This document shows positions 1 through 64,000 of a stretch of DNA of 64,000 nucleotides, in pieces. The DNA is from Alphaproteobacteria bacterium (GTDB lineage: Bacteria; Pseudomonadota; Alphaproteobacteria; SHVV01): positions 256,001-320,000 of the forward strand of contig OZ253470.1 in assembly GCA_965261735.1 (NCBI GenBank). Direction: 5' to 3'. Made by a program: the position numbers and the translations under genes. Every line of letters starts with the position of its first letter. The first letter of the stretch is position 1. The notes below the pieces were generated by a model that did not search any database, was not told the origin of the DNA, and saw only the letters and a program-made list of their open reading frames with translations.

Positions 1-8
1 CCGGGGGC

Positions 9-356
9 ATGCTCGGATCCACGGTTGGAAGCGGCAAGCTCGGGATCGGGGCCACCGTGGCAGGAACCATGGCGGGGTCGTTTCCCGGTGGTGAGATCGG
101 CGTCTCGCTCGACAAGCTGTATGCGGCCCGCACACGGCAAGCGTTGCTGGAAACCCGTCCAAGCGGGGTGCCCTCGTGCTGGCGCAATCCCGAAACCGGT
201 AACGCAGGGGCGATTACACCGACCCGCACCTACAGATCGGCCGCCGGAATCTACTGCAGGGAATACCAACTCACCGCGACCGCCGGCGGGCGCACCGGGC
301 AAGCCCACGGCAGCGCCTGCCGCCAGCCCGACGGCTCGTGGCGGGTATCGAACCAG
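9..356 (+). pseudogene. 17-kDa surface antigen-like (RT0821/Lpp0805, glycine-zipper) lipoprotein fragment; 5' end probably outside the window and stop codon apparently lost
   Basis: Glycine zipper (GSTVGSG..GATVAGTMAGS..GGEIG) followed by WRNPETGNAGAITPTRTY..YCREYQ..G.....G.ACRQPDGSWRV, the typical C-terminus of this family. It runs without a stop into the ParB frame. Confidence 0.7.
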
Positions 357-557
357 CACCGCGCCTGCCCATGGCGGCCTGCCCGGCGCTGGAACGGCGG
401 CGATCGATCCAGCTGTCCTTGCACGGTCCAACCGTTCCGGCCCATCCGGTTCCGTTACGCCGGCGAGAGCGAGAGCTTGAGCCGAAGGCGGGCGAGGGCG
501 GATGCCGAAGAGGGTGTCCCCGCCCGGTTCCGCATTCACGCAATCCCGGAGACCGAC

Positions 558-3074
558 ATGCACGACCCCGAACGCGACATCCCGCTGTCCCAACTCGAAC
601 TCTCGCCCGGCAATGTGCGCAAGACGCCAGCCGATGCTTCAGCCTTCACCGAGCTCAAGGCCTCGATCGCTGCCCACGGGCTGCTCGAGAACCTGATTGC
701 CCGTTCCATGGGACCCGGCCCCGATGGTATCGGGCGCTACGCGGTGATCGCCGGCGGACGGCGGTTGGCTGCGATGCAGGCGCTGGCCGCCGAGGGCGCG
801 CTGGACGAAGACCACCCCGTACCATGCCGCATGATCGGCGGTATCGTGGCGGCCGAAGAAGTTTCGCTGGCCGAGAACACTGTCCGCGCCGCCATGCACC
901 CGGCCGATCAGGTCGAGGCGTTCCGCCGCCTCGCCGATGCGGGCAGCACGGCCGCGGCCATCGCGACCCGCTTCGGGGTCTCGGAACGCACCGTGGAGAA
1001 ACGGCTGCGGCTCGGCAACGCCGCACCGGTGCTGCTCGAAGCCTACCGCGCGGGCGAGATCGATCTGGAAACATTGATGGCCTTCGCCGTCACCACGGAT
1101 CAGGCGCGCCAGAGCGCGGTCTGGGAGACGGTGGGCCAGCAGGGCTACCGGCCCGGTGCCTGGCAGATCAAGCGCCTGCTGACCGAGGACCGGGTAGCCG
1201 CTACATCCACCATCGCGCGTTTCGTCGGCATCAAGGCTTACGAGGCGGCGGGCGGCAGGATCGACCGCGACCTGTTCGCCGAGGAGGACGAGCGGGGGAT
1301 CTGGTTCGACGATCCCGATCTCTTGAACAATCTCGCCATGGACAGTCTACAAGTGGCGGCGAGGGAACTGGAGACGCGCTGGAAATGGGCCGAGGCGCGG
1401 CCCGACATGGACTGGAGCGCCACCGCCGCCTTCGGGCGGGTGCGTCCGCAACCGGCCGAGCCGAAGGACGAGGAGAAGGCCGAGATCGAACGCTTGAGGA
1501 CCCGCAACGACGAACTCGCCAGCATGGACGACGAGGACTGGACCGAAGAGCTGGTCGAAGAAGCCGAAGCCAACGAGACGCGCCTGGACGAGATCGAAGC
1601 CGTGATCGGGGCCCGCGCGGTCTACCGTCGCGAGGATATCGCCATCGCCGGGTGCATCGCCACCATCGGCAACGATGGCGAACTCAAACTGATCCAGGGC
1701 CTGGTCAGGCCCGAGGACATGCCCGCGCGCGAAGCAGGCGATGCGAACATGGCCGGACAAGACGATACCGGCGACGGGGAGAGCGCCAGTTCCAACATCG
1801 AGGCTCCCACACTTGCGGCTCCCCTCGCTTCGCCCGGTGATGCGGAAGCCGAGGCGCGCAAGGAAGCGGGCGTCGGCATCGGACTCGCCGACGATCTGCG
1901 GGCCATCCGCACGGCCATCGTCAAGAGCCAGCTCGCCTGCGACTTCGAGGCGGCCTTCGATCTCCTGCTGTTCCAGCTTGCCCGTGGCGTGTTTACCAAC
2001 GGCTACCATGACGACGCGCTCGACATAAGAGCAGTTGAGACCCCGGACCGTCCGGCCATGCGGGTCAACGACGATGCTTTCGGCGACATCAATATCGGCG
2101 AGAAGCACCTCGAGATCGACAGTGCCGCACAAAAACTCGACTGGACCGGCCTGTCCGATACCGAGGCCTTCGCCGAGCTGCGAGCGCTTCCCGAGCGGGA
2201 CAAACGGACCCTGTTCGCGTCCTGTGTCGCGCGCACGCTGAAAGGCCAACTGGCGTTCGAACCCAAAGCCCGGCCGGAGGTCGAAGCGACCGTGGCCCGG
2301 CTCGGCATCGATTTCGCAGCCGCCGTCCGGGGCAACAGCGATCAGCTCTGGACCGCCGATCTGCTGTGGTCGCGGCTGCGCAAGGACCGAATCCTCGCCA
2401 TCGCCCGCGAAACGCTGGGCGAGACCTGGGCGCAAGCCGAGGCCAAGCGGAAGAAGGCCGACATTGCCAAGGCGATGCAGGATGCTTTCGCCCACGGCGA
2501 CGGCGTGCCCGCCGGGGTCACGGCCGAGGGCCGCGCCGCGGCCATTGCCTGGACGCCCCCCGGCTTCCGCGCCTTCGATACGGGCGCCGTCGACGACAGC
2601 GCCTCGGCTGATGATGAGGGGACAACCGCCCCCGAACCGCAACCGTCGAAGATCGATACGCCATCGGTCGATGCGCTGGAACACAGCAGCGTCGACCCAT
2701 CGGCCGCGGATGGCGAAGCCCCGCAAGACGACGCTATGGAAGCCGATGCACTGCCGGGCGCCGCCGCCGCACCCACTCCGGTGGAGGCACAGCAGCCCAT
2801 GAACGCACGCGTTCATTCCGTCGTCGAGAGCATCGATGCTCCCGCCGTGGCCGAATGCCGCGCCGCCGCACTCGCCTCGGGCATGAACGCGGATGCAACG
2901 CCCCCGGTCGCGGCGTCCTCAACGGAAGCGGCCGACCCGCCCGCCGGCGACGCCGGCGCGGGTGACCATGACGTGTCCGTAGAGCGGGAACAGGTCCTGG
3001 CCCCGCCGCGTGGCAACGGCCGCGACGACAATGCGGGGTTGCTGGAGATACCGGCTTTCCTGCGCCGCGGCTGA
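558..3074 (+). CDS. ParB/RepB/Spo0J-family protein (long plasmid/ICE leading-region type)
   Basis: GGAG RBS before ATG 558; IPLSQLELSPGNVRK, GLLENL, IAGGRRLAA, SLAENTVRAAMHPADQ, HTH (IATRFGVSERTVEKRLRLG); acidic low-complexity tail ending LEIPAFLRRG. Confidence 0.9.
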   Translation: MHDPERDIPLSQLELSPGNVRKTPADASAFTELKASIAAHGLLENLIARSMGPGPDGIGRYAVIAGGRRLAAMQALAAEGALDEDHPVPCRMIGGIVAAEEVSLAENTVRAAMHPADQVEAFRRLADAGSTAAAIATRFGVSERTVEKRLRLGNAAPVLLEAYRAGEIDLETLMAFAVTTDQARQSAVWETVGQQGYRPGAWQIKRLLTEDRVAATSTIARFVGIKAYEAAGGRIDRDLFAEEDERGIWFDDPDLLNNLAMDSLQVAARELETRWKWAEARPDMDWSATAAFGRVRPQPAEPKDEEKAEIERLRTRNDELASMDDEDWTEELVEEAEANETRLDEIEAVIGARAVYRREDIAIAGCIATIGNDGELKLIQGLVRPEDMPAREAGDANMAGQDDTGDGESASSNIEAPTLAAPLASPGDAEAEARKEAGVGIGLADDLRAIRTAIVKSQLACDFEAAFDLLLFQLARGVFTNGYHDDALDIRAVETPDRPAMRVNDDAFGDINIGEKHLEIDSAAQKLDWTGLSDTEAFAELRALPERDKRTLFASCVARTLKGQLAFEPKARPEVEATVARLGIDFAAAVRGNSDQLWTADLLWSRLRKDRILAIARETLGETWAQAEAKRKKADIAKAMQDAFAHGDGVPAGVTAEGRAAAIAWTPPGFRAFDTGAVDDSASADDEGTTAPEPQPSKIDTPSVDALEHSSVDPSAADGEAPQDDAMEADALPGAAAAPTPVEAQQPMNARVHSVVESIDAPAVAECRAAALASGMNADATPPVAASSTEAADPPAGDAGAGDHDVSVEREQVLAPPRGNGRDDNAGLLEIPAFLRRG

Positions 3075-3098
3075 GCCACCGCGTTCTTCCCTCACAAC

Positions 3099-3135
3099 AA
3101 CGCCCCGCCGGCTCCATACCGGCGGGGCGTTTTTC
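3099..3135 (+). terminator. Rho-independent terminator
   Basis: Perfect 13-bp stem AACGCCCCGCCGG / CCGGCGGGGCGTT with a 7-nt loop and a T-tract, right after the parB-like stop. Confidence 0.8.
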
Positions 3136-3165
3136 ATTCCCGCACCGACAATCAGGAGATTCCAT

Positions 3166-4956
3166 ATGTCTACCGCACAGAATGCCGTTACGGCCGAGCC
3201 CGGCAATGGTTCGGCCGCGATCCGCGCCCGGGTCGGAGACAGCGCCATCGACAAGGTGACCCGGCTGTTTTCGGCTGGCCTTGCCGATATTTTCACCGAG
3301 ACACTGCAAAACTCACGCCGTGCCGGGGCCAACCGCGTTGCCGCGACCATCGAGCAGGATGGCGATGGCACCCGCGTCACCCTCGCCGACGACGGCGCAG
3401 GGATCGCCGATCCCGCAATCCTGCTGACCTTCGGCGAGAGCAACTGGAAAGCCGGTATCGCCGAGGCCGAAGATCCCGCCGGGTTCGGGCTTCTCGCCCT
3501 CTCGCGCCGGGGCTGCACCCTGCGCTGGCGCCTCCCCGGCGGGGACCCAAGCCCCGGCTACCGCCTGGTGCTCGAGCCCGCTCACTTCCTCGGCCGCGAT
3601 GCGGCTCATGTCGTCCCGGACAACAGCGCCCCCTGGCCGCATGGGACCGCGGTCACCTTCGAGGCGTCGGAAGCGCCCCACGCGGTCCGCGCATTCCTCG
3701 AGACCGCCGCGCGGTATTATCCCCTGCCGGTCACCATTGGCGGCGAGACCGTCGAACGCCGCGCCTTCCTCGACGGCGCGCTCCATGCCGAGCCATGGAA
3801 GGGCCTCGTGTTCGGCGTCTTCAAGGACAGCCATGCGGGCTACCGCGTGCCCGACGTCAACTTCCATGGCCTCACCCTGCCGGTGCGCCTGCCCCAGATC
3901 GACACGATAGAAGGCGGCGTCTGGTCGGCACGGGCCGACATCGAGTCCTGCCCCGATCTCGAGCTGGTCCTGCCCGCGAGAAAGGAAGCGGTGGAGACCC
4001 CGTTTATGGAAGAGATGCGCGACGCCGCGCGGCTTACCGTCTACCGCACCATGGCGCAGGCCGATCCGGCCCCGCGGGTTGCCTGGACCGACTGGCACAA
4101 GACGAAAGAGGCCGGAATCGAGATGCCCGAGCCGCCCGCCGAGCTACGCCCCTGGTGTCCCGCCATCGCCGACACCGACTATTGGGACGAGCGGTCCGCT
4201 TTTACGGCGGTGGGTTCCGACACTCCGGTAATGCAGGCCGACCCCGAGCCGCCCGAGGCCCAGGCGCTCCATCGCGCCCTCGGCCTTACCGGACTCCAGG
4301 GCGGATCGGAATGCACGCTCAAGCTGTTCGCCCCCGAGCCGCGTTTCGAAGGTTATCCCTGGTACGACGCGCTCGCGCGTGTCACCGGCATCGAGACCCT
4401 CGTTACCGTGGATGGCGCCGTTCGTTCACTGGATTACTTCACCAACCGGGAGAACGGCGGCGAGCCGGAACGGCCCGAGATCATCGTGATGCACCTGAAC
4501 GTTCTGTATCCGCCCAAGTCCCGGCGCCATTGCTTCCGCAAATGCGACACCATCGCCGTCCCCGCCGATCTCGCCTTCGCGGGCGAGGCCTGGTCGTCGG
4601 TTCATGACGCGCTGCCCCTGGTGACGGCGGACAGCGATATCGCGCCCGAGGAACTCGCCCGACTGTTGCGCGCCGCATACTTCAGCCCCAGCGACGACGC
4701 GGATGCGGACTCTTGGGAAACACAACTCACCCGCTTCGAGGAAGACGCCCTGCATATGTCGCTCAGGCTCATGTGCTCGGTCGAGGAAGCCCGCCAGCGC
4801 ACCATCGCCGATGCGGTATGGCGGGAAATCTTCTGGCTCATGCCGCACGGCCGCACGGTCACCATCGTGGTGTGCGGCGGCAAGGTCAGCGTCGATATCG
4901 GACCCGTGTGCACCGAAGCCGCAACCGCTTCCGAAACCGGGGAGGCGGCGCAATGA
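3166..4956 (+). CDS. GHKL (HATPase_c-like) ATP-binding protein with long uncharacterised C-terminus
   Basis: AGGAG RBS; N-box ETLQNSRRAGA, G1 box LADDGAGI, G2 box DPAGFGL, G3 box HGTAVTF. Confidence 0.75.
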   Translation: MSTAQNAVTAEPGNGSAAIRARVGDSAIDKVTRLFSAGLADIFTETLQNSRRAGANRVAATIEQDGDGTRVTLADDGAGIADPAILLTFGESNWKAGIAEAEDPAGFGLLALSRRGCTLRWRLPGGDPSPGYRLVLEPAHFLGRDAAHVVPDNSAPWPHGTAVTFEASEAPHAVRAFLETAARYYPLPVTIGGETVERRAFLDGALHAEPWKGLVFGVFKDSHAGYRVPDVNFHGLTLPVRLPQIDTIEGGVWSARADIESCPDLELVLPARKEAVETPFMEEMRDAARLTVYRTMAQADPAPRVAWTDWHKTKEAGIEMPEPPAELRPWCPAIADTDYWDERSAFTAVGSDTPVMQADPEPPEAQALHRALGLTGLQGGSECTLKLFAPEPRFEGYPWYDALARVTGIETLVTVDGAVRSLDYFTNRENGGEPERPEIIVMHLNVLYPPKSRRHCFRKCDTIAVPADLAFAGEAWSSVHDALPLVTADSDIAPEELARLLRAAYFSPSDDADADSWETQLTRFEEDALHMSLRLMCSVEEARQRTIADAVWREIFWLMPHGRTVTIVVCGGKVSVDIGPVCTEAATASETGEAAQ

Positions 4957-5729
4957 CCCACTACACGGTGTGTTGCTGCTACGCATCCCACTACCACAAC
5001 ACTGTAACGGTCGAAGCCGATAGCCTCGACGAGGCGCTGGAAAAGGCCATCGAGCAATCCGGCGACGACCCCCACTGGAAGTCCGTGGACCAGGCCAGTC
5101 AAACATTCGTCGAGGCCCTGGCCGAAGGTGAGGCCGCAGACCCCTGCGGCGATACCGCGATCGCCATTCCGGATCGTTTCACCCAGAACGGCGAGCCGCC
5201 AGTAGTCACACTGACCGGCCTCCGCCCGCCCGGAGGCATCGAGGTCGCGGGCGGCACCGTCCGTATTCGTTTCGTCGAACACGCCGGCACGGTCACGACG
5301 GAAGTCACCGATCCGCCGGCACCGCCGGACAACAAGCCTCTGGTCACCGTTCGCCGCAGAACCGATGGCGCTCCGGATGTGGCCGTCAGCGGCGGCCGTG
5401 CACGCGTGCTCATTCTGGATCCCGGCGACCCCGGACCGCCGCCGGCCGGCTGGTCGCCGGCGGCATTCGTCCATCGCAAACCGCCTGCCTTGCGCCACCC
5501 CGGGCCGGGACCGGTTTCCGGCCCGGCGCGGACGCCCGGGCCGCGGGCGCATCCCGATGACCGACATTCGAGAGGACCATTCCATGAAACTGCTCACCGA
5601 AGCACAGCGCACCAAGCTGCTTGCAAATGGGACCCGAAGGGGGGCCGACCACAAGCCCGTGGTCAAGTGGTTCAATGCTGGCGGGACCGGCACCTGGCTG
5701 CTGTCGGAACTCGATCCCGAATACCCTGA
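4953..5729 (+). CDS. Hypothetical protein
   Basis: ATGA overlap with the upstream stop, GGAGG RBS, good codon usage to ~5430. The Pro-rich 3' part overlaps the next gene, so the true end is uncertain. Confidence 0.55.
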   Translation: MTHYTVCCCYASHYHNTVTVEADSLDEALEKAIEQSGDDPHWKSVDQASQTFVEALAEGEAADPCGDTAIAIPDRFTQNGEPPVVTLTGLRPPGGIEVAGGTVRIRFVEHAGTVTTEVTDPPAPPDNKPLVTVRRRTDGAPDVAVSGGRARVLILDPGDPGPPPAGWSPAAFVHRKPPALRHPGPGPVSGPARTPGPRAHPDDRHSRGPFHETAHRSTAHQAACKWDPKGGRPQARGQVVQCWRDRHLAAVGTRSRIP

Positions 5730-6021
5730 CGAATGTGGATTCGGCCTGGCTGATTTGGGCTTCGGCACACCCGAATTAGGGTCAATCGGTTTACTTGAAT
5801 TGACCGAATACCGGGGACCCTTCGGGCTCGGCATAGAGCGCGATATTCACTTTACCGCAGCCTTTTCCCTATCCATTTACGCAGAAGCCGCGCGCGCCGC
5901 GGGGCATATCGTCGAATCGGGACCCGAACTCGAAGCCGCTGCCCGCATTCTCGCCGGCGAGCCTGCAGACCCAGCAGCTTCGGCAAAGCCGGCGAACCGG
6001 CCTGAGGGACGGAAACCGTAA
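5584..6021 (+). CDS. DUF2958 family protein
   Basis: LLTEAQRTKLLANG..DHKPVVKWF....GTWLLSELDP...FGLADLGFGTPELGSIGLLEL....GPFGLGIERDIHF matches the DUF2958 signature. Confidence 0.9.
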   Translation: MKLLTEAQRTKLLANGTRRGADHKPVVKWFNAGGTGTWLLSELDPEYPDECGFGLADLGFGTPELGSIGLLELTEYRGPFGLGIERDIHFTAAFSLSIYAEAARAAGHIVESGPELEAAARILAGEPADPAASAKPANRPEGRKP

Positions 6022-6231
6022 GCGGCAAAACAGCGTTTCACCGCCGCCAACCCTGAACGGCGTCACCGCCACCGCTTCCCGGCCGCGCTCCACGAACCCT
6101 GCCCGGACACGTGCCGGCCACAGGCCGGCGAGAGCCGGTGTCGAAGCCAGGGGCTGGGCAAAGGGGCGGGCCGTCCGTGGGGCCGTCCGCGCCGCAACTC
6201 ATCCATCCCACCTGCCAGCCTGGAGCATGCC

Positions 6232-7257
6232 ATGACCGACCCCGATACCATCTCCGCCGACTACTCGCTGCGCCCGAGCGAACTCGCCAGCACACTGGCG
6301 CTGCTGGTCGAAGCCCGTCAACCGGTGGTGGTCTGGGGAGCTCCAGGGTGCGCCAAGAGTCAGATCGCCCAACAGGTCGCGGCGCAAGCCGGCCGTGAGT
6401 ATGTCGATGTCCGCGCCCTGCTGTTGGACCCGGTCGATCTGCGCGGCATCCCGTGGCGCGACGGCGCCGACCGCACCCGCTGGGCGCCGCCGGCCTTCCT
6501 GCCGCCGTCGGACGCGGACGGAAGCTGGTTGATCAACCTGGAGGAACTGCCCTCGGCCGTGCCGATGGTGCAGGCGGCCCTGTACCAGCTCGTGCTTGAC
6601 CGCAAATGCGGCGAGTACGAACTCCCCGAAGGCGCCGCGTTGATCGCCTGCGGCAACCGCGAGGGCGACCGCGGTGTTGTCCACCGCATGCCCACACCGC
6701 TGGCATCGCGCTTCGTCCATCTGGAGATCCGGGTCGATGCGGCGGACTGGTGCGCCTGGGGTGCAGCGAATGGAATCGCTCCGGAGGTCCTTTTCTTCGT
6801 GTCGATGCGACCCGAGCTGTTGCATGCCTTCAACCCCCAATCGACGGAGAAAGCTTTCCCGTGTCCGAGGACATGGGAGATGGTCTCGAACATCGTGCAC
6901 CGCCGCAACGGCCTCGATCCCGTCGCCGAGCGGGCCCTGTTCCGGGGCACCGTCGGCGAGGCCGCGGCGGTCGAGTTCTCGGCCTTCTTGCAAGTCTGGC
7001 ACGAGCTGCCCCATCCCCGCACCGTCATCGACGATCCCGAGGGCGCCGTGATCCCCGGCAACGCCAGCGCGCTGATCGCGCTGTGCGGTTCGCTCTACAG
7101 GATGGCCGACGACATCAATCTCGGCGCCATCGTCACCTATGCGACAAGGCTCCGGCGCGAGGTCGGCGAGTTCCTCGTCGGCTCCTGCATCCGCCGCGAG
7201 CCCGCGCTCCAGCACACCCAGGCTTTCATCCAGTGGGCCGCCACCAAAACCCGCTGA
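6232..7257 (+). CDS. MoxR/AAA_5-like AAA+ ATPase
   Basis: Walker A WGAPGCAKS, DPVDLRGIP, Walker B LINLEEL, VQAALYQLVLDR, ACGNR, arginine finger PLASRF, PCPRTWE. Confidence 0.88.
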   Translation: MTDPDTISADYSLRPSELASTLALLVEARQPVVVWGAPGCAKSQIAQQVAAQAGREYVDVRALLLDPVDLRGIPWRDGADRTRWAPPAFLPPSDADGSWLINLEELPSAVPMVQAALYQLVLDRKCGEYELPEGAALIACGNREGDRGVVHRMPTPLASRFVHLEIRVDAADWCAWGAANGIAPEVLFFVSMRPELLHAFNPQSTEKAFPCPRTWEMVSNIVHRRNGLDPVAERALFRGTVGEAAAVEFSAFLQVWHELPHPRTVIDDPEGAVIPGNASALIALCGSLYRMADDINLGAIVTYATRLRREVGEFLVGSCIRREPALQHTQAFIQWAATKTR

Positions 7258-7280
7258 CCCCGCATCAGGAGACCAACCCC

Positions 7281-8177
7281 ATGAATCTCACCCATGACGC
7301 CATGCTCGTCAGCCTGCGGATCAACTCCTGGTCCGGCAGGCTCTACGACCGCCAGGCCAGCCAACAGGTCGCCATCCATCACGACGCCGACACCAATGCC
7401 GGGCGCTACAACAAACGCCTCCTGCCCAAGCAGGCCTTCGCCGCGCTGGCCGCGACCATGAGCAATGCGAGGACCAGTCACTACGCCAACACCCTGCCCT
7501 GGGACGACCAGGGCGGGCGCCTTCTCACCGTCGCCAACTACGACCGCTACACCACGGCATTGGACACGCTGGTCGAGCGCGTGGTGCGCGAGCGCGCCCG
7601 CTTCATCGAGGACTACGACGATTACGTGGACCAGGCCCGCCTCGACCTCGGCCGGCTGTTCCGCCTGGAAGATTATCCCGCCACAGAGGCGCTTCAGGGC
7701 AAGTTCGCCATTCGCTACCGCATTGTCCCGGTCCCCGACGCGCGCCACTTCATGGCCGATCTGGCCCAGGGCGAGACCGAGCGCGTCAGGCGGGATATCG
7801 AGCAACAGGTCCGGACCCGTCTCAACGATGCCCAGCGCGATCTCTACCGGCGCCTGGGCGAGGCGGTCGAGCGTGTCGGCGAACGCTTGCGCGAGGACGA
7901 GAACGGCAAGCCGCTGGTGTTCCGCGACAGCCTGATCGAGAACATCAGGGAGCTGGTGGACGTGGTCCCCCGGCTCAACATCTTCGCCGACGACGACCTG
8001 GCCATGCTGTGCCGCGAGGTGAAAGACAAGTTCGCCGGTGTCGAGCCCGACGCCCTGCGCCCGTCTGGCCGCTTCGATCCCAACCTCCGCCGTCAGGTCA
8101 AGCGCGACGCCGATGCGCTCACGGCGCAATTCGCGGGCTACTTCGCGCCCGCCGCCGAGAACAGGGAGGCAGCCTGA
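7281..8177 (+). CDS. DUF3150-like helical protein
   Basis: AGGAG RBS; MLVSLRINSWSG, GRYNKRLLP, TLPW..GGRLL, F..DYP, FRDSLIEN. Lies between the AAA+ and VWA genes. Confidence 0.65.
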   Translation: MNLTHDAMLVSLRINSWSGRLYDRQASQQVAIHHDADTNAGRYNKRLLPKQAFAALAATMSNARTSHYANTLPWDDQGGRLLTVANYDRYTTALDTLVERVVRERARFIEDYDDYVDQARLDLGRLFRLEDYPATEALQGKFAIRYRIVPVPDARHFMADLAQGETERVRRDIEQQVRTRLNDAQRDLYRRLGEAVERVGERLREDENGKPLVFRDSLIENIRELVDVVPRLNIFADDDLAMLCREVKDKFAGVEPDALRPSGRFDPNLRRQVKRDADALTAQFAGYFAPAAENREAA

Positions 8178-9505
8178 TGGCCGCCCATGCCCGCTCGGAA
8201 TCCGCCCGGCGCGTCAGCGACTGCGTGACCGCGCTGCTGCGCGACCAGCCCTTCTTCGGCAGCCTGGCATTGCGCCTTCCGATCCGCGCCGACGCAACCC
8301 GCGAGACCCTGGCCAGCGACGGCAAGGATATCCGCTATGCGCCCCAATGGGTGGCGGACACCGACGCCGACCGGATCAAGACCGCGCTTGCGCGCGTGGT
8401 CCTGGCCTGTGCGTTGAAGCATCACACCCGGCGGGGCGGCCGCGACCCGGAGCGCTGGCAACGGGCCTCGCAGCTGGTCACCCACGGCCTGCTGCGGGAC
8501 GCGGGCTTCGTACTGCCGCCAGAGGCTGAAGCCTGGGATGGCATCAGCGCCGAGCAGGCCTACGACCGGCTTCCCGAACCTCAGGACGACGCGCTGGAGC
8601 CGGACGACGCTTCTTCATCCGGGGACCAGGATGGCGGCGGGGGCCTTCAATCCGGCGACAACGACCCATCCGATCCAACCGATGACGGCAGTCCGCAAGA
8701 GCAGGACGAATCGGGTGCAAATAATGGTAACCCGGGTTCGAAACCGTCCGGGCAGATGCCCGCCAGCCACGACCCTTGCGGCACCGGCGAGGTCATGGAC
8801 GCGGACGAGCGCCGCGACGACACCGGCCAGTCCGGCGAGTCGCCGGTGGACACGCCCGCCGAGGAGCAGGCTTGGGACGAGGCCATGCACCAGGCCGCGA
8901 GCCTCGCCCGGGCGCAAGGCAATGCGCCGGGCGCCGTCGAAGAGACGATCCGCCACGCGCACCGGAGCATCCTCGACTGGCGGTCGCTCTTGCGCCGCTA
9001 CATGACCGATGCCGCGCGCCGCGATTATAGCTGGAGCGTTCCCAACCGGCGTTTCATCGACAGCGGCCTCTATCTGCCCTCGATGCACGCGGAGGGCATC
9101 GATACCATCGCCATCATCATCGACACCTCCGGCTCGCTGCCGGGCGAAACGCTGGCCCTGTTCTGGGCCGAGGTCCGCGAGATCGCCGCCGAACTGCAAC
9201 CGGACAGCATCTTCGTCCTTCAGGTCGACGCGGTGCTGCAGGACGCGGCCGAGTATTCCGCCGGGGATCTGCCCAACAGCATCTCGATCAAGGGGCGCGG
9301 CGGGACCGATTTCCGGCCCGGCTTCGCGTGGCTCCATGAGCAAGGGGTGCGTCCAGGCTGCTGCCTCTACCTGACCGACATGGAATGCGACAGCTACCCC
9401 GAGGCGGCGCCCCTATATCCTGTGGCCTGGTGCGTCTGGGGATCCCCACACGGCGATCGATACCGCGAGCCCTGGGGCGAGCGCATCGACATCGGACCGG
9501 CCTGA
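8177..9505 (+). CDS. DUF2201 (metallopeptidase-like N-terminus + VWA-like C-terminus) protein
   Basis: TGATG coupling; PFFGSLAL, TLASDG, acidic linker, LDWRSLLRRY, PNRRF...LYLPS, MIDAS DTSGS, GRGGTDFRPGF, YLTD. Confidence 0.88.
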   Translation: MAAHARSESARRVSDCVTALLRDQPFFGSLALRLPIRADATRETLASDGKDIRYAPQWVADTDADRIKTALARVVLACALKHHTRRGGRDPERWQRASQLVTHGLLRDAGFVLPPEAEAWDGISAEQAYDRLPEPQDDALEPDDASSSGDQDGGGGLQSGDNDPSDPTDDGSPQEQDESGANNGNPGSKPSGQMPASHDPCGTGEVMDADERRDDTGQSGESPVDTPAEEQAWDEAMHQAASLARAQGNAPGAVEETIRHAHRSILDWRSLLRRYMTDAARRDYSWSVPNRRFIDSGLYLPSMHAEGIDTIAIIIDTSGSLPGETLALFWAEVREIAAELQPDSIFVLQVDAVLQDAAEYSAGDLPNSISIKGRGGTDFRPGFAWLHEQGVRPGCCLYLTDMECDSYPEAAPLYPVAWCVWGSPHGDRYREPWGERIDIGPA

Positions 9506-9698
9506 TACCGCGGGCCGCGCCCGCGTAATCCTCCATATCCGTGCTCCCGCCCGCAAGGAGACGGGTTGCGCTGAGGCCGGGTGAACCGGGGCCGGGAGAG
9601 CGAGGACACCGGCTTCCGGCGCCACCCGGCCCTTCGCCGGAGCCGTAAGGCCCCGGGGCTCCGATTCCGGCCCGCTCTTTCCAATTGGGAGATTATTC

Positions 9699-12600
9699 AT
9701 GCTCGACGCCCAACCGGCGGCGAACGCCCCCGCGCGTCCGCCTGCCATCCAGCAGCTTCAACCATCCCCAGCGATTGCCGATACCACAGGCGTTCGCTCC
9801 AAGCCTGCCGCGTTGCTGGCCGCCGCAACCGCTCTGCTTCCCAGCCTGGAGGCGGGCCGCGCGCTCGATGCAAAGACCCTGCGCGAAGCCATGAGCGCGG
9901 CCTTCGGCGCCAATGACACGCAAGGAGCCTGGGTCTGGAAGGACGCCTACGAAGCGGCCGAGGCCGCAATGGTGCTGTTCATCCAGCGTTACGGCCGCCT
10001 CATGCGCCGCGAGGCCGGCGCCGGACCCGGATCCGCCGCCGCCATGCTCGCCATGCTGGAGACCCTGGCGGCGCTGGAGCCGTCCCAGACAAGGCGGTCG
10101 GAAGAACAGCTTGCCCTGCAACAGTTCTCCACCCCCTTGCCGCTCGCCTACGCCGCGCTGCAAGCCGCCGCCATCCGGCCCGGCGACATCGTGCTGGAGC
10201 CCTCGGCCGGCACCGGCATGCTCGCCGTCATGGCCGAATGCGCGCTCGGCAAGCACACCGGCGGCGCACGATCGGGGAATCCCCTGCACCTGAACGAGAT
10301 TGCCGTCGTCCGCGCCCGGTTGCTCTCAGGCCTGTTCGCGCACGCACCGGTGACCCGTCACAACGCCGAGGCCATCGCCGACTATCTGCCGGGCCTGCGT
10401 CCCACCGTGGTGTTGATGAACCCGCCGTTTTCGGCGAGCCCTGGGGTCCAGCGCACCCGTCATGACGCGGATTTGTGCCACCTCCGTTCCGCCTTTTCCA
10501 TGCTCCCGGCGGGCGGGCGGCTGGTGGCGATCACGTCGGCCGGCTGCATCCCGGGCGATGCCGCCTGGAGCCGCGCCTTCGAGCGCCTCGATCCGCCGCC
10601 GCGCACCGTCTTTTCCATCGCCATCGACGGGCGCGCCTACGCACGGCGCGGCACGACCTTCGATACCCGGCTAACCGTAATCGATCGCACGAACGCATCC
10701 GGCGTTCCGATCAACGCGCGGGAATCCGTCCCCACCGCCGCCGGGTTGCTTGCAGCTATCGCCGCCAATGTGCCGCAGCGGCAGGCGGCCGTGCCAATAG
10801 CCGCTGCCCTTGTTCCGGCCGGCGATCTGTTCGGCCATGCCGCCGCACGGCCGGCCCCGCGTAAGCGGGCAGCGGCCACCGCGCCCAACACCAGACCCGC
10901 AGACCCGCAAGTCCGCGATTGGGGGCCGGTGGCCGAACTCGACTACGAAACTTCACCCGCCAACCCTGAAGGCAAGGCGACCGAACCGGAGGCCGCCCAT
11001 GCCGGGGTCTACGAGCCCTGGCATCCCCGGACCGCGCGCATTCCCGGCGCATGCGAACATCCGACGCCGCTGGTGCAATCCGCCGCCATGGCGGCGGTGC
11101 CCCATCCTGTGCCGGCCTACCGCCCGATGCTGCCCGTGCGTGTCGTGACGGACGAACTTCTGTCCGACGCCCAGCTCGAAAGCGTCATCCTCGCCGGTCA
11201 GGCCCATGATCGTCATCTTTCCGCGCTCTATCGCATCGGCGAGAGTTGGGAGACCGTGGCGCGTGTCGCCGACAATGAAGATGACAACGGCGATGACGGC
11301 AATAGCGTCCCGGAGACCGCCAATAAATCAGATAAGGGCGAAGCCGTAAGCGCCGGTCTTGAACCCGCCACCGATGCCACCGGCGATGGTGAAGCGCTGT
11401 CCGCGCCGGTGCGTTTCCGGCGCGGCTGGATGCTGGGCGACGGCACCGGCTGCGGCAAGGGCCGCCAGGTTGCGGCCATCATTCTCGACCACTGGCTGCG
11501 CGGCCGCCGCCGGGCGCTGTGGCTGTCCGCCTCCGACAAGCTGCTGGAGGACGCCCGCCGCGACTGGGCCGCGATCGGCGGCAGCGAGGCCGACATCATC
11601 CCGTTGGGCAAGTTCCGCCAGGGGGCCGATATTCCGCAACAGGCCGGGATCCTGTTCGCCACCTATGCAACCTTGCGCTCGCCTGCCCGCCAGGGAAAAC
11701 GCTCCCGCCTCGAACAGATCGTCGGCTGGCTCGCGGACGGGATGAATGAAGACTCCCGCCATGCCTATGGCGGCGTCATCGTCTTCGACGAGGCCCATGC
11801 CATGGCCAACGCCGCCGGGTCCAAGGGGTCGCGGGGCGATACGGCGCCCTCGCAACAGGGCCGCGCCGGATTGCGTTTGCAGAACGCCCTGCCCGATGCC
11901 CGTATCCTCTATGTCTCCGCCACCGGCGCTACCACCGTGCCCGGTCTTGCCTATGCGCGGCGCCTTGGCCTGTGGGGCGGCGCGGATACGGGTGGCGAGA
12001 CGCCCTTCGAGCAACGCACCGATTTCGTCACCGCCATGGAGGCCGGCGGGGTCGCGGCGATGGAGGTGGTGGCCCGCGATCTGAAGGCGCTCGGCCTCTA
12101 CCAGGCGCGCGCGCTCAGCTATGACGGGGTCGAGGTCGAGCTGCTCGAACATCCCCTGACACCCGAACAGCGGCGCATCTACGACGCCTATGCCGGCGCC
12201 TTCAAGGTGATTCACCGCAATATAGAAGACGCCTTGAAAGCCACCGGCATCATGGAGGGCGATGCCACCCTGAACAAGAACGCCAAGTCCGCCGCGCTGT
12301 CGGCCTTCGAGGGCGCGAAGCAGCGTTTCTTCGGCCATCTCCTGACCGCCATGAAATGCCCCTCGCTGATTCGGTCCGTGGAGGCCGATCTCGAGTCCGG
12401 TCATGCCTGCGTCATCCAGCTGGTCTCCACCGGCGAGGCTTTGCTGGACCGGCGTATCGCCGATATCCCCGTCTCGGAATGGGACGACATCTCCGTCGAC
12501 CTGACGCCGAGGGAGGCGTGCCTGGAATATCTGGCGCACGCCTTCCCGGTGCAATTGCAGGAACCCTTCACCGACGACGAGGGCAATCTCATGTCGCGGC

Positions 12601-14309
12601 CCGTGACCGACGCCGAGGGCAACCCGGTCCTGTGCCAGGAAGCAGTCGCTGCGCGAGACGCGTTGATCGAGAAGCTCGCGGCATTGCCGCCGGTGCAGGC
12701 GGCGCTCGACCAGATTCTGCACCGCTTCGGCGGCGAGGCCGTCGCCGAGGTCACCGGACGCTCCCGCCGGGTCTTGCGCATCGCCGATTCATCCGGCGAG
12801 CGCCTGGCGCTGCGCAACCGTCCGGCGTCGGCCAACCTCGCCGAGACCGCCGCCTTCATGGCGAGCGATAAACGCATCCTCGTCTTCTCCATGGCCGGCG
12901 GCACCGGGCGCAGCTATCACGCCGATCTTGGTTGCGGCAACACTGCGCGGCGTATCCATTACCTGCTGGAGCCGGGCTGGCGGGCCGACCAGGCGATCCA
13001 GGGCCTGGGCCGCACCCATCGAACGCACCAGGCCTCGGCCCCTCTGTTCCGCCCCGTGACCACGGACGTGAAGGGCGAGCGCCGCTTCATTGCCACCATT
13101 GCCCGGCGTCTCGACAGCCTCGGCGCCATCACCCGGGGACAGCGGGACAGCCAGACCGCCATGGGCGGCGGCGACGCCACCCTGTTCCGGGCCAGCGACA
13201 ATCTGGAGAGCCCCTACGCCAAGGTGGCGCTGCGCCAGTTCTACATCGCGCTGTGGCGCGGCAACATAGCGGGCTGGTCCATGGACCGCTTCGAGGACGC
13301 CACCGGGTTGAAGCTCATCTGGGAGGGCTCTCTCAAGGAAGACCTGCCGCCGATGCCCCGGTTCCTCAACCGCCTGCTGGCCCTGCCTATCGCCGAGCAG
13401 AACGAACTGTTCGCCGAGCTGGAAACCCGCATCGAGGCCAACATCGAACAGGCCATCGAGGCCGGGACCCACGAGCAGGGCGTCGAGACCATCCGGGCCG
13501 ACTCGCTCTGCATCGCCTCACGCGAGGCGGTTCACGTTCATGAAGCCTCGGGCGCCGCCACCGAGCTTGTCGAGATCGCCCGCCGCGACCGGCTCGTGCC
13601 GCTGGCGGCCGAAGATGCGCTTGCCCTGCGCGACGGGCGGCCCGTCATCAACTCCCGCTCGAAGCGCGCCGCCGTTGTTCTGCCCGCGCCGTCGCGGATG
13701 TTCGAGGACGGCGGGGTCGAGGCCCGGATCCGCCTGGTCCGTCCCGCCGCCCGCGAGCCCATGGCCGCGGCCGAGCTTGCCGCCTCGAACTGGGAGGATG
13801 CGCACGGGGATAGCTGGCGCGCCTTGTGGGATGCGGAGATCGAAGGGCTGCCCAGCCACACCGAATCCCGCCTGTGGCTGGTCACCGGCCTGCTGCTCCC
13901 CATATGGGACCGGCTGCCGGGCGAGAACATGCGGGTGCGCCGGCTTGCGACCGACGCCGGGGAAAGCCTGCTCGGCCGGGTTCTGACGCCCGAGCAGGCG
14001 CACGCCTTCCGGGACGCCTTCGGGCTGGCCGGGGGACCGGTCATGAGTTCGGCCGAGATGCACGAGGCGATCCTGACCCGCGGCGCGTCCTTCGATCTCG
14101 CCAATGGCTGGCGCCTCGCAAGGCGGCGCCTGATGGGCGCCGAGCGCGTGGAGATCGAGGGGCCGGCCGACAACGATCTTGCGGCGCTCAAGCGTATGGG
14201 TTGCACCACCGAGATCGTCTCATGGCGGACCCGTGTGTTCGTGCCCGAATACATCGACCTCGACCGCATCCTTGGACGCTGGCCGCTCGCCAATACCAAC
14301 CCGGTGTAA
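9699..14309 (+). CDS. SAM-dependent methyltransferase / strawberry-notch SF2 helicase fusion
   Basis: QQFSTP, VLEPSAGTGMLA, MNPPF (amino-MTase); LSDAQLESV, LGDGTGCGKGRQ, FDEAH, SATG, AGGTGRSYHA, QGLGRTHR. Confidence 0.93.
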   Translation: MLDAQPAANAPARPPAIQQLQPSPAIADTTGVRSKPAALLAAATALLPSLEAGRALDAKTLREAMSAAFGANDTQGAWVWKDAYEAAEAAMVLFIQRYGRLMRREAGAGPGSAAAMLAMLETLAALEPSQTRRSEEQLALQQFSTPLPLAYAALQAAAIRPGDIVLEPSAGTGMLAVMAECALGKHTGGARSGNPLHLNEIAVVRARLLSGLFAHAPVTRHNAEAIADYLPGLRPTVVLMNPPFSASPGVQRTRHDADLCHLRSAFSMLPAGGRLVAITSAGCIPGDAAWSRAFERLDPPPRTVFSIAIDGRAYARRGTTFDTRLTVIDRTNASGVPINARESVPTAAGLLAAIAANVPQRQAAVPIAAALVPAGDLFGHAAARPAPRKRAAATAPNTRPADPQVRDWGPVAELDYETSPANPEGKATEPEAAHAGVYEPWHPRTARIPGACEHPTPLVQSAAMAAVPHPVPAYRPMLPVRVVTDELLSDAQLESVILAGQAHDRHLSALYRIGESWETVARVADNEDDNGDDGNSVPETANKSDKGEAVSAGLEPATDATGDGEALSAPVRFRRGWMLGDGTGCGKGRQVAAIILDHWLRGRRRALWLSASDKLLEDARRDWAAIGGSEADIIPLGKFRQGADIPQQAGILFATYATLRSPARQGKRSRLEQIVGWLADGMNEDSRHAYGGVIVFDEAHAMANAAGSKGSRGDTAPSQQGRAGLRLQNALPDARILYVSATGATTVPGLAYARRLGLWGGADTGGETPFEQRTDFVTAMEAGGVAAMEVVARDLKALGLYQARALSYDGVEVELLEHPLTPEQRRIYDAYAGAFKVIHRNIEDALKATGIMEGDATLNKNAKSAALSAFEGAKQRFFGHLLTAMKCPSLIRSVEADLESGHACVIQLVSTGEALLDRRIADIPVSEWDDISVDLTPREACLEYLAHAFPVQLQEPFTDDEGNLMSRPVTDAEGNPVLCQEAVAARDALIEKLAALPPVQAALDQILHRFGGEAVAEVTGRSRRVLRIADSSGERLALRNRPASANLAETAAFMASDKRILVFSMAGGTGRSYHADLGCGNTARRIHYLLEPGWRADQAIQGLGRTHRTHQASAPLFRPVTTDVKGERRFIATIARRLDSLGAITRGQRDSQTAMGGGDATLFRASDNLESPYAKVALRQFYIALWRGNIAGWSMDRFEDATGLKLIWEGSLKEDLPPMPRFLNRLLALPIAEQNELFAELETRIEANIEQAIEAGTHEQGVETIRADSLCIASREAVHVHEASGAATELVEIARRDRLVPLAAEDALALRDGRPVINSRSKRAAVVLPAPSRMFEDGGVEARIRLVRPAAREPMAAAELAASNWEDAHGDSWRALWDAEIEGLPSHTESRLWLVTGLLLPIWDRLPGENMRVRRLATDAGESLLGRVLTPEQAHAFRDAFGLAGGPVMSSAEMHEAILTRGASFDLANGWRLARRRLMGAERVEIEGPADNDLAALKRMGCTTEIVSWRTRVFVPEYIDLDRILGRWPLANTNPV

Positions 14310-14449
14310 ATCCGCACGCTCCCGCCCTGTTTCCGGTGCGGGGGCGTCCGAACGCTTGGCTCCACCCGCTACGCGCGCTTCCGGGAATTTGCGCCTTTGC
14401 GCCGCCCGCGGGCACGAACGGTCCAACCCGCCATATGGAGGATATCGCC

Positions 14450-14707
14450 ATGACATCCCATACGCTGCCCGACGATCCCGTCTACGCGTTTTGTCCCGCT
14501 TATGACTTTGACAACATGCCGCAACAGATACGAATCGTTTTCGCCGATATCCCGGGCTACGTCCCCACGGCGTTGGTGGGACTCACACTCGACGATGCGG
14601 AGCGGATTTGTGATCGCCTGAACGCCAAGCTCGGACTCGACCGGGATGCCTGGTCCACCATCGCCGGCCGGTCCATGTCCGCCGCCCGCGATGAAGCCAC
14701 CCATTGA
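14450..14707 (+). CDS. Small hypothetical protein
   Basis: GGAGG RBS, 85 aa, co-oriented with neighbours. Confidence 0.6.
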   Translation: MTSHTLPDDPVYAFCPAYDFDNMPQQIRIVFADIPGYVPTALVGLTLDDAERICDRLNAKLGLDRDAWSTIAGRSMSAARDEATH

Positions 14708-14822
14708 ACCCAACAAGATGTAGAGGCCGAGGGCAGCGCGGCAGGGGTGATCCGGGCGGTGCACGGGAGCCAATTCTCCCGGCATCGCCGCCATTCTGTC
14801 ATGCAATCCACGGAGGAACCCG

Positions 14823-15137
14823 ATGTTCGACACCCTCGCACCACGCTCCACGACCGGCGAGTTCGAAACCATGCCCGGCGCCCGGCCCGATCCCGGCGGG
14901 TTCCTGCCGGAAGCCCGGACCGGCGCACGCGAAGCCGCTGCCCACATGAAGGATCTGGCGGAACGCTTCACCGGGCTGCGGAACGCCATCATGTGTCTGT
15001 CCGGCAACCCGTCCCGCGACGACCGCGCCGGGCTCCGCCACCGGCTTCTCCATCTCGAGAACACCCTGATGAGCGCGAGGGGCAGCCTCGACGACGTCAT
15101 CATCGCCATCATGGACGCCAACGACGCGGCGCGTTGA
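14823..15137 (+). CDS. Small hypothetical helical protein
   Basis: GGAGG RBS, 104 aa, GC3-rich codon usage. Confidence 0.6.
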   Translation: MFDTLAPRSTTGEFETMPGARPDPGGFLPEARTGAREAAAHMKDLAERFTGLRNAIMCLSGNPSRDDRAGLRHRLLHLENTLMSARGSLDDVIIAIMDANDAAR

Positions 15138-15301
15138 CCCCCGTCGAACCCGCATCCGGCGCATCCCGGCAGGCTGGCCGGCAATCGGGGCTCGGCCCCG
15201 GCTTCCCGAACCACATCCCTGCGTTGTTGTTCCGCCGGAAAGTGCAGAGCTTCCTCCGACCGAACGGATTGCCAGGCAGTCACGGAAAGGCAAGCATAAA
15301 G

Positions 15302-15910
15302 ATGTTGAAACGAATTCGTAGAAACCACGGGCGGCTGGTGGCAATGGTTATTGCTGTTGCCGCGCTTGCATTACCCGGCCTCGCGGACCGCGCCGGGCTC
15401 CTCGCCGCGGCCTTGCAGGACCCGGACACGTGGCGCGGTCTTGCCGTAGCCCCCGAACATCGCTGCGCGCCCTACAACCGCGCCGATTATCCCTACCCGC
15501 AATCGATCGAAGCGCGGATCGTCGGCGCCCAGGGCGGTGTGATCTACGGTCCGTATAGCGGCCGATCATTCCGGACCACCTTCGAGACCGATATCGAACA
15601 CATCGTTGCCGTCTCCGAAGCCCATGACAGCGGCTTATGCGCCGCCGATCCCGAAACCCGGCGCCGCTTCGCCACCGACCTGCTCAATCTCACCCTGGCC
15701 AGCCCTGAGATGAACCGTTGCGGCAAATCCGGCAAATGCGCCTTCGATGCAGCGCAATGGCTGCCGCCAATGAACCAATGCTGGTTTGCCGCCCGCATCG
15801 TCGCGGTTCGGCTCAAATACCGCCTCACCGTGGATCGGCGCGAAGCCGCCGCCCTGGAACGCGTACTCTCGGACTGCGCATCGACGTCCATGATCGTCAT
15901 CGGCGAATAA
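15302..15910 (+). CDS. Secreted HNH (DUF1524-type) endonuclease
   Basis: Basic + hydrophobic N-terminus; DIEHIVAVSEAHDSG, FATDLLNLTLA...NR, DAAQWLP..NQCWFAARIVAVRLKYRLTVD. Confidence 0.8.
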   Translation: MLKRIRRNHGRLVAMVIAVAALALPGLADRAGLLAAALQDPDTWRGLAVAPEHRCAPYNRADYPYPQSIEARIVGAQGGVIYGPYSGRSFRTTFETDIEHIVAVSEAHDSGLCAADPETRRRFATDLLNLTLASPEMNRCGKSGKCAFDAAQWLPPMNQCWFAARIVAVRLKYRLTVDRREAAALERVLSDCASTSMIVIGE

Positions 15911-16131
15911 GCACCGAATACGCATTCGCGGCCATCCGGCCGATACCGCTTCACGGCCTCGGCATCTTACGCGTGTGGGGGATACTGCCGCGTATTGCCA
16001 GGAAACTCTCCGGCCTGCCTCGACCAACGTGCAAGAGAGTTTGAGGAAGGCAAAGAGAAGGGCGACGCGCCCAAGGGATAAAGAGAGTTCCCTCCGGGCG
16101 GTGTCTCAACCCTATCAACCGGAGATGCCAG

Positions 16132-16323
16132 ATGTTCGATTCCAGACCTGCCTCGACCGAGTCCAACGACACCCTTTTCAATCCCGGCAGCACAAGCGAT
16201 GCCGATCCCGGCTTCGCCGCACCTCTTCCCGATGCCGGCGCGCTGCTGGCCGCGGTCGGAATGCCGGCCCACGCGATCCGCGAAGTTCTCGCCTCCCGAA
16301 CCTACACCGGCGCGGACGGCTGA
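16132..16323 (+). CDS. Small hypothetical protein
   Basis: GGAG RBS, 63 aa, preceded by a purine-rich leader like other genes in the array. Confidence 0.4.
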   Translation: MFDSRPASTESNDTLFNPGSTSDADPGFAAPLPDAGALLAAVGMPAHAIREVLASRTYTGADG

Positions 16324-16429
16324 ATAGAGGAAGAGGGGGGCTTAGAGAAGTGTGAAGGGGGAAGGGTCGAGAGAGGCCTGACCCCGTTCGCTAACCCGAT
16401 GTCATAACCCGGATCATAGGAGATTGATC

Positions 16430-16867
16430 ATGTTCGGACTGAATAACGCCCAGTTGATCGGACGCCTCGGCGCCGACGCCACCATCAGCCACCTCACCAA
16501 CGGCGGCCGTGTCGCCAATGTCTCGATCGCGACCGATGAAAGCTTCCTCGACAAAAATTCCGGTGACAAGGTGGACCGCACCGAGTGGCACCGCATCGTC
16601 ACCTTCCAGGAGGGCTTGGTGGAGATGATGGAGAAGCACGCGAAGAAGGGCCGCCTGGTCTACGTCTCGGGCAAGCTCCAGACCCGCAAGTGGCGCAAGG
16701 ACGGCGAGGACAGCGACCGGTTCTCGACCGAGATCCTGCTGGTCCCCGGCGGCAGAGTCCAATTCTTAGACAAGCCGAACGGCAACGGCGCGCCGGCGAT
16801 GAACGGCAAGACCGTGCCTTCCGCCGAAACCGCCGCGACGGTGGTTGACAGCGAAATTCCGTTCTAG
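16430..16867 (+). CDS. ssb: Single-stranded DNA-binding protein
   Basis: LNNAQLIGRLGAD, TEWHRIV, KGRLVYVSGKLQTRKW, acidic tail DSEIPF. Confidence 0.95.
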   Translation: MFGLNNAQLIGRLGADATISHLTNGGRVANVSIATDESFLDKNSGDKVDRTEWHRIVTFQEGLVEMMEKHAKKGRLVYVSGKLQTRKWRKDGEDSDRFSTEILLVPGGRVQFLDKPNGNGAPAMNGKTVPSAETAATVVDSEIPF

Positions 16868-16893
16868 CGGGCTTCCTCCCTCCCGCATAACTC

Positions 16894-16937
16894 AGGGCCA
16901 GTCCCCGCCAAGTTGGCATGGGGCTGGCCCTTTTTTT
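16894..16937 (+). terminator. Rho-independent terminator after ssb
   Basis: AGGGCCAG(T)CCC ... GGGCTGGCCCT stem followed by T7. Confidence 0.75.
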
Positions 16938-17129
16938 GGAGTCCCGTTCGAGCCCGCCTCTACAGCGTTCTAAAAGCCTGCACGCGGAGCGGCCGCGCTA
17001 CGCGCTCCGCTCTCGCGGCCCTCACCGTCAAGAGTTCGCGGCGGGCCTGAAGGGGGCGTCCCGCAAAAGGCACGAGAGGTTCCCCATGCAACCGTTTCAC
17101 GCCATCGCTCCCCTAAGGGATCGCACCTC

Positions 17130-18167
17130 ATGAACGCCACTGAAATCGCCGCCGCGTTAAGCACACGGGCCGAAGATGTATGCCGCCGCTACCTTCCCCG
17201 CGGACGCAGGCAGGGCAGATACTGGACCATCGGCGACACAAGCGGCGCCAAAGGGCGCTCGCTCTTCGTGCGCCTGGCGCCTCCAGGCATACCCGGTAAA
17301 TGGACTGACGCCGCGACCAACGAGCATGGCGATCTGCTCGATCTCATCCGTCTGCACTCCGGCGGAGCATCGCTGCGGCACGCCATGGAGGAGGCCCTCG
17401 CGTTCCTCTCATTACCGCGGTCCACTCCCGACAATGGCGGCAATCACGCCGGCGGCTATGACCGCGAAGAAGCAGCGCGCCGCCTTTGGCGGCGTTGCCG
17501 GCCCATCGATGGCACCCATGCGGAAGCCTATCTGCACGCCCGCGCCATCGGCCATTGTCGCTTCCCGGCCCTGCGGTTTCATCTCGATCTCATCCATCGT
17601 GCAGATGACGGCATCCACCGCCTCCCGGCACTTGTCGCCGCCGTCACCGGCGATGATGGCGCTATCGAGGGCGTGCAACGCACCTGGCTCGATCCCAAGC
17701 TACCCGAGAAAGCCAACCTCGCCCGCCCTCGCAAAGCGCTTGGGCGCGTCTACGGCCGGGCCGTGCGCTTCGGCGGGTCTGCCTCCGGCGCGACCCTGCT
17801 TGCCGGCGAGGGCATCGAAACCGTTCTATCGCTGGTCACCGCCGTCCCCGGCATTCATGCCGCAGCGGCTCTATCGGCGGGCAGTCTCGGCGCCTTCGAA
17901 CCGCCCCAAGACCTCGCGCTGTTGATCATCGCCCGCGATAAAGACATGGAAGGCGGGCACGCCGCAAACCGTCTTCAGCGCCGTTGCGTGGAACGCAGCA
18001 TTCCCTCAATCGTGATCGTTCCCGAACACTGCGATTTTAATGACGATCTCTTTGCCTTCGGAGAAGAAACCCTCGCGGCTCGAATCGAGCCCCTTATTGC
18101 AAGCACCGAGTCCGGGGAAACGGTGGAAGAGAGGCGTGGGAGTGGGAGAATAATTAGCCCGTCATGA
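17130..18167 (+). CDS. Toprim-domain primase-like protein (DUF7146 type)
   Basis: CRRYLPRGRRQGRYWTIGD..G..GRSL, GKWTDAATNEHGDLLDLI, GVQRTWLD, RKALG, Toprim GEGIETVLS, IARDKD, DFNDDL. Confidence 0.88.
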   Translation: MNATEIAAALSTRAEDVCRRYLPRGRRQGRYWTIGDTSGAKGRSLFVRLAPPGIPGKWTDAATNEHGDLLDLIRLHSGGASLRHAMEEALAFLSLPRSTPDNGGNHAGGYDREEAARRLWRRCRPIDGTHAEAYLHARAIGHCRFPALRFHLDLIHRADDGIHRLPALVAAVTGDDGAIEGVQRTWLDPKLPEKANLARPRKALGRVYGRAVRFGGSASGATLLAGEGIETVLSLVTAVPGIHAAAALSAGSLGAFEPPQDLALLIIARDKDMEGGHAANRLQRRCVERSIPSIVIVPEHCDFNDDLFAFGEETLAARIEPLIASTESGETVEERRGSGRIISPS

Positions 18168-18455
18168 TGGCTCATTGTCCCACACGTTCTCGCTGTGCCA
18201 ACCCCTGCGGGGTCCTCCACTCCGCTTACGCTCCGTTGCGGCGATAGCTCGTAATGCCACGCCGCTGCGCGGCTAGCGCCGGTGGAATACGCGACCGTGG
18301 CTCGCTCGCTCCGCTCCCTGCGCCCGCACCACTCGCCCATCCCCCCAGCGCAGGCATTCCGGCCATCGTGGCTCCGCTGCGAGCGCGTGATCCAAAGAGT
18401 CATCACGACGGGGCATCCCGCCTCGGAGGATAGCAACATTGCAGTGGAGAGAATC

Positions 18456-19370
18456 ATGCAAGAGTTCATCAGCACCGAAACGTCACAGACCGCAATAGCT
18501 TGCGAACAAGCCGCCCTGTTCGGCGCGACCCCTGGTCCCGACGAGTTCGACAACCGTGAGATCTGGAACGAGGAAGAGGCGCTTGCCGGGATCGAGGAAG
18601 CAATCCACATCCTGGCCGGTGTGGTCGCACCGGACGGCACGCAGCTCTCCGACGAACGCGAGAGCCTCCTCTGGGGCTTCGTCAATGCACTGCACGCCCA
18701 GGTCCAGCGCCTCGACCGGGGTATCGACAAGATCGCGCCCGAGATGAAAGATCTCGGCCAAGAGCAGGACGGCTCCGAGATCAAGTCGCGCGAACTGGAA
18801 CTCCTCACCGGACGGGTCCAGAACCTTGGCGACCGCCGCGACGCCTTCGAGGCCATGCGCGACCTCGCCGCCGAAGGATATCGCACCGAGACCGGCGATA
18901 CCTGGCGCCCGCGCAACGGATCGCACAGCAGCCAGACCGGCAAACTCACCTCGGCCGCCATCGACGCCCGCGACTATCTGCGCGCCCGCAACAACCGCGA
19001 GACCTCAACACATCTGCCCGAGGGCACCCTGGTCGCCTTCACCGGCGGCAAGGACTTCGGCGACGTCACCGCCATCTGGCGCTCGCTGGACAGCATCAAG
19101 ATCAAGTACGACGATATGGTCCTGCTGCACGGCGGCGGACCCGGCGCGGAGAAGATCGCGGCAAGCTGGGCGGAGAAGAACGGCGTCCATCAGGTCGTCT
19201 GTAAGCCGAACTGGGACCGGGACGGCAAGGCTGCGCCCTTCCGGCGTAACGACGTCCTGCTCAACTTCCTGCCGAAAGGCCTCGTCGCCTTCCCCGGCTC
19301 CGGCATCACGAATAACATGATCGACAAGGCACGCAAGATCGGAATCCCCGTCCTTCTCGCCGCCGCATAA
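18456..19370 (+). CDS. DUF2493 / SLOG (YspA-like) domain protein
   Basis: Helical N-terminus (LLWGFVNALH, GSEIKSRELE) plus LVAFTGGKDF, MVLLHGG.PGAEKIAASWA, AAPFRRND, FPGSGIT.N. Confidence 0.85.
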   Translation: MQEFISTETSQTAIACEQAALFGATPGPDEFDNREIWNEEEALAGIEEAIHILAGVVAPDGTQLSDERESLLWGFVNALHAQVQRLDRGIDKIAPEMKDLGQEQDGSEIKSRELELLTGRVQNLGDRRDAFEAMRDLAAEGYRTETGDTWRPRNGSHSSQTGKLTSAAIDARDYLRARNNRETSTHLPEGTLVAFTGGKDFGDVTAIWRSLDSIKIKYDDMVLLHGGGPGAEKIAASWAEKNGVHQVVCKPNWDRDGKAAPFRRNDVLLNFLPKGLVAFPGSGITNNMIDKARKIGIPVLLAAA

Positions 19371-19382
19371 CCGCACCCTTCA

Positions 19383-19426
19383 GGGTCGGCCCCCGCCATC
19401 ACACAGCGGAGGTCGGCCCCTTTTTT
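19383..19426 (+). terminator. Probable Rho-independent terminator
   Basis: GC-rich imperfect stem GGGTCGGCC..GGTCGGCCC (G-U pairs) followed by T6. Confidence 0.55.
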
Positions 19427-19675
19427 ATGCCGTGTGCATAAAGTCACGGCCCATGGCGGGGCGCTTCGCGCCACCGCCAATTGTGCGAGCTTACGCTCGC
19501 TGTCGGCTCCTCGTTCTTCGAACGACGCATCGCCGCCTATCGGATCGGCCGCTTCGCGCTATCGCCGTATGCGGGCGCTGAAGCGCCATGCTGGCGCCCG
19601 GCCATCCCCCATTGCAACTTCATTATCCGCATCCCGAAAACCGCCACGACGAACCCATATGCGCCGTCATTCGTC

Positions 19676-19978
19676 TCAGAACGGATCTTTGCCTTCTTCG
19701 GACACCATAGCCCTGGCAGCCTCAGCTACCTTCCTTCCCGGCAACACGCCCTTGTCCAGAAACGTCCGCAGACTGCGCTCCGTGATATCGATGCCGCCTG
19801 TTTTCAACACCTCATGCATTTGAGCCACCGTCACTCCCTTCGCCTGTTGCTTGACCAGCCGCTTCCGCAAACGGTCCAGTACATCAGTCAGGCTCAGCTT
19901 CGGCGGCTCAAGTTTCGCCAACTCGCCGTCTATTGCATCGAAGTCGATATCCGCTTCGTTGAAGCGTTTCGCCGGCAT
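19676..19978 (-). CDS. Small DNA-binding protein divergent from the relaxase (probable relaxosome accessory)
   Basis: GGAG RBS; 100 aa basic helical protein with an HTH-like segment (GVTVAQMHEVLKTGGIDITERSLRTFL); lies next to the candidate oriT. Confidence 0.65.
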   Translation of the reverse strand: MPAKRFNEADIDFDAIDGELAKLEPPKLSLTDVLDRLRKRLVKQQAKGVTVAQMHEVLKTGGIDITERSLRTFLDKGVLPGRKVAEAARAMVSEEGKDPF

Positions 19979-20170
19979 CGTCCATCTCCCCGCTGTTTCC
20001 AGAATCCGCGATCAAGCCCGGATTCTGCCATTGGTCCGACAGCCGGTCAATTCCGCCATTCGAACGGCCATTTCAAGTGTGCCGCCACGTTCCAAGGCAG
20101 GGCCAAATTCCCCTTGATCTCCGATTATGCAGTCTATATCCTCTCGCGAAACATGAGAGAGTATCTAAGT

Positions 20171-20197
20171 CGTCTCACACCTCTGCACCCTTGGTGC
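20171..20197 (-). other. oriT: Candidate MOBF oriT nick region
   Basis: Minus strand reads GCACC-AAG-GGTGC-AGAGGTGT^GAGACG: a short hairpin, 8 nt, then a GGTGT-ending nick, as in R388/IncN/F-type nic sites. Located in the low-GC gap upstream of the relaxase. Confidence 0.65.
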
Positions 20198-20381
20198 TTT
20201 GGGTCGATGAATGTAATGAGTGTTGACCTGACCTGCAGAGATCGCATGGCCGTTACGTTAAGCCCCTGTAAAATACAGGAATTCCCAAAGCTGGAATCAT
20301 GAGAGCTACGACAGTCAAATTCCAGCTGTGTTCCGGCCAGGTTGTATCCCTATCCGGCAACCTCGTTACCGGGCTGGCGTC

Positions 20382-23300
20382 ATGGTAGCCACTCTGGCCC
20401 AGGCCGCCTCGGCCGCCTATTACCTGGAGAGCCAGCGCTCTTTCAGACATCCCAACGAGTACTACACGGCGGGAGAAGAACCCGACGGCGTCTGGTTCAA
20501 TCCGAAGGGCCTGTTCGGACTCGCGGACGACGGCAAGGTCGATAGCAGCGATTTCCACCGGCTGTACAACGGCTTCGCACCGAACACCGGAGGAAAACTG
20601 ACACAAAATGCGGGCAGCGAACGCCGTTCTGCGGGTTTGGACATGACCTTCAGCGCTGACAAGAGTGTCTCCGCCTTGTGGGCGGTCGCCGATCCCGAGC
20701 TGCGATCGGAGATGGAGAAGGCTCATAACGATGCGGCGCGTGTGGCGCTGGAAGAAACTGTGCTGCGCCATTGCGCCTATACCCGTACCCGTACCCAGGA
20801 CGGCGATATCGAGGTGCTGTCCGCCGATATATCTGCCGCGATGTTCCAGCATGGAACCAGCCGGGACAACGACCCGCAGCTTCATACCCACTGCGTGATC
20901 TTCAATGCCGCCCGGACACACCGCGACGGCAAGTACCGAGCGCTGCATCAGCATCCGGTCTACACCTGGATGAAAGCGGCGGGGGCAGTCTACCGCACTG
21001 CCATGGCATGGAGCCTCCAAGAGCGTCTCGGTATCCGCATGGAACAGTATGGAAAGGATGGAGAGTTTACGCGCATCGCAGGCATGCCCGAGGACTTGAT
21101 CGGACACTGGTCGAAGCGCCGGATGGCGATTATCGAAGCGGCCCGGGAGATGGGCTTTACGGTCGAAGGCAACGCGCCGCGCGCGGCGGCGGCGAACAAG
21201 ATCACGCGGGTCGGCAAGTCGCCGGACAACGACCCGGAGATTCGCCATGCGCGCTGGCGCGGAGAAGCGGAGGGGTATGTCGAGCGGGAAGCACTGATTG
21301 CCTCGATATTGGACAAGGCGCAAGCCATTATGCAACAGCAGATCCGGGCGCTGACGGAAGTCCTGGAAAACCTGCCGGAACGCCTCACGCGCGAGGAGGC
21401 GGTGTTTCGCCTCCCGGACATCGTCGAGCGGGTTGGCAACGCCACCGCCGGGCTCCTGAACCGCGATGCGGTAGCAACAAGCATAGAGCGTGTTCTTCTG
21501 AGCCCAGAGGTGGTGCGACTGACCCGCCCTCCGCGTTCGGCCGAGGGCCGGGCCGACATGGCGCATACCAGGCTCTATTCAACCCGTCACAACCTGCAGA
21601 TGGAGATGGAAGTCAGGGATATGGCGGAGGGCATGGCCGCCGGTAAGGGACATTCCCTGTCCGCCCAGGTCATCGAGGCAAAGGTGGTGGGGCTGCTAAA
21701 GGCGGGTTATCCGCTGAGCGAAGAACAGATCACGGCAATACGGACGGTCACGTCTTCCGGGGGCCGGGTCGCCATCATCGAAGGAGCGGCAGGTTCTGGC
21801 AAGACCACGACGTTGCGGCCCATCGCCGATCTCTATCGCGAACACGGACAGAGCATCATCGCCACCGCCGTGGCCTGGCGGACAGCAGTGGCGTTGGGCA
21901 ACGATGTCGATGCGCGCCCGTTCTGCGTCGACAAGCTGCTGCGCCTTGCCGCGCGGGGCGGGATCGAGATTAACAAGGATACCACCATCATCGTCGATGA
22001 GGCGGGGATGCTGTCGACCCGCCAGGCGCATCACATTCTCCAGCTCTCCGAGCGCCATGGAGCGAAGATCGTCTTCGCGGGCGACACGCAACAACAGCAA
22101 CCCGTGGAAGCTGGACCGGGGTTGAGGTTGATTCGCGACGCCGTTGGCAGCGTGCGGGTGGACCGCATACGGCGCCAGAAAGCGGACATCGAGGATATCC
22201 TGGTTCATGTCCATGGTGAGACGCCGGAGGCAGCGCGGTTCCGGGCAGGGCTTATGGGAGAGCAAGAACGCGCCAAAAAGCTTGGCAATTACGAGGCCAT
22301 GACTGAGAAACCCCAGTTCACGCCGTGGCAGGTTTCCGCGTCGGAAGCGTTGCGCGATGGAGATGCGGCATCGGCCATCGCGGCCCATCACACAAGGAGG
22401 CGGTTCCATATCGGGTATGACGAAGAAAAGACGCTGACGGGTCTGGTCGATGATTGGGACAGTTACCAGAGGACAAACCCTGGCAAATCCAGTGTGGTGC
22501 TGGCCCGCACACGGGCCGAGGTGCGGGCTCTTTCGCATCTCATGCGGGAGCGTCGTTTCGCCGCCCTGCCGGATGGTGATCAGCCCGATACGGAACGGGT
22601 AACGGTGATGGTAAGCAGGGGTACAGAAGACGATCGTGCGGCTTCTCCATTGGAGATCGCGCGCGGCGACCAACTGCGTATCGGCGCCACGCACTGGGAG
22701 AAGCAGCTGTTCAACGGCACCGTGGTCACGGTGGACGACTTCAAGGTTCAAAGAGGGGAGGCTGGTACGGAACCAAGTGTCCTGATATCGGCTCGCACCG
22801 AGGATGGGCGGTCCGTCGCGTTCCGCCACGACGAGATCCGCGACTGGTACGGCAATGTCCGTCTCGATCATGGCTATGCCCTCACTATTACCTCCGCCCA
22901 GGGGTTGACCGTGGACCGGACGTTCCTGTTGGCGGATGCAAGGCCCGCGCGTGAAACCATCTATCCCGCGGCGACGCGCCACCGCGAAGGGCTCGATATT
23001 TACGTTAACCGGGCACCGCTCGCTCTCGATATCGCCGACAGGCGAGCGGACAACGACCGGGAAATCGCGGTGACGGACACCGAGATCCGGGCGTATCTGG
23101 CCGAACGCTGGTCGAGGTCGCAACCGAAGGAGGCCGCGCTCGACTACATGGCCGCGGGCAAATGGGAAAACCGGCGGGAGAATGTCAAGGAGGATAGAAG
23201 TCGGTCCGCCGGAGAAACACAGGCCGAGGCGGGCCAGGGACGGGCGGCGGAGAACGACAACACGCTGGCCCGTATCGCGCGGGATATTCGGCGCACCGCC

Positions 23301-24557
23301 TTCGGCTGGCGTCATGCCCAGACGGTAGCTTCGTTCGTAGACGGCCGCAGGCGAGTTCTGGCGGCTTACGATGAACTCCGCGAGCGCACCCGAGCCGAGG
23401 GCGACTCTGTGGCGCTGGGCCGGGCATTTCGAGAAACCCTCAACCGGCACGCCGTGCTGCTGAAACAGGCCGCGGCCTTCCACGCCCGGCCGGACGACTT
23501 CGCCTCCCTTCTGGCCCAGCGCGGCGGCATCGGGCACAAGGACCTCGACGCCTTCGAGGATCTCCATACACGGGCGCGACGCCACCGGCGCGCGGCCACG
23601 ATGCGCTATGTGCATCGGATCAAGCGGGAGGCCGAACAACAGGGGCTCGAGCCCGAGAGGCGCCACGGAGTGCTGCCGCTTGGGGGCCGAGCCATTGAAG
23701 CGGCCGAACGAGCCGAAACGGAAGAGCGGAATACGATTGCGGCGCCAACCGAGGTTCATGCCGGCGAGGCGGTGCCCGCAAGGAACGTGGAACCCGCGAA
23801 GCCGTACTGGTATGCGCCCTACATGGCATTGCGCCAGGACTGGAACGCCTTCATCGAAGGTGCCCGGCAAGCTGGGATGATGACGTTCTATGCCAAGGGG
23901 TATGCGGACATGATCCCGCGCATCCGGGACCTCGCAGAGAACCCGGATGTCCCAGCCGTAACACGGGCGCCCATGATGCAGGTTCTGGAGAATCACCAGC
24001 GTTATTTCTCGACGCGCAAACATATTGAGGACTACCTGGACCAAGTGGACCGGCACATAGAAGAACACGACTCCATGGAAAGCCTGGCCGAAGAGCTCGA
24101 CATGAAAGTGGCCGAGATTTCGGATTATCCTGACTGGCGCCGGGAGAACGACCACCTGACGACAGCGGGCGAGGCCATCCTCTCGGACATGGAGACCCAC
24201 GGTCCCCATCTCGATCACATCCTGATCGGCGAGACACGCATGAAATGGGCGCTCTTGAACATGAGCCGCGCCATCCGCCGCGACGACGAGGCCATCAGCG
24301 AGGAAGCCATCGCGGCCGAAAAGCTGCTTGCCCAGCCGGAAACGTCCGAGGAGCGGGAGCAGCGGGCCGAACTGGAGGCTCTCAAATTCCGTCGGCTCCA
24401 GTCGGCTGTGGACGATGCAGCCACACAAGAGGAGCGCGAGGCGGCGCAAAAGGAATTCGACGACTATGTCGAGCGCCACTCCGGAAAGTACGATTCGCCC
24501 AGCGAAGAGGAGCACGAGGGCCGCTCAATATCCAGGAGCTGGAGCATCCGCCTGTAA
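20382..24557 (+). CDS. traA: MOBF (TrwC-type) conjugative relaxase-helicase
   Basis: N-terminal YY..EYY tyrosines, GLDMTFSADKSVS, HUH motif FQHGTSRDNDPQLHTHCV, WSKRR; helicase GAAGSGKTT, DEAGM, GDTQQ, HGYALTITSAQGLTVD. Confidence 0.95.
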   Translation: MVATLAQAASAAYYLESQRSFRHPNEYYTAGEEPDGVWFNPKGLFGLADDGKVDSSDFHRLYNGFAPNTGGKLTQNAGSERRSAGLDMTFSADKSVSALWAVADPELRSEMEKAHNDAARVALEETVLRHCAYTRTRTQDGDIEVLSADISAAMFQHGTSRDNDPQLHTHCVIFNAARTHRDGKYRALHQHPVYTWMKAAGAVYRTAMAWSLQERLGIRMEQYGKDGEFTRIAGMPEDLIGHWSKRRMAIIEAAREMGFTVEGNAPRAAAANKITRVGKSPDNDPEIRHARWRGEAEGYVEREALIASILDKAQAIMQQQIRALTEVLENLPERLTREEAVFRLPDIVERVGNATAGLLNRDAVATSIERVLLSPEVVRLTRPPRSAEGRADMAHTRLYSTRHNLQMEMEVRDMAEGMAAGKGHSLSAQVIEAKVVGLLKAGYPLSEEQITAIRTVTSSGGRVAIIEGAAGSGKTTTLRPIADLYREHGQSIIATAVAWRTAVALGNDVDARPFCVDKLLRLAARGGIEINKDTTIIVDEAGMLSTRQAHHILQLSERHGAKIVFAGDTQQQQPVEAGPGLRLIRDAVGSVRVDRIRRQKADIEDILVHVHGETPEAARFRAGLMGEQERAKKLGNYEAMTEKPQFTPWQVSASEALRDGDAASAIAAHHTRRRFHIGYDEEKTLTGLVDDWDSYQRTNPGKSSVVLARTRAEVRALSHLMRERRFAALPDGDQPDTERVTVMVSRGTEDDRAASPLEIARGDQLRIGATHWEKQLFNGTVVTVDDFKVQRGEAGTEPSVLISARTEDGRSVAFRHDEIRDWYGNVRLDHGYALTITSAQGLTVDRTFLLADARPARETIYPAATRHREGLDIYVNRAPLALDIADRRADNDREIAVTDTEIRAYLAERWSRSQPKEAALDYMAAGKWENRRENVKEDRSRSAGETQAEAGQGRAAENDNTLARIARDIRRTAFGWRHAQTVASFVDGRRRVLAAYDELRERTRAEGDSVALGRAFRETLNRHAVLLKQAAAFHARPDDFASLLAQRGGIGHKDLDAFEDLHTRARRHRRAATMRYVHRIKREAEQQGLEPERRHGVLPLGGRAIEAAERAETEERNTIAAPTEVHAGEAVPARNVEPAKPYWYAPYMALRQDWNAFIEGARQAGMMTFYAKGYADMIPRIRDLAENPDVPAVTRAPMMQVLENHQRYFSTRKHIEDYLDQVDRHIEEHDSMESLAEELDMKVAEISDYPDWRRENDHLTTAGEAILSDMETHGPHLDHILIGETRMKWALLNMSRAIRRDDEAISEEAIAAEKLLAQPETSEEREQRAELEALKFRRLQSAVDDAATQEEREAAQKEFDDYVERHSGKYDSPSEEEHEGRSISRSWSIRL

Positions 24558-25096
24558 CTGCAACCCGTTTGGCCACATCCGCGCCCTTTCCCGTGACCTC
24601 GTGGCATGGATGCCGCCAATCACCGAACAGGTAATGCTCGACTGACAGGCACAGAACCCCACCGTATTTTCAGCTTGACGCGGGTTTCAGATCGAACAAC
24701 ATCTTACCTCCCGTCCTATTGAGACGGGCTCACAAAACGGGCACGGGGTTCGGTCGGCCTTCGATCAGAAATCCGTATCAATAAGCCTCCGCCACGAGGC
24801 GGAAGATCAGATCGTCCAGCCAGCCCGTCAACGGATTGTCGACAACCGTTTCCTCCGCAAGCAGACTCTCGGGCTCGGTGCTCTTGGTCCAGAACCTCGC
24901 GTCCCAGAGATCCCGGCGCGCCTCGGCAAGTGCAAAAAGATGAATGCTTGGTGTTTGGCATCGCTCCCATTCAGCCGAGCGGAACCGCTTTCCGGCCGAC
25001 CATGTTGTTCGGCGTGGGTGTTCAACGCCGATAGGCATGCTAACCCATTGACGTTCCGAGAGTCTGGGGGGTCAAGCGCCTACGCCTAACAACAGC

Positions 25097-25224
25097 ATTG
25101 CCAAGTTAACTGATTGTAGGCTGTTTTCGGCATTTCCCCATGAAGCTAAGCCATTGAATTTGCATAGGGCAGCCATCGACAATTTATCGAAATTTTCGGA
25201 GTAAATCGGGTTAACTTGACAAAG
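25097..25224. mobile_element. MITE-like element, copy A
   Basis: Terminal inverted repeats TTG(C/T)CAAGTTAAC ... GTTAACTTGACAA; ~85% identical by hand alignment to the reverse complement of 29264-29390. Confidence 0.8.
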
Positions 25225-25420
25225 CCTCGGCACCAGCACCCCGCGCGGGCCGGCCTCAGCCATTTTCATCGATGTGCCGGTCGTCCAGCGCCCGGTCGCG
25301 TCCACCTCCAGCTCGCCCGTGCCGTAGCCCAGAATCCCCCACACCGAGAGCCGCTCGCTCAGCGCAAGCCGCGCATAGGGAGGGGTGCACGCTCGTGAGC
25401 GTGGTCCCCCGCAACCCTGC
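25225..25420 (-). pseudogene. Fragment of an autotransporter-like beta-barrel domain
   Basis: Pieces in two frames, TLTSVHP.. and LSERLSVWGILGYGTGELEVDATGRWTTGTSMKMAEAGPRGVLVP, ending exactly at the MITE boundary. Confidence 0.5.
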
Positions 25421-25549
25421 CCTCGAGATCAACGTAGCTGAACAAGCTGCCCCTAGACTCGTCTGAACCTCGCATCCGTTCCTCCTTCGGTCCACAAACC
25501 GAAAGAATCACTCACCGACTCCAAAGGCGAGGACTTTTTCAGCATCCTG

Positions 25550-26524
25550 CTAGTGGGCCATCTCCCGGATCAGGGCCTTGACCATTCGGGCCGCGTTGCC
25601 CGCCGCCAGGCGGAGGAAGACTTCGAGCTGGTTGGCCTGCCCGCTTCCTCCGGCGAGGTCCGAAAGGCTCCTGACCGCGATGAACGGAACACCGTTTGCG
25701 AAAGCGACATGCGCCACGGCGGCGCTTTCCATATCGAGCACCTGTGCGCCGAAGGTCTCGAAGGCGTAGTCGCGAAACGCCGCATTGTCGATGAAGGCCC
25801 CGCCCGATACGCCAGAGCCGCCGACCGCGACCCGGGGGGCATGCCGCAGGCACCGGTTTTCGGCAGTGCAGCGGTCAAGCGAGACCGTGGCGGCCGCCTA
25901 CCGCGCTTGGGCGAGGAGCGTTTCGTCCACCGGAAACCAGAAGCGTGTTTCGGGCCCGGCCGAGCCGGCTCGGCTGACGATCACCGACCGCGGGAACATC
26001 ATGCCGAAATTCGCAAACGGGTATTCGAAGAACGGCGGCTTCTCCCAGCCGTCTCCGGCCTTTTGCGCGAACAGCATCTCCAGGTATTGGCCCCAGCGGT
26101 CGGCGATCACGACATCGTCGATCCTGAGACCGGGGTCCACCCCGCCCGCAATGCCGGAAAAGACGATGCTTTGGACATGGAAACGGTCGAGCGCGGGCTG
26201 CACCGTCATCGCTGCATTCACCACGCTGATACCGCTCAGGAACAGCACGACATCGCGGCCCTCGAGCCGGCCGGTGACGAACTCGACGCCGTTCACGGAA
26301 TACACGGCACTGTCCTGGAGGCCCGCCTTCAGGATCGACATTTCCGGCAGGAAGGCCGAGACGACGGCGATCCGGCTCGTGCCGTCGTCGCGGGGATGCG
26401 CAGCCGCCGGCAGTGCGAACGCCGCCGCCATCAGGGCCCCAACGGCGAGACCGGCGACGGTTCTCACCAAGACCGCTATCCGCCGCAAGCGTCGCCCTTC
26501 GGGAACCGAAAGTATCTGGACCAT
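25550..26524 (-). pseudogene. mtnN: 5'-methylthioadenosine/S-adenosylhomocysteine nucleosidase with signal peptide, interrupted by one in-frame TAG
   Basis: RIAVVSAFLPE, LSGISVVNAA, VFSGIAGG, then TAG at 25898-25900. The same frame continues GVSGGAFIDN..LDMESAAVAHVA..VPFIAVRSLSDLAGG. Confidence 0.88.
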
Positions 26525-27157
26525 CTATCCATCTCCCGGACGGTTCGCATGCGAGCCGACAATCGTCGCTATTCGTCGAGCGCCATTACTGGCCCGGAGT
26601 CCGCAGGCAAGCAACCATATTTCTTTCGGGCAGTGCGGCAGTCTTCTGATCTGTCAGGCTGACGCGGGTAGCCAGCGGCGAGTACAACGGCCAAGCCGCG
26701 TCTGGCGCGCTGATCGTTCCCGGCGAGGCGTAAGCGCGGGAGGCGGCACGGGCTGCATCGTCTATCGCAAGCTGACGAATTTCCACGGCCCGTCGGCAAC
26801 GCCGACCGGGATCTTGGTTCGCTTTTCAGTATCCATGTAGTTGTCAAGACAACCGGCACTTACCTGCGTCTCCGAAGCACCGCGCGCCGGTCAGAGGGCG
26901 TGCTGAGCTGTAAGCTGGGCGACGAAATCGCGCGCCATTGACGTGGCCCGAACTCTTTGCATCCTTGCACTTAAGCCGTCAGTTACTTCAACACGTCGCC
27001 GCATGCCAACGTGCCGTAACTCGAACCGCTTGACCATGGAGTGGCGCAGGTTCTGGCCTTTGACGCTTGTCGCAAATCGAGTAATCGACACGATCTAAGA
27101 CCTGTAAGGAATCTCGTATGCGAATTGCGAAAGTCGGGATAGTCAAACGAATTGATC

Positions 27158-29176
27158 TCACTCAGGGGTTGTTGGGCTCGAATTACCGGGCGTACCAAGA
27201 TACTGGGTCTTGAATTCCCGGCGTGCTTCGCGGATAGCGGCGATAATCTCGCGTTTGAAGTCCTCCCGGCTCAACGTTTCCTCAAGCTCCAGCAACGCAA
27301 CGTCGATCGCGACACCCCCAGCGATACCGACGAGGATGCCGATGAATGCGCCGGCAGCTGTTCCCGCAACGGGTACAACTGTTCCAGCGGCCGCGCCAGC
27401 CAATGCGCCAGCTCCAACCTTGCTGGCCAGCGCTTTGACCGGCGCCTTGGCTGCTAACTTGATGACGGACTTTACGAGCAATTTCGCTGTGACTTTCTGA
27501 GCGATGATACCCCCGACGCCAGCGCCGGCTGCCGAACCGGCAGCGCCCGCTACTCCGAATCTGTGCGCGGCGGGAATGAAATCCTGATAGAAGGATGGCT
27601 GGAGGATGTCCTCAAGCGACTTAGTCAATACGACTTCGACCGCGGCGTGTTGTGGGTCTATTCGGTTCCGATCGAGTATGTCGCGCACCGCCTGCTCGTA
27701 CGCCGTCCTTGCGTTTTCATCGGCGGCGAACACGCGTTCGATGCCAGTATTGACGCCTGCGAACCACTGGTCCCGCCCGAACGTTTCGCCGGCCTTCTCA
27801 GTCAGATACCCTTCCAGGCGACTTGTTCCTCCGGTTAGCAGCATCAAAATTCGGCCATACTCGCCGGTCAGGCTGTAATACCAGTCGAGATATTCGTTAA
27901 CCGCGTCATTTTCGAGTCGCGCAAACGCAGCATCTACTTCGCCCCGAAGCTGATCGGCAGCCGCACCAACTGACGAGGCGGCTTCGGCACGCGCATTTTC
28001 GATTTGTTCAACGGTCCCCTGCCGGTAAAGACAGCGATGCTCGTCCGCGTCGATTTGGCTGTCACCGCTGCAATTGACGTCGCCGTTTATCTGCTCAACG
28101 GGCGGAAGCGCGTCAACCACGGACGTAATCGTTTTTTCCACCTTCTTGCGATGGCTCGCAATCTCCGACGCCCACGGCTCCAGTTGCGCGAGCAGCTGGG
28201 GAAAGATGAAGACTGACAGGATCGTCGTAACCACTGCGACCTTGAATGCAGCCGCCGCTGATCGCGGTACAAGATTCGCTTGCATGAATCCGGCTCGCGG
28301 GATCCGGAAGAAGGACAACGCAAGACAGGCGTTGTAGAGGATTGCGAAGTTGCCGATGCCCATCCCGAACAAGGCCAACAGCCACAACCCCCAGTGTACG
28401 TCCATAGAACGAAGATGGCCGAGCACAAAGGCCTCAAGGCCGTGGAAGTAGGCAAGCCCGTGCAGTGCTTCACCCACCAGAGCGTTCCCGCCCCACTCAT
28501 CGGTTGCCGCGACCTTTTTTGCGGTAATGGCAGCATCGATCGTCGCATGCTGTGGCGGGTCACCCAACCACGTCATCGCGAGCACGTAGAGCACCAGAAA
28601 TAACGCAGGACAAATCCAGCGCGACCACGCCAATGCCTGGGTGACCGCCACGTCCGCGTGCATCCCTGCATTCAACAGCCGGCGGTGAATGGCGGCGGAG
28701 AAGACTGAAAATAGCGGAATGATCAGGATCAGGACCAGCCATCCCGCCAGTTCGTAGACATGAAACTGCAACAGCAGGAGGAACGACATCCCCAGCCCCC
28801 AGATCGTCCACATCAGGATTCTCAGCGTTCGCCCGACCCACAGGTCGTATAGCCATCCCTGCCGCCAAAAAAATGCCGACGCTCTGCGCTGCTGACGCAC
28901 TGTGCCTGAACATATGCCGGCTAAGCACATGGGTGCGCCCAGCAGCAGCATGCCTATACCGAGAAACACCAGTTGTTCCATGGCCCAACCGCGTGAAACG
29001 GCGTAAACCGCCGAAACCCATAAAGTTGCCATAGCAACGAAGGGAAACTGACGGCAAGACCAGTCCCGTGGGTCGACATCCGTGACGGTGATTTCAGAGC
29101 CTTTCCGCGACGCCAGCAGTTCGTCTCCCCAATCCGAAGACGCTGGAGCGCGTTTCGTTGATTCCGGTGTGCTCAT
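27158..29176 (-). CDS. Hypothetical polytopic membrane protein with C-terminal glycine zipper
   Basis: 672-aa ORF with about 7 hydrophobic segments, a helical middle and GALAGAAAGTVVPVAGTAAGAFIGILVGIAGG. Start uncertain; lower GC than flanks. Confidence 0.75.
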   Translation of the reverse strand: MSTPESTKRAPASSDWGDELLASRKGSEITVTDVDPRDWSCRQFPFVAMATLWVSAVYAVSRGWAMEQLVFLGIGMLLLGAPMCLAGICSGTVRQQRRASAFFWRQGWLYDLWVGRTLRILMWTIWGLGMSFLLLLQFHVYELAGWLVLILIIPLFSVFSAAIHRRLLNAGMHADVAVTQALAWSRWICPALFLVLYVLAMTWLGDPPQHATIDAAITAKKVAATDEWGGNALVGEALHGLAYFHGLEAFVLGHLRSMDVHWGLWLLALFGMGIGNFAILYNACLALSFFRIPRAGFMQANLVPRSAAAAFKVAVVTTILSVFIFPQLLAQLEPWASEIASHRKKVEKTITSVVDALPPVEQINGDVNCSGDSQIDADEHRCLYRQGTVEQIENARAEAASSVGAAADQLRGEVDAAFARLENDAVNEYLDWYYSLTGEYGRILMLLTGGTSRLEGYLTEKAGETFGRDQWFAGVNTGIERVFAADENARTAYEQAVRDILDRNRIDPQHAAVEVVLTKSLEDILQPSFYQDFIPAAHRFGVAGAAGSAAGAGVGGIIAQKVTAKLLVKSVIKLAAKAPVKALASKVGAGALAGAAAGTVVPVAGTAAGAFIGILVGIAGGVAIDVALLELEETLSREDFKREIIAAIREARREFKTQYLGTPGNSSPTTPE

Positions 29177-29263
29177 GATGAACTCGACATTGGCGAACTA
29201 AAATGCACGGGGAAAAGCGTGTTCGAGGGAATACCCATTCGGTAACGCTTGCCCGTCTAGCGA

Positions 29264-29390
29264 CTTTGTCAAGTTAACCGGATTCACTCTGAAATCTCGG
29301 TAAACTGTCGACGGCTGCTTTACGCAATTTCAATGGCTTAGCCTCACAGAGAAATGCCGAAAACAGCCTACAATCGGTTAACTTGACAAT
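29264..29390. mobile_element. MITE-like element, copy B (inverted relative to copy A)
   Basis: Terminal inverted repeats TTGTCAAGTTAACCG ... CGGTTAACTTGACAA. Confidence 0.8.
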
Positions 29391-29519
29391 TCCCTCTCAT
29401 CACTCCAAAGCGCGCCCAGACTGATGGTCGAACTGATATGTTCCCAGGATAATCTACTCCGCATCCACTTGTTGTGTGCTCCTGATCTTGGTAACGCGTT
29501 GCGGCTCGACATTATGTAA

Positions 29520-29690
29520 GCCCGGTGTGACCGCCTCGGCGTGATCAGTCGAAGGCTCTCGAACCAGCGCTGCACGTCGGCGCGGGCGATATCGGCGGAG
29601 CGCATGTCGCCGAATGAAGGGGAGGACGTAACGGCGCAGCAAGCGGCAGTTGCCCGGCGGCACTGTTCGCTGCGTCGGCAATGTCTCGCC
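29520..29690 (-). pseudogene. Remnant of a tyrosine integrase core-binding region
   Basis: Frameshifted pieces LLRRYVLP + SFGDMRSADIARADVQRWFESLR resemble the P4-like integrase 'ILP.FG...I.DI.R.DV..W' segment. Confidence 0.55.
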
Positions 29691-29691
29691 G

Positions 29692-30408
29692 TCAATGCCT
29701 GTGAACGTCGAACGAGCACTGCACCACCCGGTTCGTTTTCGTCGCTTGCCTGGCACAATCAGCTACCTGGTTGCCGTAGTTATCCCAGATATAGCCGCGC
29801 CACCCTCCGGTCGGATCGTCGAGGGGGATGATCGTGAACTGTTGTTCGGCCAGTACGCCGAGCAGGAAGAAGGCCGGCACGGCCACGGCCAGCGCGAGCC
29901 CCGGCCACGTCCAGCGGTGCCGCCGTTCATGGCTGGCCGCGCGGCGTAAATCCGCCGTGTAGTCCACGATTGCCTCCTCAAGGCGGTCCGCCACCGCCTG
30001 GGCTTCCTGTTGCCGCGCACCGGCAGCCGATAGTCCCTTGAGGAGTGATCGGGTTTCATCGGCGTGCGCCGTCAGTTTCCGCGTGATCTCCAGGAGTTTG
30101 CGGGTACCGGCGTTCAACCGGGCTCCGTCATCCTTCTCCTCCTGTGCCCTCTGCGTAGAAAGACGCTGCACCAGACCGAACACATCCTTGAGCGTTGGAT
30201 TTTCAACGGCTGCATCGGTTTCCTGTCTACCTCCGGCCTCGGGCGCCGTTTCAACGCTCCGTTCCACCGGGACAGTTTTATCCGGCTCGCCGCGATCCTC
30301 TTCGATTGGCGGAATATCGAACCCCGGCTGGTCCGCAGGCGCCGCCGTCCCGGGCGCCTCGTCCACTCCCCTCGCGGTGTTTTCCAATAACTCGTGTTGT
30401 TCCGTCAT
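29692..30408 (-). CDS. Hypothetical membrane-anchored protein, last gene of the transfer operon
   Basis: ATGA overlap with the T4CP stop; coiled coil, one TM segment, C-terminal DPTGGWRGYIW..C..C domain. Confidence 0.7.
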   Translation of the reverse strand: MTEQHELLENTARGVDEAPGTAAPADQPGFDIPPIEEDRGEPDKTVPVERSVETAPEAGGRQETDAAVENPTLKDVFGLVQRLSTQRAQEEKDDGARLNAGTRKLLEITRKLTAHADETRSLLKGLSAAGARQQEAQAVADRLEEAIVDYTADLRRAASHERRHRWTWPGLALAVAVPAFFLLGVLAEQQFTIIPLDDPTGGWRGYIWDNYGNQVADCARQATKTNRVVQCSFDVHRH

Positions 30409-32384
30409 GATGTTTTTTCTCCAAACGCCAGTTTGAATCGTGGCCACGCCCTTGGTTCACCGGAATCCGCGGCGCTGTCCTTGCGGATGACGAACGGGTT
30501 GGGATCGGCGAGATCGCGCGAGTCCTCCCGCCGCCAGTAGCGGGCGTGATGGAGATGCAGCGCGTCGCGCGGCATGTCCTTGGGCGAGGCGATGACGTAT
30601 TGGCGGTCGGGGCCAAGGGTCATGAGCTCGTCGGGAGTAATCAGCCGTTCTCGCACCAGGGCGCGGGAATCCCCGGCCTGCCATTGCGTGTTGGCAGTGA
30701 CGATACGGTTCTCGGCGATGGTGCCGGAACGGTTCTCGGTCCGGGCCTCGAAGGTGGCGGTGCCGATGGCCTTGGAGAGTTCCTCCGCGCCCTCGGCGTC
30801 GGTGCGCGGGAAGCCCAGGATCTGGACCAGTTCGGCCAGATGCAAGAGGGTCTTGCGGTGCTCCTTGCCCCAGGTCGAATCGAGGGCCGAGATCGACTGG
30901 GCGAAGCACCAGAAGTGGACGCCCTTGCCGGCGGCCATGGTGTAGCCGTCCATGACCGGCTTGAGATAGCCAAGCCGTGGCATCTCGTCGATGACGATAA
31001 GAAGATCGCGCTCAAGCGGTTTGATACCGGCGACGGCGTTGGGGATGGCGACCCACAGGCGAAGCCAGCCCTTGACGTGCTCGATGGTCTCCTCCGGGGC
31101 GACCACGAAGAGGTCGGTCTTGCCGCCTGCCAGGATCAGGGGGTCGAAACTGGACTCTTGGGTGTGAGCGAGCAGTTCGGGGTAATTCAGGAAGGCGAGC
31201 TGGTTGGCGATGGTGGTGAAGTTGCTCCCGCCCTCTTCCTTGCCGACCTGAGCCTGCCGCTGGACCGCGATATGGGTGAGCCCGCCGGCAAAGGGCTTCT
31301 TGGACCTGACATGTTTCGCAAAGGCCTCCCTCTGCTTCGGCAGCATCGATAGCATTTGATAAAGGGTGGCGAGGGTGCGTTTCCGTTTCGGTTCGCGAAA
31401 ACGCACCCAGGCCATATAGCCCGCGACGATGGCGCGGGCGGATTCGTAGAAATGGCGGCTGCTTTCGTGCGAACCCGGGCGCGGCGGTGTGAGCAGGGCG
31501 TCCAAGAGGACATTGATGTCGCGCACGGCAGCACTTTCATCTTTGCGAATGAAGTCGAGAGGGTTGTAGAACGCGCTTCTGACATTCGGCAGGTGGGTTT
31601 TTTCCTCGAACTGCTCCTTGTGCTGGGCCACCACCCCGAAGGGATCGATCAACAATGCCCGGCGGCCCAGTTCGCGCCTGCGCCGGGCAGCGATGCACCA
31701 GAGCTCGCCGCGCGGGTCTATGGTGACCGTGGAGCCCTGAAACCCCCGGTAATCGGGCGACAGCAGGTTAAGGGCGATGAGGGCGCCCTTGCCGACGCGG
31801 GGCGGCGCCACGGTGATGGCGGAGCCTTCCAGGGACCAGCCGATCAACTTGGCGTTGCGGCCGGCGCCCCACTGGCCGAGCAGGATGCCCCGGCGTTTGG
31901 CGAGGCGGCGCAGAAACCTTCTGCCGAGCAACTTCGACCTGCCGTAGAGATCGGACTCGGCACGCTGCCGCCGGTTATCGCCCGAGAGATGTTTGATGCT
32001 GTCGATCAGGACTTCGAACCACAGCATGAAGGTAATCGCGAAACCCACCGGCGCCACGGCGACCGATGCCAACTCATAACCGCCAAGCTGCGTTACCCAT
32101 CCGGCGAAACCCCTGAAGGAAGTTACCCCGAGCACGGGCCGGAGGATCTCCATCCAGATCGACGCGGCGCAGATCATCATTGCGGCCCCGTACAGCCCGA
32201 AGCGGACCCAGGCGCCCTTCTCCTTGCGGCCGGTGGCAAAGTAGGCCAGCAGCACAAGAGCAAGAACGATGCCGAGTACGGCGATGCAGACATCGGCGCG
32301 GCGGAGGTTATTTACCAGAAACGCCGACCAGCCCACGCCGCCGGCGAGCAGCAGGACAGAGATGTAAACGGGTACGAATCGCAT
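30405..32384 (-). CDS. virD4: Type IV coupling protein, VirD4/TraG family
   Basis: N-terminal TM helices, SDLYGRSK, Walker A APPRVGKG, IDPRGEL, IDPFG, YNPLDFI, Walker B VIDEMPRLG, FAQSISAL, RLITPDEL. Confidence 0.9.
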   Translation of the reverse strand: MRFVPVYISVLLLAGGVGWSAFLVNNLRRADVCIAVLGIVLALVLLAYFATGRKEKGAWVRFGLYGAAMMICAASIWMEILRPVLGVTSFRGFAGWVTQLGGYELASVAVAPVGFAITFMLWFEVLIDSIKHLSGDNRRQRAESDLYGRSKLLGRRFLRRLAKRRGILLGQWGAGRNAKLIGWSLEGSAITVAPPRVGKGALIALNLLSPDYRGFQGSTVTIDPRGELWCIAARRRRELGRRALLIDPFGVVAQHKEQFEEKTHLPNVRSAFYNPLDFIRKDESAAVRDINVLLDALLTPPRPGSHESSRHFYESARAIVAGYMAWVRFREPKRKRTLATLYQMLSMLPKQREAFAKHVRSKKPFAGGLTHIAVQRQAQVGKEEGGSNFTTIANQLAFLNYPELLAHTQESSFDPLILAGGKTDLFVVAPEETIEHVKGWLRLWVAIPNAVAGIKPLERDLLIVIDEMPRLGYLKPVMDGYTMAAGKGVHFWCFAQSISALDSTWGKEHRKTLLHLAELVQILGFPRTDAEGAEELSKAIGTATFEARTENRSGTIAENRIVTANTQWQAGDSRALVRERLITPDELMTLGPDRQYVIASPKDMPRDALHLHHARYWRREDSRDLADPNPFVIRKDSAADSGEPRAWPRFKLAFGEKTS

Positions 32385-32502
32385 TGGTTTCAAGCTCCTT
32401 GGTTGTTTGCAGGCGTTATTCCAGACCGATCCGGACAGCGTTCGTCGAAGCCTCCGCCCCGGCATCGCCTGCCATGTGTATTGCTGGGTTTTTCGGTGTG
32501 AA

Positions 32503-34815
32503 TCATCCCCCGCTCCCGGCAATGCCGCCGCCGCGCCGCGGCCCCGCGCCGATCCGCAAACCGCCGACCCGCGAGATGGCGCCGATGGCAGCGCCGCCGA
32601 CCCGCTCGCCGCCCTCGTCGCCCGTACCGCCACGCCCGCCGATCCAATCGAGGACGGCCGAGGGCAGCAGGTCGATGAGCTTGAACGAGGCGTTCATCAG
32701 GCCGTAGGCGATCATCACGTAGAGGGTGAGCATGGCGAGGAAGCCGATGGGGCCGAGCCCGCCGGAAGAGCCCGCGTCGCGCATCTGCGGCAACCAGACC
32801 TCGTTGAAGAGGCCGATCCCGGCCAGGAACACGAAATACCCCACGATCAGGCCGAACAGCATCAGCGGCGGACGCAGGATCAGCCCGGGCAGGAACAGCC
32901 AGCCCAGGCGGGTGGCCTGTGTCGCGAGCCGGTTGCCGTCGCCGCGCGTCACATGGGCGGCGGCAAACACGGTGACGGCCAGCACCGCGACGACGACGGT
33001 GACGATCCAGCCGAGAATGGCGAACAGGAAGCGGATGAAGGGTAGCGCCGGCAGCAGGTAGGCAAGCACCGCGCCGGCGATCAGCAGGAGCCCGAGCACG
33101 GTAGAGACGAAGCCGTCGGCGACCTGCCAGACGGATTCGAACATGTCGAGGCCCTTGCCGACGAATGGCACGGATTCGAGCAGCCCCGATCCGGCGGCCG
33201 CGCCCATCAATGCCGTCATGGCAGCGAGCGCCGCGTTCATCAGGCCGTGGCCGAGGGAAGCGAGATCGGCAATGGGATTGCCGCTGTCGGCGACGATCAC
33301 GCTGTCGAGGTCGATGAATTCCATGAGACCCGCCGCCATGGCGCCGCCACCGCCCGGCGCGGGCAACGCGGCGGCACCCCCGGCGGCAGAGGAGAACAGC
33401 ATGGGCTGGTAGCCGCGCGACTGGACCAAGGCAGTCGTCAGCCCCTTGACAGCGGCATCGGCGGCGGGCGCCCATTGCCCCAGGCTCGGCGGCGGCAGGC
33501 TGACGCCCGGAATGTTGTGGGCGGCGGCCTGGAACAGGCCGGTGCGGTGGGCGATGGTGTTGAAGAAGCTCGCGGCCGACATCCAGCTTGCCGCCTTGGC
33601 ATCCTCAGCGACCACACGGGCAAGCTCCGCGCGTTCCTCGGAAGCGGCACGCGCAAGCGCCGCATCGAGCACGCCCGCATAACGCTCGGCAAGGTCCCGG
33701 TCCTCAAGCAGCGCATCGAGATCGGGCAAGGGCCGGCCGTAGGCAGGCGATCCGGTCACATAGTGGGCGGCGAGATCGGCCGCGATGGCGCGGATTTCCG
33801 GCAGCAGTCCGGCCAGCGCGTCGCGATGGCCCTCGGCGGCGATGCCGCGTGCGCCCTCGGCCGCGAGCCCGGCGAAGCGGATCGCGCCGCACAGATTGCC
33901 CGGCATGCCGCGCCCGGCGCCGTCGTAATGCAGGATCCTCGCCCCGATGCGCCGGACCCGGGTGGTGCCAGGGCTCTTGTAGGCCTCGTCGGACTCTCGG
34001 AGTTCTATATACGGTGCATCCCCTGCGCGGGCGGCACTGCCATTGGCGGCATACCGGCAGGTCTCCAGGATCAGTGTTCGGGAGATGGCGGCGCGCCAGA
34101 CGGCCTCGCGGGGCCGGGGCGCGATGGGTTCGCCTTCGCCGAGCGCCTCCTCCGAGAACGGCTCCCACACCGCATTGGCGAAATCGCCGCCGAGGTGGGC
34201 GAGGCCGATCACGGCGTGCTGGGCGCCGTTCATGCCGCCCGGCAGCGGCGCCATCAGGGCGACGGCGGCAACGATGCGCACGATCTCCCAGGCGCCGAAG
34301 CCGAACAGGCCCTCGCGGGCGGTATCGAGGGTGCCAGCCACCGTGTGCCAGACCAGCAGGAACCCCGCCAGCGCCAGCACACCGCCGTTGAAGACGAACA
34401 GCATGTCGCCGAGCACGGAGCTACGGCCCGCGCCGATATCGCCGAGGAAGGCCAGCACGTCCCGTGTCGCACGGTCGGCGTCGGCAAACAGGCCCCGGTC
34501 GATGGTCTGTGCCGCTGCCGGTTCGGCCGCCAACAGGCCCGCGATACCTATGCCGATAAATGCGGCACCGGCGAGCAGGACCAGAAGGCCGATACAGGAA
34601 AGGGCACGCTTCTTCGTCAACCACAGCCTGTTTGCCTTTTGCGTGTTGGCTTCCGGGTCCCCTTTCCTTGTCTCATGCGCCACTTTCGGTGGAGCATTGG
34701 CCGGCACCGGGAGCCGAAACGGCCGCATCCTCTGAACCAACCCGGCCGAAGACCGCGCCGCATCCGTGAGGGAGCGGGTCAATTCCGGGGCGAACAGGAA
34801 GCGGAGCGCGCCCAT
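32503..34815 (-). CDS. dotA: DotA/TraY family integral membrane protein
   Basis: VFNGGVLALA..TAREG..FG.WEIVRIV...LMAPLPGG.NGAQ, WMSAASFFNTIA, NPIADLASLGH, LAYLLPALPFIRF, LILRPPLMLFG, LIDLLPSAVLDWIGG. Confidence 0.88.
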   Translation of the reverse strand: MGALRFLFAPELTRSLTDAARSSAGLVQRMRPFRLPVPANAPPKVAHETRKGDPEANTQKANRLWLTKKRALSCIGLLVLLAGAAFIGIGIAGLLAAEPAAAQTIDRGLFADADRATRDVLAFLGDIGAGRSSVLGDMLFVFNGGVLALAGFLLVWHTVAGTLDTAREGLFGFGAWEIVRIVAAVALMAPLPGGMNGAQHAVIGLAHLGGDFANAVWEPFSEEALGEGEPIAPRPREAVWRAAISRTLILETCRYAANGSAARAGDAPYIELRESDEAYKSPGTTRVRRIGARILHYDGAGRGMPGNLCGAIRFAGLAAEGARGIAAEGHRDALAGLLPEIRAIAADLAAHYVTGSPAYGRPLPDLDALLEDRDLAERYAGVLDAALARAASEERAELARVVAEDAKAASWMSAASFFNTIAHRTGLFQAAAHNIPGVSLPPPSLGQWAPAADAAVKGLTTALVQSRGYQPMLFSSAAGGAAALPAPGGGGAMAAGLMEFIDLDSVIVADSGNPIADLASLGHGLMNAALAAMTALMGAAAGSGLLESVPFVGKGLDMFESVWQVADGFVSTVLGLLLIAGAVLAYLLPALPFIRFLFAILGWIVTVVVAVLAVTVFAAAHVTRGDGNRLATQATRLGWLFLPGLILRPPLMLFGLIVGYFVFLAGIGLFNEVWLPQMRDAGSSGGLGPIGFLAMLTLYVMIAYGLMNASFKLIDLLPSAVLDWIGGRGGTGDEGGERVGGAAIGAISRVGGLRIGAGPRRGGGIAGSGG

Positions 34816-34820
34816 GGCGG

Positions 34821-35972
34821 TCAGTTCGCTCCAGCGGCCGGGTTGGCGAGGCCGGGCAGAAGCCGCATGCGCTCAGTGGCCAACGCTAGCCCAGTGGCGT
34901 CGATAGCGCCGCGCCGTTCGTCGAGGCGGTAACGGCGCCAGTCGAGCATCAGCGATACCGCTTGCAGGATGACCATCTCGCGCAGCAGGTTCTCCTGGCT
35001 CATCGCTTGCAGATCGACGAACCAGCCGGGGTTCTCGAACCGGCGGCTGGCGAGCAGTTCCAGAAGCTCATAGCGGCTGACCGGGGTTGCCGCATCGCGT
35101 CCCGGCGCGGCCTGGGCGGCCCAGGCCCCAAGCGCGGCGCCCGGTGCGCGCAATGCGCGGGCATGGGCGAAGTAGTCTCCGGCCAACGCGGCGCGGGCGT
35201 CGGCCGAGCGTGCAAGCAGGACGCGGCGGCGCTCCTGATCGGTCTCGGCGGAGGCCAGCGCCGGCGGATCGTGGACCACGGGGACGGCGAGATTGCGCGA
35301 CAGCTCGACCGCCGTACGCAGTTCCGCTTCGTTCGCGAAGGTGCGCCGGTCGAGCAGATTACCGGCCTTCAGGTCGGCGGCGTGGAGCGCATCAGCGCCC
35401 CGGCAGAGCGCGGCATCCTCCCCGGCGCGCGGACCGTTGCAATAGGTGCTCGTAAGGCTCTCGAAGCGGGCCGCGTTGCCGGCCGCAGCGCCTGCATCGG
35501 GCACGGCGGCACGGTCGCCCGCGATACGCCCCGTCTCCGCCCCTGCCGCACGCGTATAGGCGCTTTCGGCCGCTTGCCGGGCCGCGGCAAGCCCGGCCAG
35601 GCCGGTGATCGCGGCGCAGCCGCTGTCCGTGGGCCGACGCGCGCGCATCGCCCTGGTTTCCTCAACCTCGCGGGCGATCTGCGCCTGAAGCTTGGTCTGG
35701 GTGTCGAGTGCGCCGGTCACTGCCTTGGCGCTTTGCGCCGCATAACCCGAGAGCTGGCCCGTTTGCAGGCGCAGAGCCTCGACGATTGTGGCTTCCATGA
35801 CGTCGATTTCCCGGGTGAGACCAGCGAGCACGCGGCTCGCCTCGGCCCGGTCGTTGTCGGTCGGATCGCACGGCGAATGGGCGTGCGCGGGCGGAGCCGC
35901 CAACGTCGCGGTCAACGCCGTGGCAAGGATCACGGCATGGAAGACCGTCAGGCAACGAACGGGGGCACTCAT
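34821..35972 (-). CDS. TraW/IcmX-like periplasmic transfer protein
   Basis: Signal peptide; C-terminus SRYELLELLASRRFENPGWFVDLQAMSQENLLREMV resembles IncI TraW; upstream of traY/dotA. Confidence 0.65.
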   Translation of the reverse strand: MSAPVRCLTVFHAVILATALTATLAAPPAHAHSPCDPTDNDRAEASRVLAGLTREIDVMEATIVEALRLQTGQLSGYAAQSAKAVTGALDTQTKLQAQIAREVEETRAMRARRPTDSGCAAITGLAGLAAARQAAESAYTRAAGAETGRIAGDRAAVPDAGAAAGNAARFESLTSTYCNGPRAGEDAALCRGADALHAADLKAGNLLDRRTFANEAELRTAVELSRNLAVPVVHDPPALASAETDQERRRVLLARSADARAALAGDYFAHARALRAPGAALGAWAAQAAPGRDAATPVSRYELLELLASRRFENPGWFVDLQAMSQENLLREMVILQAVSLMLDWRRYRLDERRGAIDATGLALATERMRLLPGLANPAAGAN

Positions 35973-36511
35973 TGCCCACCTCCCAGGATGCCGCGGAAGC
36001 GTTCGGCGTTGACCCTGCTATCCTGCAGGATGTTGCCGTTCCCGGCGTCGGTATCGAGCCCTGGAAGGCGGTGCAGCCCCGGCAACCGGGGCAGCCGGGA
36101 CGTATAGACCGAGGCGTCCAGCGTGCGCCCGACATAGTCGCGGTAGGTGTTCCGCGCGATCTCACAGACCCGGCGCTGTGCCAGGCCGAGGATTTCCTCA
36201 AGCGCGCGGCCGGGATCGAACAGCACGTTGAAGGCCCGGTAGTTGAACAGGTCCTCCAGGCAGGAGAAGTCGAGGATCGAGTCCGGATCGCGGATACCCT
36301 GATCGGGATTGCGGATAACGGCCAGATCCTGCTCGACGCCCCGCGCGGCGCTCCCCGCCAGCGCCTCGCGAATCCCGGGATCGCAGCCCGCTTCAAGTGC
36401 GGCAGGCGGCGGCGCCTGGGCCAGGGCCGGCAAGGCTCCGGGGACGGGGGCGAGCACCGGCGCCAGAAGCGCCAGTGCCGCGAGCACGCGGCCTACGCGC
36501 CCGCTCATCAC
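35969..36511 (-). CDS. Secreted Cys-containing hypothetical transfer protein
   Basis: Signal peptide, GCDP..DFSCL..C, ATGA-coupled on both sides. Confidence 0.7.
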   Translation of the reverse strand: MMSGRVGRVLAALALLAPVLAPVPGALPALAQAPPPAALEAGCDPGIREALAGSAARGVEQDLAVIRNPDQGIRDPDSILDFSCLEDLFNYRAFNVLFDPGRALEEILGLAQRRVCEIARNTYRDYVGRTLDASVYTSRLPRLPGLHRLPGLDTDAGNGNILQDSRVNAERFRGILGGGQ

Positions 36512-36996
36512 TGCCTCTCGGCACCGGAAGGGCCGTCCGGCGCGGCGCCATCCAGCTCTCCGGTTGGCGCGGGCGCATCGGTGATCCCGCCAGGACCCCT
36601 GTTTCCCGCTACCTCGCCCATGTCTTCCACGTTTGCCACGCGGCCGTCGTCCTGGCGCGGGGACAGCACGTTGACGAGACCTTGCGGTCCCCCGACAACG
36701 ATTTCCGTAACCCGGCGGTTGTCGCCCTTCTTGTCCTGGTATTCACGCGTGGTAATACGCCCTTCGATCAGAAGCGCGGCGCCCTTGCGGACCAGCTTTT
36801 CGACTGCCGCGACGGCAGCGCCGAACACAACGATCCGGTGCCACTCGGTGGCCTCACCCGTCCCGCCGTCCTTGCGCCGCCATTTGTCGGTGGTGGCCAA
36901 ACTGAATGTGGCGGTTTTCTCACCGCTTTTTATCGTGCGGACCTCGGCGTCGCGCCCTGCGTGGCCCAACAACGTCACCCGGTTCATGTTCAACAT
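36508..36996 (-). CDS. ssb: Second single-stranded DNA-binding protein, lacking the acidic IPF tail
   Basis: MNRVTLLGHAGRDAEVR, FSLATT, TEWHRIVVFG, KGAALLIEGRITTREY. Confidence 0.9.
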   Translation of the reverse strand: MLNMNRVTLLGHAGRDAEVRTIKSGEKTATFSLATTDKWRRKDGGTGEATEWHRIVVFGAAVAAVEKLVRKGAALLIEGRITTREYQDKKGDNRRVTEIVVGGPQGLVNVLSPRQDDGRVANVEDMGEVAGNRGPGGITDAPAPTGELDGAAPDGPSGAERQ

Positions 36997-36999
36997 CGT

Positions 37000-39900
37000 T
37001 TATTCCTCCGTTTCGGTTGGTTGGTTGGCCGGTACGGACCGGCCGGTGGAAACCGCCGCGGCCGGATCATCGCCGGCCGGCCCGAAGGCGGATTGGGTGG
37101 TTTCAGCTGTCTGGACGAGTTCGTCCGTGAGGCGATCGAGCACGTCTTCCTCGGTGGCGCCGGCACGGATACCCGCCGCCGCAAGGCGGCCAAGCTCGGC
37201 ATCGATGCGGGAACGCGCGGTACCCGTGGGGAAGGCCCGGGCCAGCACGGCCCGCGCGACGGCCGGCGCCAGTCGCGCCTGAAGACGCGACCGCAGCGCC
37301 ACATCTGCGGGACTGGTGGTCAGCGCCCACAGTTCGGCCGGTCCCGGCGTATTGACGACCAGTTGCTCGAAGCGCCCGCGCGCATCGCTGGCGATCAGCA
37401 GCGCCGGCGCGCCGTCCTTGCCGGGTCCCGGCAGGCGGTAGCGGATGGCGTCCTGGAGGGTTTCGCTTAAGGCGAATATCCCGGACAGCGCCTCGATCTC
37501 GCGGGCCTTGCCGCCTGCACCGAGGATCCAGTAGCGGTTGGCAAGCTCGGTCAGCGCGCCGCCAAAATCCTCCAGCCGCTGCGAGGCCAGGGAAAGACGC
37601 ACCCTGAGCTTGCGGGCCTCGCGCACGTCGCGCTCGACCTGGGCGCGCACGGCGGGCGCTCCAGCGGTGCGATGGAACTCATCAAACGCGAGACGCTTGG
37701 GCGCCTCGCGAATATCGCGCAGGCGGTGCGCGTGCCAAGCCCGGTAGGGCTCGGGGATATCTCGGAGTGAGTCCTCGCCGATCCACCAGTGGCGGGTCAG
37801 CGCATGGCGGGCCAGCAGGTAGAAGGCGGCGGTCTGGCGGGCCGCCTCGGGCGAGCCCTGGGGCGCCACGCCGGCGAGATCGATAGCGGCGATACGCACA
37901 TGCCCGATATCGAAGGCGGTGGGCGCGAACATGATCGGCCAGTCGCCCGAAAGCGCGGTCAAGATGCGGATGAAGGCCTGGGTCACCGTCTCACCACCGG
38001 CGCCATAGGCGGTATCGCCCACGAGCCCCTGTACGGCGGGCTCGCGCACCGCTCCCAGCAGATCGCCCAGCACCGGCACGGCGTAGAGCTGCGCCCGCGC
38101 GGCCGCTGCGTGGGCGCCGGCCTCGAACAACAGGTCGACGATCTCCCACCACAGCGGAGCCTCTGGCGGATCGATCCCGGCGGCGGCCAGCGCCGCATCG
38201 ACCACGGCATCGCGTCCCGCCGTATAGGCGTGCGGCTCGGCGCCGGCGATCTTGTCCGAACGCAGCGCATAGACCGCCGTGATCGCCGGGCCGATCAGCT
38301 CGCGCATGCCGTCGGGGACGCCGTCGGCGCCCGCCGGGGTCATCATCAGACCCAGCAGGTTGACCAGAAAGGCGCGTTCGGCGGGCAGCGGTGCGCGACA
38401 GCCGAGTTGGGTGTCGCACGGGTTGATCGCGTGTTCGGCCGTCATCCGCAGCGCGAACCAGCCAGCCTCGTGCTGGCGCTCCTGCGGTAATGCCTCGCGG
38501 ATCAACGAGATCAATCCGGCGGATGACGGCCCGATATCGATGGTCGCACTGAGTGGCAGCCGGGCCTGACCGCCCTGCAGGCAGAAGGCGAGGCCGAGAC
38601 TGTTCATCAAAACCGACTTGCCCCGCCCGGGGACGCCGTAAATCAACTCGAAACCGTAATCCTCGCCGTCCTCCCAGGCGAACGGCAGGGGCTTGCCGTC
38701 GATTGAGCGGAACAGATGCCCCGCGCCGCTGTTCGACAATGGCGCGGGCCTGCCCGCCGGCAGCAAACGCAGCGCTTCCGTAAGCGGGGCGAGCGCGGGC
38801 TCGGCGGTAGCGCCGCAACAGAACCCCGGCACCGACGCGGCGAGGCTTTCCAGGGGATCGCCGACCAACGGCGTGAACACCGTCTCGCCCCAGCCCTCGG
38901 CAAGCTGCTGCAGGCGGCTCAAGCGCCGGCGCAGCGCGTCTTCCCCGTCTTCCGGCGCAACCCAGGTCAGCAGGCCGAGGCGCAGCCGGACGATTGCATG
39001 GGCGTCGGCGCCGAGCGCGGTGAGGTCGCGCATGGCGTTGCGCACCAGCAGGCTGTCGTCGGACGAGAACGCCAGGAAGGCCGCCGCGACGTTTGTCATG
39101 GCGGAATCCAGGCCGGCAAGGCCGCCGCCCTCGATCAGCACCGAAAAGCGGCAGGGCAATCCTGCATCGGCCAGGCGCTCCATCAGTTCGGAGAACGGAC
39201 GTGCCCGGCGCGGACCGAGCGCCATGTCGAGCGCGCCGTAGAGCCGTTCGCCGATGCGGATTCCGCCCGCTGTCCGCTCGGGATCGCGGATCAGTAGTTG
39301 CGGCCCCAGCGGCGGCGGGAACGCTCCATCCTCGGGTGGCGCGGTCAGGCGCGCGGGCGCGTCGTTGGCGACTGTCACCGGACGCCAATCCGGTGCGGTC
39401 GAGTCCGAGCCGTTCAGCGACCGGCGCAGGGTGGCGCATGCGGCGTCGCTGCCAAGCACCTCGGCCATGATCCCAGCCTCGGCGAACAGCGCCGCGAGGG
39501 TATCGAGGAAGGCCTCGTGCCGGGGCGGGAGGCCATCGGGGGCCAGATACGGGCATTGCGATTCGCTCCCTTCGGGCAGCCATTCGCGGAGCCGCTTTCC
39601 CAGCCGTTTGCGGTCGCGTTTCACCTGGTCAGGGGCCAGCACCGAGGGGCGGGTCCATGCAGCGACAACGAAACTCTCGGCTGCCATCAGCGGCGCCAGG
39701 CGGCGGCCGCGTTCGGCGATCACGTCGCCCAGCGCGAGCCCGAGCCGCTCGCATTGCCGCAGCGTCTGCTCGCCCGCCGACGCGACCAGCCGGGCCGCCT
39801 CGTCCGGCGCGCGCTCGAACACCGCGTGCAGCGCGTGGCCGGGAGCGGTGAAGACGCTGTTGAGGCGGCGCGCGGCGAGTTCGACGAAGCCGTCGAGTTC

Positions 39901-40122
39901 CCGGGCGCCCATCATCGAACGCGTACCGTCAAGGCGGAACAGCGAGACCAGCGAGCCGTCGCGGCAGGCCAGCACACCGGCCCCGCCGGGCAGGGCAAAC
40001 GCCGCGGCGGGCAGCAGGAAACTTTCAAGCGGCTTCTTGCGGACCGCCCAGCTCAGCCGCAGCGCATCCTCGATCGCGCCATACATTGAAAATGGCAGCG
40101 GGAAAGGCATCGAAACGGGCAT
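37000..40122 (-). CDS. icmB: IcmB/DotO/TraU (VirB4-like) ATPase
   Basis: DGSLVSLFRLDG, Walker A GVPGRGKSVLMN, IDIGPSSAGLISLI, INPCDTQLGCR, Walker B FDEFHRT, REARK, LASQ, ELWALTT. Confidence 0.9.
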   Translation of the reverse strand: MPVSMPFPLPFSMYGAIEDALRLSWAVRKKPLESFLLPAAAFALPGGAGVLACRDGSLVSLFRLDGTRSMMGARELDGFVELAARRLNSVFTAPGHALHAVFERAPDEAARLVASAGEQTLRQCERLGLALGDVIAERGRRLAPLMAAESFVVAAWTRPSVLAPDQVKRDRKRLGKRLREWLPEGSESQCPYLAPDGLPPRHEAFLDTLAALFAEAGIMAEVLGSDAACATLRRSLNGSDSTAPDWRPVTVANDAPARLTAPPEDGAFPPPLGPQLLIRDPERTAGGIRIGERLYGALDMALGPRRARPFSELMERLADAGLPCRFSVLIEGGGLAGLDSAMTNVAAAFLAFSSDDSLLVRNAMRDLTALGADAHAIVRLRLGLLTWVAPEDGEDALRRRLSRLQQLAEGWGETVFTPLVGDPLESLAASVPGFCCGATAEPALAPLTEALRLLPAGRPAPLSNSGAGHLFRSIDGKPLPFAWEDGEDYGFELIYGVPGRGKSVLMNSLGLAFCLQGGQARLPLSATIDIGPSSAGLISLIREALPQERQHEAGWFALRMTAEHAINPCDTQLGCRAPLPAERAFLVNLLGLMMTPAGADGVPDGMRELIGPAITAVYALRSDKIAGAEPHAYTAGRDAVVDAALAAAGIDPPEAPLWWEIVDLLFEAGAHAAAARAQLYAVPVLGDLLGAVREPAVQGLVGDTAYGAGGETVTQAFIRILTALSGDWPIMFAPTAFDIGHVRIAAIDLAGVAPQGSPEAARQTAAFYLLARHALTRHWWIGEDSLRDIPEPYRAWHAHRLRDIREAPKRLAFDEFHRTAGAPAVRAQVERDVREARKLRVRLSLASQRLEDFGGALTELANRYWILGAGGKAREIEALSGIFALSETLQDAIRYRLPGPGKDGAPALLIASDARGRFEQLVVNTPGPAELWALTTSPADVALRSRLQARLAPAVARAVLARAFPTGTARSRIDAELGRLAAAGIRAGATEEDVLDRLTDELVQTAETTQSAFGPAGDDPAAAVSTGRSVPANQPTETEE

Positions 40123-40135
40123 TGCCTGCGCCTTC

Positions 40136-40528
40136 CTAAAGCCGGGGCTTGATCACGGTGTGGCTGCCGCCGCTCAGCCCTAAGGTGTCGCCCAGCGCGT
40201 TGATCACCGCCGGGGCCGCGATCAGCGAGACCCCGATCAGGATGGCGATCAGGCCGCTGCCGATGGTGGTCTGCTGCGGGTGATCGACATGGCGTTTCAG
40301 TTTGAGCAGGCCGAAGCCGACGATGGCGGCACCGATGATGTAGAAGGCCACCGCCAGCAGGGCCGGCACCGACTCCAGGTCGTCCGCCGCCTCCTTCGCC
40401 ATGTCGCCTAGCGAAACCGCCAGCGCCGGTCCCGCTGCTCCCGCCCACGAGACGGCGGAGAAAACCGCGGCAAACAGGCCCGCGGCCCATTCGAGGGAAT
40501 GCCGTTTCAAGGGGTTTGCAATAGTCAT
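40136..40528 (-). CDS. IcmD/DotP-like pilin-type membrane protein
   Basis: Signal peptide + two TM segments, YIIGAAIVGFGLLKLKRHVDHPQQ; position between icmC-like and icmB. Confidence 0.7.
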   Translation of the reverse strand: MTIANPLKRHSLEWAAGLFAAVFSAVSWAGAAGPALAVSLGDMAKEAADDLESVPALLAVAFYIIGAAIVGFGLLKLKRHVDHPQQTTIGSGLIAILIGVSLIAAPAVINALGDTLGLSGGSHTVIKPRL

Positions 40529-40539
40529 CGGTTTTCCTT

Positions 40540-41079
40540 TCATCGGATGTTCAAGACAGCGATGCCGAGACTGGTTTGAACCGCCTCGATCACCGCGACG
40601 ATGTGCCAGGCGGCAATGCCGCCGGCCATGTGCGCGAAGGCCTTGGGACCGCTCGCGCCGGGCTTGCCGTCAGCGGCGGCGCGCAACGTGAAGGCGCCCC
40701 GGATGAAGGCAAACAGCCCAACCAGGCTGACAAGGGTGAAAATGGCAGCCAGCAACGCGTCGTCATCGGCGCCGCGCGCGCCATAACCGAGGCTCGCCGC
40801 CGCCGGGCGTGTTCCGGACCCGAACAGGCTTTCGCCCGCTGCCGAGAGCCACGACGGCAAGGCCGCCATGACGATGCAGATCAGGAAGCTCAATGCCGTG
40901 CCGCCGCCGGAGGGCGCATGAAACTTGTCCTCCGATGTCTTCAGCAACCGCAGCAGGCCTTGCGCGAAGGCGAACAGCGCCAGCACATAGCAAAGCGCCG
41001 AGACCAACAGCAGCAGGCCCGGTTCGAGATCCCGGACCAGCGAGATCATTGCCTGGCCGAGATCGTTGCGTTCAGCCAT
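40540..41079 (-). CDS. IcmC/DotE/TraQ-like membrane protein
   Basis: Four TM segments, LVGLFAFIRGAF..KAFAHMAGGIAAWHI; follows dotG. Confidence 0.7.
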   Translation of the reverse strand: MAERNDLGQAMISLVRDLEPGLLLLVSALCYVLALFAFAQGLLRLLKTSEDKFHAPSGGGTALSFLICIVMAALPSWLSAAGESLFGSGTRPAAASLGYGARGADDDALLAAIFTLVSLVGLFAFIRGAFTLRAAADGKPGASGPKAFAHMAGGIAAWHIVAVIEAVQTSLGIAVLNIR

Positions 41080-42208
41080 CGCCGGGGTCTCCGGCCGGGA
41101 GGTTCTCCGGCGTTGTCTCCGCCGGGCGTGGGAACATGACGATGAGTTCGGTGCCGCGGGGAATGCGCACCGTCGGGCGCGCCGGTGCGTTCTCCAGCAG
41201 AATGTCGCCGGCCGAGCGCGCTGCCGTCCCGAGGCCGCTATGGACCGCCTCTCGCGTCGAGCCATGGCGCCGCTCATAGCGCACATCGCCGCTCCCCAGC
41301 GTGACGCTCTCCGCGGGCCGGCCCATCGCCGTCAGGAAGCCCTCCGCGAAACGCACCGCGGCGGGCAGCAGGACGCGCTGGAAGAAATGGCTGTCGACCT
41401 CGCCGGCGATGCCGTAACAGGCGCAATCGAGACCGACCGCCCAGCCGTCGGTTGCCATACGCCGGCCGCGGTATTCCAGGCTGGTGAGCCGCAGCACCAT
41501 GCGCTCGCCGACCTGGGTGAAGGCGCCCGCCGCCACGGCGCCGGCGAGCGGCGGTCCCAGCAGTTCGATCAGCACCGGTCCCGGATAGTCCGAGTTGACC
41601 GCATAAATCGTACGCGCATAGATCCCGCCGCCCGTCGGCGGTAGGGGGATGGACGGTTCGGGAGGTATGGGGGAAGTGGCGGGCGCGGCCGTTTCGGGCT
41701 TGGCGGCCGGATAGCGGATACGGACGATCTGCGGCGGCTTGCTCCAGGTTTGCAGCAGCACGCCGATCAGATCCGATATCCGGTCTTCGGGCCGGCCGGG
41801 CGGGCGGGCCTCCTGCCGCAGCGGGCTGTAGGCTTCGTAGGTGGGCCGCGGCGCCACGCGGCCTCCGGGCCGGTGCTGTGGCGATGGCGGCGTTTCGGTT
41901 AGGGACCGTGTGGATCCCACGCCACCGGCCGGCTGTGTGTAACCGGGCGCCTGGCCACGGCCAGAAAAAATCGGCACGAAGGATTCGCCTTGCCGCCGCG
42001 CCGCGTCGAGCCGAACCCGGTCGCGCTCGTCCAGCGTGTCGAGATAAGCCGGTGGAACGCTGTCTTCAGGGTTGAGTTTGACGCCCCGGTTATCCGGCAT
42101 CTGAGCCCAGGCCGAACTCGGCGAGCCCGAAGACGCGGCGAGCAGAACGCATATAAGAAGAGGACCGCCCAGGATTGCCGCCACTCTCATTATTCTTCTA
42201 GTTTTCAT
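41072..42208 (-). CDS. dotG: DotG/IcmE/TraO (VirB10-like) core protein, short form
   Basis: N-terminal TM, Pro-rich linker, YARTIYAVNSDYPGPV..GPPLAGA..GAF, GIAGEVDSHF, PTVRIPRGTELIVMF. Confidence 0.82.
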   Translation of the reverse strand: MKTRRIMRVAAILGGPLLICVLLAASSGSPSSAWAQMPDNRGVKLNPEDSVPPAYLDTLDERDRVRLDAARRQGESFVPIFSGRGQAPGYTQPAGGVGSTRSLTETPPSPQHRPGGRVAPRPTYEAYSPLRQEARPPGRPEDRISDLIGVLLQTWSKPPQIVRIRYPAAKPETAAPATSPIPPEPSIPLPPTGGGIYARTIYAVNSDYPGPVLIELLGPPLAGAVAAGAFTQVGERMVLRLTSLEYRGRRMATDGWAVGLDCACYGIAGEVDSHFFQRVLLPAAVRFAEGFLTAMGRPAESVTLGSGDVRYERRHGSTREAVHSGLGTAARSAGDILLENAPARPTVRIPRGTELIVMFPRPAETTPENLPAGDPGDG

Positions 42209-43169
42209 TGACGATCTCCTTCTGTACGTCCGTGGTTTCCAATGAGCGGAACGACAGCCGCGCCTCCCGGCCGTTCGCGCTCACGACCGCCTGGGGGGTG
42301 TCCGGCAAGCGGTAGGCCCAGCGGCCATCGGAGCCGCGCTCGGCTGCCCAGGGGCCGGGCGAAAGCAGATATGCGCGGGTGACCAGCAGCAGATCGCCGC
42401 CCTGCCTCCAGGCGCGGCCGCCCTGTCCGCCGCCGTCGACGGCGAGCCGTTCGGCGTCCGGCGGGATGGCGCCCCCGAGCAGGCCGAGCAGCACCGGATC
42501 CCCGGCGTGGAACCCTTCGGGCTGTGCCAGCAAGATCGGATCGGCGTTCGGGCCGGGCATGGCGAGGCGGATCTCGACCCGGAAGTCGGCCGCGCCGCCG
42601 GTTCCGCGCAAGGCGAGCACCAAGGGCTCGGCGAGGCCGGCCAGCGTCACCACCGCATTGCCGTCGAGATAGGCCTGGCGGGGTGCGAGATAGAGCAGAT
42701 GGCCTGCGCCGGGATTGGCCGCTTCCGGCACGGCCTCCCGGCCCAGCGGCAGGAAGCGGCTGTCGAGCACGGTCTCGGCGATCGGCCAGGGCGCGCCGGT
42801 CATGCCGGTGAAGGAGAGCACCGTGGTGTAGCCGCGCCTTAGCGAAATCACCGGGATTTGCCCGTCGCCGGGCCCGTCGAGACGGATCCGCCGGATACGG
42901 CCTTGCGGCGGCGCGCCCGTGCCCCGCGCGCTCGCCCGCTGGGTCTGGCGCAACAGCCGGCCCAGGGTCTCGATCTGCTCTTGCGTGAACGGCAAGGCGG
43001 ACCGGCCCTGCCGGGCAGCGTCGGTATCCGGCAAGGCGTGTTCGGGCCAGACGTCGGTCTCGGCGAGAACGCCTGGGCTTGCGTTCGGATTGGCGGGTTC
43101 GGCCGCGGCGGCAAGCGACGGCGCCAGCGCGAGAATCAGCAATAGAAGTGCAAGCGTCCTTATGGTCAT
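42198..43169 (-). CDS. dotH: DotH/IcmK/TraN core protein
   Basis: LPFTQEQI, PVISLRRGYTTVLSFTGMTGAPWPI, GNAVVTLAGLAEP, DFRVEIRL..PGPNA, LLSP. Confidence 0.85.
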   Translation of the reverse strand: MTIRTLALLLLILALAPSLAAAAEPANPNASPGVLAETDVWPEHALPDTDAARQGRSALPFTQEQIETLGRLLRQTQRASARGTGAPPQGRIRRIRLDGPGDGQIPVISLRRGYTTVLSFTGMTGAPWPIAETVLDSRFLPLGREAVPEAANPGAGHLLYLAPRQAYLDGNAVVTLAGLAEPLVLALRGTGGAADFRVEIRLAMPGPNADPILLAQPEGFHAGDPVLLGLLGGAIPPDAERLAVDGGGQGGRAWRQGGDLLLVTRAYLLSPGPWAAERGSDGRWAYRLPDTPQAVVSANGREARLSFRSLETTDVQKEIVNEN

Positions 43170-43807
43170 GAGCCGCCTCCCTTGCTGGCGATCAATTGCT
43201 CGATGCCGATGCCGGCGGGGCGTTCCTCCAGCGGCACGCGCATGACCAGCACCTGGGCCAACAGGTCCTGGCTGACGCGCCGCGATCCGGCTTCGAAGGT
43301 GACCAGAAGGGGAAACTCGATGGCCCAGCCGATCCGCCCGGCAAAATGCCGCGTATCGGTAATCACCGGCGCGCCCCGGGCCACCGCCGAGGCGACCTGG
43401 AGGTTGTCGCGCAGACGGTCGAGGAACAGGCTGTCGTCCAGCCCGGCCAGAAACGACTCGTAGCCGCTATCGGTGAACTTGCCGCGGATGCCCGCGAGCC
43501 GCAGGCGCCAGTCGTGATGGCCCAGCGTGAAGGCTTCGGTCACCGCCGCAACGGTCCAGTTGCGCAGCGCCGCGTCGGACATGATTGGCTCGTCGAGCGG
43601 CGTCAGCGGCACCAGCCGTCCATCGGGGGTCGCGGCCACGGTGATGTAGACCGTGGAGTGAAAAAACACGTACCCCGCGAAGGCTGCAGCCGTGAGCAAG
43701 TTCGTCACCAACAACCACGATGCGGCGCGGCGCCAACCATGATGCTGGTCGCGCTGGAAGGCGAATTGCCGCGCGGCCTCCGCGATGGCCTGAACCCGGC
43801 TACTCAT
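43166..43807 (-). CDS. dotI: DotI/IcmL/TraM protein
   Basis: TM segment then ATPDGRLVPLTPLDEP.MSDAALRNW...VTEAFTL...DWR..L....KFT..GY..F, W.IEFPL, GIGIEQ. Confidence 0.88.
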   Translation of the reverse strand: MSSRVQAIAEAARQFAFQRDQHHGWRRAASWLLVTNLLTAAAFAGYVFFHSTVYITVAATPDGRLVPLTPLDEPIMSDAALRNWTVAAVTEAFTLGHHDWRLRLAGIRGKFTDSGYESFLAGLDDSLFLDRLRDNLQVASAVARGAPVITDTRHFAGRIGWAIEFPLLVTFEAGSRRVSQDLLAQVLVMRVPLEERPAGIGIEQLIASKGGGS

Positions 43808-44681
43808 CGCCGAGCTCCCGCAGCCAGGCATTGAGATCGGGGATATCGCCGACCCGATGCGCGATGCCGCCTTGCATAGTGCGGTGTGCGATCAGCGGCA
43901 CGGAGCGCTCGCCCCATGCGTCGAATAGGGCGTTATTACGCGCGATGCGGTCCCGGGCGTGCCTGTCGGCCGGACCATCGTCGCGGGCGAACCAGGCTTG
44001 CGCCGGATCGGGACTGGCGGCGATTCCCGCCGCGCGGTGCGCCGAAGCCGCGCCTAACAGCGCCACCGGCACGACATACAGTCGCAGCTTGCCAGCCATC
44101 GCCTCGCGGCCGATCCGCGCCACGGCCGAGCGCGACCATGGACAACTTGGATCGCCGAACAGGACGACCAGCGGCCCCTGCTCCCCGAGGGTGAAACCGA
44201 AAGCGGACGCCGAACGCTCGAACAGGGCCGCGCGGGATACGCCGGTGGACGTATCGGGCGTTGCCGTCTCAGTGGGGACGGCGGAATCCCGTACCCCGGC
44301 GCCCTCTACATTCGCCGCGGGATTTTGCGCACCCGATGCCGAGCTCGGCGCGGCGCCTGCCGGACGGTTTTCGCCACGCACGGCGGCGAGTTGCCCGCCG
44401 GTCAGCAGCACGCCGTCCGGGCCATAAAGCAGCCCGGCGACCCCATGGCCATCGTCGGTCACATAGAGGCTGTAACCGGCGTCCCCCACCGGGGTCACGA
44501 GATAGCCCGTAAGCCCGCCGCGCGCACCGAGCGGCATGATTTGCGCGCCCTTGTCCCGGAGCGCGCTCACAAGGTCCGGCTCGGCGGCACGGGAAGCCGG
44601 GATCGCAACGGCAGCAACCGATACGGCCGCCATTATCGTTGCAATATTTTGTAAGAGCTTCGCGATGGGTCCCGAGTTCAT
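43800..44681 (-). CDS. DsbG/DsbC-like periplasmic thioredoxin-fold protein with CxxS motif
   Basis: Signal peptide, GGLTGYLV..YVTDDGH..AGLLYGPDG, FGDPSCPWS, VPVALLG, N..LF....SVP. Confidence 0.75.
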   Translation of the reverse strand: MNSGPIAKLLQNIATIMAAVSVAAVAIPASRAAEPDLVSALRDKGAQIMPLGARGGLTGYLVTPVGDAGYSLYVTDDGHGVAGLLYGPDGVLLTGGQLAAVRGENRPAGAAPSSASGAQNPAANVEGAGVRDSAVPTETATPDTSTGVSRAALFERSASAFGFTLGEQGPLVVLFGDPSCPWSRSAVARIGREAMAGKLRLYVVPVALLGAASAHRAAGIAASPDPAQAWFARDDGPADRHARDRIARNNALFDAWGERSVPLIAHRTMQGGIAHRVGDIPDLNAWLRELGDE

Positions 44682-45301
44682 GGTTTGTCTCCGGAAGAGG
44701 TCAGTCGCGGCGCGCGATGGGTCACGGCGAGCGACTTGCCGCCGGTGGTGAATTCCGCGACGGGCGGGTGCGGCAGATGGGAAAGCGCGAAGAACAGCGC
44801 CCGCACGGCGTCAATGAAGGCGCCTTCGAACGCCTGGCCGCGGTGCAGGCGGTAGCGCCGGTCGGTGAGAAAAAGCACTTCGGTTCCGGCCCGCGTGCCC
44901 CAGCGCTCCAGCACGGCCCGCAGGGTGTCGCCGGCTTCGACGCGCCACACACCATGGCCGCGATCGGCGGTAGCAAGCTCGACCGCGACCGGCGGCAAAC
45001 CGGCCGGGCGGATATGGAGTTCGCCGCCATGACGAACCGCTGCGAGCCCTTCACCGAACAGCAGGCTTTGCCAGTCGGGATACTCGTCCACGACCGCCTT
45101 GGCGGCATCGACCCGGCGGTCGTAGCGCAGGCGGAGCGAGGGCGGCGCCAGGCGTTTCAAAGTTTGCGCAAGCGTTGCGCCATTGCGCTCGCCGCGTTCG
45201 CCGGCCTCGTCCAGCACGGTGACCCCGGCGCGCACGGCGGACGGCGCCACGTAGCGAAACTCGGCCGAAGCGGCGGACGGCAAGAGGGCCGATCCCGCCA
45301 T
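44678..45301 (-). CDS. TcpQ-domain (PilL-like) protein
   Basis: C-terminal WRVEAGDTLRAVLERW...AG......RYRL....FEGAFIDAVRALF is the TcpQ-type pattern. Start uncertain. Confidence 0.7.
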   Translation of the reverse strand: MAGSALLPSAASAEFRYVAPSAVRAGVTVLDEAGERGERNGATLAQTLKRLAPPSLRLRYDRRVDAAKAVVDEYPDWQSLLFGEGLAAVRHGGELHIRPAGLPPVAVELATADRGHGVWRVEAGDTLRAVLERWGTRAGTEVLFLTDRRYRLHRGQAFEGAFIDAVRALFFALSHLPHPPVAEFTTGGKSLAVTHRAPRLTSSGDKP

Positions 45302-45573
45302 CAGCCAAAATCCACAAAGCGCCGCAACCGCGCCGCGTGAAGGGCGCGGCGCCGGCCAGCGCTTGCGGCGCGGAGCGCCCGGAGCCCGGCCCGAAAACGG
45401 TAACCCCGCGCCTCGGCGATGCGGAACGCCGCGATCGACAGCAGGACGGCCGCCGTCGTCCACCAGGCCGGCAGGAACAGCCACACCGTCAGCAGGACCA
45501 GCAGACGCGCGTCGATCGTGTAGAACCGCACCGGGCGCATGGTGTCGCGCCAGGCCACTTCGGAAGGGTCCAT
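45301..45573 (-). CDS. icmT: IcmT/TraK family protein
   Basis: WRDTMRPVRFYTIDAR + TM + E.RGY.F...LR..R....GRRR. Confidence 0.88.
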   Translation of the reverse strand: MDPSEVAWRDTMRPVRFYTIDARLLVLLTVWLFLPAWWTTAAVLLSIAAFRIAEARGYRFRAGLRALRAASAGRRRALHAARLRRFVDFG

Positions 45574-45585
45574 GGAATCGTCTCC

Positions 45586-46683
45586 TCAACATGTGCCGGC
45601 CCCCCCTGATCGGACTTCGAGCTCGCAGCCCCCAGCCCTGCCGGCGTTGCCGCCGCCAGCCGCGCCCGTGGCACATGCGCGGTAGCGCCGGTGCACGTCC
45701 GGTCCGATCCGGCCCTCGGCGAAGGCGCGCCCGGCCGCAGCGGCAAGATTGTTGCCGGTCGCCGCGAGCGCGGTTTCGATCCGCGCCGGCCAGCCGGTTT
45801 GCGGCAGCTCCAACAGTTCGGCCTTGAGGCGGTCGTCGAAGACCAGCCATTCGCGCAGCGCCGTGCGACCGCCCCGTTCCGAAGTGCTGCGGTCCGATCC
45901 GGCCGGGTACGGCGCCAGCACCTGGGTGACCGCGAGGTTCATGGCGTCGATCAGCGCGGCGCCGCGCTCGGCACGCTCGCCGGCAGGGAACTCCGCCAGC
46001 AGGCGGCGGATGGTGGCTGCGACGCCGATGGTGTGGGCGGTGGAATAGACCGCGATGCCGTAATCGGCGGCGCGGACCACGGCCTCGACGGTCTCGCGGT
46101 CGCGCGCCTCGCCGACGATCACCGCAGCGGGACGGCGGCGCAGGGAAGAACGCAGGCCGTCGGCGAAACTCTGGAAGTGACGGGGGATCTCCGAGGACGA
46201 CATCAGCGCGCCGTCCCCTTCGATATGGTCGAACACGAACTCGATGGGCGCCTCATAGGACTGGATGCGCCCGGCGCCGTGCTCCAGCAGCCGCCGCGTA
46301 CCGGCGGCTAGCAGGGTCGACTTGCCGGAACCCGGCACCCCGGTCACCAGGGTCAGGCCGCGCCGCAGATCCCAGGCATCGACGATCTCGTCCTCGATGC
46401 CGAGTTCCTCGAAGCTCGGCGGCGCGCCGGGCAGAACCCGCAGCGTGATGTTGACCGCAAAACCGCCCGCGGCCTGCACCGCAGCGAGGTTGCAACGGAA
46501 ACGCCGGATGACGCCGCGCGCCTCGGCCACGGCATGGGAACAGTCGATGGCCCGCCCGCCGCGCAGGATGCCTTCGCCGGTGGCATCGAAGATGCGTGCG
46601 CACAAGCCGCCGAGCGCAACACCGTCGAGCGCCGCGCCGGTCGCCCGCAACAATCTGCCGTCGACCTCAATGAATGCAGGTCG
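45586..46683 (-). pseudogene. dotB: DotB/TraJ (PilT-like) ATPase, 5'-truncated
   Basis: RRFRCN, ITLRVLP..PP, Walker A TGVPGSGKSTLLAA, YEAPIEFVFD, SLRRRP..IVGEARD, YSTAHT, ALREWLVF. No start codon of its own; homology begins at RPAFIEVDG. Confidence 0.82.
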
Positions 46684-48173
46684 CGCACGAAGGCGAGATA
46701 ACCGGCGTCGGGACGGATGGTCTCGGCGATCGCCGTCTGTTCGATGTAGCCGTTCCAGGCCCGGGCGGCGACCGCGCCGCCGTCCTCGCGTCGGCACCGG
46801 GGACAGCCCTTCGGGTTGCGGTAGCGAACTGCCGCGTTGCCGAGCAGACGTGCGGCCAGATTTTCCGGGGCAACGCGTCCCTCGGCGTGCCGCTCGAGCG
46901 TGCAGTCCGGGCACAACAGCGGCAGCAGGGTCTGCTTCATCAGCAGCGCGACATTGCCGGGCTTGGTCACCTCGGCCACGCCGACTCCCATGTCGATCAG
47001 CCGGAACAGGATGGCGTTGGCCGAGTGGACGTGGATCGTGGTCCACACCTGGTGGCCGGTATCGATGAACTGCATCACCTGGCGGGCGGCGTCGGCGTCA
47101 CGGATCTCGGAGACCATGCCGCTGGCCGGGTGGATCCGGCAGAAATGCATCAGCGCTTCCTTGAAATGCCCGGCCCGCTCGTCGCCCAGGCCCGAGGTCG
47201 GCACCGCGATCTGGACGGCGCCCGGAATGCGGTATTCGACCGGGTCCTCGATGGTCACCAGATTGAGCTGGCCGTCGAACTCGGCCATCTGCAGGGCGAG
47301 ATTGACGGCCAGTGTGGTCGACTTGCCGTCGCCCGCGGTGCCGCCGATGAAGACACCGCCATGCGGCGCCATGCGGATGCCGGCGAACAACGCGGCTTCG
47401 GTTGCCGAGAAACCGAGGCGCTCCAGGGTCATGCCGGCGTCGAGCCGGTCGGCATAGAACATGCGCGCGAACAGGTGATCGCCGTCGGGCTCGTGCGGCC
47501 CGCGCTGGCAGCGGAGCGCCGAGACGCCCGCCGGCAGCGGCACCTGGCCGCCGGCGCGGATCGAGAAGCCCTGGAAGGAGCCCCGCCGGTAGCTCGTCTG
47601 GGACGACCCCTCGTCCTTGCAATGGAACAGGAAACCGGCGGCCTCGCGGCCTTCCTCGGCCGTCAGCGGTTGGGCCAGGGGCAGCTTGCGGTCGTTGACG
47701 ATGGCGAAGACATGGCAGGCGCCGCCGCCGGTCTCGAACACCACGTCGCTCGCCCGGGCCGCCGCCGCATCCTCGAACAGACGCTTGACCCGCCGGGCCG
47801 CCGCTTCGCCCGCCGCTGGCGACGATGCGGCGCCTGCGGCCCGCCAGCATTCGGCGATCTCTTCGAGGGTTGCGGTTTCTTCGGCCACCGCCACCGGGAT
47901 GGCGCCGCTCTGGCGCAGCGCCAGCAGCGCCGAGCGCAGCCGGGCGTCGGCCTCGTAGCCGCGCGCGATCAGGCAACGCCCGCCGGCGAACACCGCGCAG
48001 ATGCGCCGGAACCGGGCGTCCATCGCGGCGGCGCGAATCAATCGGTTGGCATCCGCGGTCTTTGGTGCGTCGGCGCCGGTACGTCTACCGCGCCATGAAA
48101 ATAAACGCGTGAGCGGCCGGACCATGGTTTTTGCGATGGCGCCGGGACGGGTGTTCGCCGGTTGCCGCGTCAT
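46353..48173 (-). CDS. pilQ: Type IVb pilus assembly ATPase (PilQ/GspE family), C-terminus replaced by out-of-frame sequence after ~46682
   Basis: ASDVVF, Walker A GGTAGDGKSTTL, VTIEDPVEYRI, SEIRD, TGHQVWTTIH, LCPDC..GCPRC, TAIAETI. Confidence 0.82.
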   Translation of the reverse strand: MTRQPANTRPGAIAKTMVRPLTRLFSWRGRRTGADAPKTADANRLIRAAAMDARFRRICAVFAGGRCLIARGYEADARLRSALLALRQSGAIPVAVAEETATLEEIAECWRAAGAASSPAAGEAAARRVKRLFEDAAAARASDVVFETGGGACHVFAIVNDRKLPLAQPLTAEEGREAAGFLFHCKDEGSSQTSYRRGSFQGFSIRAGGQVPLPAGVSALRCQRGPHEPDGDHLFARMFYADRLDAGMTLERLGFSATEAALFAGIRMAPHGGVFIGGTAGDGKSTTLAVNLALQMAEFDGQLNLVTIEDPVEYRIPGAVQIAVPTSGLGDERAGHFKEALMHFCRIHPASGMVSEIRDADAARQVMQFIDTGHQVWTTIHVHSANAILFRLIDMGVGVAEVTKPGNVALLMKQTLLPLLCPDCTLERHAEGRVAPENLAARLLGNAAVRYRNPKGCPRCRREDGGAVAARAWNGYIEQTAIAETIRPDAGYLAFVRDLHSLRSTADCCGRPARRSTVLRSAACAHASSMPPAKASCAAGGPSTVPMPWPRRAASSGVSVATSLRCRPRAVLRSTSRCGFCPARRRASRNSASRTRSSMPGICGAA

Positions 48174-49027
48174 GAGCCGTCTCCGGGCCTGGCCCTGTAA
48201 GGCAATGCACTGTCGTCCGTACCCTCGATTTGCACGCCGGGCGGGCGCGCGGCGATTCGGCCGACCCGGACATCGCCGGGAAGCGGATCGCCCTTGCGCA
48301 CGAACCAGACCCGCCGCCCATCGGTGACACCGGCGTGCAGATCGCCCGCCATCCCGACGATCGAGAACCAGCCATAGCGCGGCGCTGCCGGCGCGGCTTT
48401 CGCCGGCTTGCGCGCAGTCGTGGAGGGCGCCGGCAGCTTTGCAGGGACCGTGTTAAATTGCGGCATGACTGAAGGAACGGTGGCAGCCACCGCCGAGGAT
48501 CGATTTGCGGCGGCCGGTTCCGCCTGCGCCCGGAGCGCCCGCAACTGGGCCTCCGTCTCGAATATCCCGGTCACGATCAGCTGGCGCTCATGGCATAGCT
48601 TCAAGGTCTCCTGCTCGATCGCCAGGGCGGACAGCGCATCTTCCTTGTTCGCCACACCCGCAAGCAGCCGGGTCAGCAGATCGCGCGGACAGCCTGCGAT
48701 GATAGATGCAGCCATCGGCGGCATCGGGATGCCGGAATCCGGAGCGGACACGTTTGGCGGCCGCGCTTCTTCGCCTCGGCCTGCCGGTTGCGCATTCTCG
48801 GCCGCCCCACCTTCCAGCACACGAAGCAGACGGCTGCGGCCTGGGGCATTCGCAGCGCCCGTGGATGACGCCATGGGCGGGACGGAAAGAGCCGGCTTTG
48901 AATTCACGTCGGTGGATTGCGTTCCCGGCGCGGGCGGTGAAACCGCGTCCAGCGCGGATGCGCCCGATGCCGCCACCATCGCCACGAGGCAGGCGCCAAG
49001 AGTGCGAAGATGTGCCGCGGCGGTCAT
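48170..49027 (-). CDS. PilP-like type IVb pilus accessory protein
   Basis: Signal peptide, coiled coil, C-terminal SIVGMAGDLHA...VRKGDPLPG..VGRI; immediately upstream of pilQ. Confidence 0.6.
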   Translation of the reverse strand: MTAAAHLRTLGACLVAMVAASGASALDAVSPPAPGTQSTDVNSKPALSVPPMASSTGAANAPGRSRLLRVLEGGAAENAQPAGRGEEARPPNVSAPDSGIPMPPMAASIIAGCPRDLLTRLLAGVANKEDALSALAIEQETLKLCHERQLIVTGIFETEAQLRALRAQAEPAAANRSSAVAATVPSVMPQFNTVPAKLPAPSTTARKPAKAAPAAPRYGWFSIVGMAGDLHAGVTDGRRVWFVRKGDPLPGDVRVGRIAARPPGVQIEGTDDSALPYRARPGDGS

Positions 49028-50259
49028 TCGGGCGTCCACCCGACATGGTCGGCGAGTGCGCGCCAGGGATAGCTGTTGGCCGCCGCCGCGCCGTCGAGGG
49101 TCACGATCAGCTCGCCGCGCGACCAGCGCCACGCACCGGCCGTCCCGCGACTGCCGTTGCCGTCTCCCAATACCGCGGTAAGAGTTCCATCCGCCCTGAA
49201 GCGGAACCCGGAATCCTCGCGATCCATGAAGGGCAGCGTGACCGGGCCGCTTAGCGCCGCCAGCCAATCGGTCAGCCGCATCGCGGCGTACCGTTCTCCG
49301 GTGGGCAGCAGCGGCAGCGCGTCGCCGACCCGGAAACGCGGGCGCAACGGCAGTCGCTCGTATTGCAGCGCGATCTCCGTGCCGCCCGCCGCCGGGACGA
49401 GATGGCCGGTATCGGCGATTGCGCCAGTATCGCCGCTGCCGTCGAGTAGCCACAACTCGTCGCGATCCGGACCGAGCACCAGAACATGGCGCGCACCGCC
49501 ATTGTCGACCAGCACCCGGCCGTTGTTATCTTCGAGGAAGCGCTTGAGCGCCGCAGCCGGCAGGGTTGCATGGTCCCCCGACGCCGCGATTCCGGTCGCT
49601 CCCGGTCCGCGCAGCTCGGAGCCCGGAAATCCGCGCACGGGCGCATCCAGGTCCTGTGCCGCCATCTCGTCGAATACCGCCGAGGTCTGCCTCTCGTTGA
49701 TCGGCAGGTCCGCCGGCAACGCCAAGTCCGGGCAGGCGTCCTTCATCGCCCGCGGCCAGCTTTCCTGAACCCAGCCGCGCGAAGCCACTGCCCAGACGCC
49801 GGACGCGGCTCCCAACGCCTCGTTGTGCAGCACGCCGGTGGCGGGATCGTAGAAGATCGGGGTGTGGCCGCGCCGCTGCCCGGGATCCGGCTCCACGCCC
49901 GTCTCGTTGAAATTGTAGAGCGCGCGGAACTCGCGGGACGGCACCACCCGCCAGCGCGCGGTTCCGGGCGCATAGGCGCCGCCGAGTTGGGCGCAGGCGC
50001 GAAGCGTGCCGTCCGGGCCGTGGTAATGCGCCCAGACGGTATTGCGATCACCAGCACGCCGCGAGTTCGGCCGCTCCAGGATCCAGACGCGGCCTTCGAG
50101 CAGGCCGGTGAAGAAGCCGGCGGCGTGGGAGCTGTAATTGGGAGATCCGGGAGCGGCTTGCGCCAAAGCGCCGCTCGTTCCGGGATTGCTTGCCATGAGA
50201 GCGGCCAACGCTATCGATGCAATGGCGAGCGACGGAGTTGGAAGCCGTGTCATCGTCAT
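49024..50259 (-). CDS. Secreted hypothetical protein in the pilus cluster
   Basis: AAGGA RBS, signal peptide, ATGA coupling at both ends. Confidence 0.75.
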   Translation of the reverse strand: MTMTRLPTPSLAIASIALAALMASNPGTSGALAQAAPGSPNYSSHAAGFFTGLLEGRVWILERPNSRRAGDRNTVWAHYHGPDGTLRACAQLGGAYAPGTARWRVVPSREFRALYNFNETGVEPDPGQRRGHTPIFYDPATGVLHNEALGAASGVWAVASRGWVQESWPRAMKDACPDLALPADLPINERQTSAVFDEMAAQDLDAPVRGFPGSELRGPGATGIAASGDHATLPAAALKRFLEDNNGRVLVDNGGARHVLVLGPDRDELWLLDGSGDTGAIADTGHLVPAAGGTEIALQYERLPLRPRFRVGDALPLLPTGERYAAMRLTDWLAALSGPVTLPFMDREDSGFRFRADGTLTAVLGDGNGSRGTAGAWRWSRGELIVTLDGAAAANSYPWRALADHVGWTPE

Positions 50260-51938
50260 GTTCCTTTGGTGGTGTTTGCTCCGGCAACCATGCGGCCGTC
50301 CGGTTCCGTCCAACACGCCGCGAGGCGGCGCACCATGGCGGCATAGATCCCAAACGCCCCGTCTTCGTCGCCCGCGGCGATAGCCGCGATGGCCGCGTCG
50401 ATACGGCCGCCGATCCAGTCCCAGTCCGAATGTCCTTGGGGAATCGCGGCGGCGATGCGGGGCGCGATTTCGTAATATTCGGCGACCAGCGCCCGGCGTT
50501 TGGGCGTTTTCATCATGTAGCCGTCGCGGAAGCGCCGTAGCGCGGTCAGGGTCGGCCCGTCATCCGCTTCGATGCCGCGCCGCTCGACAATCGCCGTGGT
50601 CAGGAAGCAACCGCCTCCACCGCCGCCGCCTCCACCGCCGCCACCGAACCCGCTGGTGTCGAACCCGATACTGCTGTCGACGCTGCAGACGTCCGTGCCG
50701 GCGTCGGGGTCAAGGGACGGGCTGCAGGAATCGCCACCCGGACCGCCCGCACCGCCGAAGCCTCCCGCGTCCGGCTCGCCTCCGCCGACATCACCAACGC
50801 CGCCCCAATCCGGCGGGGTCACGGCCTCACAGCTGTCCGTCTCCAGAATCCAGGGGCCGTAATTGATCTGCACGATCGGCTCCGCGTCCCACGGGAACTG
50901 GGTCGCCCGCCGGGTCGCGGTGCGCCGGTAGTCCTGGCTTCCCGTGTAGCCGGGCGGGCAGCCATCGGTCATCGCTTCGGTTTGCGCGGTCTCCGTCATC
51001 ACCGCCGTGGGCGGCACGGGAACCTTGCCGGTCCAGCAGCTCGTCGAGACGAATTCGGGCGGACCCAACGTCTCGCCCTCCGCCGTCACGCTCTTCAGGC
51101 GGCGCCAGATCTCGCGGCCTTCCATGCGCCGGTTGTGCGGCGGCCCGGCGTCCCAGTGGCAGACCAGCGTGTAGTTCTCCCAGGCCGTGTAATTGGCCCG
51201 GCATTCGTCGATCAGAAGCTGCCAGGGGCCATGGACCGGGTCGCCCACCGGGTTGCCGCGTTCGTCATGGGTTTGAGTGACCTCGCGCACTCTTGTGCGG
51301 CCCTGGCCGTGCTCACCGGCGGCACAATCCTCGATCTGCCGTTCGCGGCTCACACGTTCGTTGGTGTGGGCGTAAGGATCGCGCACGGTGCCGGCGAGCG
51401 CGGTGCGGCCCGAGGGCAGCGGCCCGCCGAAAGCGGTATCGGACAGGCAGGCGGGGAGTGTCACTGAAGGGCGGCCCGCAGCACCCGTGGCCCGGCCTGC
51501 TTCCAGCCAGTGCAGCACCGGCGCCTGGCCATTCGCTCCGCCGCCGGCGTAGGCATGGGGCGCTGCCTGGACCGCGCGGTGATCGCGGCCGACGCCCTTG
51601 AGACGCTCAGGCGCGAGATAGACCAGCAACGTGTCTTCGCAATAACGCGCCCGCACGCCGCGCAACGTCCAATCGGCAAGCCAGCCGCTGCCGGCCGGCG
51701 GAACCGCGCCGCTCCAGCCCGAGACGCCTGCGCCATCCGGATCGGGAGTGCCGGCGGAGCCCGCGAGAATATAGCTCTCCAGGCGGCGCCAGGCCGTGGT
51801 CACCGCGCGCGCATGGGCCAGCGCTTCCTGGCGGTAGACACGTTCGTTCGCGGATTGTTGCGCGACCGCCGGTGCAGCTGTGAGAAGCGCGCACAGGCTG
51901 ACTCCGGCCAGCATGGTTGCTCGGAATGTTCTACTCAT
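50256..51938 (-). CDS. Secreted Cys-repeat protein with poly-Gly linker and CFI-box-CTERM-type domain (putative pilus adhesin)
   Basis: AGGAGG RBS, signal peptide, three Cys-bounded repeats, G12 run, then CFLTTA....D.PTL.ALRRFRD.YM..P....LV.EYY.IAP.IA. Confidence 0.8.
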   Translation of the reverse strand: MSRTFRATMLAGVSLCALLTAAPAVAQQSANERVYRQEALAHARAVTTAWRRLESYILAGSAGTPDPDGAGVSGWSGAVPPAGSGWLADWTLRGVRARYCEDTLLVYLAPERLKGVGRDHRAVQAAPHAYAGGGANGQAPVLHWLEAGRATGAAGRPSVTLPACLSDTAFGGPLPSGRTALAGTVRDPYAHTNERVSRERQIEDCAAGEHGQGRTRVREVTQTHDERGNPVGDPVHGPWQLLIDECRANYTAWENYTLVCHWDAGPPHNRRMEGREIWRRLKSVTAEGETLGPPEFVSTSCWTGKVPVPPTAVMTETAQTEAMTDGCPPGYTGSQDYRRTATRRATQFPWDAEPIVQINYGPWILETDSCEAVTPPDWGGVGDVGGGEPDAGGFGGAGGPGGDSCSPSLDPDAGTDVCSVDSSIGFDTSGFGGGGGGGGGGGGCFLTTAIVERRGIEADDGPTLTALRRFRDGYMMKTPKRRALVAEYYEIAPRIAAAIPQGHSDWDWIGGRIDAAIAAIAAGDEDGAFGIYAAMVRRLAACWTEPDGRMVAGANTTKGT

Positions 51939-53269
51939 GGGGTACCTCCTTGTCCGGAAACCTGTTCGGAATTGCGCTCCGCGCCTGGTGCCGGAACGCC
52001 TGTCAGCTCGCGGAATCCCGCATGCGTCATCGCCTCCGGCGCCACGGGACGGCCATGCAGGCGCCATCCCCCGCCGGCAATGCGGCCCAGCGCTGTGATC
52101 TCGAGTCTTGCGAGGCCGCCGGAAACGCGGAATAGATCGGCGAGGTGTGACAACGGGCCGGAATGGCCGATCCGAACGGTCCAGCCACCTTGTGGGCCGC
52201 GTGCGTAGTCGATCCTCGCCCCACGAAGGCCAAGTTCACGGTCGACAGCACGGCGAAACACAAGAAAGGAAAGTGGCGCGCCGTCAGAGATGCGGAGCAC
52301 GAGGCCCAATGGCAGGACTGCCCAGGCGCGGGCATCGATCACGGACGCGGCGTACCAGCGCGACAGATGTTGCTCGGCGAGTTGCCGGTGCAGAGGCTCG
52401 GCGTGGCCGGGGCCAAGCCGCCAGCGCACCAGCATGACCGCGCGGCCCGCCAGTTCGGGGCGGAGCGCGGCAAGTTCGGGATCGGTGAAGCGTGCGGCGC
52501 AGGTAAGGCTCTCGATCCTCCAGGCCGGCAGCCAGGGCGGATAATCGATCAACGCCCGCCGGCAGGCTTCTATCAGCGCGGCGCTATCGACCGCTACCGC
52601 CAGATCCGGGTCGGTTGGCGGAGCGGCGGCGACCACGGGTTCCGATCCGGCGATCCAGTCCACGAGCGCATCGCGCTGGAGCCAGGCGATCCACACACCA
52701 GCAATGGCGGCTGGCAACAGCAGGACCAGCGCCAGGTGAGCGCGCCCAATTCTCGTAAACGGCGCGCGGCGGAGCACATTCTCCGGCGCGGCGGCGAGCA
52801 GGGAAGCATCGAGTTCCGTGACATCGCGGTCCGCGCCGGCGGCGAGCAGCCCTGGCGTCGCATAGAGATCCCAGCCCAGTGCTCGCGCACGGTTGAAGGC
52901 TTCGACGGCAGCATCCCGAGTGGTAAAGACTTCATCGCCATCGGCGAGGACGGCGCCATCGCGCACCTTGATCAGCGCGTAATGCCCGGTATCGCCGGTA
53001 TCGGTTGAATTTTCCGTGGCCGCATCGCCCGCGACCAGAGCCATCCAGAATTCGCTCTCGATCGAATCGGCCAACGCCGGCGCCAGCGCCGGGAGCCCGT
53101 CGGGGAGATCGCCTTCGGCACCGCCGGCATAGCCGGTCTGACCCACCCGGTGTACGCACCAGGGCCGCGCGAAGCGGCGCGCGGCGCGCGCCGTGGTGGC
53201 CGCACCGGCCCGCTCCAACCAGTAGAGCCCTGCCGCGAAGGGCTGTCCGTAGATGACGAGCCTGCTCAA
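51935..53269 (-). CDS. pilO: Type IVb pilus protein PilO2
   Basis: TTG start overlapping the pilN stop; FAAGLYW, LPALAPALA, YALIKVRDGAVLADGDEVF, central TM, LPAWRIESLTC. Confidence 0.75.
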   Translation of the reverse strand: MSRLVIYGQPFAAGLYWLERAGAATTARAARRFARPWCVHRVGQTGYAGGAEGDLPDGLPALAPALADSIESEFWMALVAGDAATENSTDTGDTGHYALIKVRDGAVLADGDEVFTTRDAAVEAFNRARALGWDLYATPGLLAAGADRDVTELDASLLAAAPENVLRRAPFTRIGRAHLALVLLLPAAIAGVWIAWLQRDALVDWIAGSEPVVAAAPPTDPDLAVAVDSAALIEACRRALIDYPPWLPAWRIESLTCAARFTDPELAALRPELAGRAVMLVRWRLGPGHAEPLHRQLAEQHLSRWYAASVIDARAWAVLPLGLVLRISDGAPLSFLVFRRAVDRELGLRGARIDYARGPQGGWTVRIGHSGPLSHLADLFRVSGGLARLEITALGRIAGGGWRLHGRPVAPEAMTHAGFRELTGVPAPGAERNSEQVSGQGGTP

Positions 53270-54882
53270 AACGCCATCCCCCGGACTTCCGCGATGCCGA
53301 GCGGCGGGCCGATGTCGGCGGTTATTAGAAGCACCTGTTCGATGCGGGCCGTGGACGCCTTGCGCCCGCCGCCGGGCAACGGCAAATCGGCATCGAAGGT
53401 GCCCGAACGCCCGGCGGCAGTACTGCGGTCGGAAAACCCGGTCACCATCAGCGTCTCGCCGCGCCCGATCTTCTGCGTCACCTGAATGGCCCGGCTGGCG
53501 TAGGCCGGGAGCTGGATCGTCTGGCTGTTCGAGGTAAAAGCGGTGAAAGACGGGCGGTCGCGCAGGCTCGCGAACAGCCGCACCAGCACCTCGCCGGGAC
53601 CGGTGATGCGGGGCAGGTAGCTCACCGCGAAGCCCGAGGAGACCGTGCCTGGCACGAGCTCGGTCTGGGCGATGCCATCGCCTGCCGTGGTGCGCAGCTC
53701 GCGCAGATAGGCTTCCTGGAAGAGTTCGAAGAACTGCGCCGGCTTGCCGTTCAGCGATGGGATGTCGGCCGACAGCACCCGCGAGACCGCGCCCGCGCTG
53801 TTCAAGGCCTTCACCGTCGCCGACAGCGTATCGCCGCTCCCGCCGCCGGGGGAGGGCTTGATCAACGCCACCGCGTTTGCGCCCACCGAGACGCGCACCG
53901 CCTCGCCGAGCAGCCGGGCGATGGAGAAGCTCAGGCCGAGATCGTAATCCGCCTCGCGCTCGACGCGCACCGAATAGACATGCACCGACAATGTGACGGG
54001 GCGCAGCACCTCGCGGTTGAGATAGCCGAGGTACGCCCGCGCCCGGGCGATATCGCGGGGCGTGCCGCTCACCGTCACCGAGGCGCTCGATGGCGCCACC
54101 GACAGCCGCGTTCCCGGATCGAGCAGCTCTTTCAACTGGTCCTCGATCTCGGGCCACGGGTCGTAGTCCGTTTCGGTCGAGATCGACTGGCTGGTGAGGT
54201 TGCCGCCGCCGTCTCCGGCTGCGCTGTCCTGGGTCGAGGCCGACACCGTGTAGCGCTGCGTGCCGGCCAGCGCATGAATATGAAAGACCGCGTAACGGCG
54301 GCGCACGATCTCGATCGCTTGCCGGTCCGCATCGTAACGCCACTCGTAACCGTAAGGTTCGGTCCAGGCATCGAGCAGAGCGTCGAGCGGACCGGTCCAG
54401 ATTCCGCCGTCCGGCGACAACCCGTCGCGTCCGGCCGCGCCAAGGAGATGCACGGGCGGTTCGCCGCCCGTCGTCTCATCTGCCCGGCGCGGGGGACCGG
54501 CAAACCGCACCGCGAGGCCGGTCGCCGCCTCGATGCGTGCCATCAGTACCGCCGCAGCGCCGATCCCGGCCAGCGGCAGCGTTACCGCGTCCACGCGGCG
54601 AAAGCGCGCCGGCAGACCGGCGCGAGGATCGGGCTCGATCCGCGTCAATCCGACATAGGGCCGCCGCTCGATCAGGCGCACGCTGGATAGGCGCGGGCCG
54701 GCTTGCGGCGGCCGCAGGGCCGAGACCTGCTGCGCGACATCCCCGGTCTCCATCCTCGCGTGTTCGACCTCGGCCAGGCCGCAGCCCGCAAGCATGGCGA
54801 CCGCGAATGCGAAACAACCGGATCGCGCGAAACGGAAACGCAAACCCGGATGCTGGAAAGTAAACAGGCGTTCACCGGTCAT
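53266..54882 (-). CDS. pilN: Type IVb pilus secretin (PilN-like lipoprotein)
   Basis: Lipobox LAGC; WTGPLDALLD, SVTVSGTP, SLNGKPA, YLREL.TT, LVPGTVSSGF, TIQLP, GETLMVTGF, LITADI. Confidence 0.85.
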   Translation of the reverse strand: MTGERLFTFQHPGLRFRFARSGCFAFAVAMLAGCGLAEVEHARMETGDVAQQVSALRPPQAGPRLSSVRLIERRPYVGLTRIEPDPRAGLPARFRRVDAVTLPLAGIGAAAVLMARIEAATGLAVRFAGPPRRADETTGGEPPVHLLGAAGRDGLSPDGGIWTGPLDALLDAWTEPYGYEWRYDADRQAIEIVRRRYAVFHIHALAGTQRYTVSASTQDSAAGDGGGNLTSQSISTETDYDPWPEIEDQLKELLDPGTRLSVAPSSASVTVSGTPRDIARARAYLGYLNREVLRPVTLSVHVYSVRVEREADYDLGLSFSIARLLGEAVRVSVGANAVALIKPSPGGGSGDTLSATVKALNSAGAVSRVLSADIPSLNGKPAQFFELFQEAYLRELRTTAGDGIAQTELVPGTVSSGFAVSYLPRITGPGEVLVRLFASLRDRPSFTAFTSNSQTIQLPAYASRAIQVTQKIGRGETLMVTGFSDRSTAAGRSGTFDADLPLPGGGRKASTARIEQVLLITADIGPPLGIAEVRGMAF

Positions 54883-54985
54883 ACGCGTGGTGTCCCGTGC
54901 AGGTGGTTCGTGATCGCCGCGTCCGGCGAACCGGTGACCATGGCTTGCCGATGTCTCTTAAGCCGCGGGACGGCGAGGCCGCCCA

Positions 54986-55657
54986 TCACGCCGACTTCCG
55001 GACGGGACTGCCCTCGTCGGAAGTCGAGCTGTACCGGCGTTCCGCCGCCCACGCCTCGACATCGGCGCGGGCGTAGCGCACCCGGTTGCCGAACTTGTGA
55101 AACCTCGGACCCGCGCCGCTGACCCGGTAGCGGTCCAGCGTGCGCGGGCTCAGGCCCAGAAAGGACGCCAGCTCGCGCGTGCCCATGTACTGCCAGGCGT
55201 CGTCGCCCATGTCGTAATCTCCCTTGAAGATGTCTTGCGGGATCTCCTCGTCCCCGGACGCCATGGCCCGGATCGCCCGGACTTCCTCCGCGCTCGCGGC
55301 GCGCTCCATCGAGGCGCGCGCCTTGTCCACGGTGGCGAGCCGGGGCGATCCGCCCCGGCGCAGCCAGCTCACGAAGGACGGATTGCCGCTCGCTGCCCGG
55401 CCAAGTTCCGAGGACTTGGCCCCGGTGACCGCCAGGAACGCGTCGACCTCGCGCCGGAAGCCGAGCCCGATGGGTTCGAGTCCCATGAAGGCCAGTAGCC
55501 GGTCGGCGGTATCCAGGCGCGGCGAGCGGCCGCGGCCGAAGTCGGTGACGAAGGACGGATCGCCCAGCGCCGCCTCTCCGAACCGGGTGCGGCTCATGCC
55601 GCGCTTTTGGATGAAGGCCTCGATGGCCAGCCGCAGCGATGTTTGGAAACCTGTCAT
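54986..55657 (-). CDS. Regulator with two tandem Cro-like HTH domains plus an excisionase-type (HTH_17/AlpA) domain
   Basis: Two copies of EAF....G.S...G.AA.G.PSFV....RG.SPRL.T.D, then YMGTRELASFLGLSPRTLDRYRVSGAGPRFHKFGNRVRYARADVEAW. Confidence 0.82.
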   Translation of the reverse strand: MTGFQTSLRLAIEAFIQKRGMSRTRFGEAALGDPSFVTDFGRGRSPRLDTADRLLAFMGLEPIGLGFRREVDAFLAVTGAKSSELGRAASGNPSFVSWLRRGGSPRLATVDKARASMERAASAEEVRAIRAMASGDEEIPQDIFKGDYDMGDDAWQYMGTRELASFLGLSPRTLDRYRVSGAGPRFHKFGNRVRYARADVEAWAAERRYSSTSDEGSPVRKSA

Positions 55658-55748
55658 GACCGAGAACGTATGGGGAACATACGGCCTTGACAATATATTT
55701 TGATATTGAATACACTATGTATCAACGTCAAACACGCGAAGGGCTACG
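55658..55748. promoter_or_regulatory. Divergent promoter/operator region
   Basis: AT-rich gap; TTGACA(55687)-N18-TACACT rightward; TTGACG(55731)-N17-CAATAT leftward; palindrome CAATAT-N6-ATATTG at 55691-55708. Confidence 0.6.
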
Positions 55749-56441
55749 ATGGAACGCGACCCGCTACGACAAAAAATCAAGGACCTGCTCTGGAAGCGCG
55801 GCCTCACCATGAAGGAGGCCTCCGCTGCCATCGGCCGCAGTCCGAGCTACATGCACCAGTTCCTGGAGCGCGGCACCCCGGCAACGCTCAACTACGGCGA
55901 CAGCGAAAAGCTTGCCGGGCTGCTAGGCTGCGGTGCGGGCGAGCTGCGCCCTGCCGAGGCGCCGAGGCGAAAGCCGCAGAAGCGCAGGCGGCGCACCCCG
56001 CCGGCCGCTCTTCCCGGCGCGCCGCTTGCCGCCATCCCCGAGATGGCGGTCGAGGCCGCCGCCGGAGCGGGGGCGGCAGGCGAGGAATTCGCCACCGAGA
56101 AAGCGCGTTGGTACCTGCCCGAGAGCATGATCCGTCACGAGGGCGATGCCGAACCCGGCAATCTCCGTGTCCTGCGCGCGCGCGGCGACTCCATGGAGCC
56201 CCTCGTCTCCGACGGCGACCGGCTGCTGGTCGACGTTACCCGCCGCGCGCCCGGCACCGGCGAGACGGCGGTGCTGTGGGACGGCACCGGCCTCGTGGTC
56301 AAGCGGGTCGAGGTCCTGCCCAACGCCGAGCCGCCCCGGCTCAGGCTGATCTCCGCCAATCCCGCGTACGAACCCTACACATGCCTGGCCCAGGACGCGC
56401 ACATCGTCGGCAAGGTCCTCTGGACCTTGAGGCGCATGTGA
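55749..56441 (+). CDS. CI/LexA-like repressor (HTH + S24 autopeptidase)
   Basis: LTMKEASAAIGRSPSYMHQFLERG HTH; catalytic ARGDSMEP and VVKRV; LISANPAY, IVGKV. Confidence 0.92.
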   Translation: MERDPLRQKIKDLLWKRGLTMKEASAAIGRSPSYMHQFLERGTPATLNYGDSEKLAGLLGCGAGELRPAEAPRRKPQKRRRRTPPAALPGAPLAAIPEMAVEAAAGAGAAGEEFATEKARWYLPESMIRHEGDAEPGNLRVLRARGDSMEPLVSDGDRLLVDVTRRAPGTGETAVLWDGTGLVVKRVEVLPNAEPPRLRLISANPAYEPYTCLAQDAHIVGKVLWTLRRM

Positions 56442-56566
56442 AGGCGGCGGGCCGGGCAATTTACACGCAAACACAAAGCCGATGATCGCATCCGCCCGAT
56501 AGCGGAGATACGACTGCAAACCACCGCGGAGCCCCACGAGACCAGACAGGCGCCGTAGAGGTCGAT

Positions 56567-56594
56567 GGCGATGAGGCGATGAGGCGATGAGGCG
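56567..56594 (+). repeat. Tandem repeat (GGCGATGA) x3.5
   Basis: GGCGATGA GGCGATGA GGCGATGA GGCG read directly. Confidence 0.85.
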
Positions 56595-56610
56595 TGGTGC
56601 GTCTTGCCGG

Positions 56611-56970
56611 CTAACTTGCCGTCGAAGGCGAGAAGGAGATCGCCCTCTCTGACCCGGGAGACGCGCCGCCGCCCTTCCTCCTACCCCTGTCCACGATCGC
56701 CCACAGATCGCGCACGCGGGCCACCGCTAATGGCAGTTCGAGGCCGAACGCCAGCCACAGAACCAGACCGCTGTCCGGATTGAAGGGCCCGGCGTGTGCG
56801 ATCCGCACCTGCGCCGCGGCGCTGACCCGTTCGATCTTCAGGACCAGGGCGCCGTCCGCCCGCCTCGCCGAACACCTTCGCCAGCGACGGCGCGCCACGC
56901 CTCTACATATTCGGGGTAGCGTCTCAAGAACCGCCAGGCGCTGGCCGCGCCCGCGGTCGTCCTCTCACGG
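56611..56970 (-). pseudogene. Degenerate DUF6499-type transcriptional activator
   Basis: AWRFLRRYPEYVEAW matches the 'AWEFLRRNPxY..W' motif; a second frame continues ADGALVLKIER..AQVRI. Confidence 0.55.
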
Positions 56971-57621
56971 CTGATCGCCGGCTCCCTTCCCCGACGGTCA
57001 ACGCGGCGGCTGTGATCGTCTCCCATGCCCAAAGGCATGGCGTTGCCCGCCCCAATGCCGGATCGATTGGATTGAAGTTCCAGTCTCGACCCGCGCGTGC
57101 CGACGCGGACACGGCGGCATCCCTCCCGGATCCGTCCGTCATGCCGACGCTGCCATACGCGCCGGCGCCCCGCTACCGAGCGCCTACCACCGCGCCTCCA
57201 GCCTGAATGATCAAGTATGGGGGGCCAACTGCCCAGGTTGCCGGCCTTTAGAAAGGACATTGCGGCCGAGCGAAGCGAGTGTCGCGGTCCTGTTGGCGGC
57301 GAGGGAACCGCATTGCCTCACCAAAATGTTCCCGTCGACAGACTTGTTGCCTCTTCAGAAATGCTCTCGAATCCGAGGGGTTTTGGGACAAGGAAATGAG
57401 GAAGGTGTGCATGTCGACACGCAACGAGCCAATTAAGGCCTTGCGTCCGACATCAGGGCTGGGAGGTGTCCATTCCATTTCACCTGTGTCGTGGCTTCAG
57501 CCGGCCTGAAATACTTGCGCAAGCACGGGTTGAGAGACCCGGCAGCTCGTTGACCAGCCACCCGACGATCAGCTCGAGTAATTTCTTGCTCAGAGCCCGA
57601 TGGTTGCCGCACGTCGCGTTA

Positions 57622-60600
57622 CTACGCATTCAGCATTGTCCCGACGTAACTGTCCTTGTCCTCTTCCTGAAAGAGGACGTGCCGCCTCTGCATCTCGCTC
57701 TTCTCCATACCCCACTGGCCGCGCATCGTCGCGGAGGGTGTGTTCGACACGATGAAGGACTGCAGACTCACGGTCGGATCACCGAGCCGTTGCTCGATCT
57801 CCTTGATAGTCTCGAAGAACAGGATCTTCGGGTCGCTCGGCCCGAGATTCCGGATTCCCTTTGGGTCTACAAAGATGACCCGCTGCCGACCGCCCGCGAG
57901 CAACCACAAGATGAAATCAGGGTGGAAGTTGCCGGCTTCGAAAAAGCCAACGCCGCTGCCCGTGCTCAAGTTCCGTAGCAGATAGAGTTCGCGGGTCTCG
58001 AAGAAGTCTGGATGCCCGTCGTGGAAAGCCCGCAAATCCTCGACGAACTGTCGTTCGCCCTTGTTCAACGGCGCTGGGCTGACCTTGACGACATTCGTAT
58101 CCAGAAAGAGCAACGGCTGGTACAGGTGCTTGCTGAACCAGATAGCCTTCATGCCTCGGAATTCCCAAGGCTTCAGCTCGCCCTTACGGATGGCGGCTTT
58201 GAGTTCTCCGAGCTTAGCCACGATCTCCTCCTGAGACTTGTCGATTCGGATGCGATAGTAGCCCTCGTCCGGCGCCTCCTTCACACCGGGGAAGTTCGGG
58301 TCGTCGCCTTCCAGATCACGGTACTCGAGGTGAGGAAGCTCCCACTCGCGCTTGCGGAAGGTGTAGTAGCGCTCGGTATATTTCTTGAGCAGCGCAACGA
58401 CGATGTCCTCCCAGAGGCGCACCTTCTCGTAAGAATCCCCGACCAGTTCCTCCGCGGGAATCTGCAAGCGATACCAGCTTTGGTCGACAAGCAGGGCCTC
58501 GATTCCCTGTCGTGAGAGATTCAGGTTGTACCAGCCGCGCTCGGCCTTGAATCGTTCCAGATCGAAGTAAATGCGGTCGAGATCCAGGAAGGCCACATGG
58601 CGGGATGTCATGTGGGTCTCGTTCGGCGCGGCATGGGCATCGCCGCCAACCACCCCGCCCGATTTCATCGCCTGGATCTTCGGGTACCAGTTGAGCAGCA
58701 CTTGGTTTTTCTGGAGGTAAACGGTGTTCGGATCGCTGGCCGGGTCGGGCGGCGCGACGGTGGAGACGGGCGCGAGCTGGCGGAACGCATCGCCCGACTC
58801 GGTGCTTACGCCGTTGATCGTCTTCTTGAGCCGGATCGTCTTGAGCGTCTGGGTCCCGAAGTTCTTGATCACCGGCAACAGAAACTCTATGCGGTCGTCG
58901 TTGTCTGACAGGCCTTCCTCGTCGAGAAAATCCCGGAACTGCGCCATGTAGTCGGCTTGGATGCCGAAGATGCCGAGCGTCTCAAGCACGGCGATGTGTT
59001 TCGGCCGCTCGATCCCTTCGGGGAGCGGCGCCTTGTCGCTGCGCTTGAGGCTAAGGTCACAGCCCTTGAGCCGCACGCCGCGCCCGAAGAGCTGGATGAT
59101 TTGCGCGCCTTCCCCCTTGCCCACGTTCATTAGGCCCAAGGTCGAGACGCGCCAACTGCTCCAGCCCTCGGTGAACTTCTTCGAGCCGATCAGCAGGTGC
59201 ACCGTCGAATGCGGCCGGTTGATCTCGTGAAAGAGGGACCCCGAGAATTCGCGCTCGCCGGTGGTCAGGCCCTTCTCCTCGCACAGCTTCACCAGCCTGG
59301 CGTCGTCGCCCACGTTGATGACGCCGAAGGTTTCGTTCTCGGCGCCCAGCCGCAGGGCCACTTCGCCGGTCGCGCCCTTCAGGTTCTCGACACGGAGCTG
59401 GCCGCCGCCGGGAGCGTTGAAGAGCATCGCAAGCGTCTCATCGAAGACCTGCGCCGGCGAAAGTCCGCAGGCATTGAGATACGCGAAACGCCCAGCGAAC
59501 AGGTCCCTGCCTGTCGCGGTGACTAGGCCCTGATTGAGAACCCGGCCGATGCGCTGGATGCTGATCGCGCGGTCGGCCACATAACGAGCCAGGAACCACA
59601 ATATCTCAACGATGTCCGACGCGTCCTTCGTCGCGAGCGTCGCCGTTACCCGCCCGCCGACGAAGATCCAGAGAGGCTTCTCGATGTTGAACGGCCGGAA
59701 GGCGTCGCTTTGCTCGTGGTAGAGCCGCTGCTGCTGGAAGAACGACAGCAGGCAGGCCACAAGGTACAGCTCCAGGTGGTTCTGTTGCGTCCCTTGGTCG
59801 AGATTGAGGATCTGGTAGTCCTTGCCGAAGCCGTCTCCGTAGAAATAGCGGTACGAGTAGTCGCACAGCGTGCTCTTGGCATATAATTCGGTGAGTTTGG
59901 GGCTGCCCTTTACCGCTTGCCCGAAGGTCGCCGAGTACTCAAAGGAGAACCCTTTCTCGCACAACGCATTACGAAAGCGCATCCACGCGCCTTCTTCTCC
60001 GCCGCTGGCGCCGCGGTGCCCTTCATCGACAAGAACCAGATTGTTCCCCTCGAAGGCGTCGATGGCGATGGTCCTGTCACCCATCTCGTCGCGCAGCCGG
60101 GTCACTTCGAGGATCTCGACCGACTGCCCGCTGAACAGCCCGCGGCTGTCCTTGTCGAACAACTCGGCGGGGATGCCCGCCGCCTCAAACTCGCGCAAAT
60201 GCTGCCGCGAGAGCCCTTCGTTGGGCGTGAGCAGGAGAATGTGGTTCAGCTCGCGCCGCCGGCCGTGCCGGGTCAAGGCGTGCTGGTACTGAAGGATGTT
60301 GGCGTGCATAAGCAGGGTCTTGCCGCTGCCGGTGGCCATCCAGAAAGCGAGCTTGTTGAGCTGCGACCAGGCATCGGCGGTTTCGTCGAACGCGGCGATC
60401 CGGTCAGCCTCGGGCTTGTCCGAGTCATAGGTGGCTACCTGCACGTTCAGCTCTGCGAGTAGCGCTGTGGGATCGCGAAAGTAGCGGTCCAGGTAGATTT
60501 CGCTGAAGAGCAGGGCCAGGTACTGGAAATACTTCCAGACGATCGGCTCCTCGCCGCGGGTGATCCGCCGTTCGTTCAGCCGCTGCGTGTGCATGACGAT

Positions 60601-60839
60601 GTTCTGGTCGTATTCCAGCAGCAGCTCTGCGGGAAGGTGCGTCAGGTTGAGTTGGTGCGCCGTCAGCGCGTGGTGGAAGAGGTGGATATTGTTCTCATCC
60701 AGTCCTTCCAGCGCCTCGTCGCGCAGGTGCTCGGCCAAGTCCTCAAAGCGCTTTACGTTGAACAGCGACAGAAGCCACTGATTGAGCACCAGCTTGTGGG
60801 CGAACGGCGCCTGCGGCCGGTTGTTGGCGCGACGCGCCA

Positions 60840-60840
<1 letters not shown>
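57622..60840 (-). CDS. res: Type III restriction enzyme Res subunit (DEAD/DEAH helicase + PD-(D/E)XK nuclease)
   Basis: [37 protein letters not shown]-terminal [14 protein letters not shown]; TGATG-coupled to mod. Confidence 0.92.
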
Positions 60841-63999
<3,159 letters not shown>

Positions 64000-64000
64000 G

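Follow-up and report, generated by a model that had tools for sequence, protein, structure and literature searches.

A chromosomal, probably conjugative Dot/Icm-type element family in uncultured Alphaproteobacteria with a TraG/VirD4-type coupling protein

Introduction

The IncI1 plasmid R64 carries an MPF_I transfer system (traH-traY, trbA-C, pilI-V, and nikAB) that uses the TrbC/DotL coupling protein (T4CP), TrbA/DotM, and the MOBP relaxase NikB. The T4BSS plasmids Roseomonas mucosa pSKB0092-2 and Bosea pBSY19_1 retain IcmO/DotL, DotM, DotB, and DotC; the Roseomonas plasmid belongs to the MOBP type. Another pairing, that of Icm/Dot genes with a Ti-type TraA (traA) relaxase, is described for Rhizobiaceae plasmids in PMC5613091. 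In Martelella pMM259, Sinorhizobium sp. CCBAU 05631, and Shinella sumterensis NZ_CP132309, the MPF_I channel is accompanied by such a non-MOBP relaxase (MobA_MobL, MOBQ) and by a TrwB/TraD-like T4CP (PF10412, 202 bits) in the Dtr module; these systems are plasmid-borne, and the stretch examined shows no cluster of type IVb pilus genes. A search of the Shinella record for DotL/TrbC and DotM found neither. Given these Icm/Dot-TraA plasmids, and a TrwB-like coupler in the one tested (Shinella), the idea of a coupler swap has precedent. Ti-type Dtr modules (traA-oriT-traCDG; Sphingomonas and Rhizobiaceae plasmids) hold T4CPs that work with MPF_T (VirB/Trb) channels and with relaxases of the MOBQ type. 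The chromosomal Dot/Icm systems described in the earlier account PMC3158045 are effector systems.

Here we describe a locus in the window, the whole 64,000-bp stretch of DNA that was analyzed. The assemblies used are metagenome-assembled genomes (MAGs), and the window genome is 98% complete. We are fairly confident that 16.4-56.6 kb of the window is the transfer module of an integrated conjugative element, one of a family in uncultured Alphaproteobacteria that combines a TraG/VirD4-type T4CP with a type IVB channel. The element reads as a chromosomal mosaic, in which a type IVB (Legionella-like) channel and pilus are joined to a coupler and a relaxase from other plasmid lineages. Like R64, it has a collinear traM(dotI)-traN-traO-traP/Q-traU-traV-traW-traY order, a TraU-type ATPase, IcmT/TraK, a type IVb thin-pilus cluster (PilN, PilO, PilP, PilQ, PilS, PilV, and prepilin peptidase), and a Dsb-like TrbB analogue, and complete copies also share DotB/TraJ and DotC/TraI. 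Unlike R64, it has a TraG/VirD4-type coupler in place of TrbC/DotL, lacks TrbA/DotM, carries a MOBF relaxase rather than a MOBP one, and is chromosomal, with an RdfS-like excisionase, an S24 repressor, and an SSB gene within the channel operon. Counterparts of R64 traR/S/T/X or excA were not recognized in the element.

Results and discussion

Organization of the element

The type IVb pilus genes and the Dot/Icm (MPF_I) genes form one minus-strand operon with an RdfS-like excisionase gene at its head. The general order is RdfS-like excisionase, pilN, pilO, pilP, pilQ..., dotC, dotB, icmT, dotI, dotH, dotG, icmB, dotA, T4CP, and a small membrane protein gene; dotC is absent from the window copy itself. 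The relaxase-helicase gene, with its own SSB and Toprim genes, is convergent on this operon across a variable cargo region. The relaxase, T4CP, and channel genes all lie within a single block of ~56.7 kb (window positions -53 to 56,643), and this block recurs at 3.42-3.49 Mb of the same genome (copy B) with ~91% nucleotide identity and the relaxase in the equivalent relative position. The block is flanked by IS110 transposases and an ImuB-like polymerase. No integrase was found inside the conserved block, and no IntS-like integrase of the kind known from ICEMlSym R7A was located for the element.

The first operon gene (54986-55693, minus strand) encodes a 235-aa protein whose C-terminal helix-turn-helix (HTH), residues 168-227, resembles RdfS of ICEMlSym R7A (phmmer against PDB 8dgl, E 4e-8); the window protein differs in having an extra N-terminal part, and the channel types of the two elements differ as well. 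The longest ORF next to pilN was rejected as the HTH gene, as both GC3 and conservation in related genomes G001 and G003 favor the 54986-55693 frame. Divergent from the operon is a gene for an HTH and S24 (LexA/CI-like) repressor (55749-56441, plus strand; PF00717, 61 bits; GDSMEP and VVKRV motifs).

Channel and pilus genes

All coordinates in this section are on the minus strand. DotA/TraY (32503-34815) scores 248 bits on TIGR04346 (cut-off 100), DotH/IcmK/TraN (42198-43169) 150 bits on PF12293, and DotI/IcmL/TraM (43166-43831) 134 bits on PF11393. The IcmB/DotO/TraU ATPase, the MPF_I signature (37000-40122), has no Pfam match; by BLASTP it is 27% identical to R64 TraU over 984 aa (E 3e-90), and by tblastn 35-38% identical to alphaproteobacterial plasmid genes annotated DotO/IcmB. 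Its identity is 36% to IcmB of the Rhizobiaceae Icm/Dot plasmids and 35-37% to IcmB of the Roseomonas and Bosea plasmids. IcmT/TraK (45301-45573) is 94% identical to a copy B ORF scoring 63 bits on NF038220 (cut-off 40). The ORF at 44678-45850 was rejected as one gene: its upstream half is non-coding in that frame, with IcmT there in another frame, and the TcpQ-domain protein occupies 44678-45290 (PF10671, 36 bits at the C-terminus). An SSB gene (36508-36996; PF00436, 100 bits) also lies within the operon, as does a DsbG-like thiol:disulfide isomerase gene (43800-44681; NF008657, 72 bits, cut-off 124), whose product by analogy would play the role of R64 TrbB.

Several other assignments, namely TraW, TraQ, DotG, PilO, and PilP, fall under curated cut-offs. 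The TraW-like protein (34821-35972; NF033888, 24 bits, cut-off 100) is a weak call by profile, with a position that equals that of R64 traW and presence at 27 loci. Beside it, orf180 (35969-36511) occupies the R64 traV position and is conserved in 26 loci, with no match among Pfam and NCBIfam profiles. Two TraQ-like (IcmC/IcmD-like) small membrane proteins (40136-41286) match DUF6750 (30 bits) and NF033883 (23 and 45 bits, cut-off 80). The VirB10-like DotG/TraO (41072-42208) has weak matches confined to its C-terminus (far under cut-off on NF033900, 50 bits, and on NF033884, 37 bits; TrbI, 29 bits). At 45586-46686 lies a dotB/traJ remnant that lacks its start codon and the first ~20-25 model-aligned residues; the full dotB of copy B scores 248 bits on TIGR02524.

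In the pilus cluster, the PilN-family type IVb pilus secretin (53266-54882) scores 161 bits on TIGR02520 (cut-off 288) and has weak secretin Pfam matches, the PilO-like protein (51935-53260) scores 19 bits on PF06864 (cut-off 27), and the PilP-like protein (48170-49453), assigned by its C-terminal part alone, scores 23 bits on TIGR03021 (cut-off 35). Two conserved ORFs of 430 and 603 aa between pilO and pilP (49024-52067) are kept in copy B, G001, G003, and G004; there is one CFI-box-CTERM match (44.5 bits) among them. The pilQ-like GspE/PilB-type ATPase gene (46680-48173; PF00437, 131 bits; GspE 108 vs TraJ 47 bits) is cut at about codon 498 of 559, the copy B ORF being 559 aa, and its out-of-frame C-terminal tail reads as junk. 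All of the genes listed by an earlier sequence-only reading are present: dotA, icmB, dotH, dotI, and icmT are confirmed by profile or BLAST matches, dotB and pilQ are truncated, the traW-like, icmD/C-like, dotG, and pilN/O/P calls score under their cut-offs, and the T4CP start and the HTH frame needed correction.

The coupling protein

The T4CP gene (30405-32384, minus strand) lies 118 nt beyond dotA and encodes a 659-aa protein matching PF02534 (133 bits), PF12696, and PF10412. A start at 32633 was rejected in favor of the ATG at 32384, which has an AAGGAG ribosome-binding site and gives a length in line with that of homologues (656-659 aa). The best NCBIfam matches are the TraG and VirD4 models, and there is no match to the TrbC model NF041447, which recovers R64 TrbC, Roseomonas IcmO, and the Bosea T4CP with 1043, 274, and 413 bits, respectively. 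Likewise, in phmmer comparisons the T4CP scores 147 and 129 bits against a pair of alphaproteobacterial TraG proteins (pISP0 and Pseudorhizobium; ~30% identity), 46-47 bits against VirD4 and R751 TraG, and 25 bits against TrwB, and it has no match to TrbC or IcmO. These nearest relatives have their home in Ti-type Dtr modules. In the T4CP tree, where the T4CP branches are long, the split from DotL/TrbC has SH-aLRT support of 99-100 and the grouping of the window T4CP family with VirD4/TraG 93-99, and the AU test rejects a joint clade of the window T4CP with DotL/TrbC (p 0.0005). Together, the NF041447 miss, phmmer, tree split, and AU test rule out a DotL/TrbC identity and bear out the earlier assignment to the VirD4/TraG family. 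In contrast to the Dtr-module T4CP of the Rhizobiaceae plasmids, this TraG/VirD4-like protein is encoded inside the channel operon after dotA.

The ATG of orf238 (29692-30408, minus strand) overlaps the T4CP stop codon (ATGA), so translational coupling of the two is predicted. The orf238 product is a small single-pass membrane protein whose N-terminus is disordered and which further comprises an Arg-rich juxtamembrane stretch, one transmembrane helix, and a ~45-aa two-Cys domain. It has no Pfam or NCBIfam family; tblastn finds it at 47 of 55 related loci, and its C-terminal part is invariant in an alignment of homologues.

The lack of a recognizable DotL or DotM homologue at the locus, also noted earlier, extends to the genome: TrbC/DotL, DotM, and the MOBP-type relaxase profile PF03432 have no matches in the window genome, TrbC/DotL has none in five of five related genomes, and DotM none in three of three. 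The same search recovers DotM in R64 and the Roseomonas plasmid, and R64 NikB matches PF03432. Homologous loci carrying their own DotL and MOBP relaxase, which would have spoken for a separate adjacent element, were therefore not found in these searches.

The relaxase and neighboring genes

The TrwC-like relaxase-helicase recognized in the earlier reading is upheld as a MOBF protein (20328-24557, plus strand; probable start ~18 codons into the ORF) with a TrwC N-terminus and an SF1B helicase (PF08751, 227 bits; AAA_30, 135 bits; NF041492 MobF, 211 bits, cut-off 100). The catalytic Tyr residues, His triad, and HxTSRxxDPQLHTH motif align with those of TrwC and F TraI, and the helicase part is similar to TraA_Ti, a likeness to the Ti-type modules. 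Three further full-length copies are present in the same genome (76-78% identity). Upstream on the plus strand lie a second SSB gene (16424-16867; PF00436, 87 bits; 97% in copy B) at the head of this leading/Dtr-side gene set, a primase-like DUF7146 and Toprim_3 gene (17130-18167; PF23639, 109 bits; PF13362, 59 bits; 91% identical in copy B), and a YAcAr/SLOG-domain gene (18282-19370; PF10686, 83 bits) kept in copy B and beside the relaxase of related genome G003. The variable cargo (24558-29691) separates the relaxase from the T4CP module, identity with copy B breaking at 23,687-30,466; on the minus strand it encodes a PNP_UDP_1 phosphorylase (25898-26524; PF01048, 69 bits) and a 672-aa ORF (27158-29176) with no family match in Pfam and NCBIfam profile searches.

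These genes bear on whether the type IVB system might, like those of Legionella and Coxiella, mainly inject protein effectors in a host association, with an incidental relaxase. The effector function of the chromosomal systems in PMC3158045 and a 770-aa ankyrin-repeat protein in one relative's cargo would fit. Yet the relaxase, two SSBs, Toprim protein, RdfS-like excisionase, and S24 repressor travel with the channel, DotL and DotM, the components that recruit effectors, are missing, and the element is multi-copy, with a 97% identical T4CP in a genome of another taxonomic family, indicating recent mobility. We regard an injector as very improbable.

Linkage of coupler, channel, and relaxase

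The locus could instead hold two side-by-side elements, with a mobilizable Dtr unit (MOBF relaxase, TraG-like T4CP, and orf238) lying beside or within a decayed type IVB system whose own DotL, DotM, and MOBP relaxase would have been lost. Of the 55 related loci, 32 have a dotA match beside the T4CP. A near-full T4CP is present at 43 loci, and 14 of these have no dotA within 10 kb, so the T4CP-orf238 pair also occurs without the channel, and some of these dotA-less loci (L028, L029, L050, L052, and L053) do have a relaxase. Relaxase linkage is also looser than T4CP linkage: a relaxase lies within 10 kb of the T4CP at just 16 of 55 loci, relaxase identity does not follow T4CP identity (rho 0.47, n 11), the genomes are rich in TrwC relaxases (5-19 matches each), and in the G005 element mfd directly follows the T4CP, with no TrwC match nearby. 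Against two elements, however, a long dotA match is present at the other 29 of the 43 loci, 27 of which have dotA immediately upstream of the T4CP in the same orientation. The identity of the T4CP rises and falls with that of DotA, TraW, and IcmB (Spearman 0.90-0.94, n 25-28 related and hence non-independent loci), and its co-divergence with DotA and IcmB extends to identities as low as 51%; in gene order the T4CP stands after traY, at the place of trbA-trbC in R64; and no remnant of DotL, DotM, or a MOBP relaxase turned up in the genomes searched. We therefore consider a pair of adjacent elements unlikely. Because the T4CP directly follows dotA in 27 of the 29 dotA-holding loci and diverges in step with the channel genes, the mosaic reads as a real family.

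State of the window copy

Relative to copy B, the window copy has a 7,484-bp deletion that, in this MAG assembly, fuses pilQ and dotB out of frame at ~46,680-46,686, with short GC-rich homology at the junction. The deletion takes the 3' end of pilQ, the pilR-position ORF, pilS, an ORF, pilV, the prepilin peptidase gene, dotC, and the 5' end of dotB, and it accounts for the absence of pilS, pilV, prepilin peptidase, and dotC/traI from the window. Copy B, G001, G003, G004, and G005 all keep the genes from the pilR-position ORF through dotC between pilQ and dotB. Given the loss of the pilin genes, dotC, and the pilQ and dotB ends, the window copy most likely cannot transfer itself. The relaxase and T4CP of this copy are intact, so a complete sibling might mobilize it in trans.

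Copy B is itself imperfect, its 603-aa ORF being frameshifted and its GmrSD gene truncated, and the window genome holds several T4CP fragments. Such decay would be expected if the whole family consisted of non-functional relics that owed their spread to chromosomal duplication and not to conjugation. This is hard to reconcile with intact T4CP ORFs of 642-675 aa at 34 related loci, with a full gene order and frames open over the tblastn matches in four other genomes, with 557 metagenome clusters of close homologues, and with the near-identical T4CP in a different family, and we give it almost no credence.

Implications

We favor a coupler-swapped conjugative element, as the earlier reading had proposed: the T4CP falls outside DotL/TrbC, and no DotL or MOBP relaxase belonging to the channel turned up in the searches made. 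In the mechanism that we propose, repressor cleavage would turn the operon on, the relaxase would nick a putative oriT, and the TraG-like T4CP, without DotL or DotM, would pass the DNA with its bound relaxase on to the type IVB channel, the handover probably occurring via generic contacts, for example with the VirB10-like DotG or the DotO ATPase. The same reading had suggested a distinct, poorly described class of element. The family with a swapped coupler appears real, but its novelty is that of a variant on a theme, Icm/Dot genes with a non-MOBP relaxase, for which Rhizobiaceae plasmids already provide the precedent.

Gene content of the locus and assignment of the transfer genes

The locus is chromosomal, since the window (bases 256,001-320,000) sits within a single 5.03-Mb host contig that is 98% complete. 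Its G+C content is 65-71%, with lower values (58-64%) in the 24-32 kb cargo region. Because the overlapping ORFs of a high-GC genome mislead, reading frames were picked by third-position G+C and by conservation in relatives. On the plus strand we observed, in order, a second SSB, a DUF7146-Toprim protein, a YAcAr/SLOG protein, a conserved 273-aa ORF and a relaxase-helicase. A single minus-strand operon runs from 55,693 down to 29,692. It opens with an RdfS-like HTH gene, a PilN secretin, PilO-like and PilP-like proteins, two ORFs without assignment and a GspE/PilB-type ATPase (pilQ); it continues with a DotB remnant, IcmT, a TcpQ-domain protein, a DsbG-like protein, DotI, DotH, DotG and two TraQ-like proteins; and it closes with a TraU/DotO/IcmB ATPase, an SSB, orf180 (35969-36511, minus strand), a weak TraW, DotA/TraY (248 bits), the type IV coupling protein (T4CP) and a small membrane protein that we call orf238 (29692-30408, minus strand). 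From dotI to dotA the genes follow the order of R64 traM-traY. A gene on the opposite strand, reading away from the operon, encodes an HTH-S24 repressor that contains GDSMEP and VVKRV motifs. Searches of the PDB with IcmB and with the S24 protein returned no match. The left part (positions 1-16,000) of the block that the window shares with a sibling copy holds genes for a ParB-like protein of 1021 aa, an AAA_5 ATPase, a DUF2201 metallopeptidase/VWA protein, a Strawberry-notch-type helicase of 1536 aa and a GmrSD-like nuclease. Just beyond the right end of the block lies a type III restriction enzyme (57622-60903, minus strand; PADLOC REase_III, 733 bits), which together with two weak matches is all that PADLOC reported for the cargo and flanks.

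The 1409-aa relaxase-helicase matches PF08751 (TrwC) at 227 bits, the NCBIfam MobF model NF041492 at 211 bits (cut-off 100) and the AAA_30 helicase domain at 135 bits. Residues Y32, Y45/Y46 and H175...H186-T-H188 are invariant with R388 TrwC and F TraI, as is the HxTSRxxDPQLHTH motif. By HMM and alignment, the protein is a MOBF relaxase, having a TrwC-type HUH domain with the Tyr and His triad joined to an SF1B helicase. Among plasmid proteins, it is closest to the MobF relaxases of Methylobacterium and Azospirillum (approximately 30% identity). The host genome carries four full-length relaxase copies plus fragments, an unusually heavy load of MOBF elements, and each of five related MAG genomes (G001-G005) has 5-19 TrwC-domain relaxase matches.

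The channel ATPase is of the TraU/DotO/IcmB type, with 27% identity to R64 TraU over 984 aa (E 3e-90) and a mere 21-bit trace with the canonical VirB4 model. According to the classification text of PMC3158045, MPF_I is called from at least four type-specific genes among TraI, K, L, M, N, P, Q, R, W and Y. Four of these (TraY/DotA, TraN/DotH, TraM/DotI and TraK/IcmT) score over curated Pfam or NCBIfam cut-offs, TraK/IcmT being counted via a 94% identical sibling ORF. TraQ and TraW score under the cut-off in the window, TraI/DotC is found in the sibling copy only, and DotD/TraH was not identified. The outer-membrane core and DotB ATPase are incomplete in the window copy, where dotC is deleted and dotB is 5'-truncated; dotC and a full dotB are kept in the sibling copy and in four other genomes. 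Likewise, the window does not hold the full set of an R64-type type IVb (thin) pilus (PilN, PilQ, PilS, PilV and PilU). Its only pilus parts are PilN, weak PilO and PilP and a truncated PilQ; PilS, PilV and the A24 peptidase are confined to the sibling copy and relatives, and the PilR platform protein was not recognised in the window, the sibling copy or relatives.

The window copy is a deletion derivative

The sibling copy, copy B, lies elsewhere in the same genome (3,424,042-3,493,676) and is approximately 91% identical to window positions -53 to 56,643 apart from the cargo (23,687-30,466), with its relaxase in the same convergent position. Relative to copy B, the window is without 7,484 bp. 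The window pilQ frame is good until near 46,690 and then passes into an Arg/Ser-rich tail, and the dotB frame starts only at '...PAFIEVDG'. The lost stretch in copy B holds an unassigned ORF at the pilR position, a PilS pilin (PF08805), a 379-aa protein without assignment, PilV (Shufflon_N), a prepilin-peptidase/TcpQ ORF, DotC/TraI (202 bits on PF16932) and the beginning of DotB, whose full gene scores 248 bits on TIGR02524. The complete gene order is also present in G001, G003, G004 and G005, and the window is thus the derived, deleted state. The deletion junction has short GC-rich homology. In public read sets, at most 0.49 of the sampled words occurred in any one run (0.18-0.20 in 'sponge metagenome' runs). 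Four runs yielded short contigs, approximately 100-260 nt long, and among the pieces listed there was none that spans 46,680-46,686; the reads thus neither confirm nor refute the junction.

Given that dotC and the pilin genes are gone and that dotB is headless, the window copy would be very unlikely to build a channel. Its relaxase is full-length relative to the three other copies and its T4CP is intact. The sequence-only reading had described a conjugation machine made up of a MOBF relaxase, a T4CP, a Dot/Icm channel and a pilus. That gene set stands, with dotB and pilQ truncated by the 7,484-bp deletion and traW weak. We conclude that the window copy is a deletion derivative, and it should be flagged as such in annotation rather than as a working system. 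Copy B has an apparent frameshift near codon 35 of the 603-aa ORF (4595-6360 of its locus, L059) and only part of a GmrSD gene, so it may not be fully intact either, or this may be an assembly error.

The coupling protein groups with VirD4/TraG

The T4CP gene starts at ATG 32384, which has an AAGGAG site in front of it, and encodes 659 aa; metagenome homologues of 656-659 aa agree with this start. The protein matches PF02534 (133 bits, residues 172-625), PF12696 and PF10412. Among NCBIfam models it matches those for TraG and VirD4 only, and because it falls far under every equivalog cut-off it belongs to no named subfamily. The motifs GKG and IDEMPRLG, which we take to be Walker A and Walker B, are invariant in the T4CP alignment. 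Together with the PF02534 match and its placement in trees, these mark the protein as a VirD4/TraG-type T4CP.

The TrbC model NF041447 did not match the window T4CP; in the same kind of scan it gave 1043 bits for R64 TrbC, 274 bits for Roseomonas IcmO/DotL and 413 bits for the Bosea T4CP. BLASTP against R64 TrbC returned nothing (E 4). Pairwise phmmer comparisons gave 147 bits with Sphingomonas pISP0 TraG and 129 bits with a Pseudorhizobium plasmid TraG, both from Ti-type Dtr modules (relaxase-side transfer gene sets), 46-47 bits with VirD4 and R751 TraG, 25 bits with TrwB and no match to the DotL/TrbC group. TrwB was also the sole match in the PDB (E 4e-5). We built T4CP trees of 26 rows (by quick search only) and 18 rows. 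DotL/TrbC split off in both (SH-aLRT 99-100), and the T4CP grouped with VirD4/TraG with SH-aLRT values of 93 and 99, respectively. The rival topology, a clade uniting the family with DotL/TrbC, was rejected by the AU test (lnL difference 26.5, p 0.0005). Tree and HMM results agree in indicating that the T4CP lies outside DotL/TrbC; its exact sister group is uncertain because the branches are long. The earlier proposal that this protein is not DotL/TrbC-like is therefore borne out by HMM, phmmer, tree and AU results alike.

The cognate MPF_I coupler, a DotL/TrbC-type T4CP with DotM/TrbA, was not found either. A six-frame family search of the whole host genome gave no matches to TrbC/DotL, to DotM/IcmP or to the MOBP-type family PF03432, and neither the window proteins nor the genome matched NF041447 or NF033890, for which controls were positive. 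TrbC/DotL was absent from all five related genomes, and DotM from all three of them that were searched for it. As positive controls, the same search found DotM in R64 and in a Roseomonas plasmid, and R64 NikB matched PF03432. No operon ORF lacking an assignment matched DotM by hmmscan. DotM accompanies DotL in every record tested that has DotL (R64, Roseomonas and Bosea) and is missing from every one that does not (Shinella, the host genome, G001, G003 and G004), in a sample that is small and non-independent. The initial impression that no DotL or DotM homologue is recognisable thus held in the genome-wide search and in related genomes.

The coupling protein and channel genes are linked across genomes

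A pattern scan of species-representative genomes yielded 55 related loci, all in uncultured Alphaproteobacteria MAGs bar one 2.5-kb contig binned as Gemmatimonadota, with up to four loci in several single genomes. In an even sample of the class, the family occurs in 3 of 400 other genomes, and a protein collection held 557 clusters at E <= 1e-20 to the T4CP, none of them named. Within a 10-kb flank, dotA is present in 32 of the 55 loci and icmB in 27. A near-full T4CP is present in 43 loci, 29 of which have a long dotA match, and intact T4CP ORFs are found in 34. The T4CP-dotA unit picked out from the window recurs, in that dotA lies directly upstream on the same strand in 27 of those 29 loci. 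The identity of the T4CP to the window protein (51-94%) tracks that of DotA, TraW and IcmB (Spearman 0.90-0.94), which shows that T4CP and channel genes have long been inherited together, with the caveat that these loci, being related, are not independent data points. In one of the three genomes from the even sample (G166, C3:1899402-1901378), which belongs to a different taxonomic family of the class, the T4CP is 97% identical to that of the window; this points to recent horizontal movement.

Linkage of the relaxase is weaker than that of the T4CP. A relaxase homologue lies within 10 kb of the T4CP in 16 of the 55 loci, a lower bound because the relaxase in copy B sits 12 kb away, and relaxase identity does not track T4CP identity (rho 0.47, n=11). 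In G005, chromosomal mfd directly follows the T4CP and there is no TrwC match near it. Sibling elements seem to have traded relaxase and cargo modules more freely than they have the T4CP-channel unit. In 14 of the 43 loci with a near-full T4CP (L026-L031, L033, L034, L038 and others), an intact-looking T4CP and orf238 occur with no dotA within 10 kb, and some of these have a relaxase or S24 gene nearby. They may be mobilisable elements with their own coupler, or decayed copies. Beside a distant family member in G004 (L072, 2294-4606 and 10414-19767), the cargo includes a 770-aa ankyrin-repeat/SH3 protein and two ArdC-like zincin proteins.

A variable membrane protein accompanies the coupling protein

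The start codon of orf238 overlaps the T4CP stop as ATGA, and orf238 stands beside the T4CP in 47 of the 55 loci, channel-less loci included. The N-terminus of the protein is variable, acidic and rich in Pro/Ala; an Arg-rich stretch and a single TM helix follow, and the C-terminal two-Cys domain is invariant. The protein gave no family match. It is far more variable than its neighbours, at 33-92% identity against 82-95% for the T4CP; the corresponding values are 36% and 92% for locus L004, and 46% and 87% between the window and copy B. In R64, ExcA and TraY co-vary. We tried orf238 as an entry exclusion factor and set this candidate aside, since variation in DotA, restricted to residues 1-80, does not follow the orf238 groups. 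A predicted complex of T4CP and orf238 scored 0.00, which carries no weight either way on binding. The protein may act as an adaptor, as an exclusion factor or in some other way.

Integration and element ends

The chromosomal location and the RdfS-like HTH in the first operon gene (PDB 8dgl, E 4e-8) bear on mobility, and the latter argues for an element that would excise. No integrase was found in the conserved block or its immediate flanks, and no tyrosine or serine recombinase within the block. Where the identity between the two copies stops, no direct repeats of 11 nt or longer are present. On a larger scale, a 29-bp near-perfect repeat of a tRNA-Gln 3' end (genome 228,914-229,010 and 418,552-418,580) lies 190 kb downstream of the tRNA with the window between, and a 578-aa large serine recombinase ORF stands beside each repeat copy (genome 230,151 and 419,696). 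These features bracket approximately 190 kb that includes the window and suggest tandem or composite islands at tRNA-Gln; the window may therefore lie within a large composite island. An ImuB/UmuC-like Y-family polymerase gene (genome 254,437-255,696) abuts the left end of the block, and this left flank has 91-96% identity to three further genomic sites.

Discussion

From its gene content, the family is best described as an MPF_I variant that combines a MOBF relaxase with a TraG/VirD4-type coupler encoded within the channel operon and that has no recognisable DotL or DotM. The sequence-only reading was largely right in what it observed, and its interpretation withstood the refuting conditions that it had set. 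All functional statements made here about the element are drawn from gene content and comparative genomics. In the section of Guglielmini et al. that treats them, MPF_I T4CPs form a nearly monophyletic clade (PMC3548315). [quoted passage not shown] As far as these passages go, chromosomal MPF_I conjugative elements are extremely rare or absent (PMC3158045, PMC5587801). Against such reports, it is unusual for an MPF_I family to be chromosomal, to occur in multiple copies and to use a foreign T4CP.

Precedents exist in Martelella pMM259-type systems and a related Shinella plasmid. In their account of pMM259, Bartling et al. describe an 'extremely divergent' Icm/Dot system with a traA relaxase and syntenic operons in Sinorhizobium and Ochrobactrum (PMC5613091). 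Neither DotL nor DotM was found on the Shinella plasmid, which has Dot/Icm genes, a TrwB-type T4CP and a MobA_MobL (MOBQ) TraA. Unlike the window family, the Roseomonas and Bosea plasmids have kept both DotL and DotM. We found no paper on the family or on the combination of MPF_I, MOBF and TraG, cases of which could be held in supplementary MOB/MPF tables (PMC3548315, PMC5587801, PMC9185392). The suggestion of a distinct class thus survives for this combination and is tempered by the Rhizobiaceae Icm/Dot plasmids.

A tentative joint reading, which we hold to be somewhat doubtful, is that type IVB channels are coupler-agnostic. In Alphaproteobacteria, DotL-DotM would have been replaced at least twice, by a TraG/VirD4-type coupler in this family and by a TrwB-type coupler in Rhizobiaceae plasmids, with DotM lost each time. 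Docking would then proceed via conserved parts such as DotG/VirB10 or DotO rather than a Legionella-type complex, and orf238 would be a possible new adaptor.

For classification, MPF_I appears here in multiple copies within single genomes of uncultured Alphaproteobacteria, in contrast to the nearly monophyletic couplers and rare chromosomal elements reported. The position and docking of the T4CP on the type IV secretion machine are described as still open in the pertinent section of a recent review, which gives contact of TrwB with the VirB10 N-terminus as the sole characterised one (PMC12857230). If a TraG/VirD4-type coupler has in nature long been paired with a Dot/Icm channel devoid of DotL and DotM, as in this family, docking can be approached by comparison, and surfaces that co-vary between the T4CP and channel proteins would be candidates for a generic docking interface.
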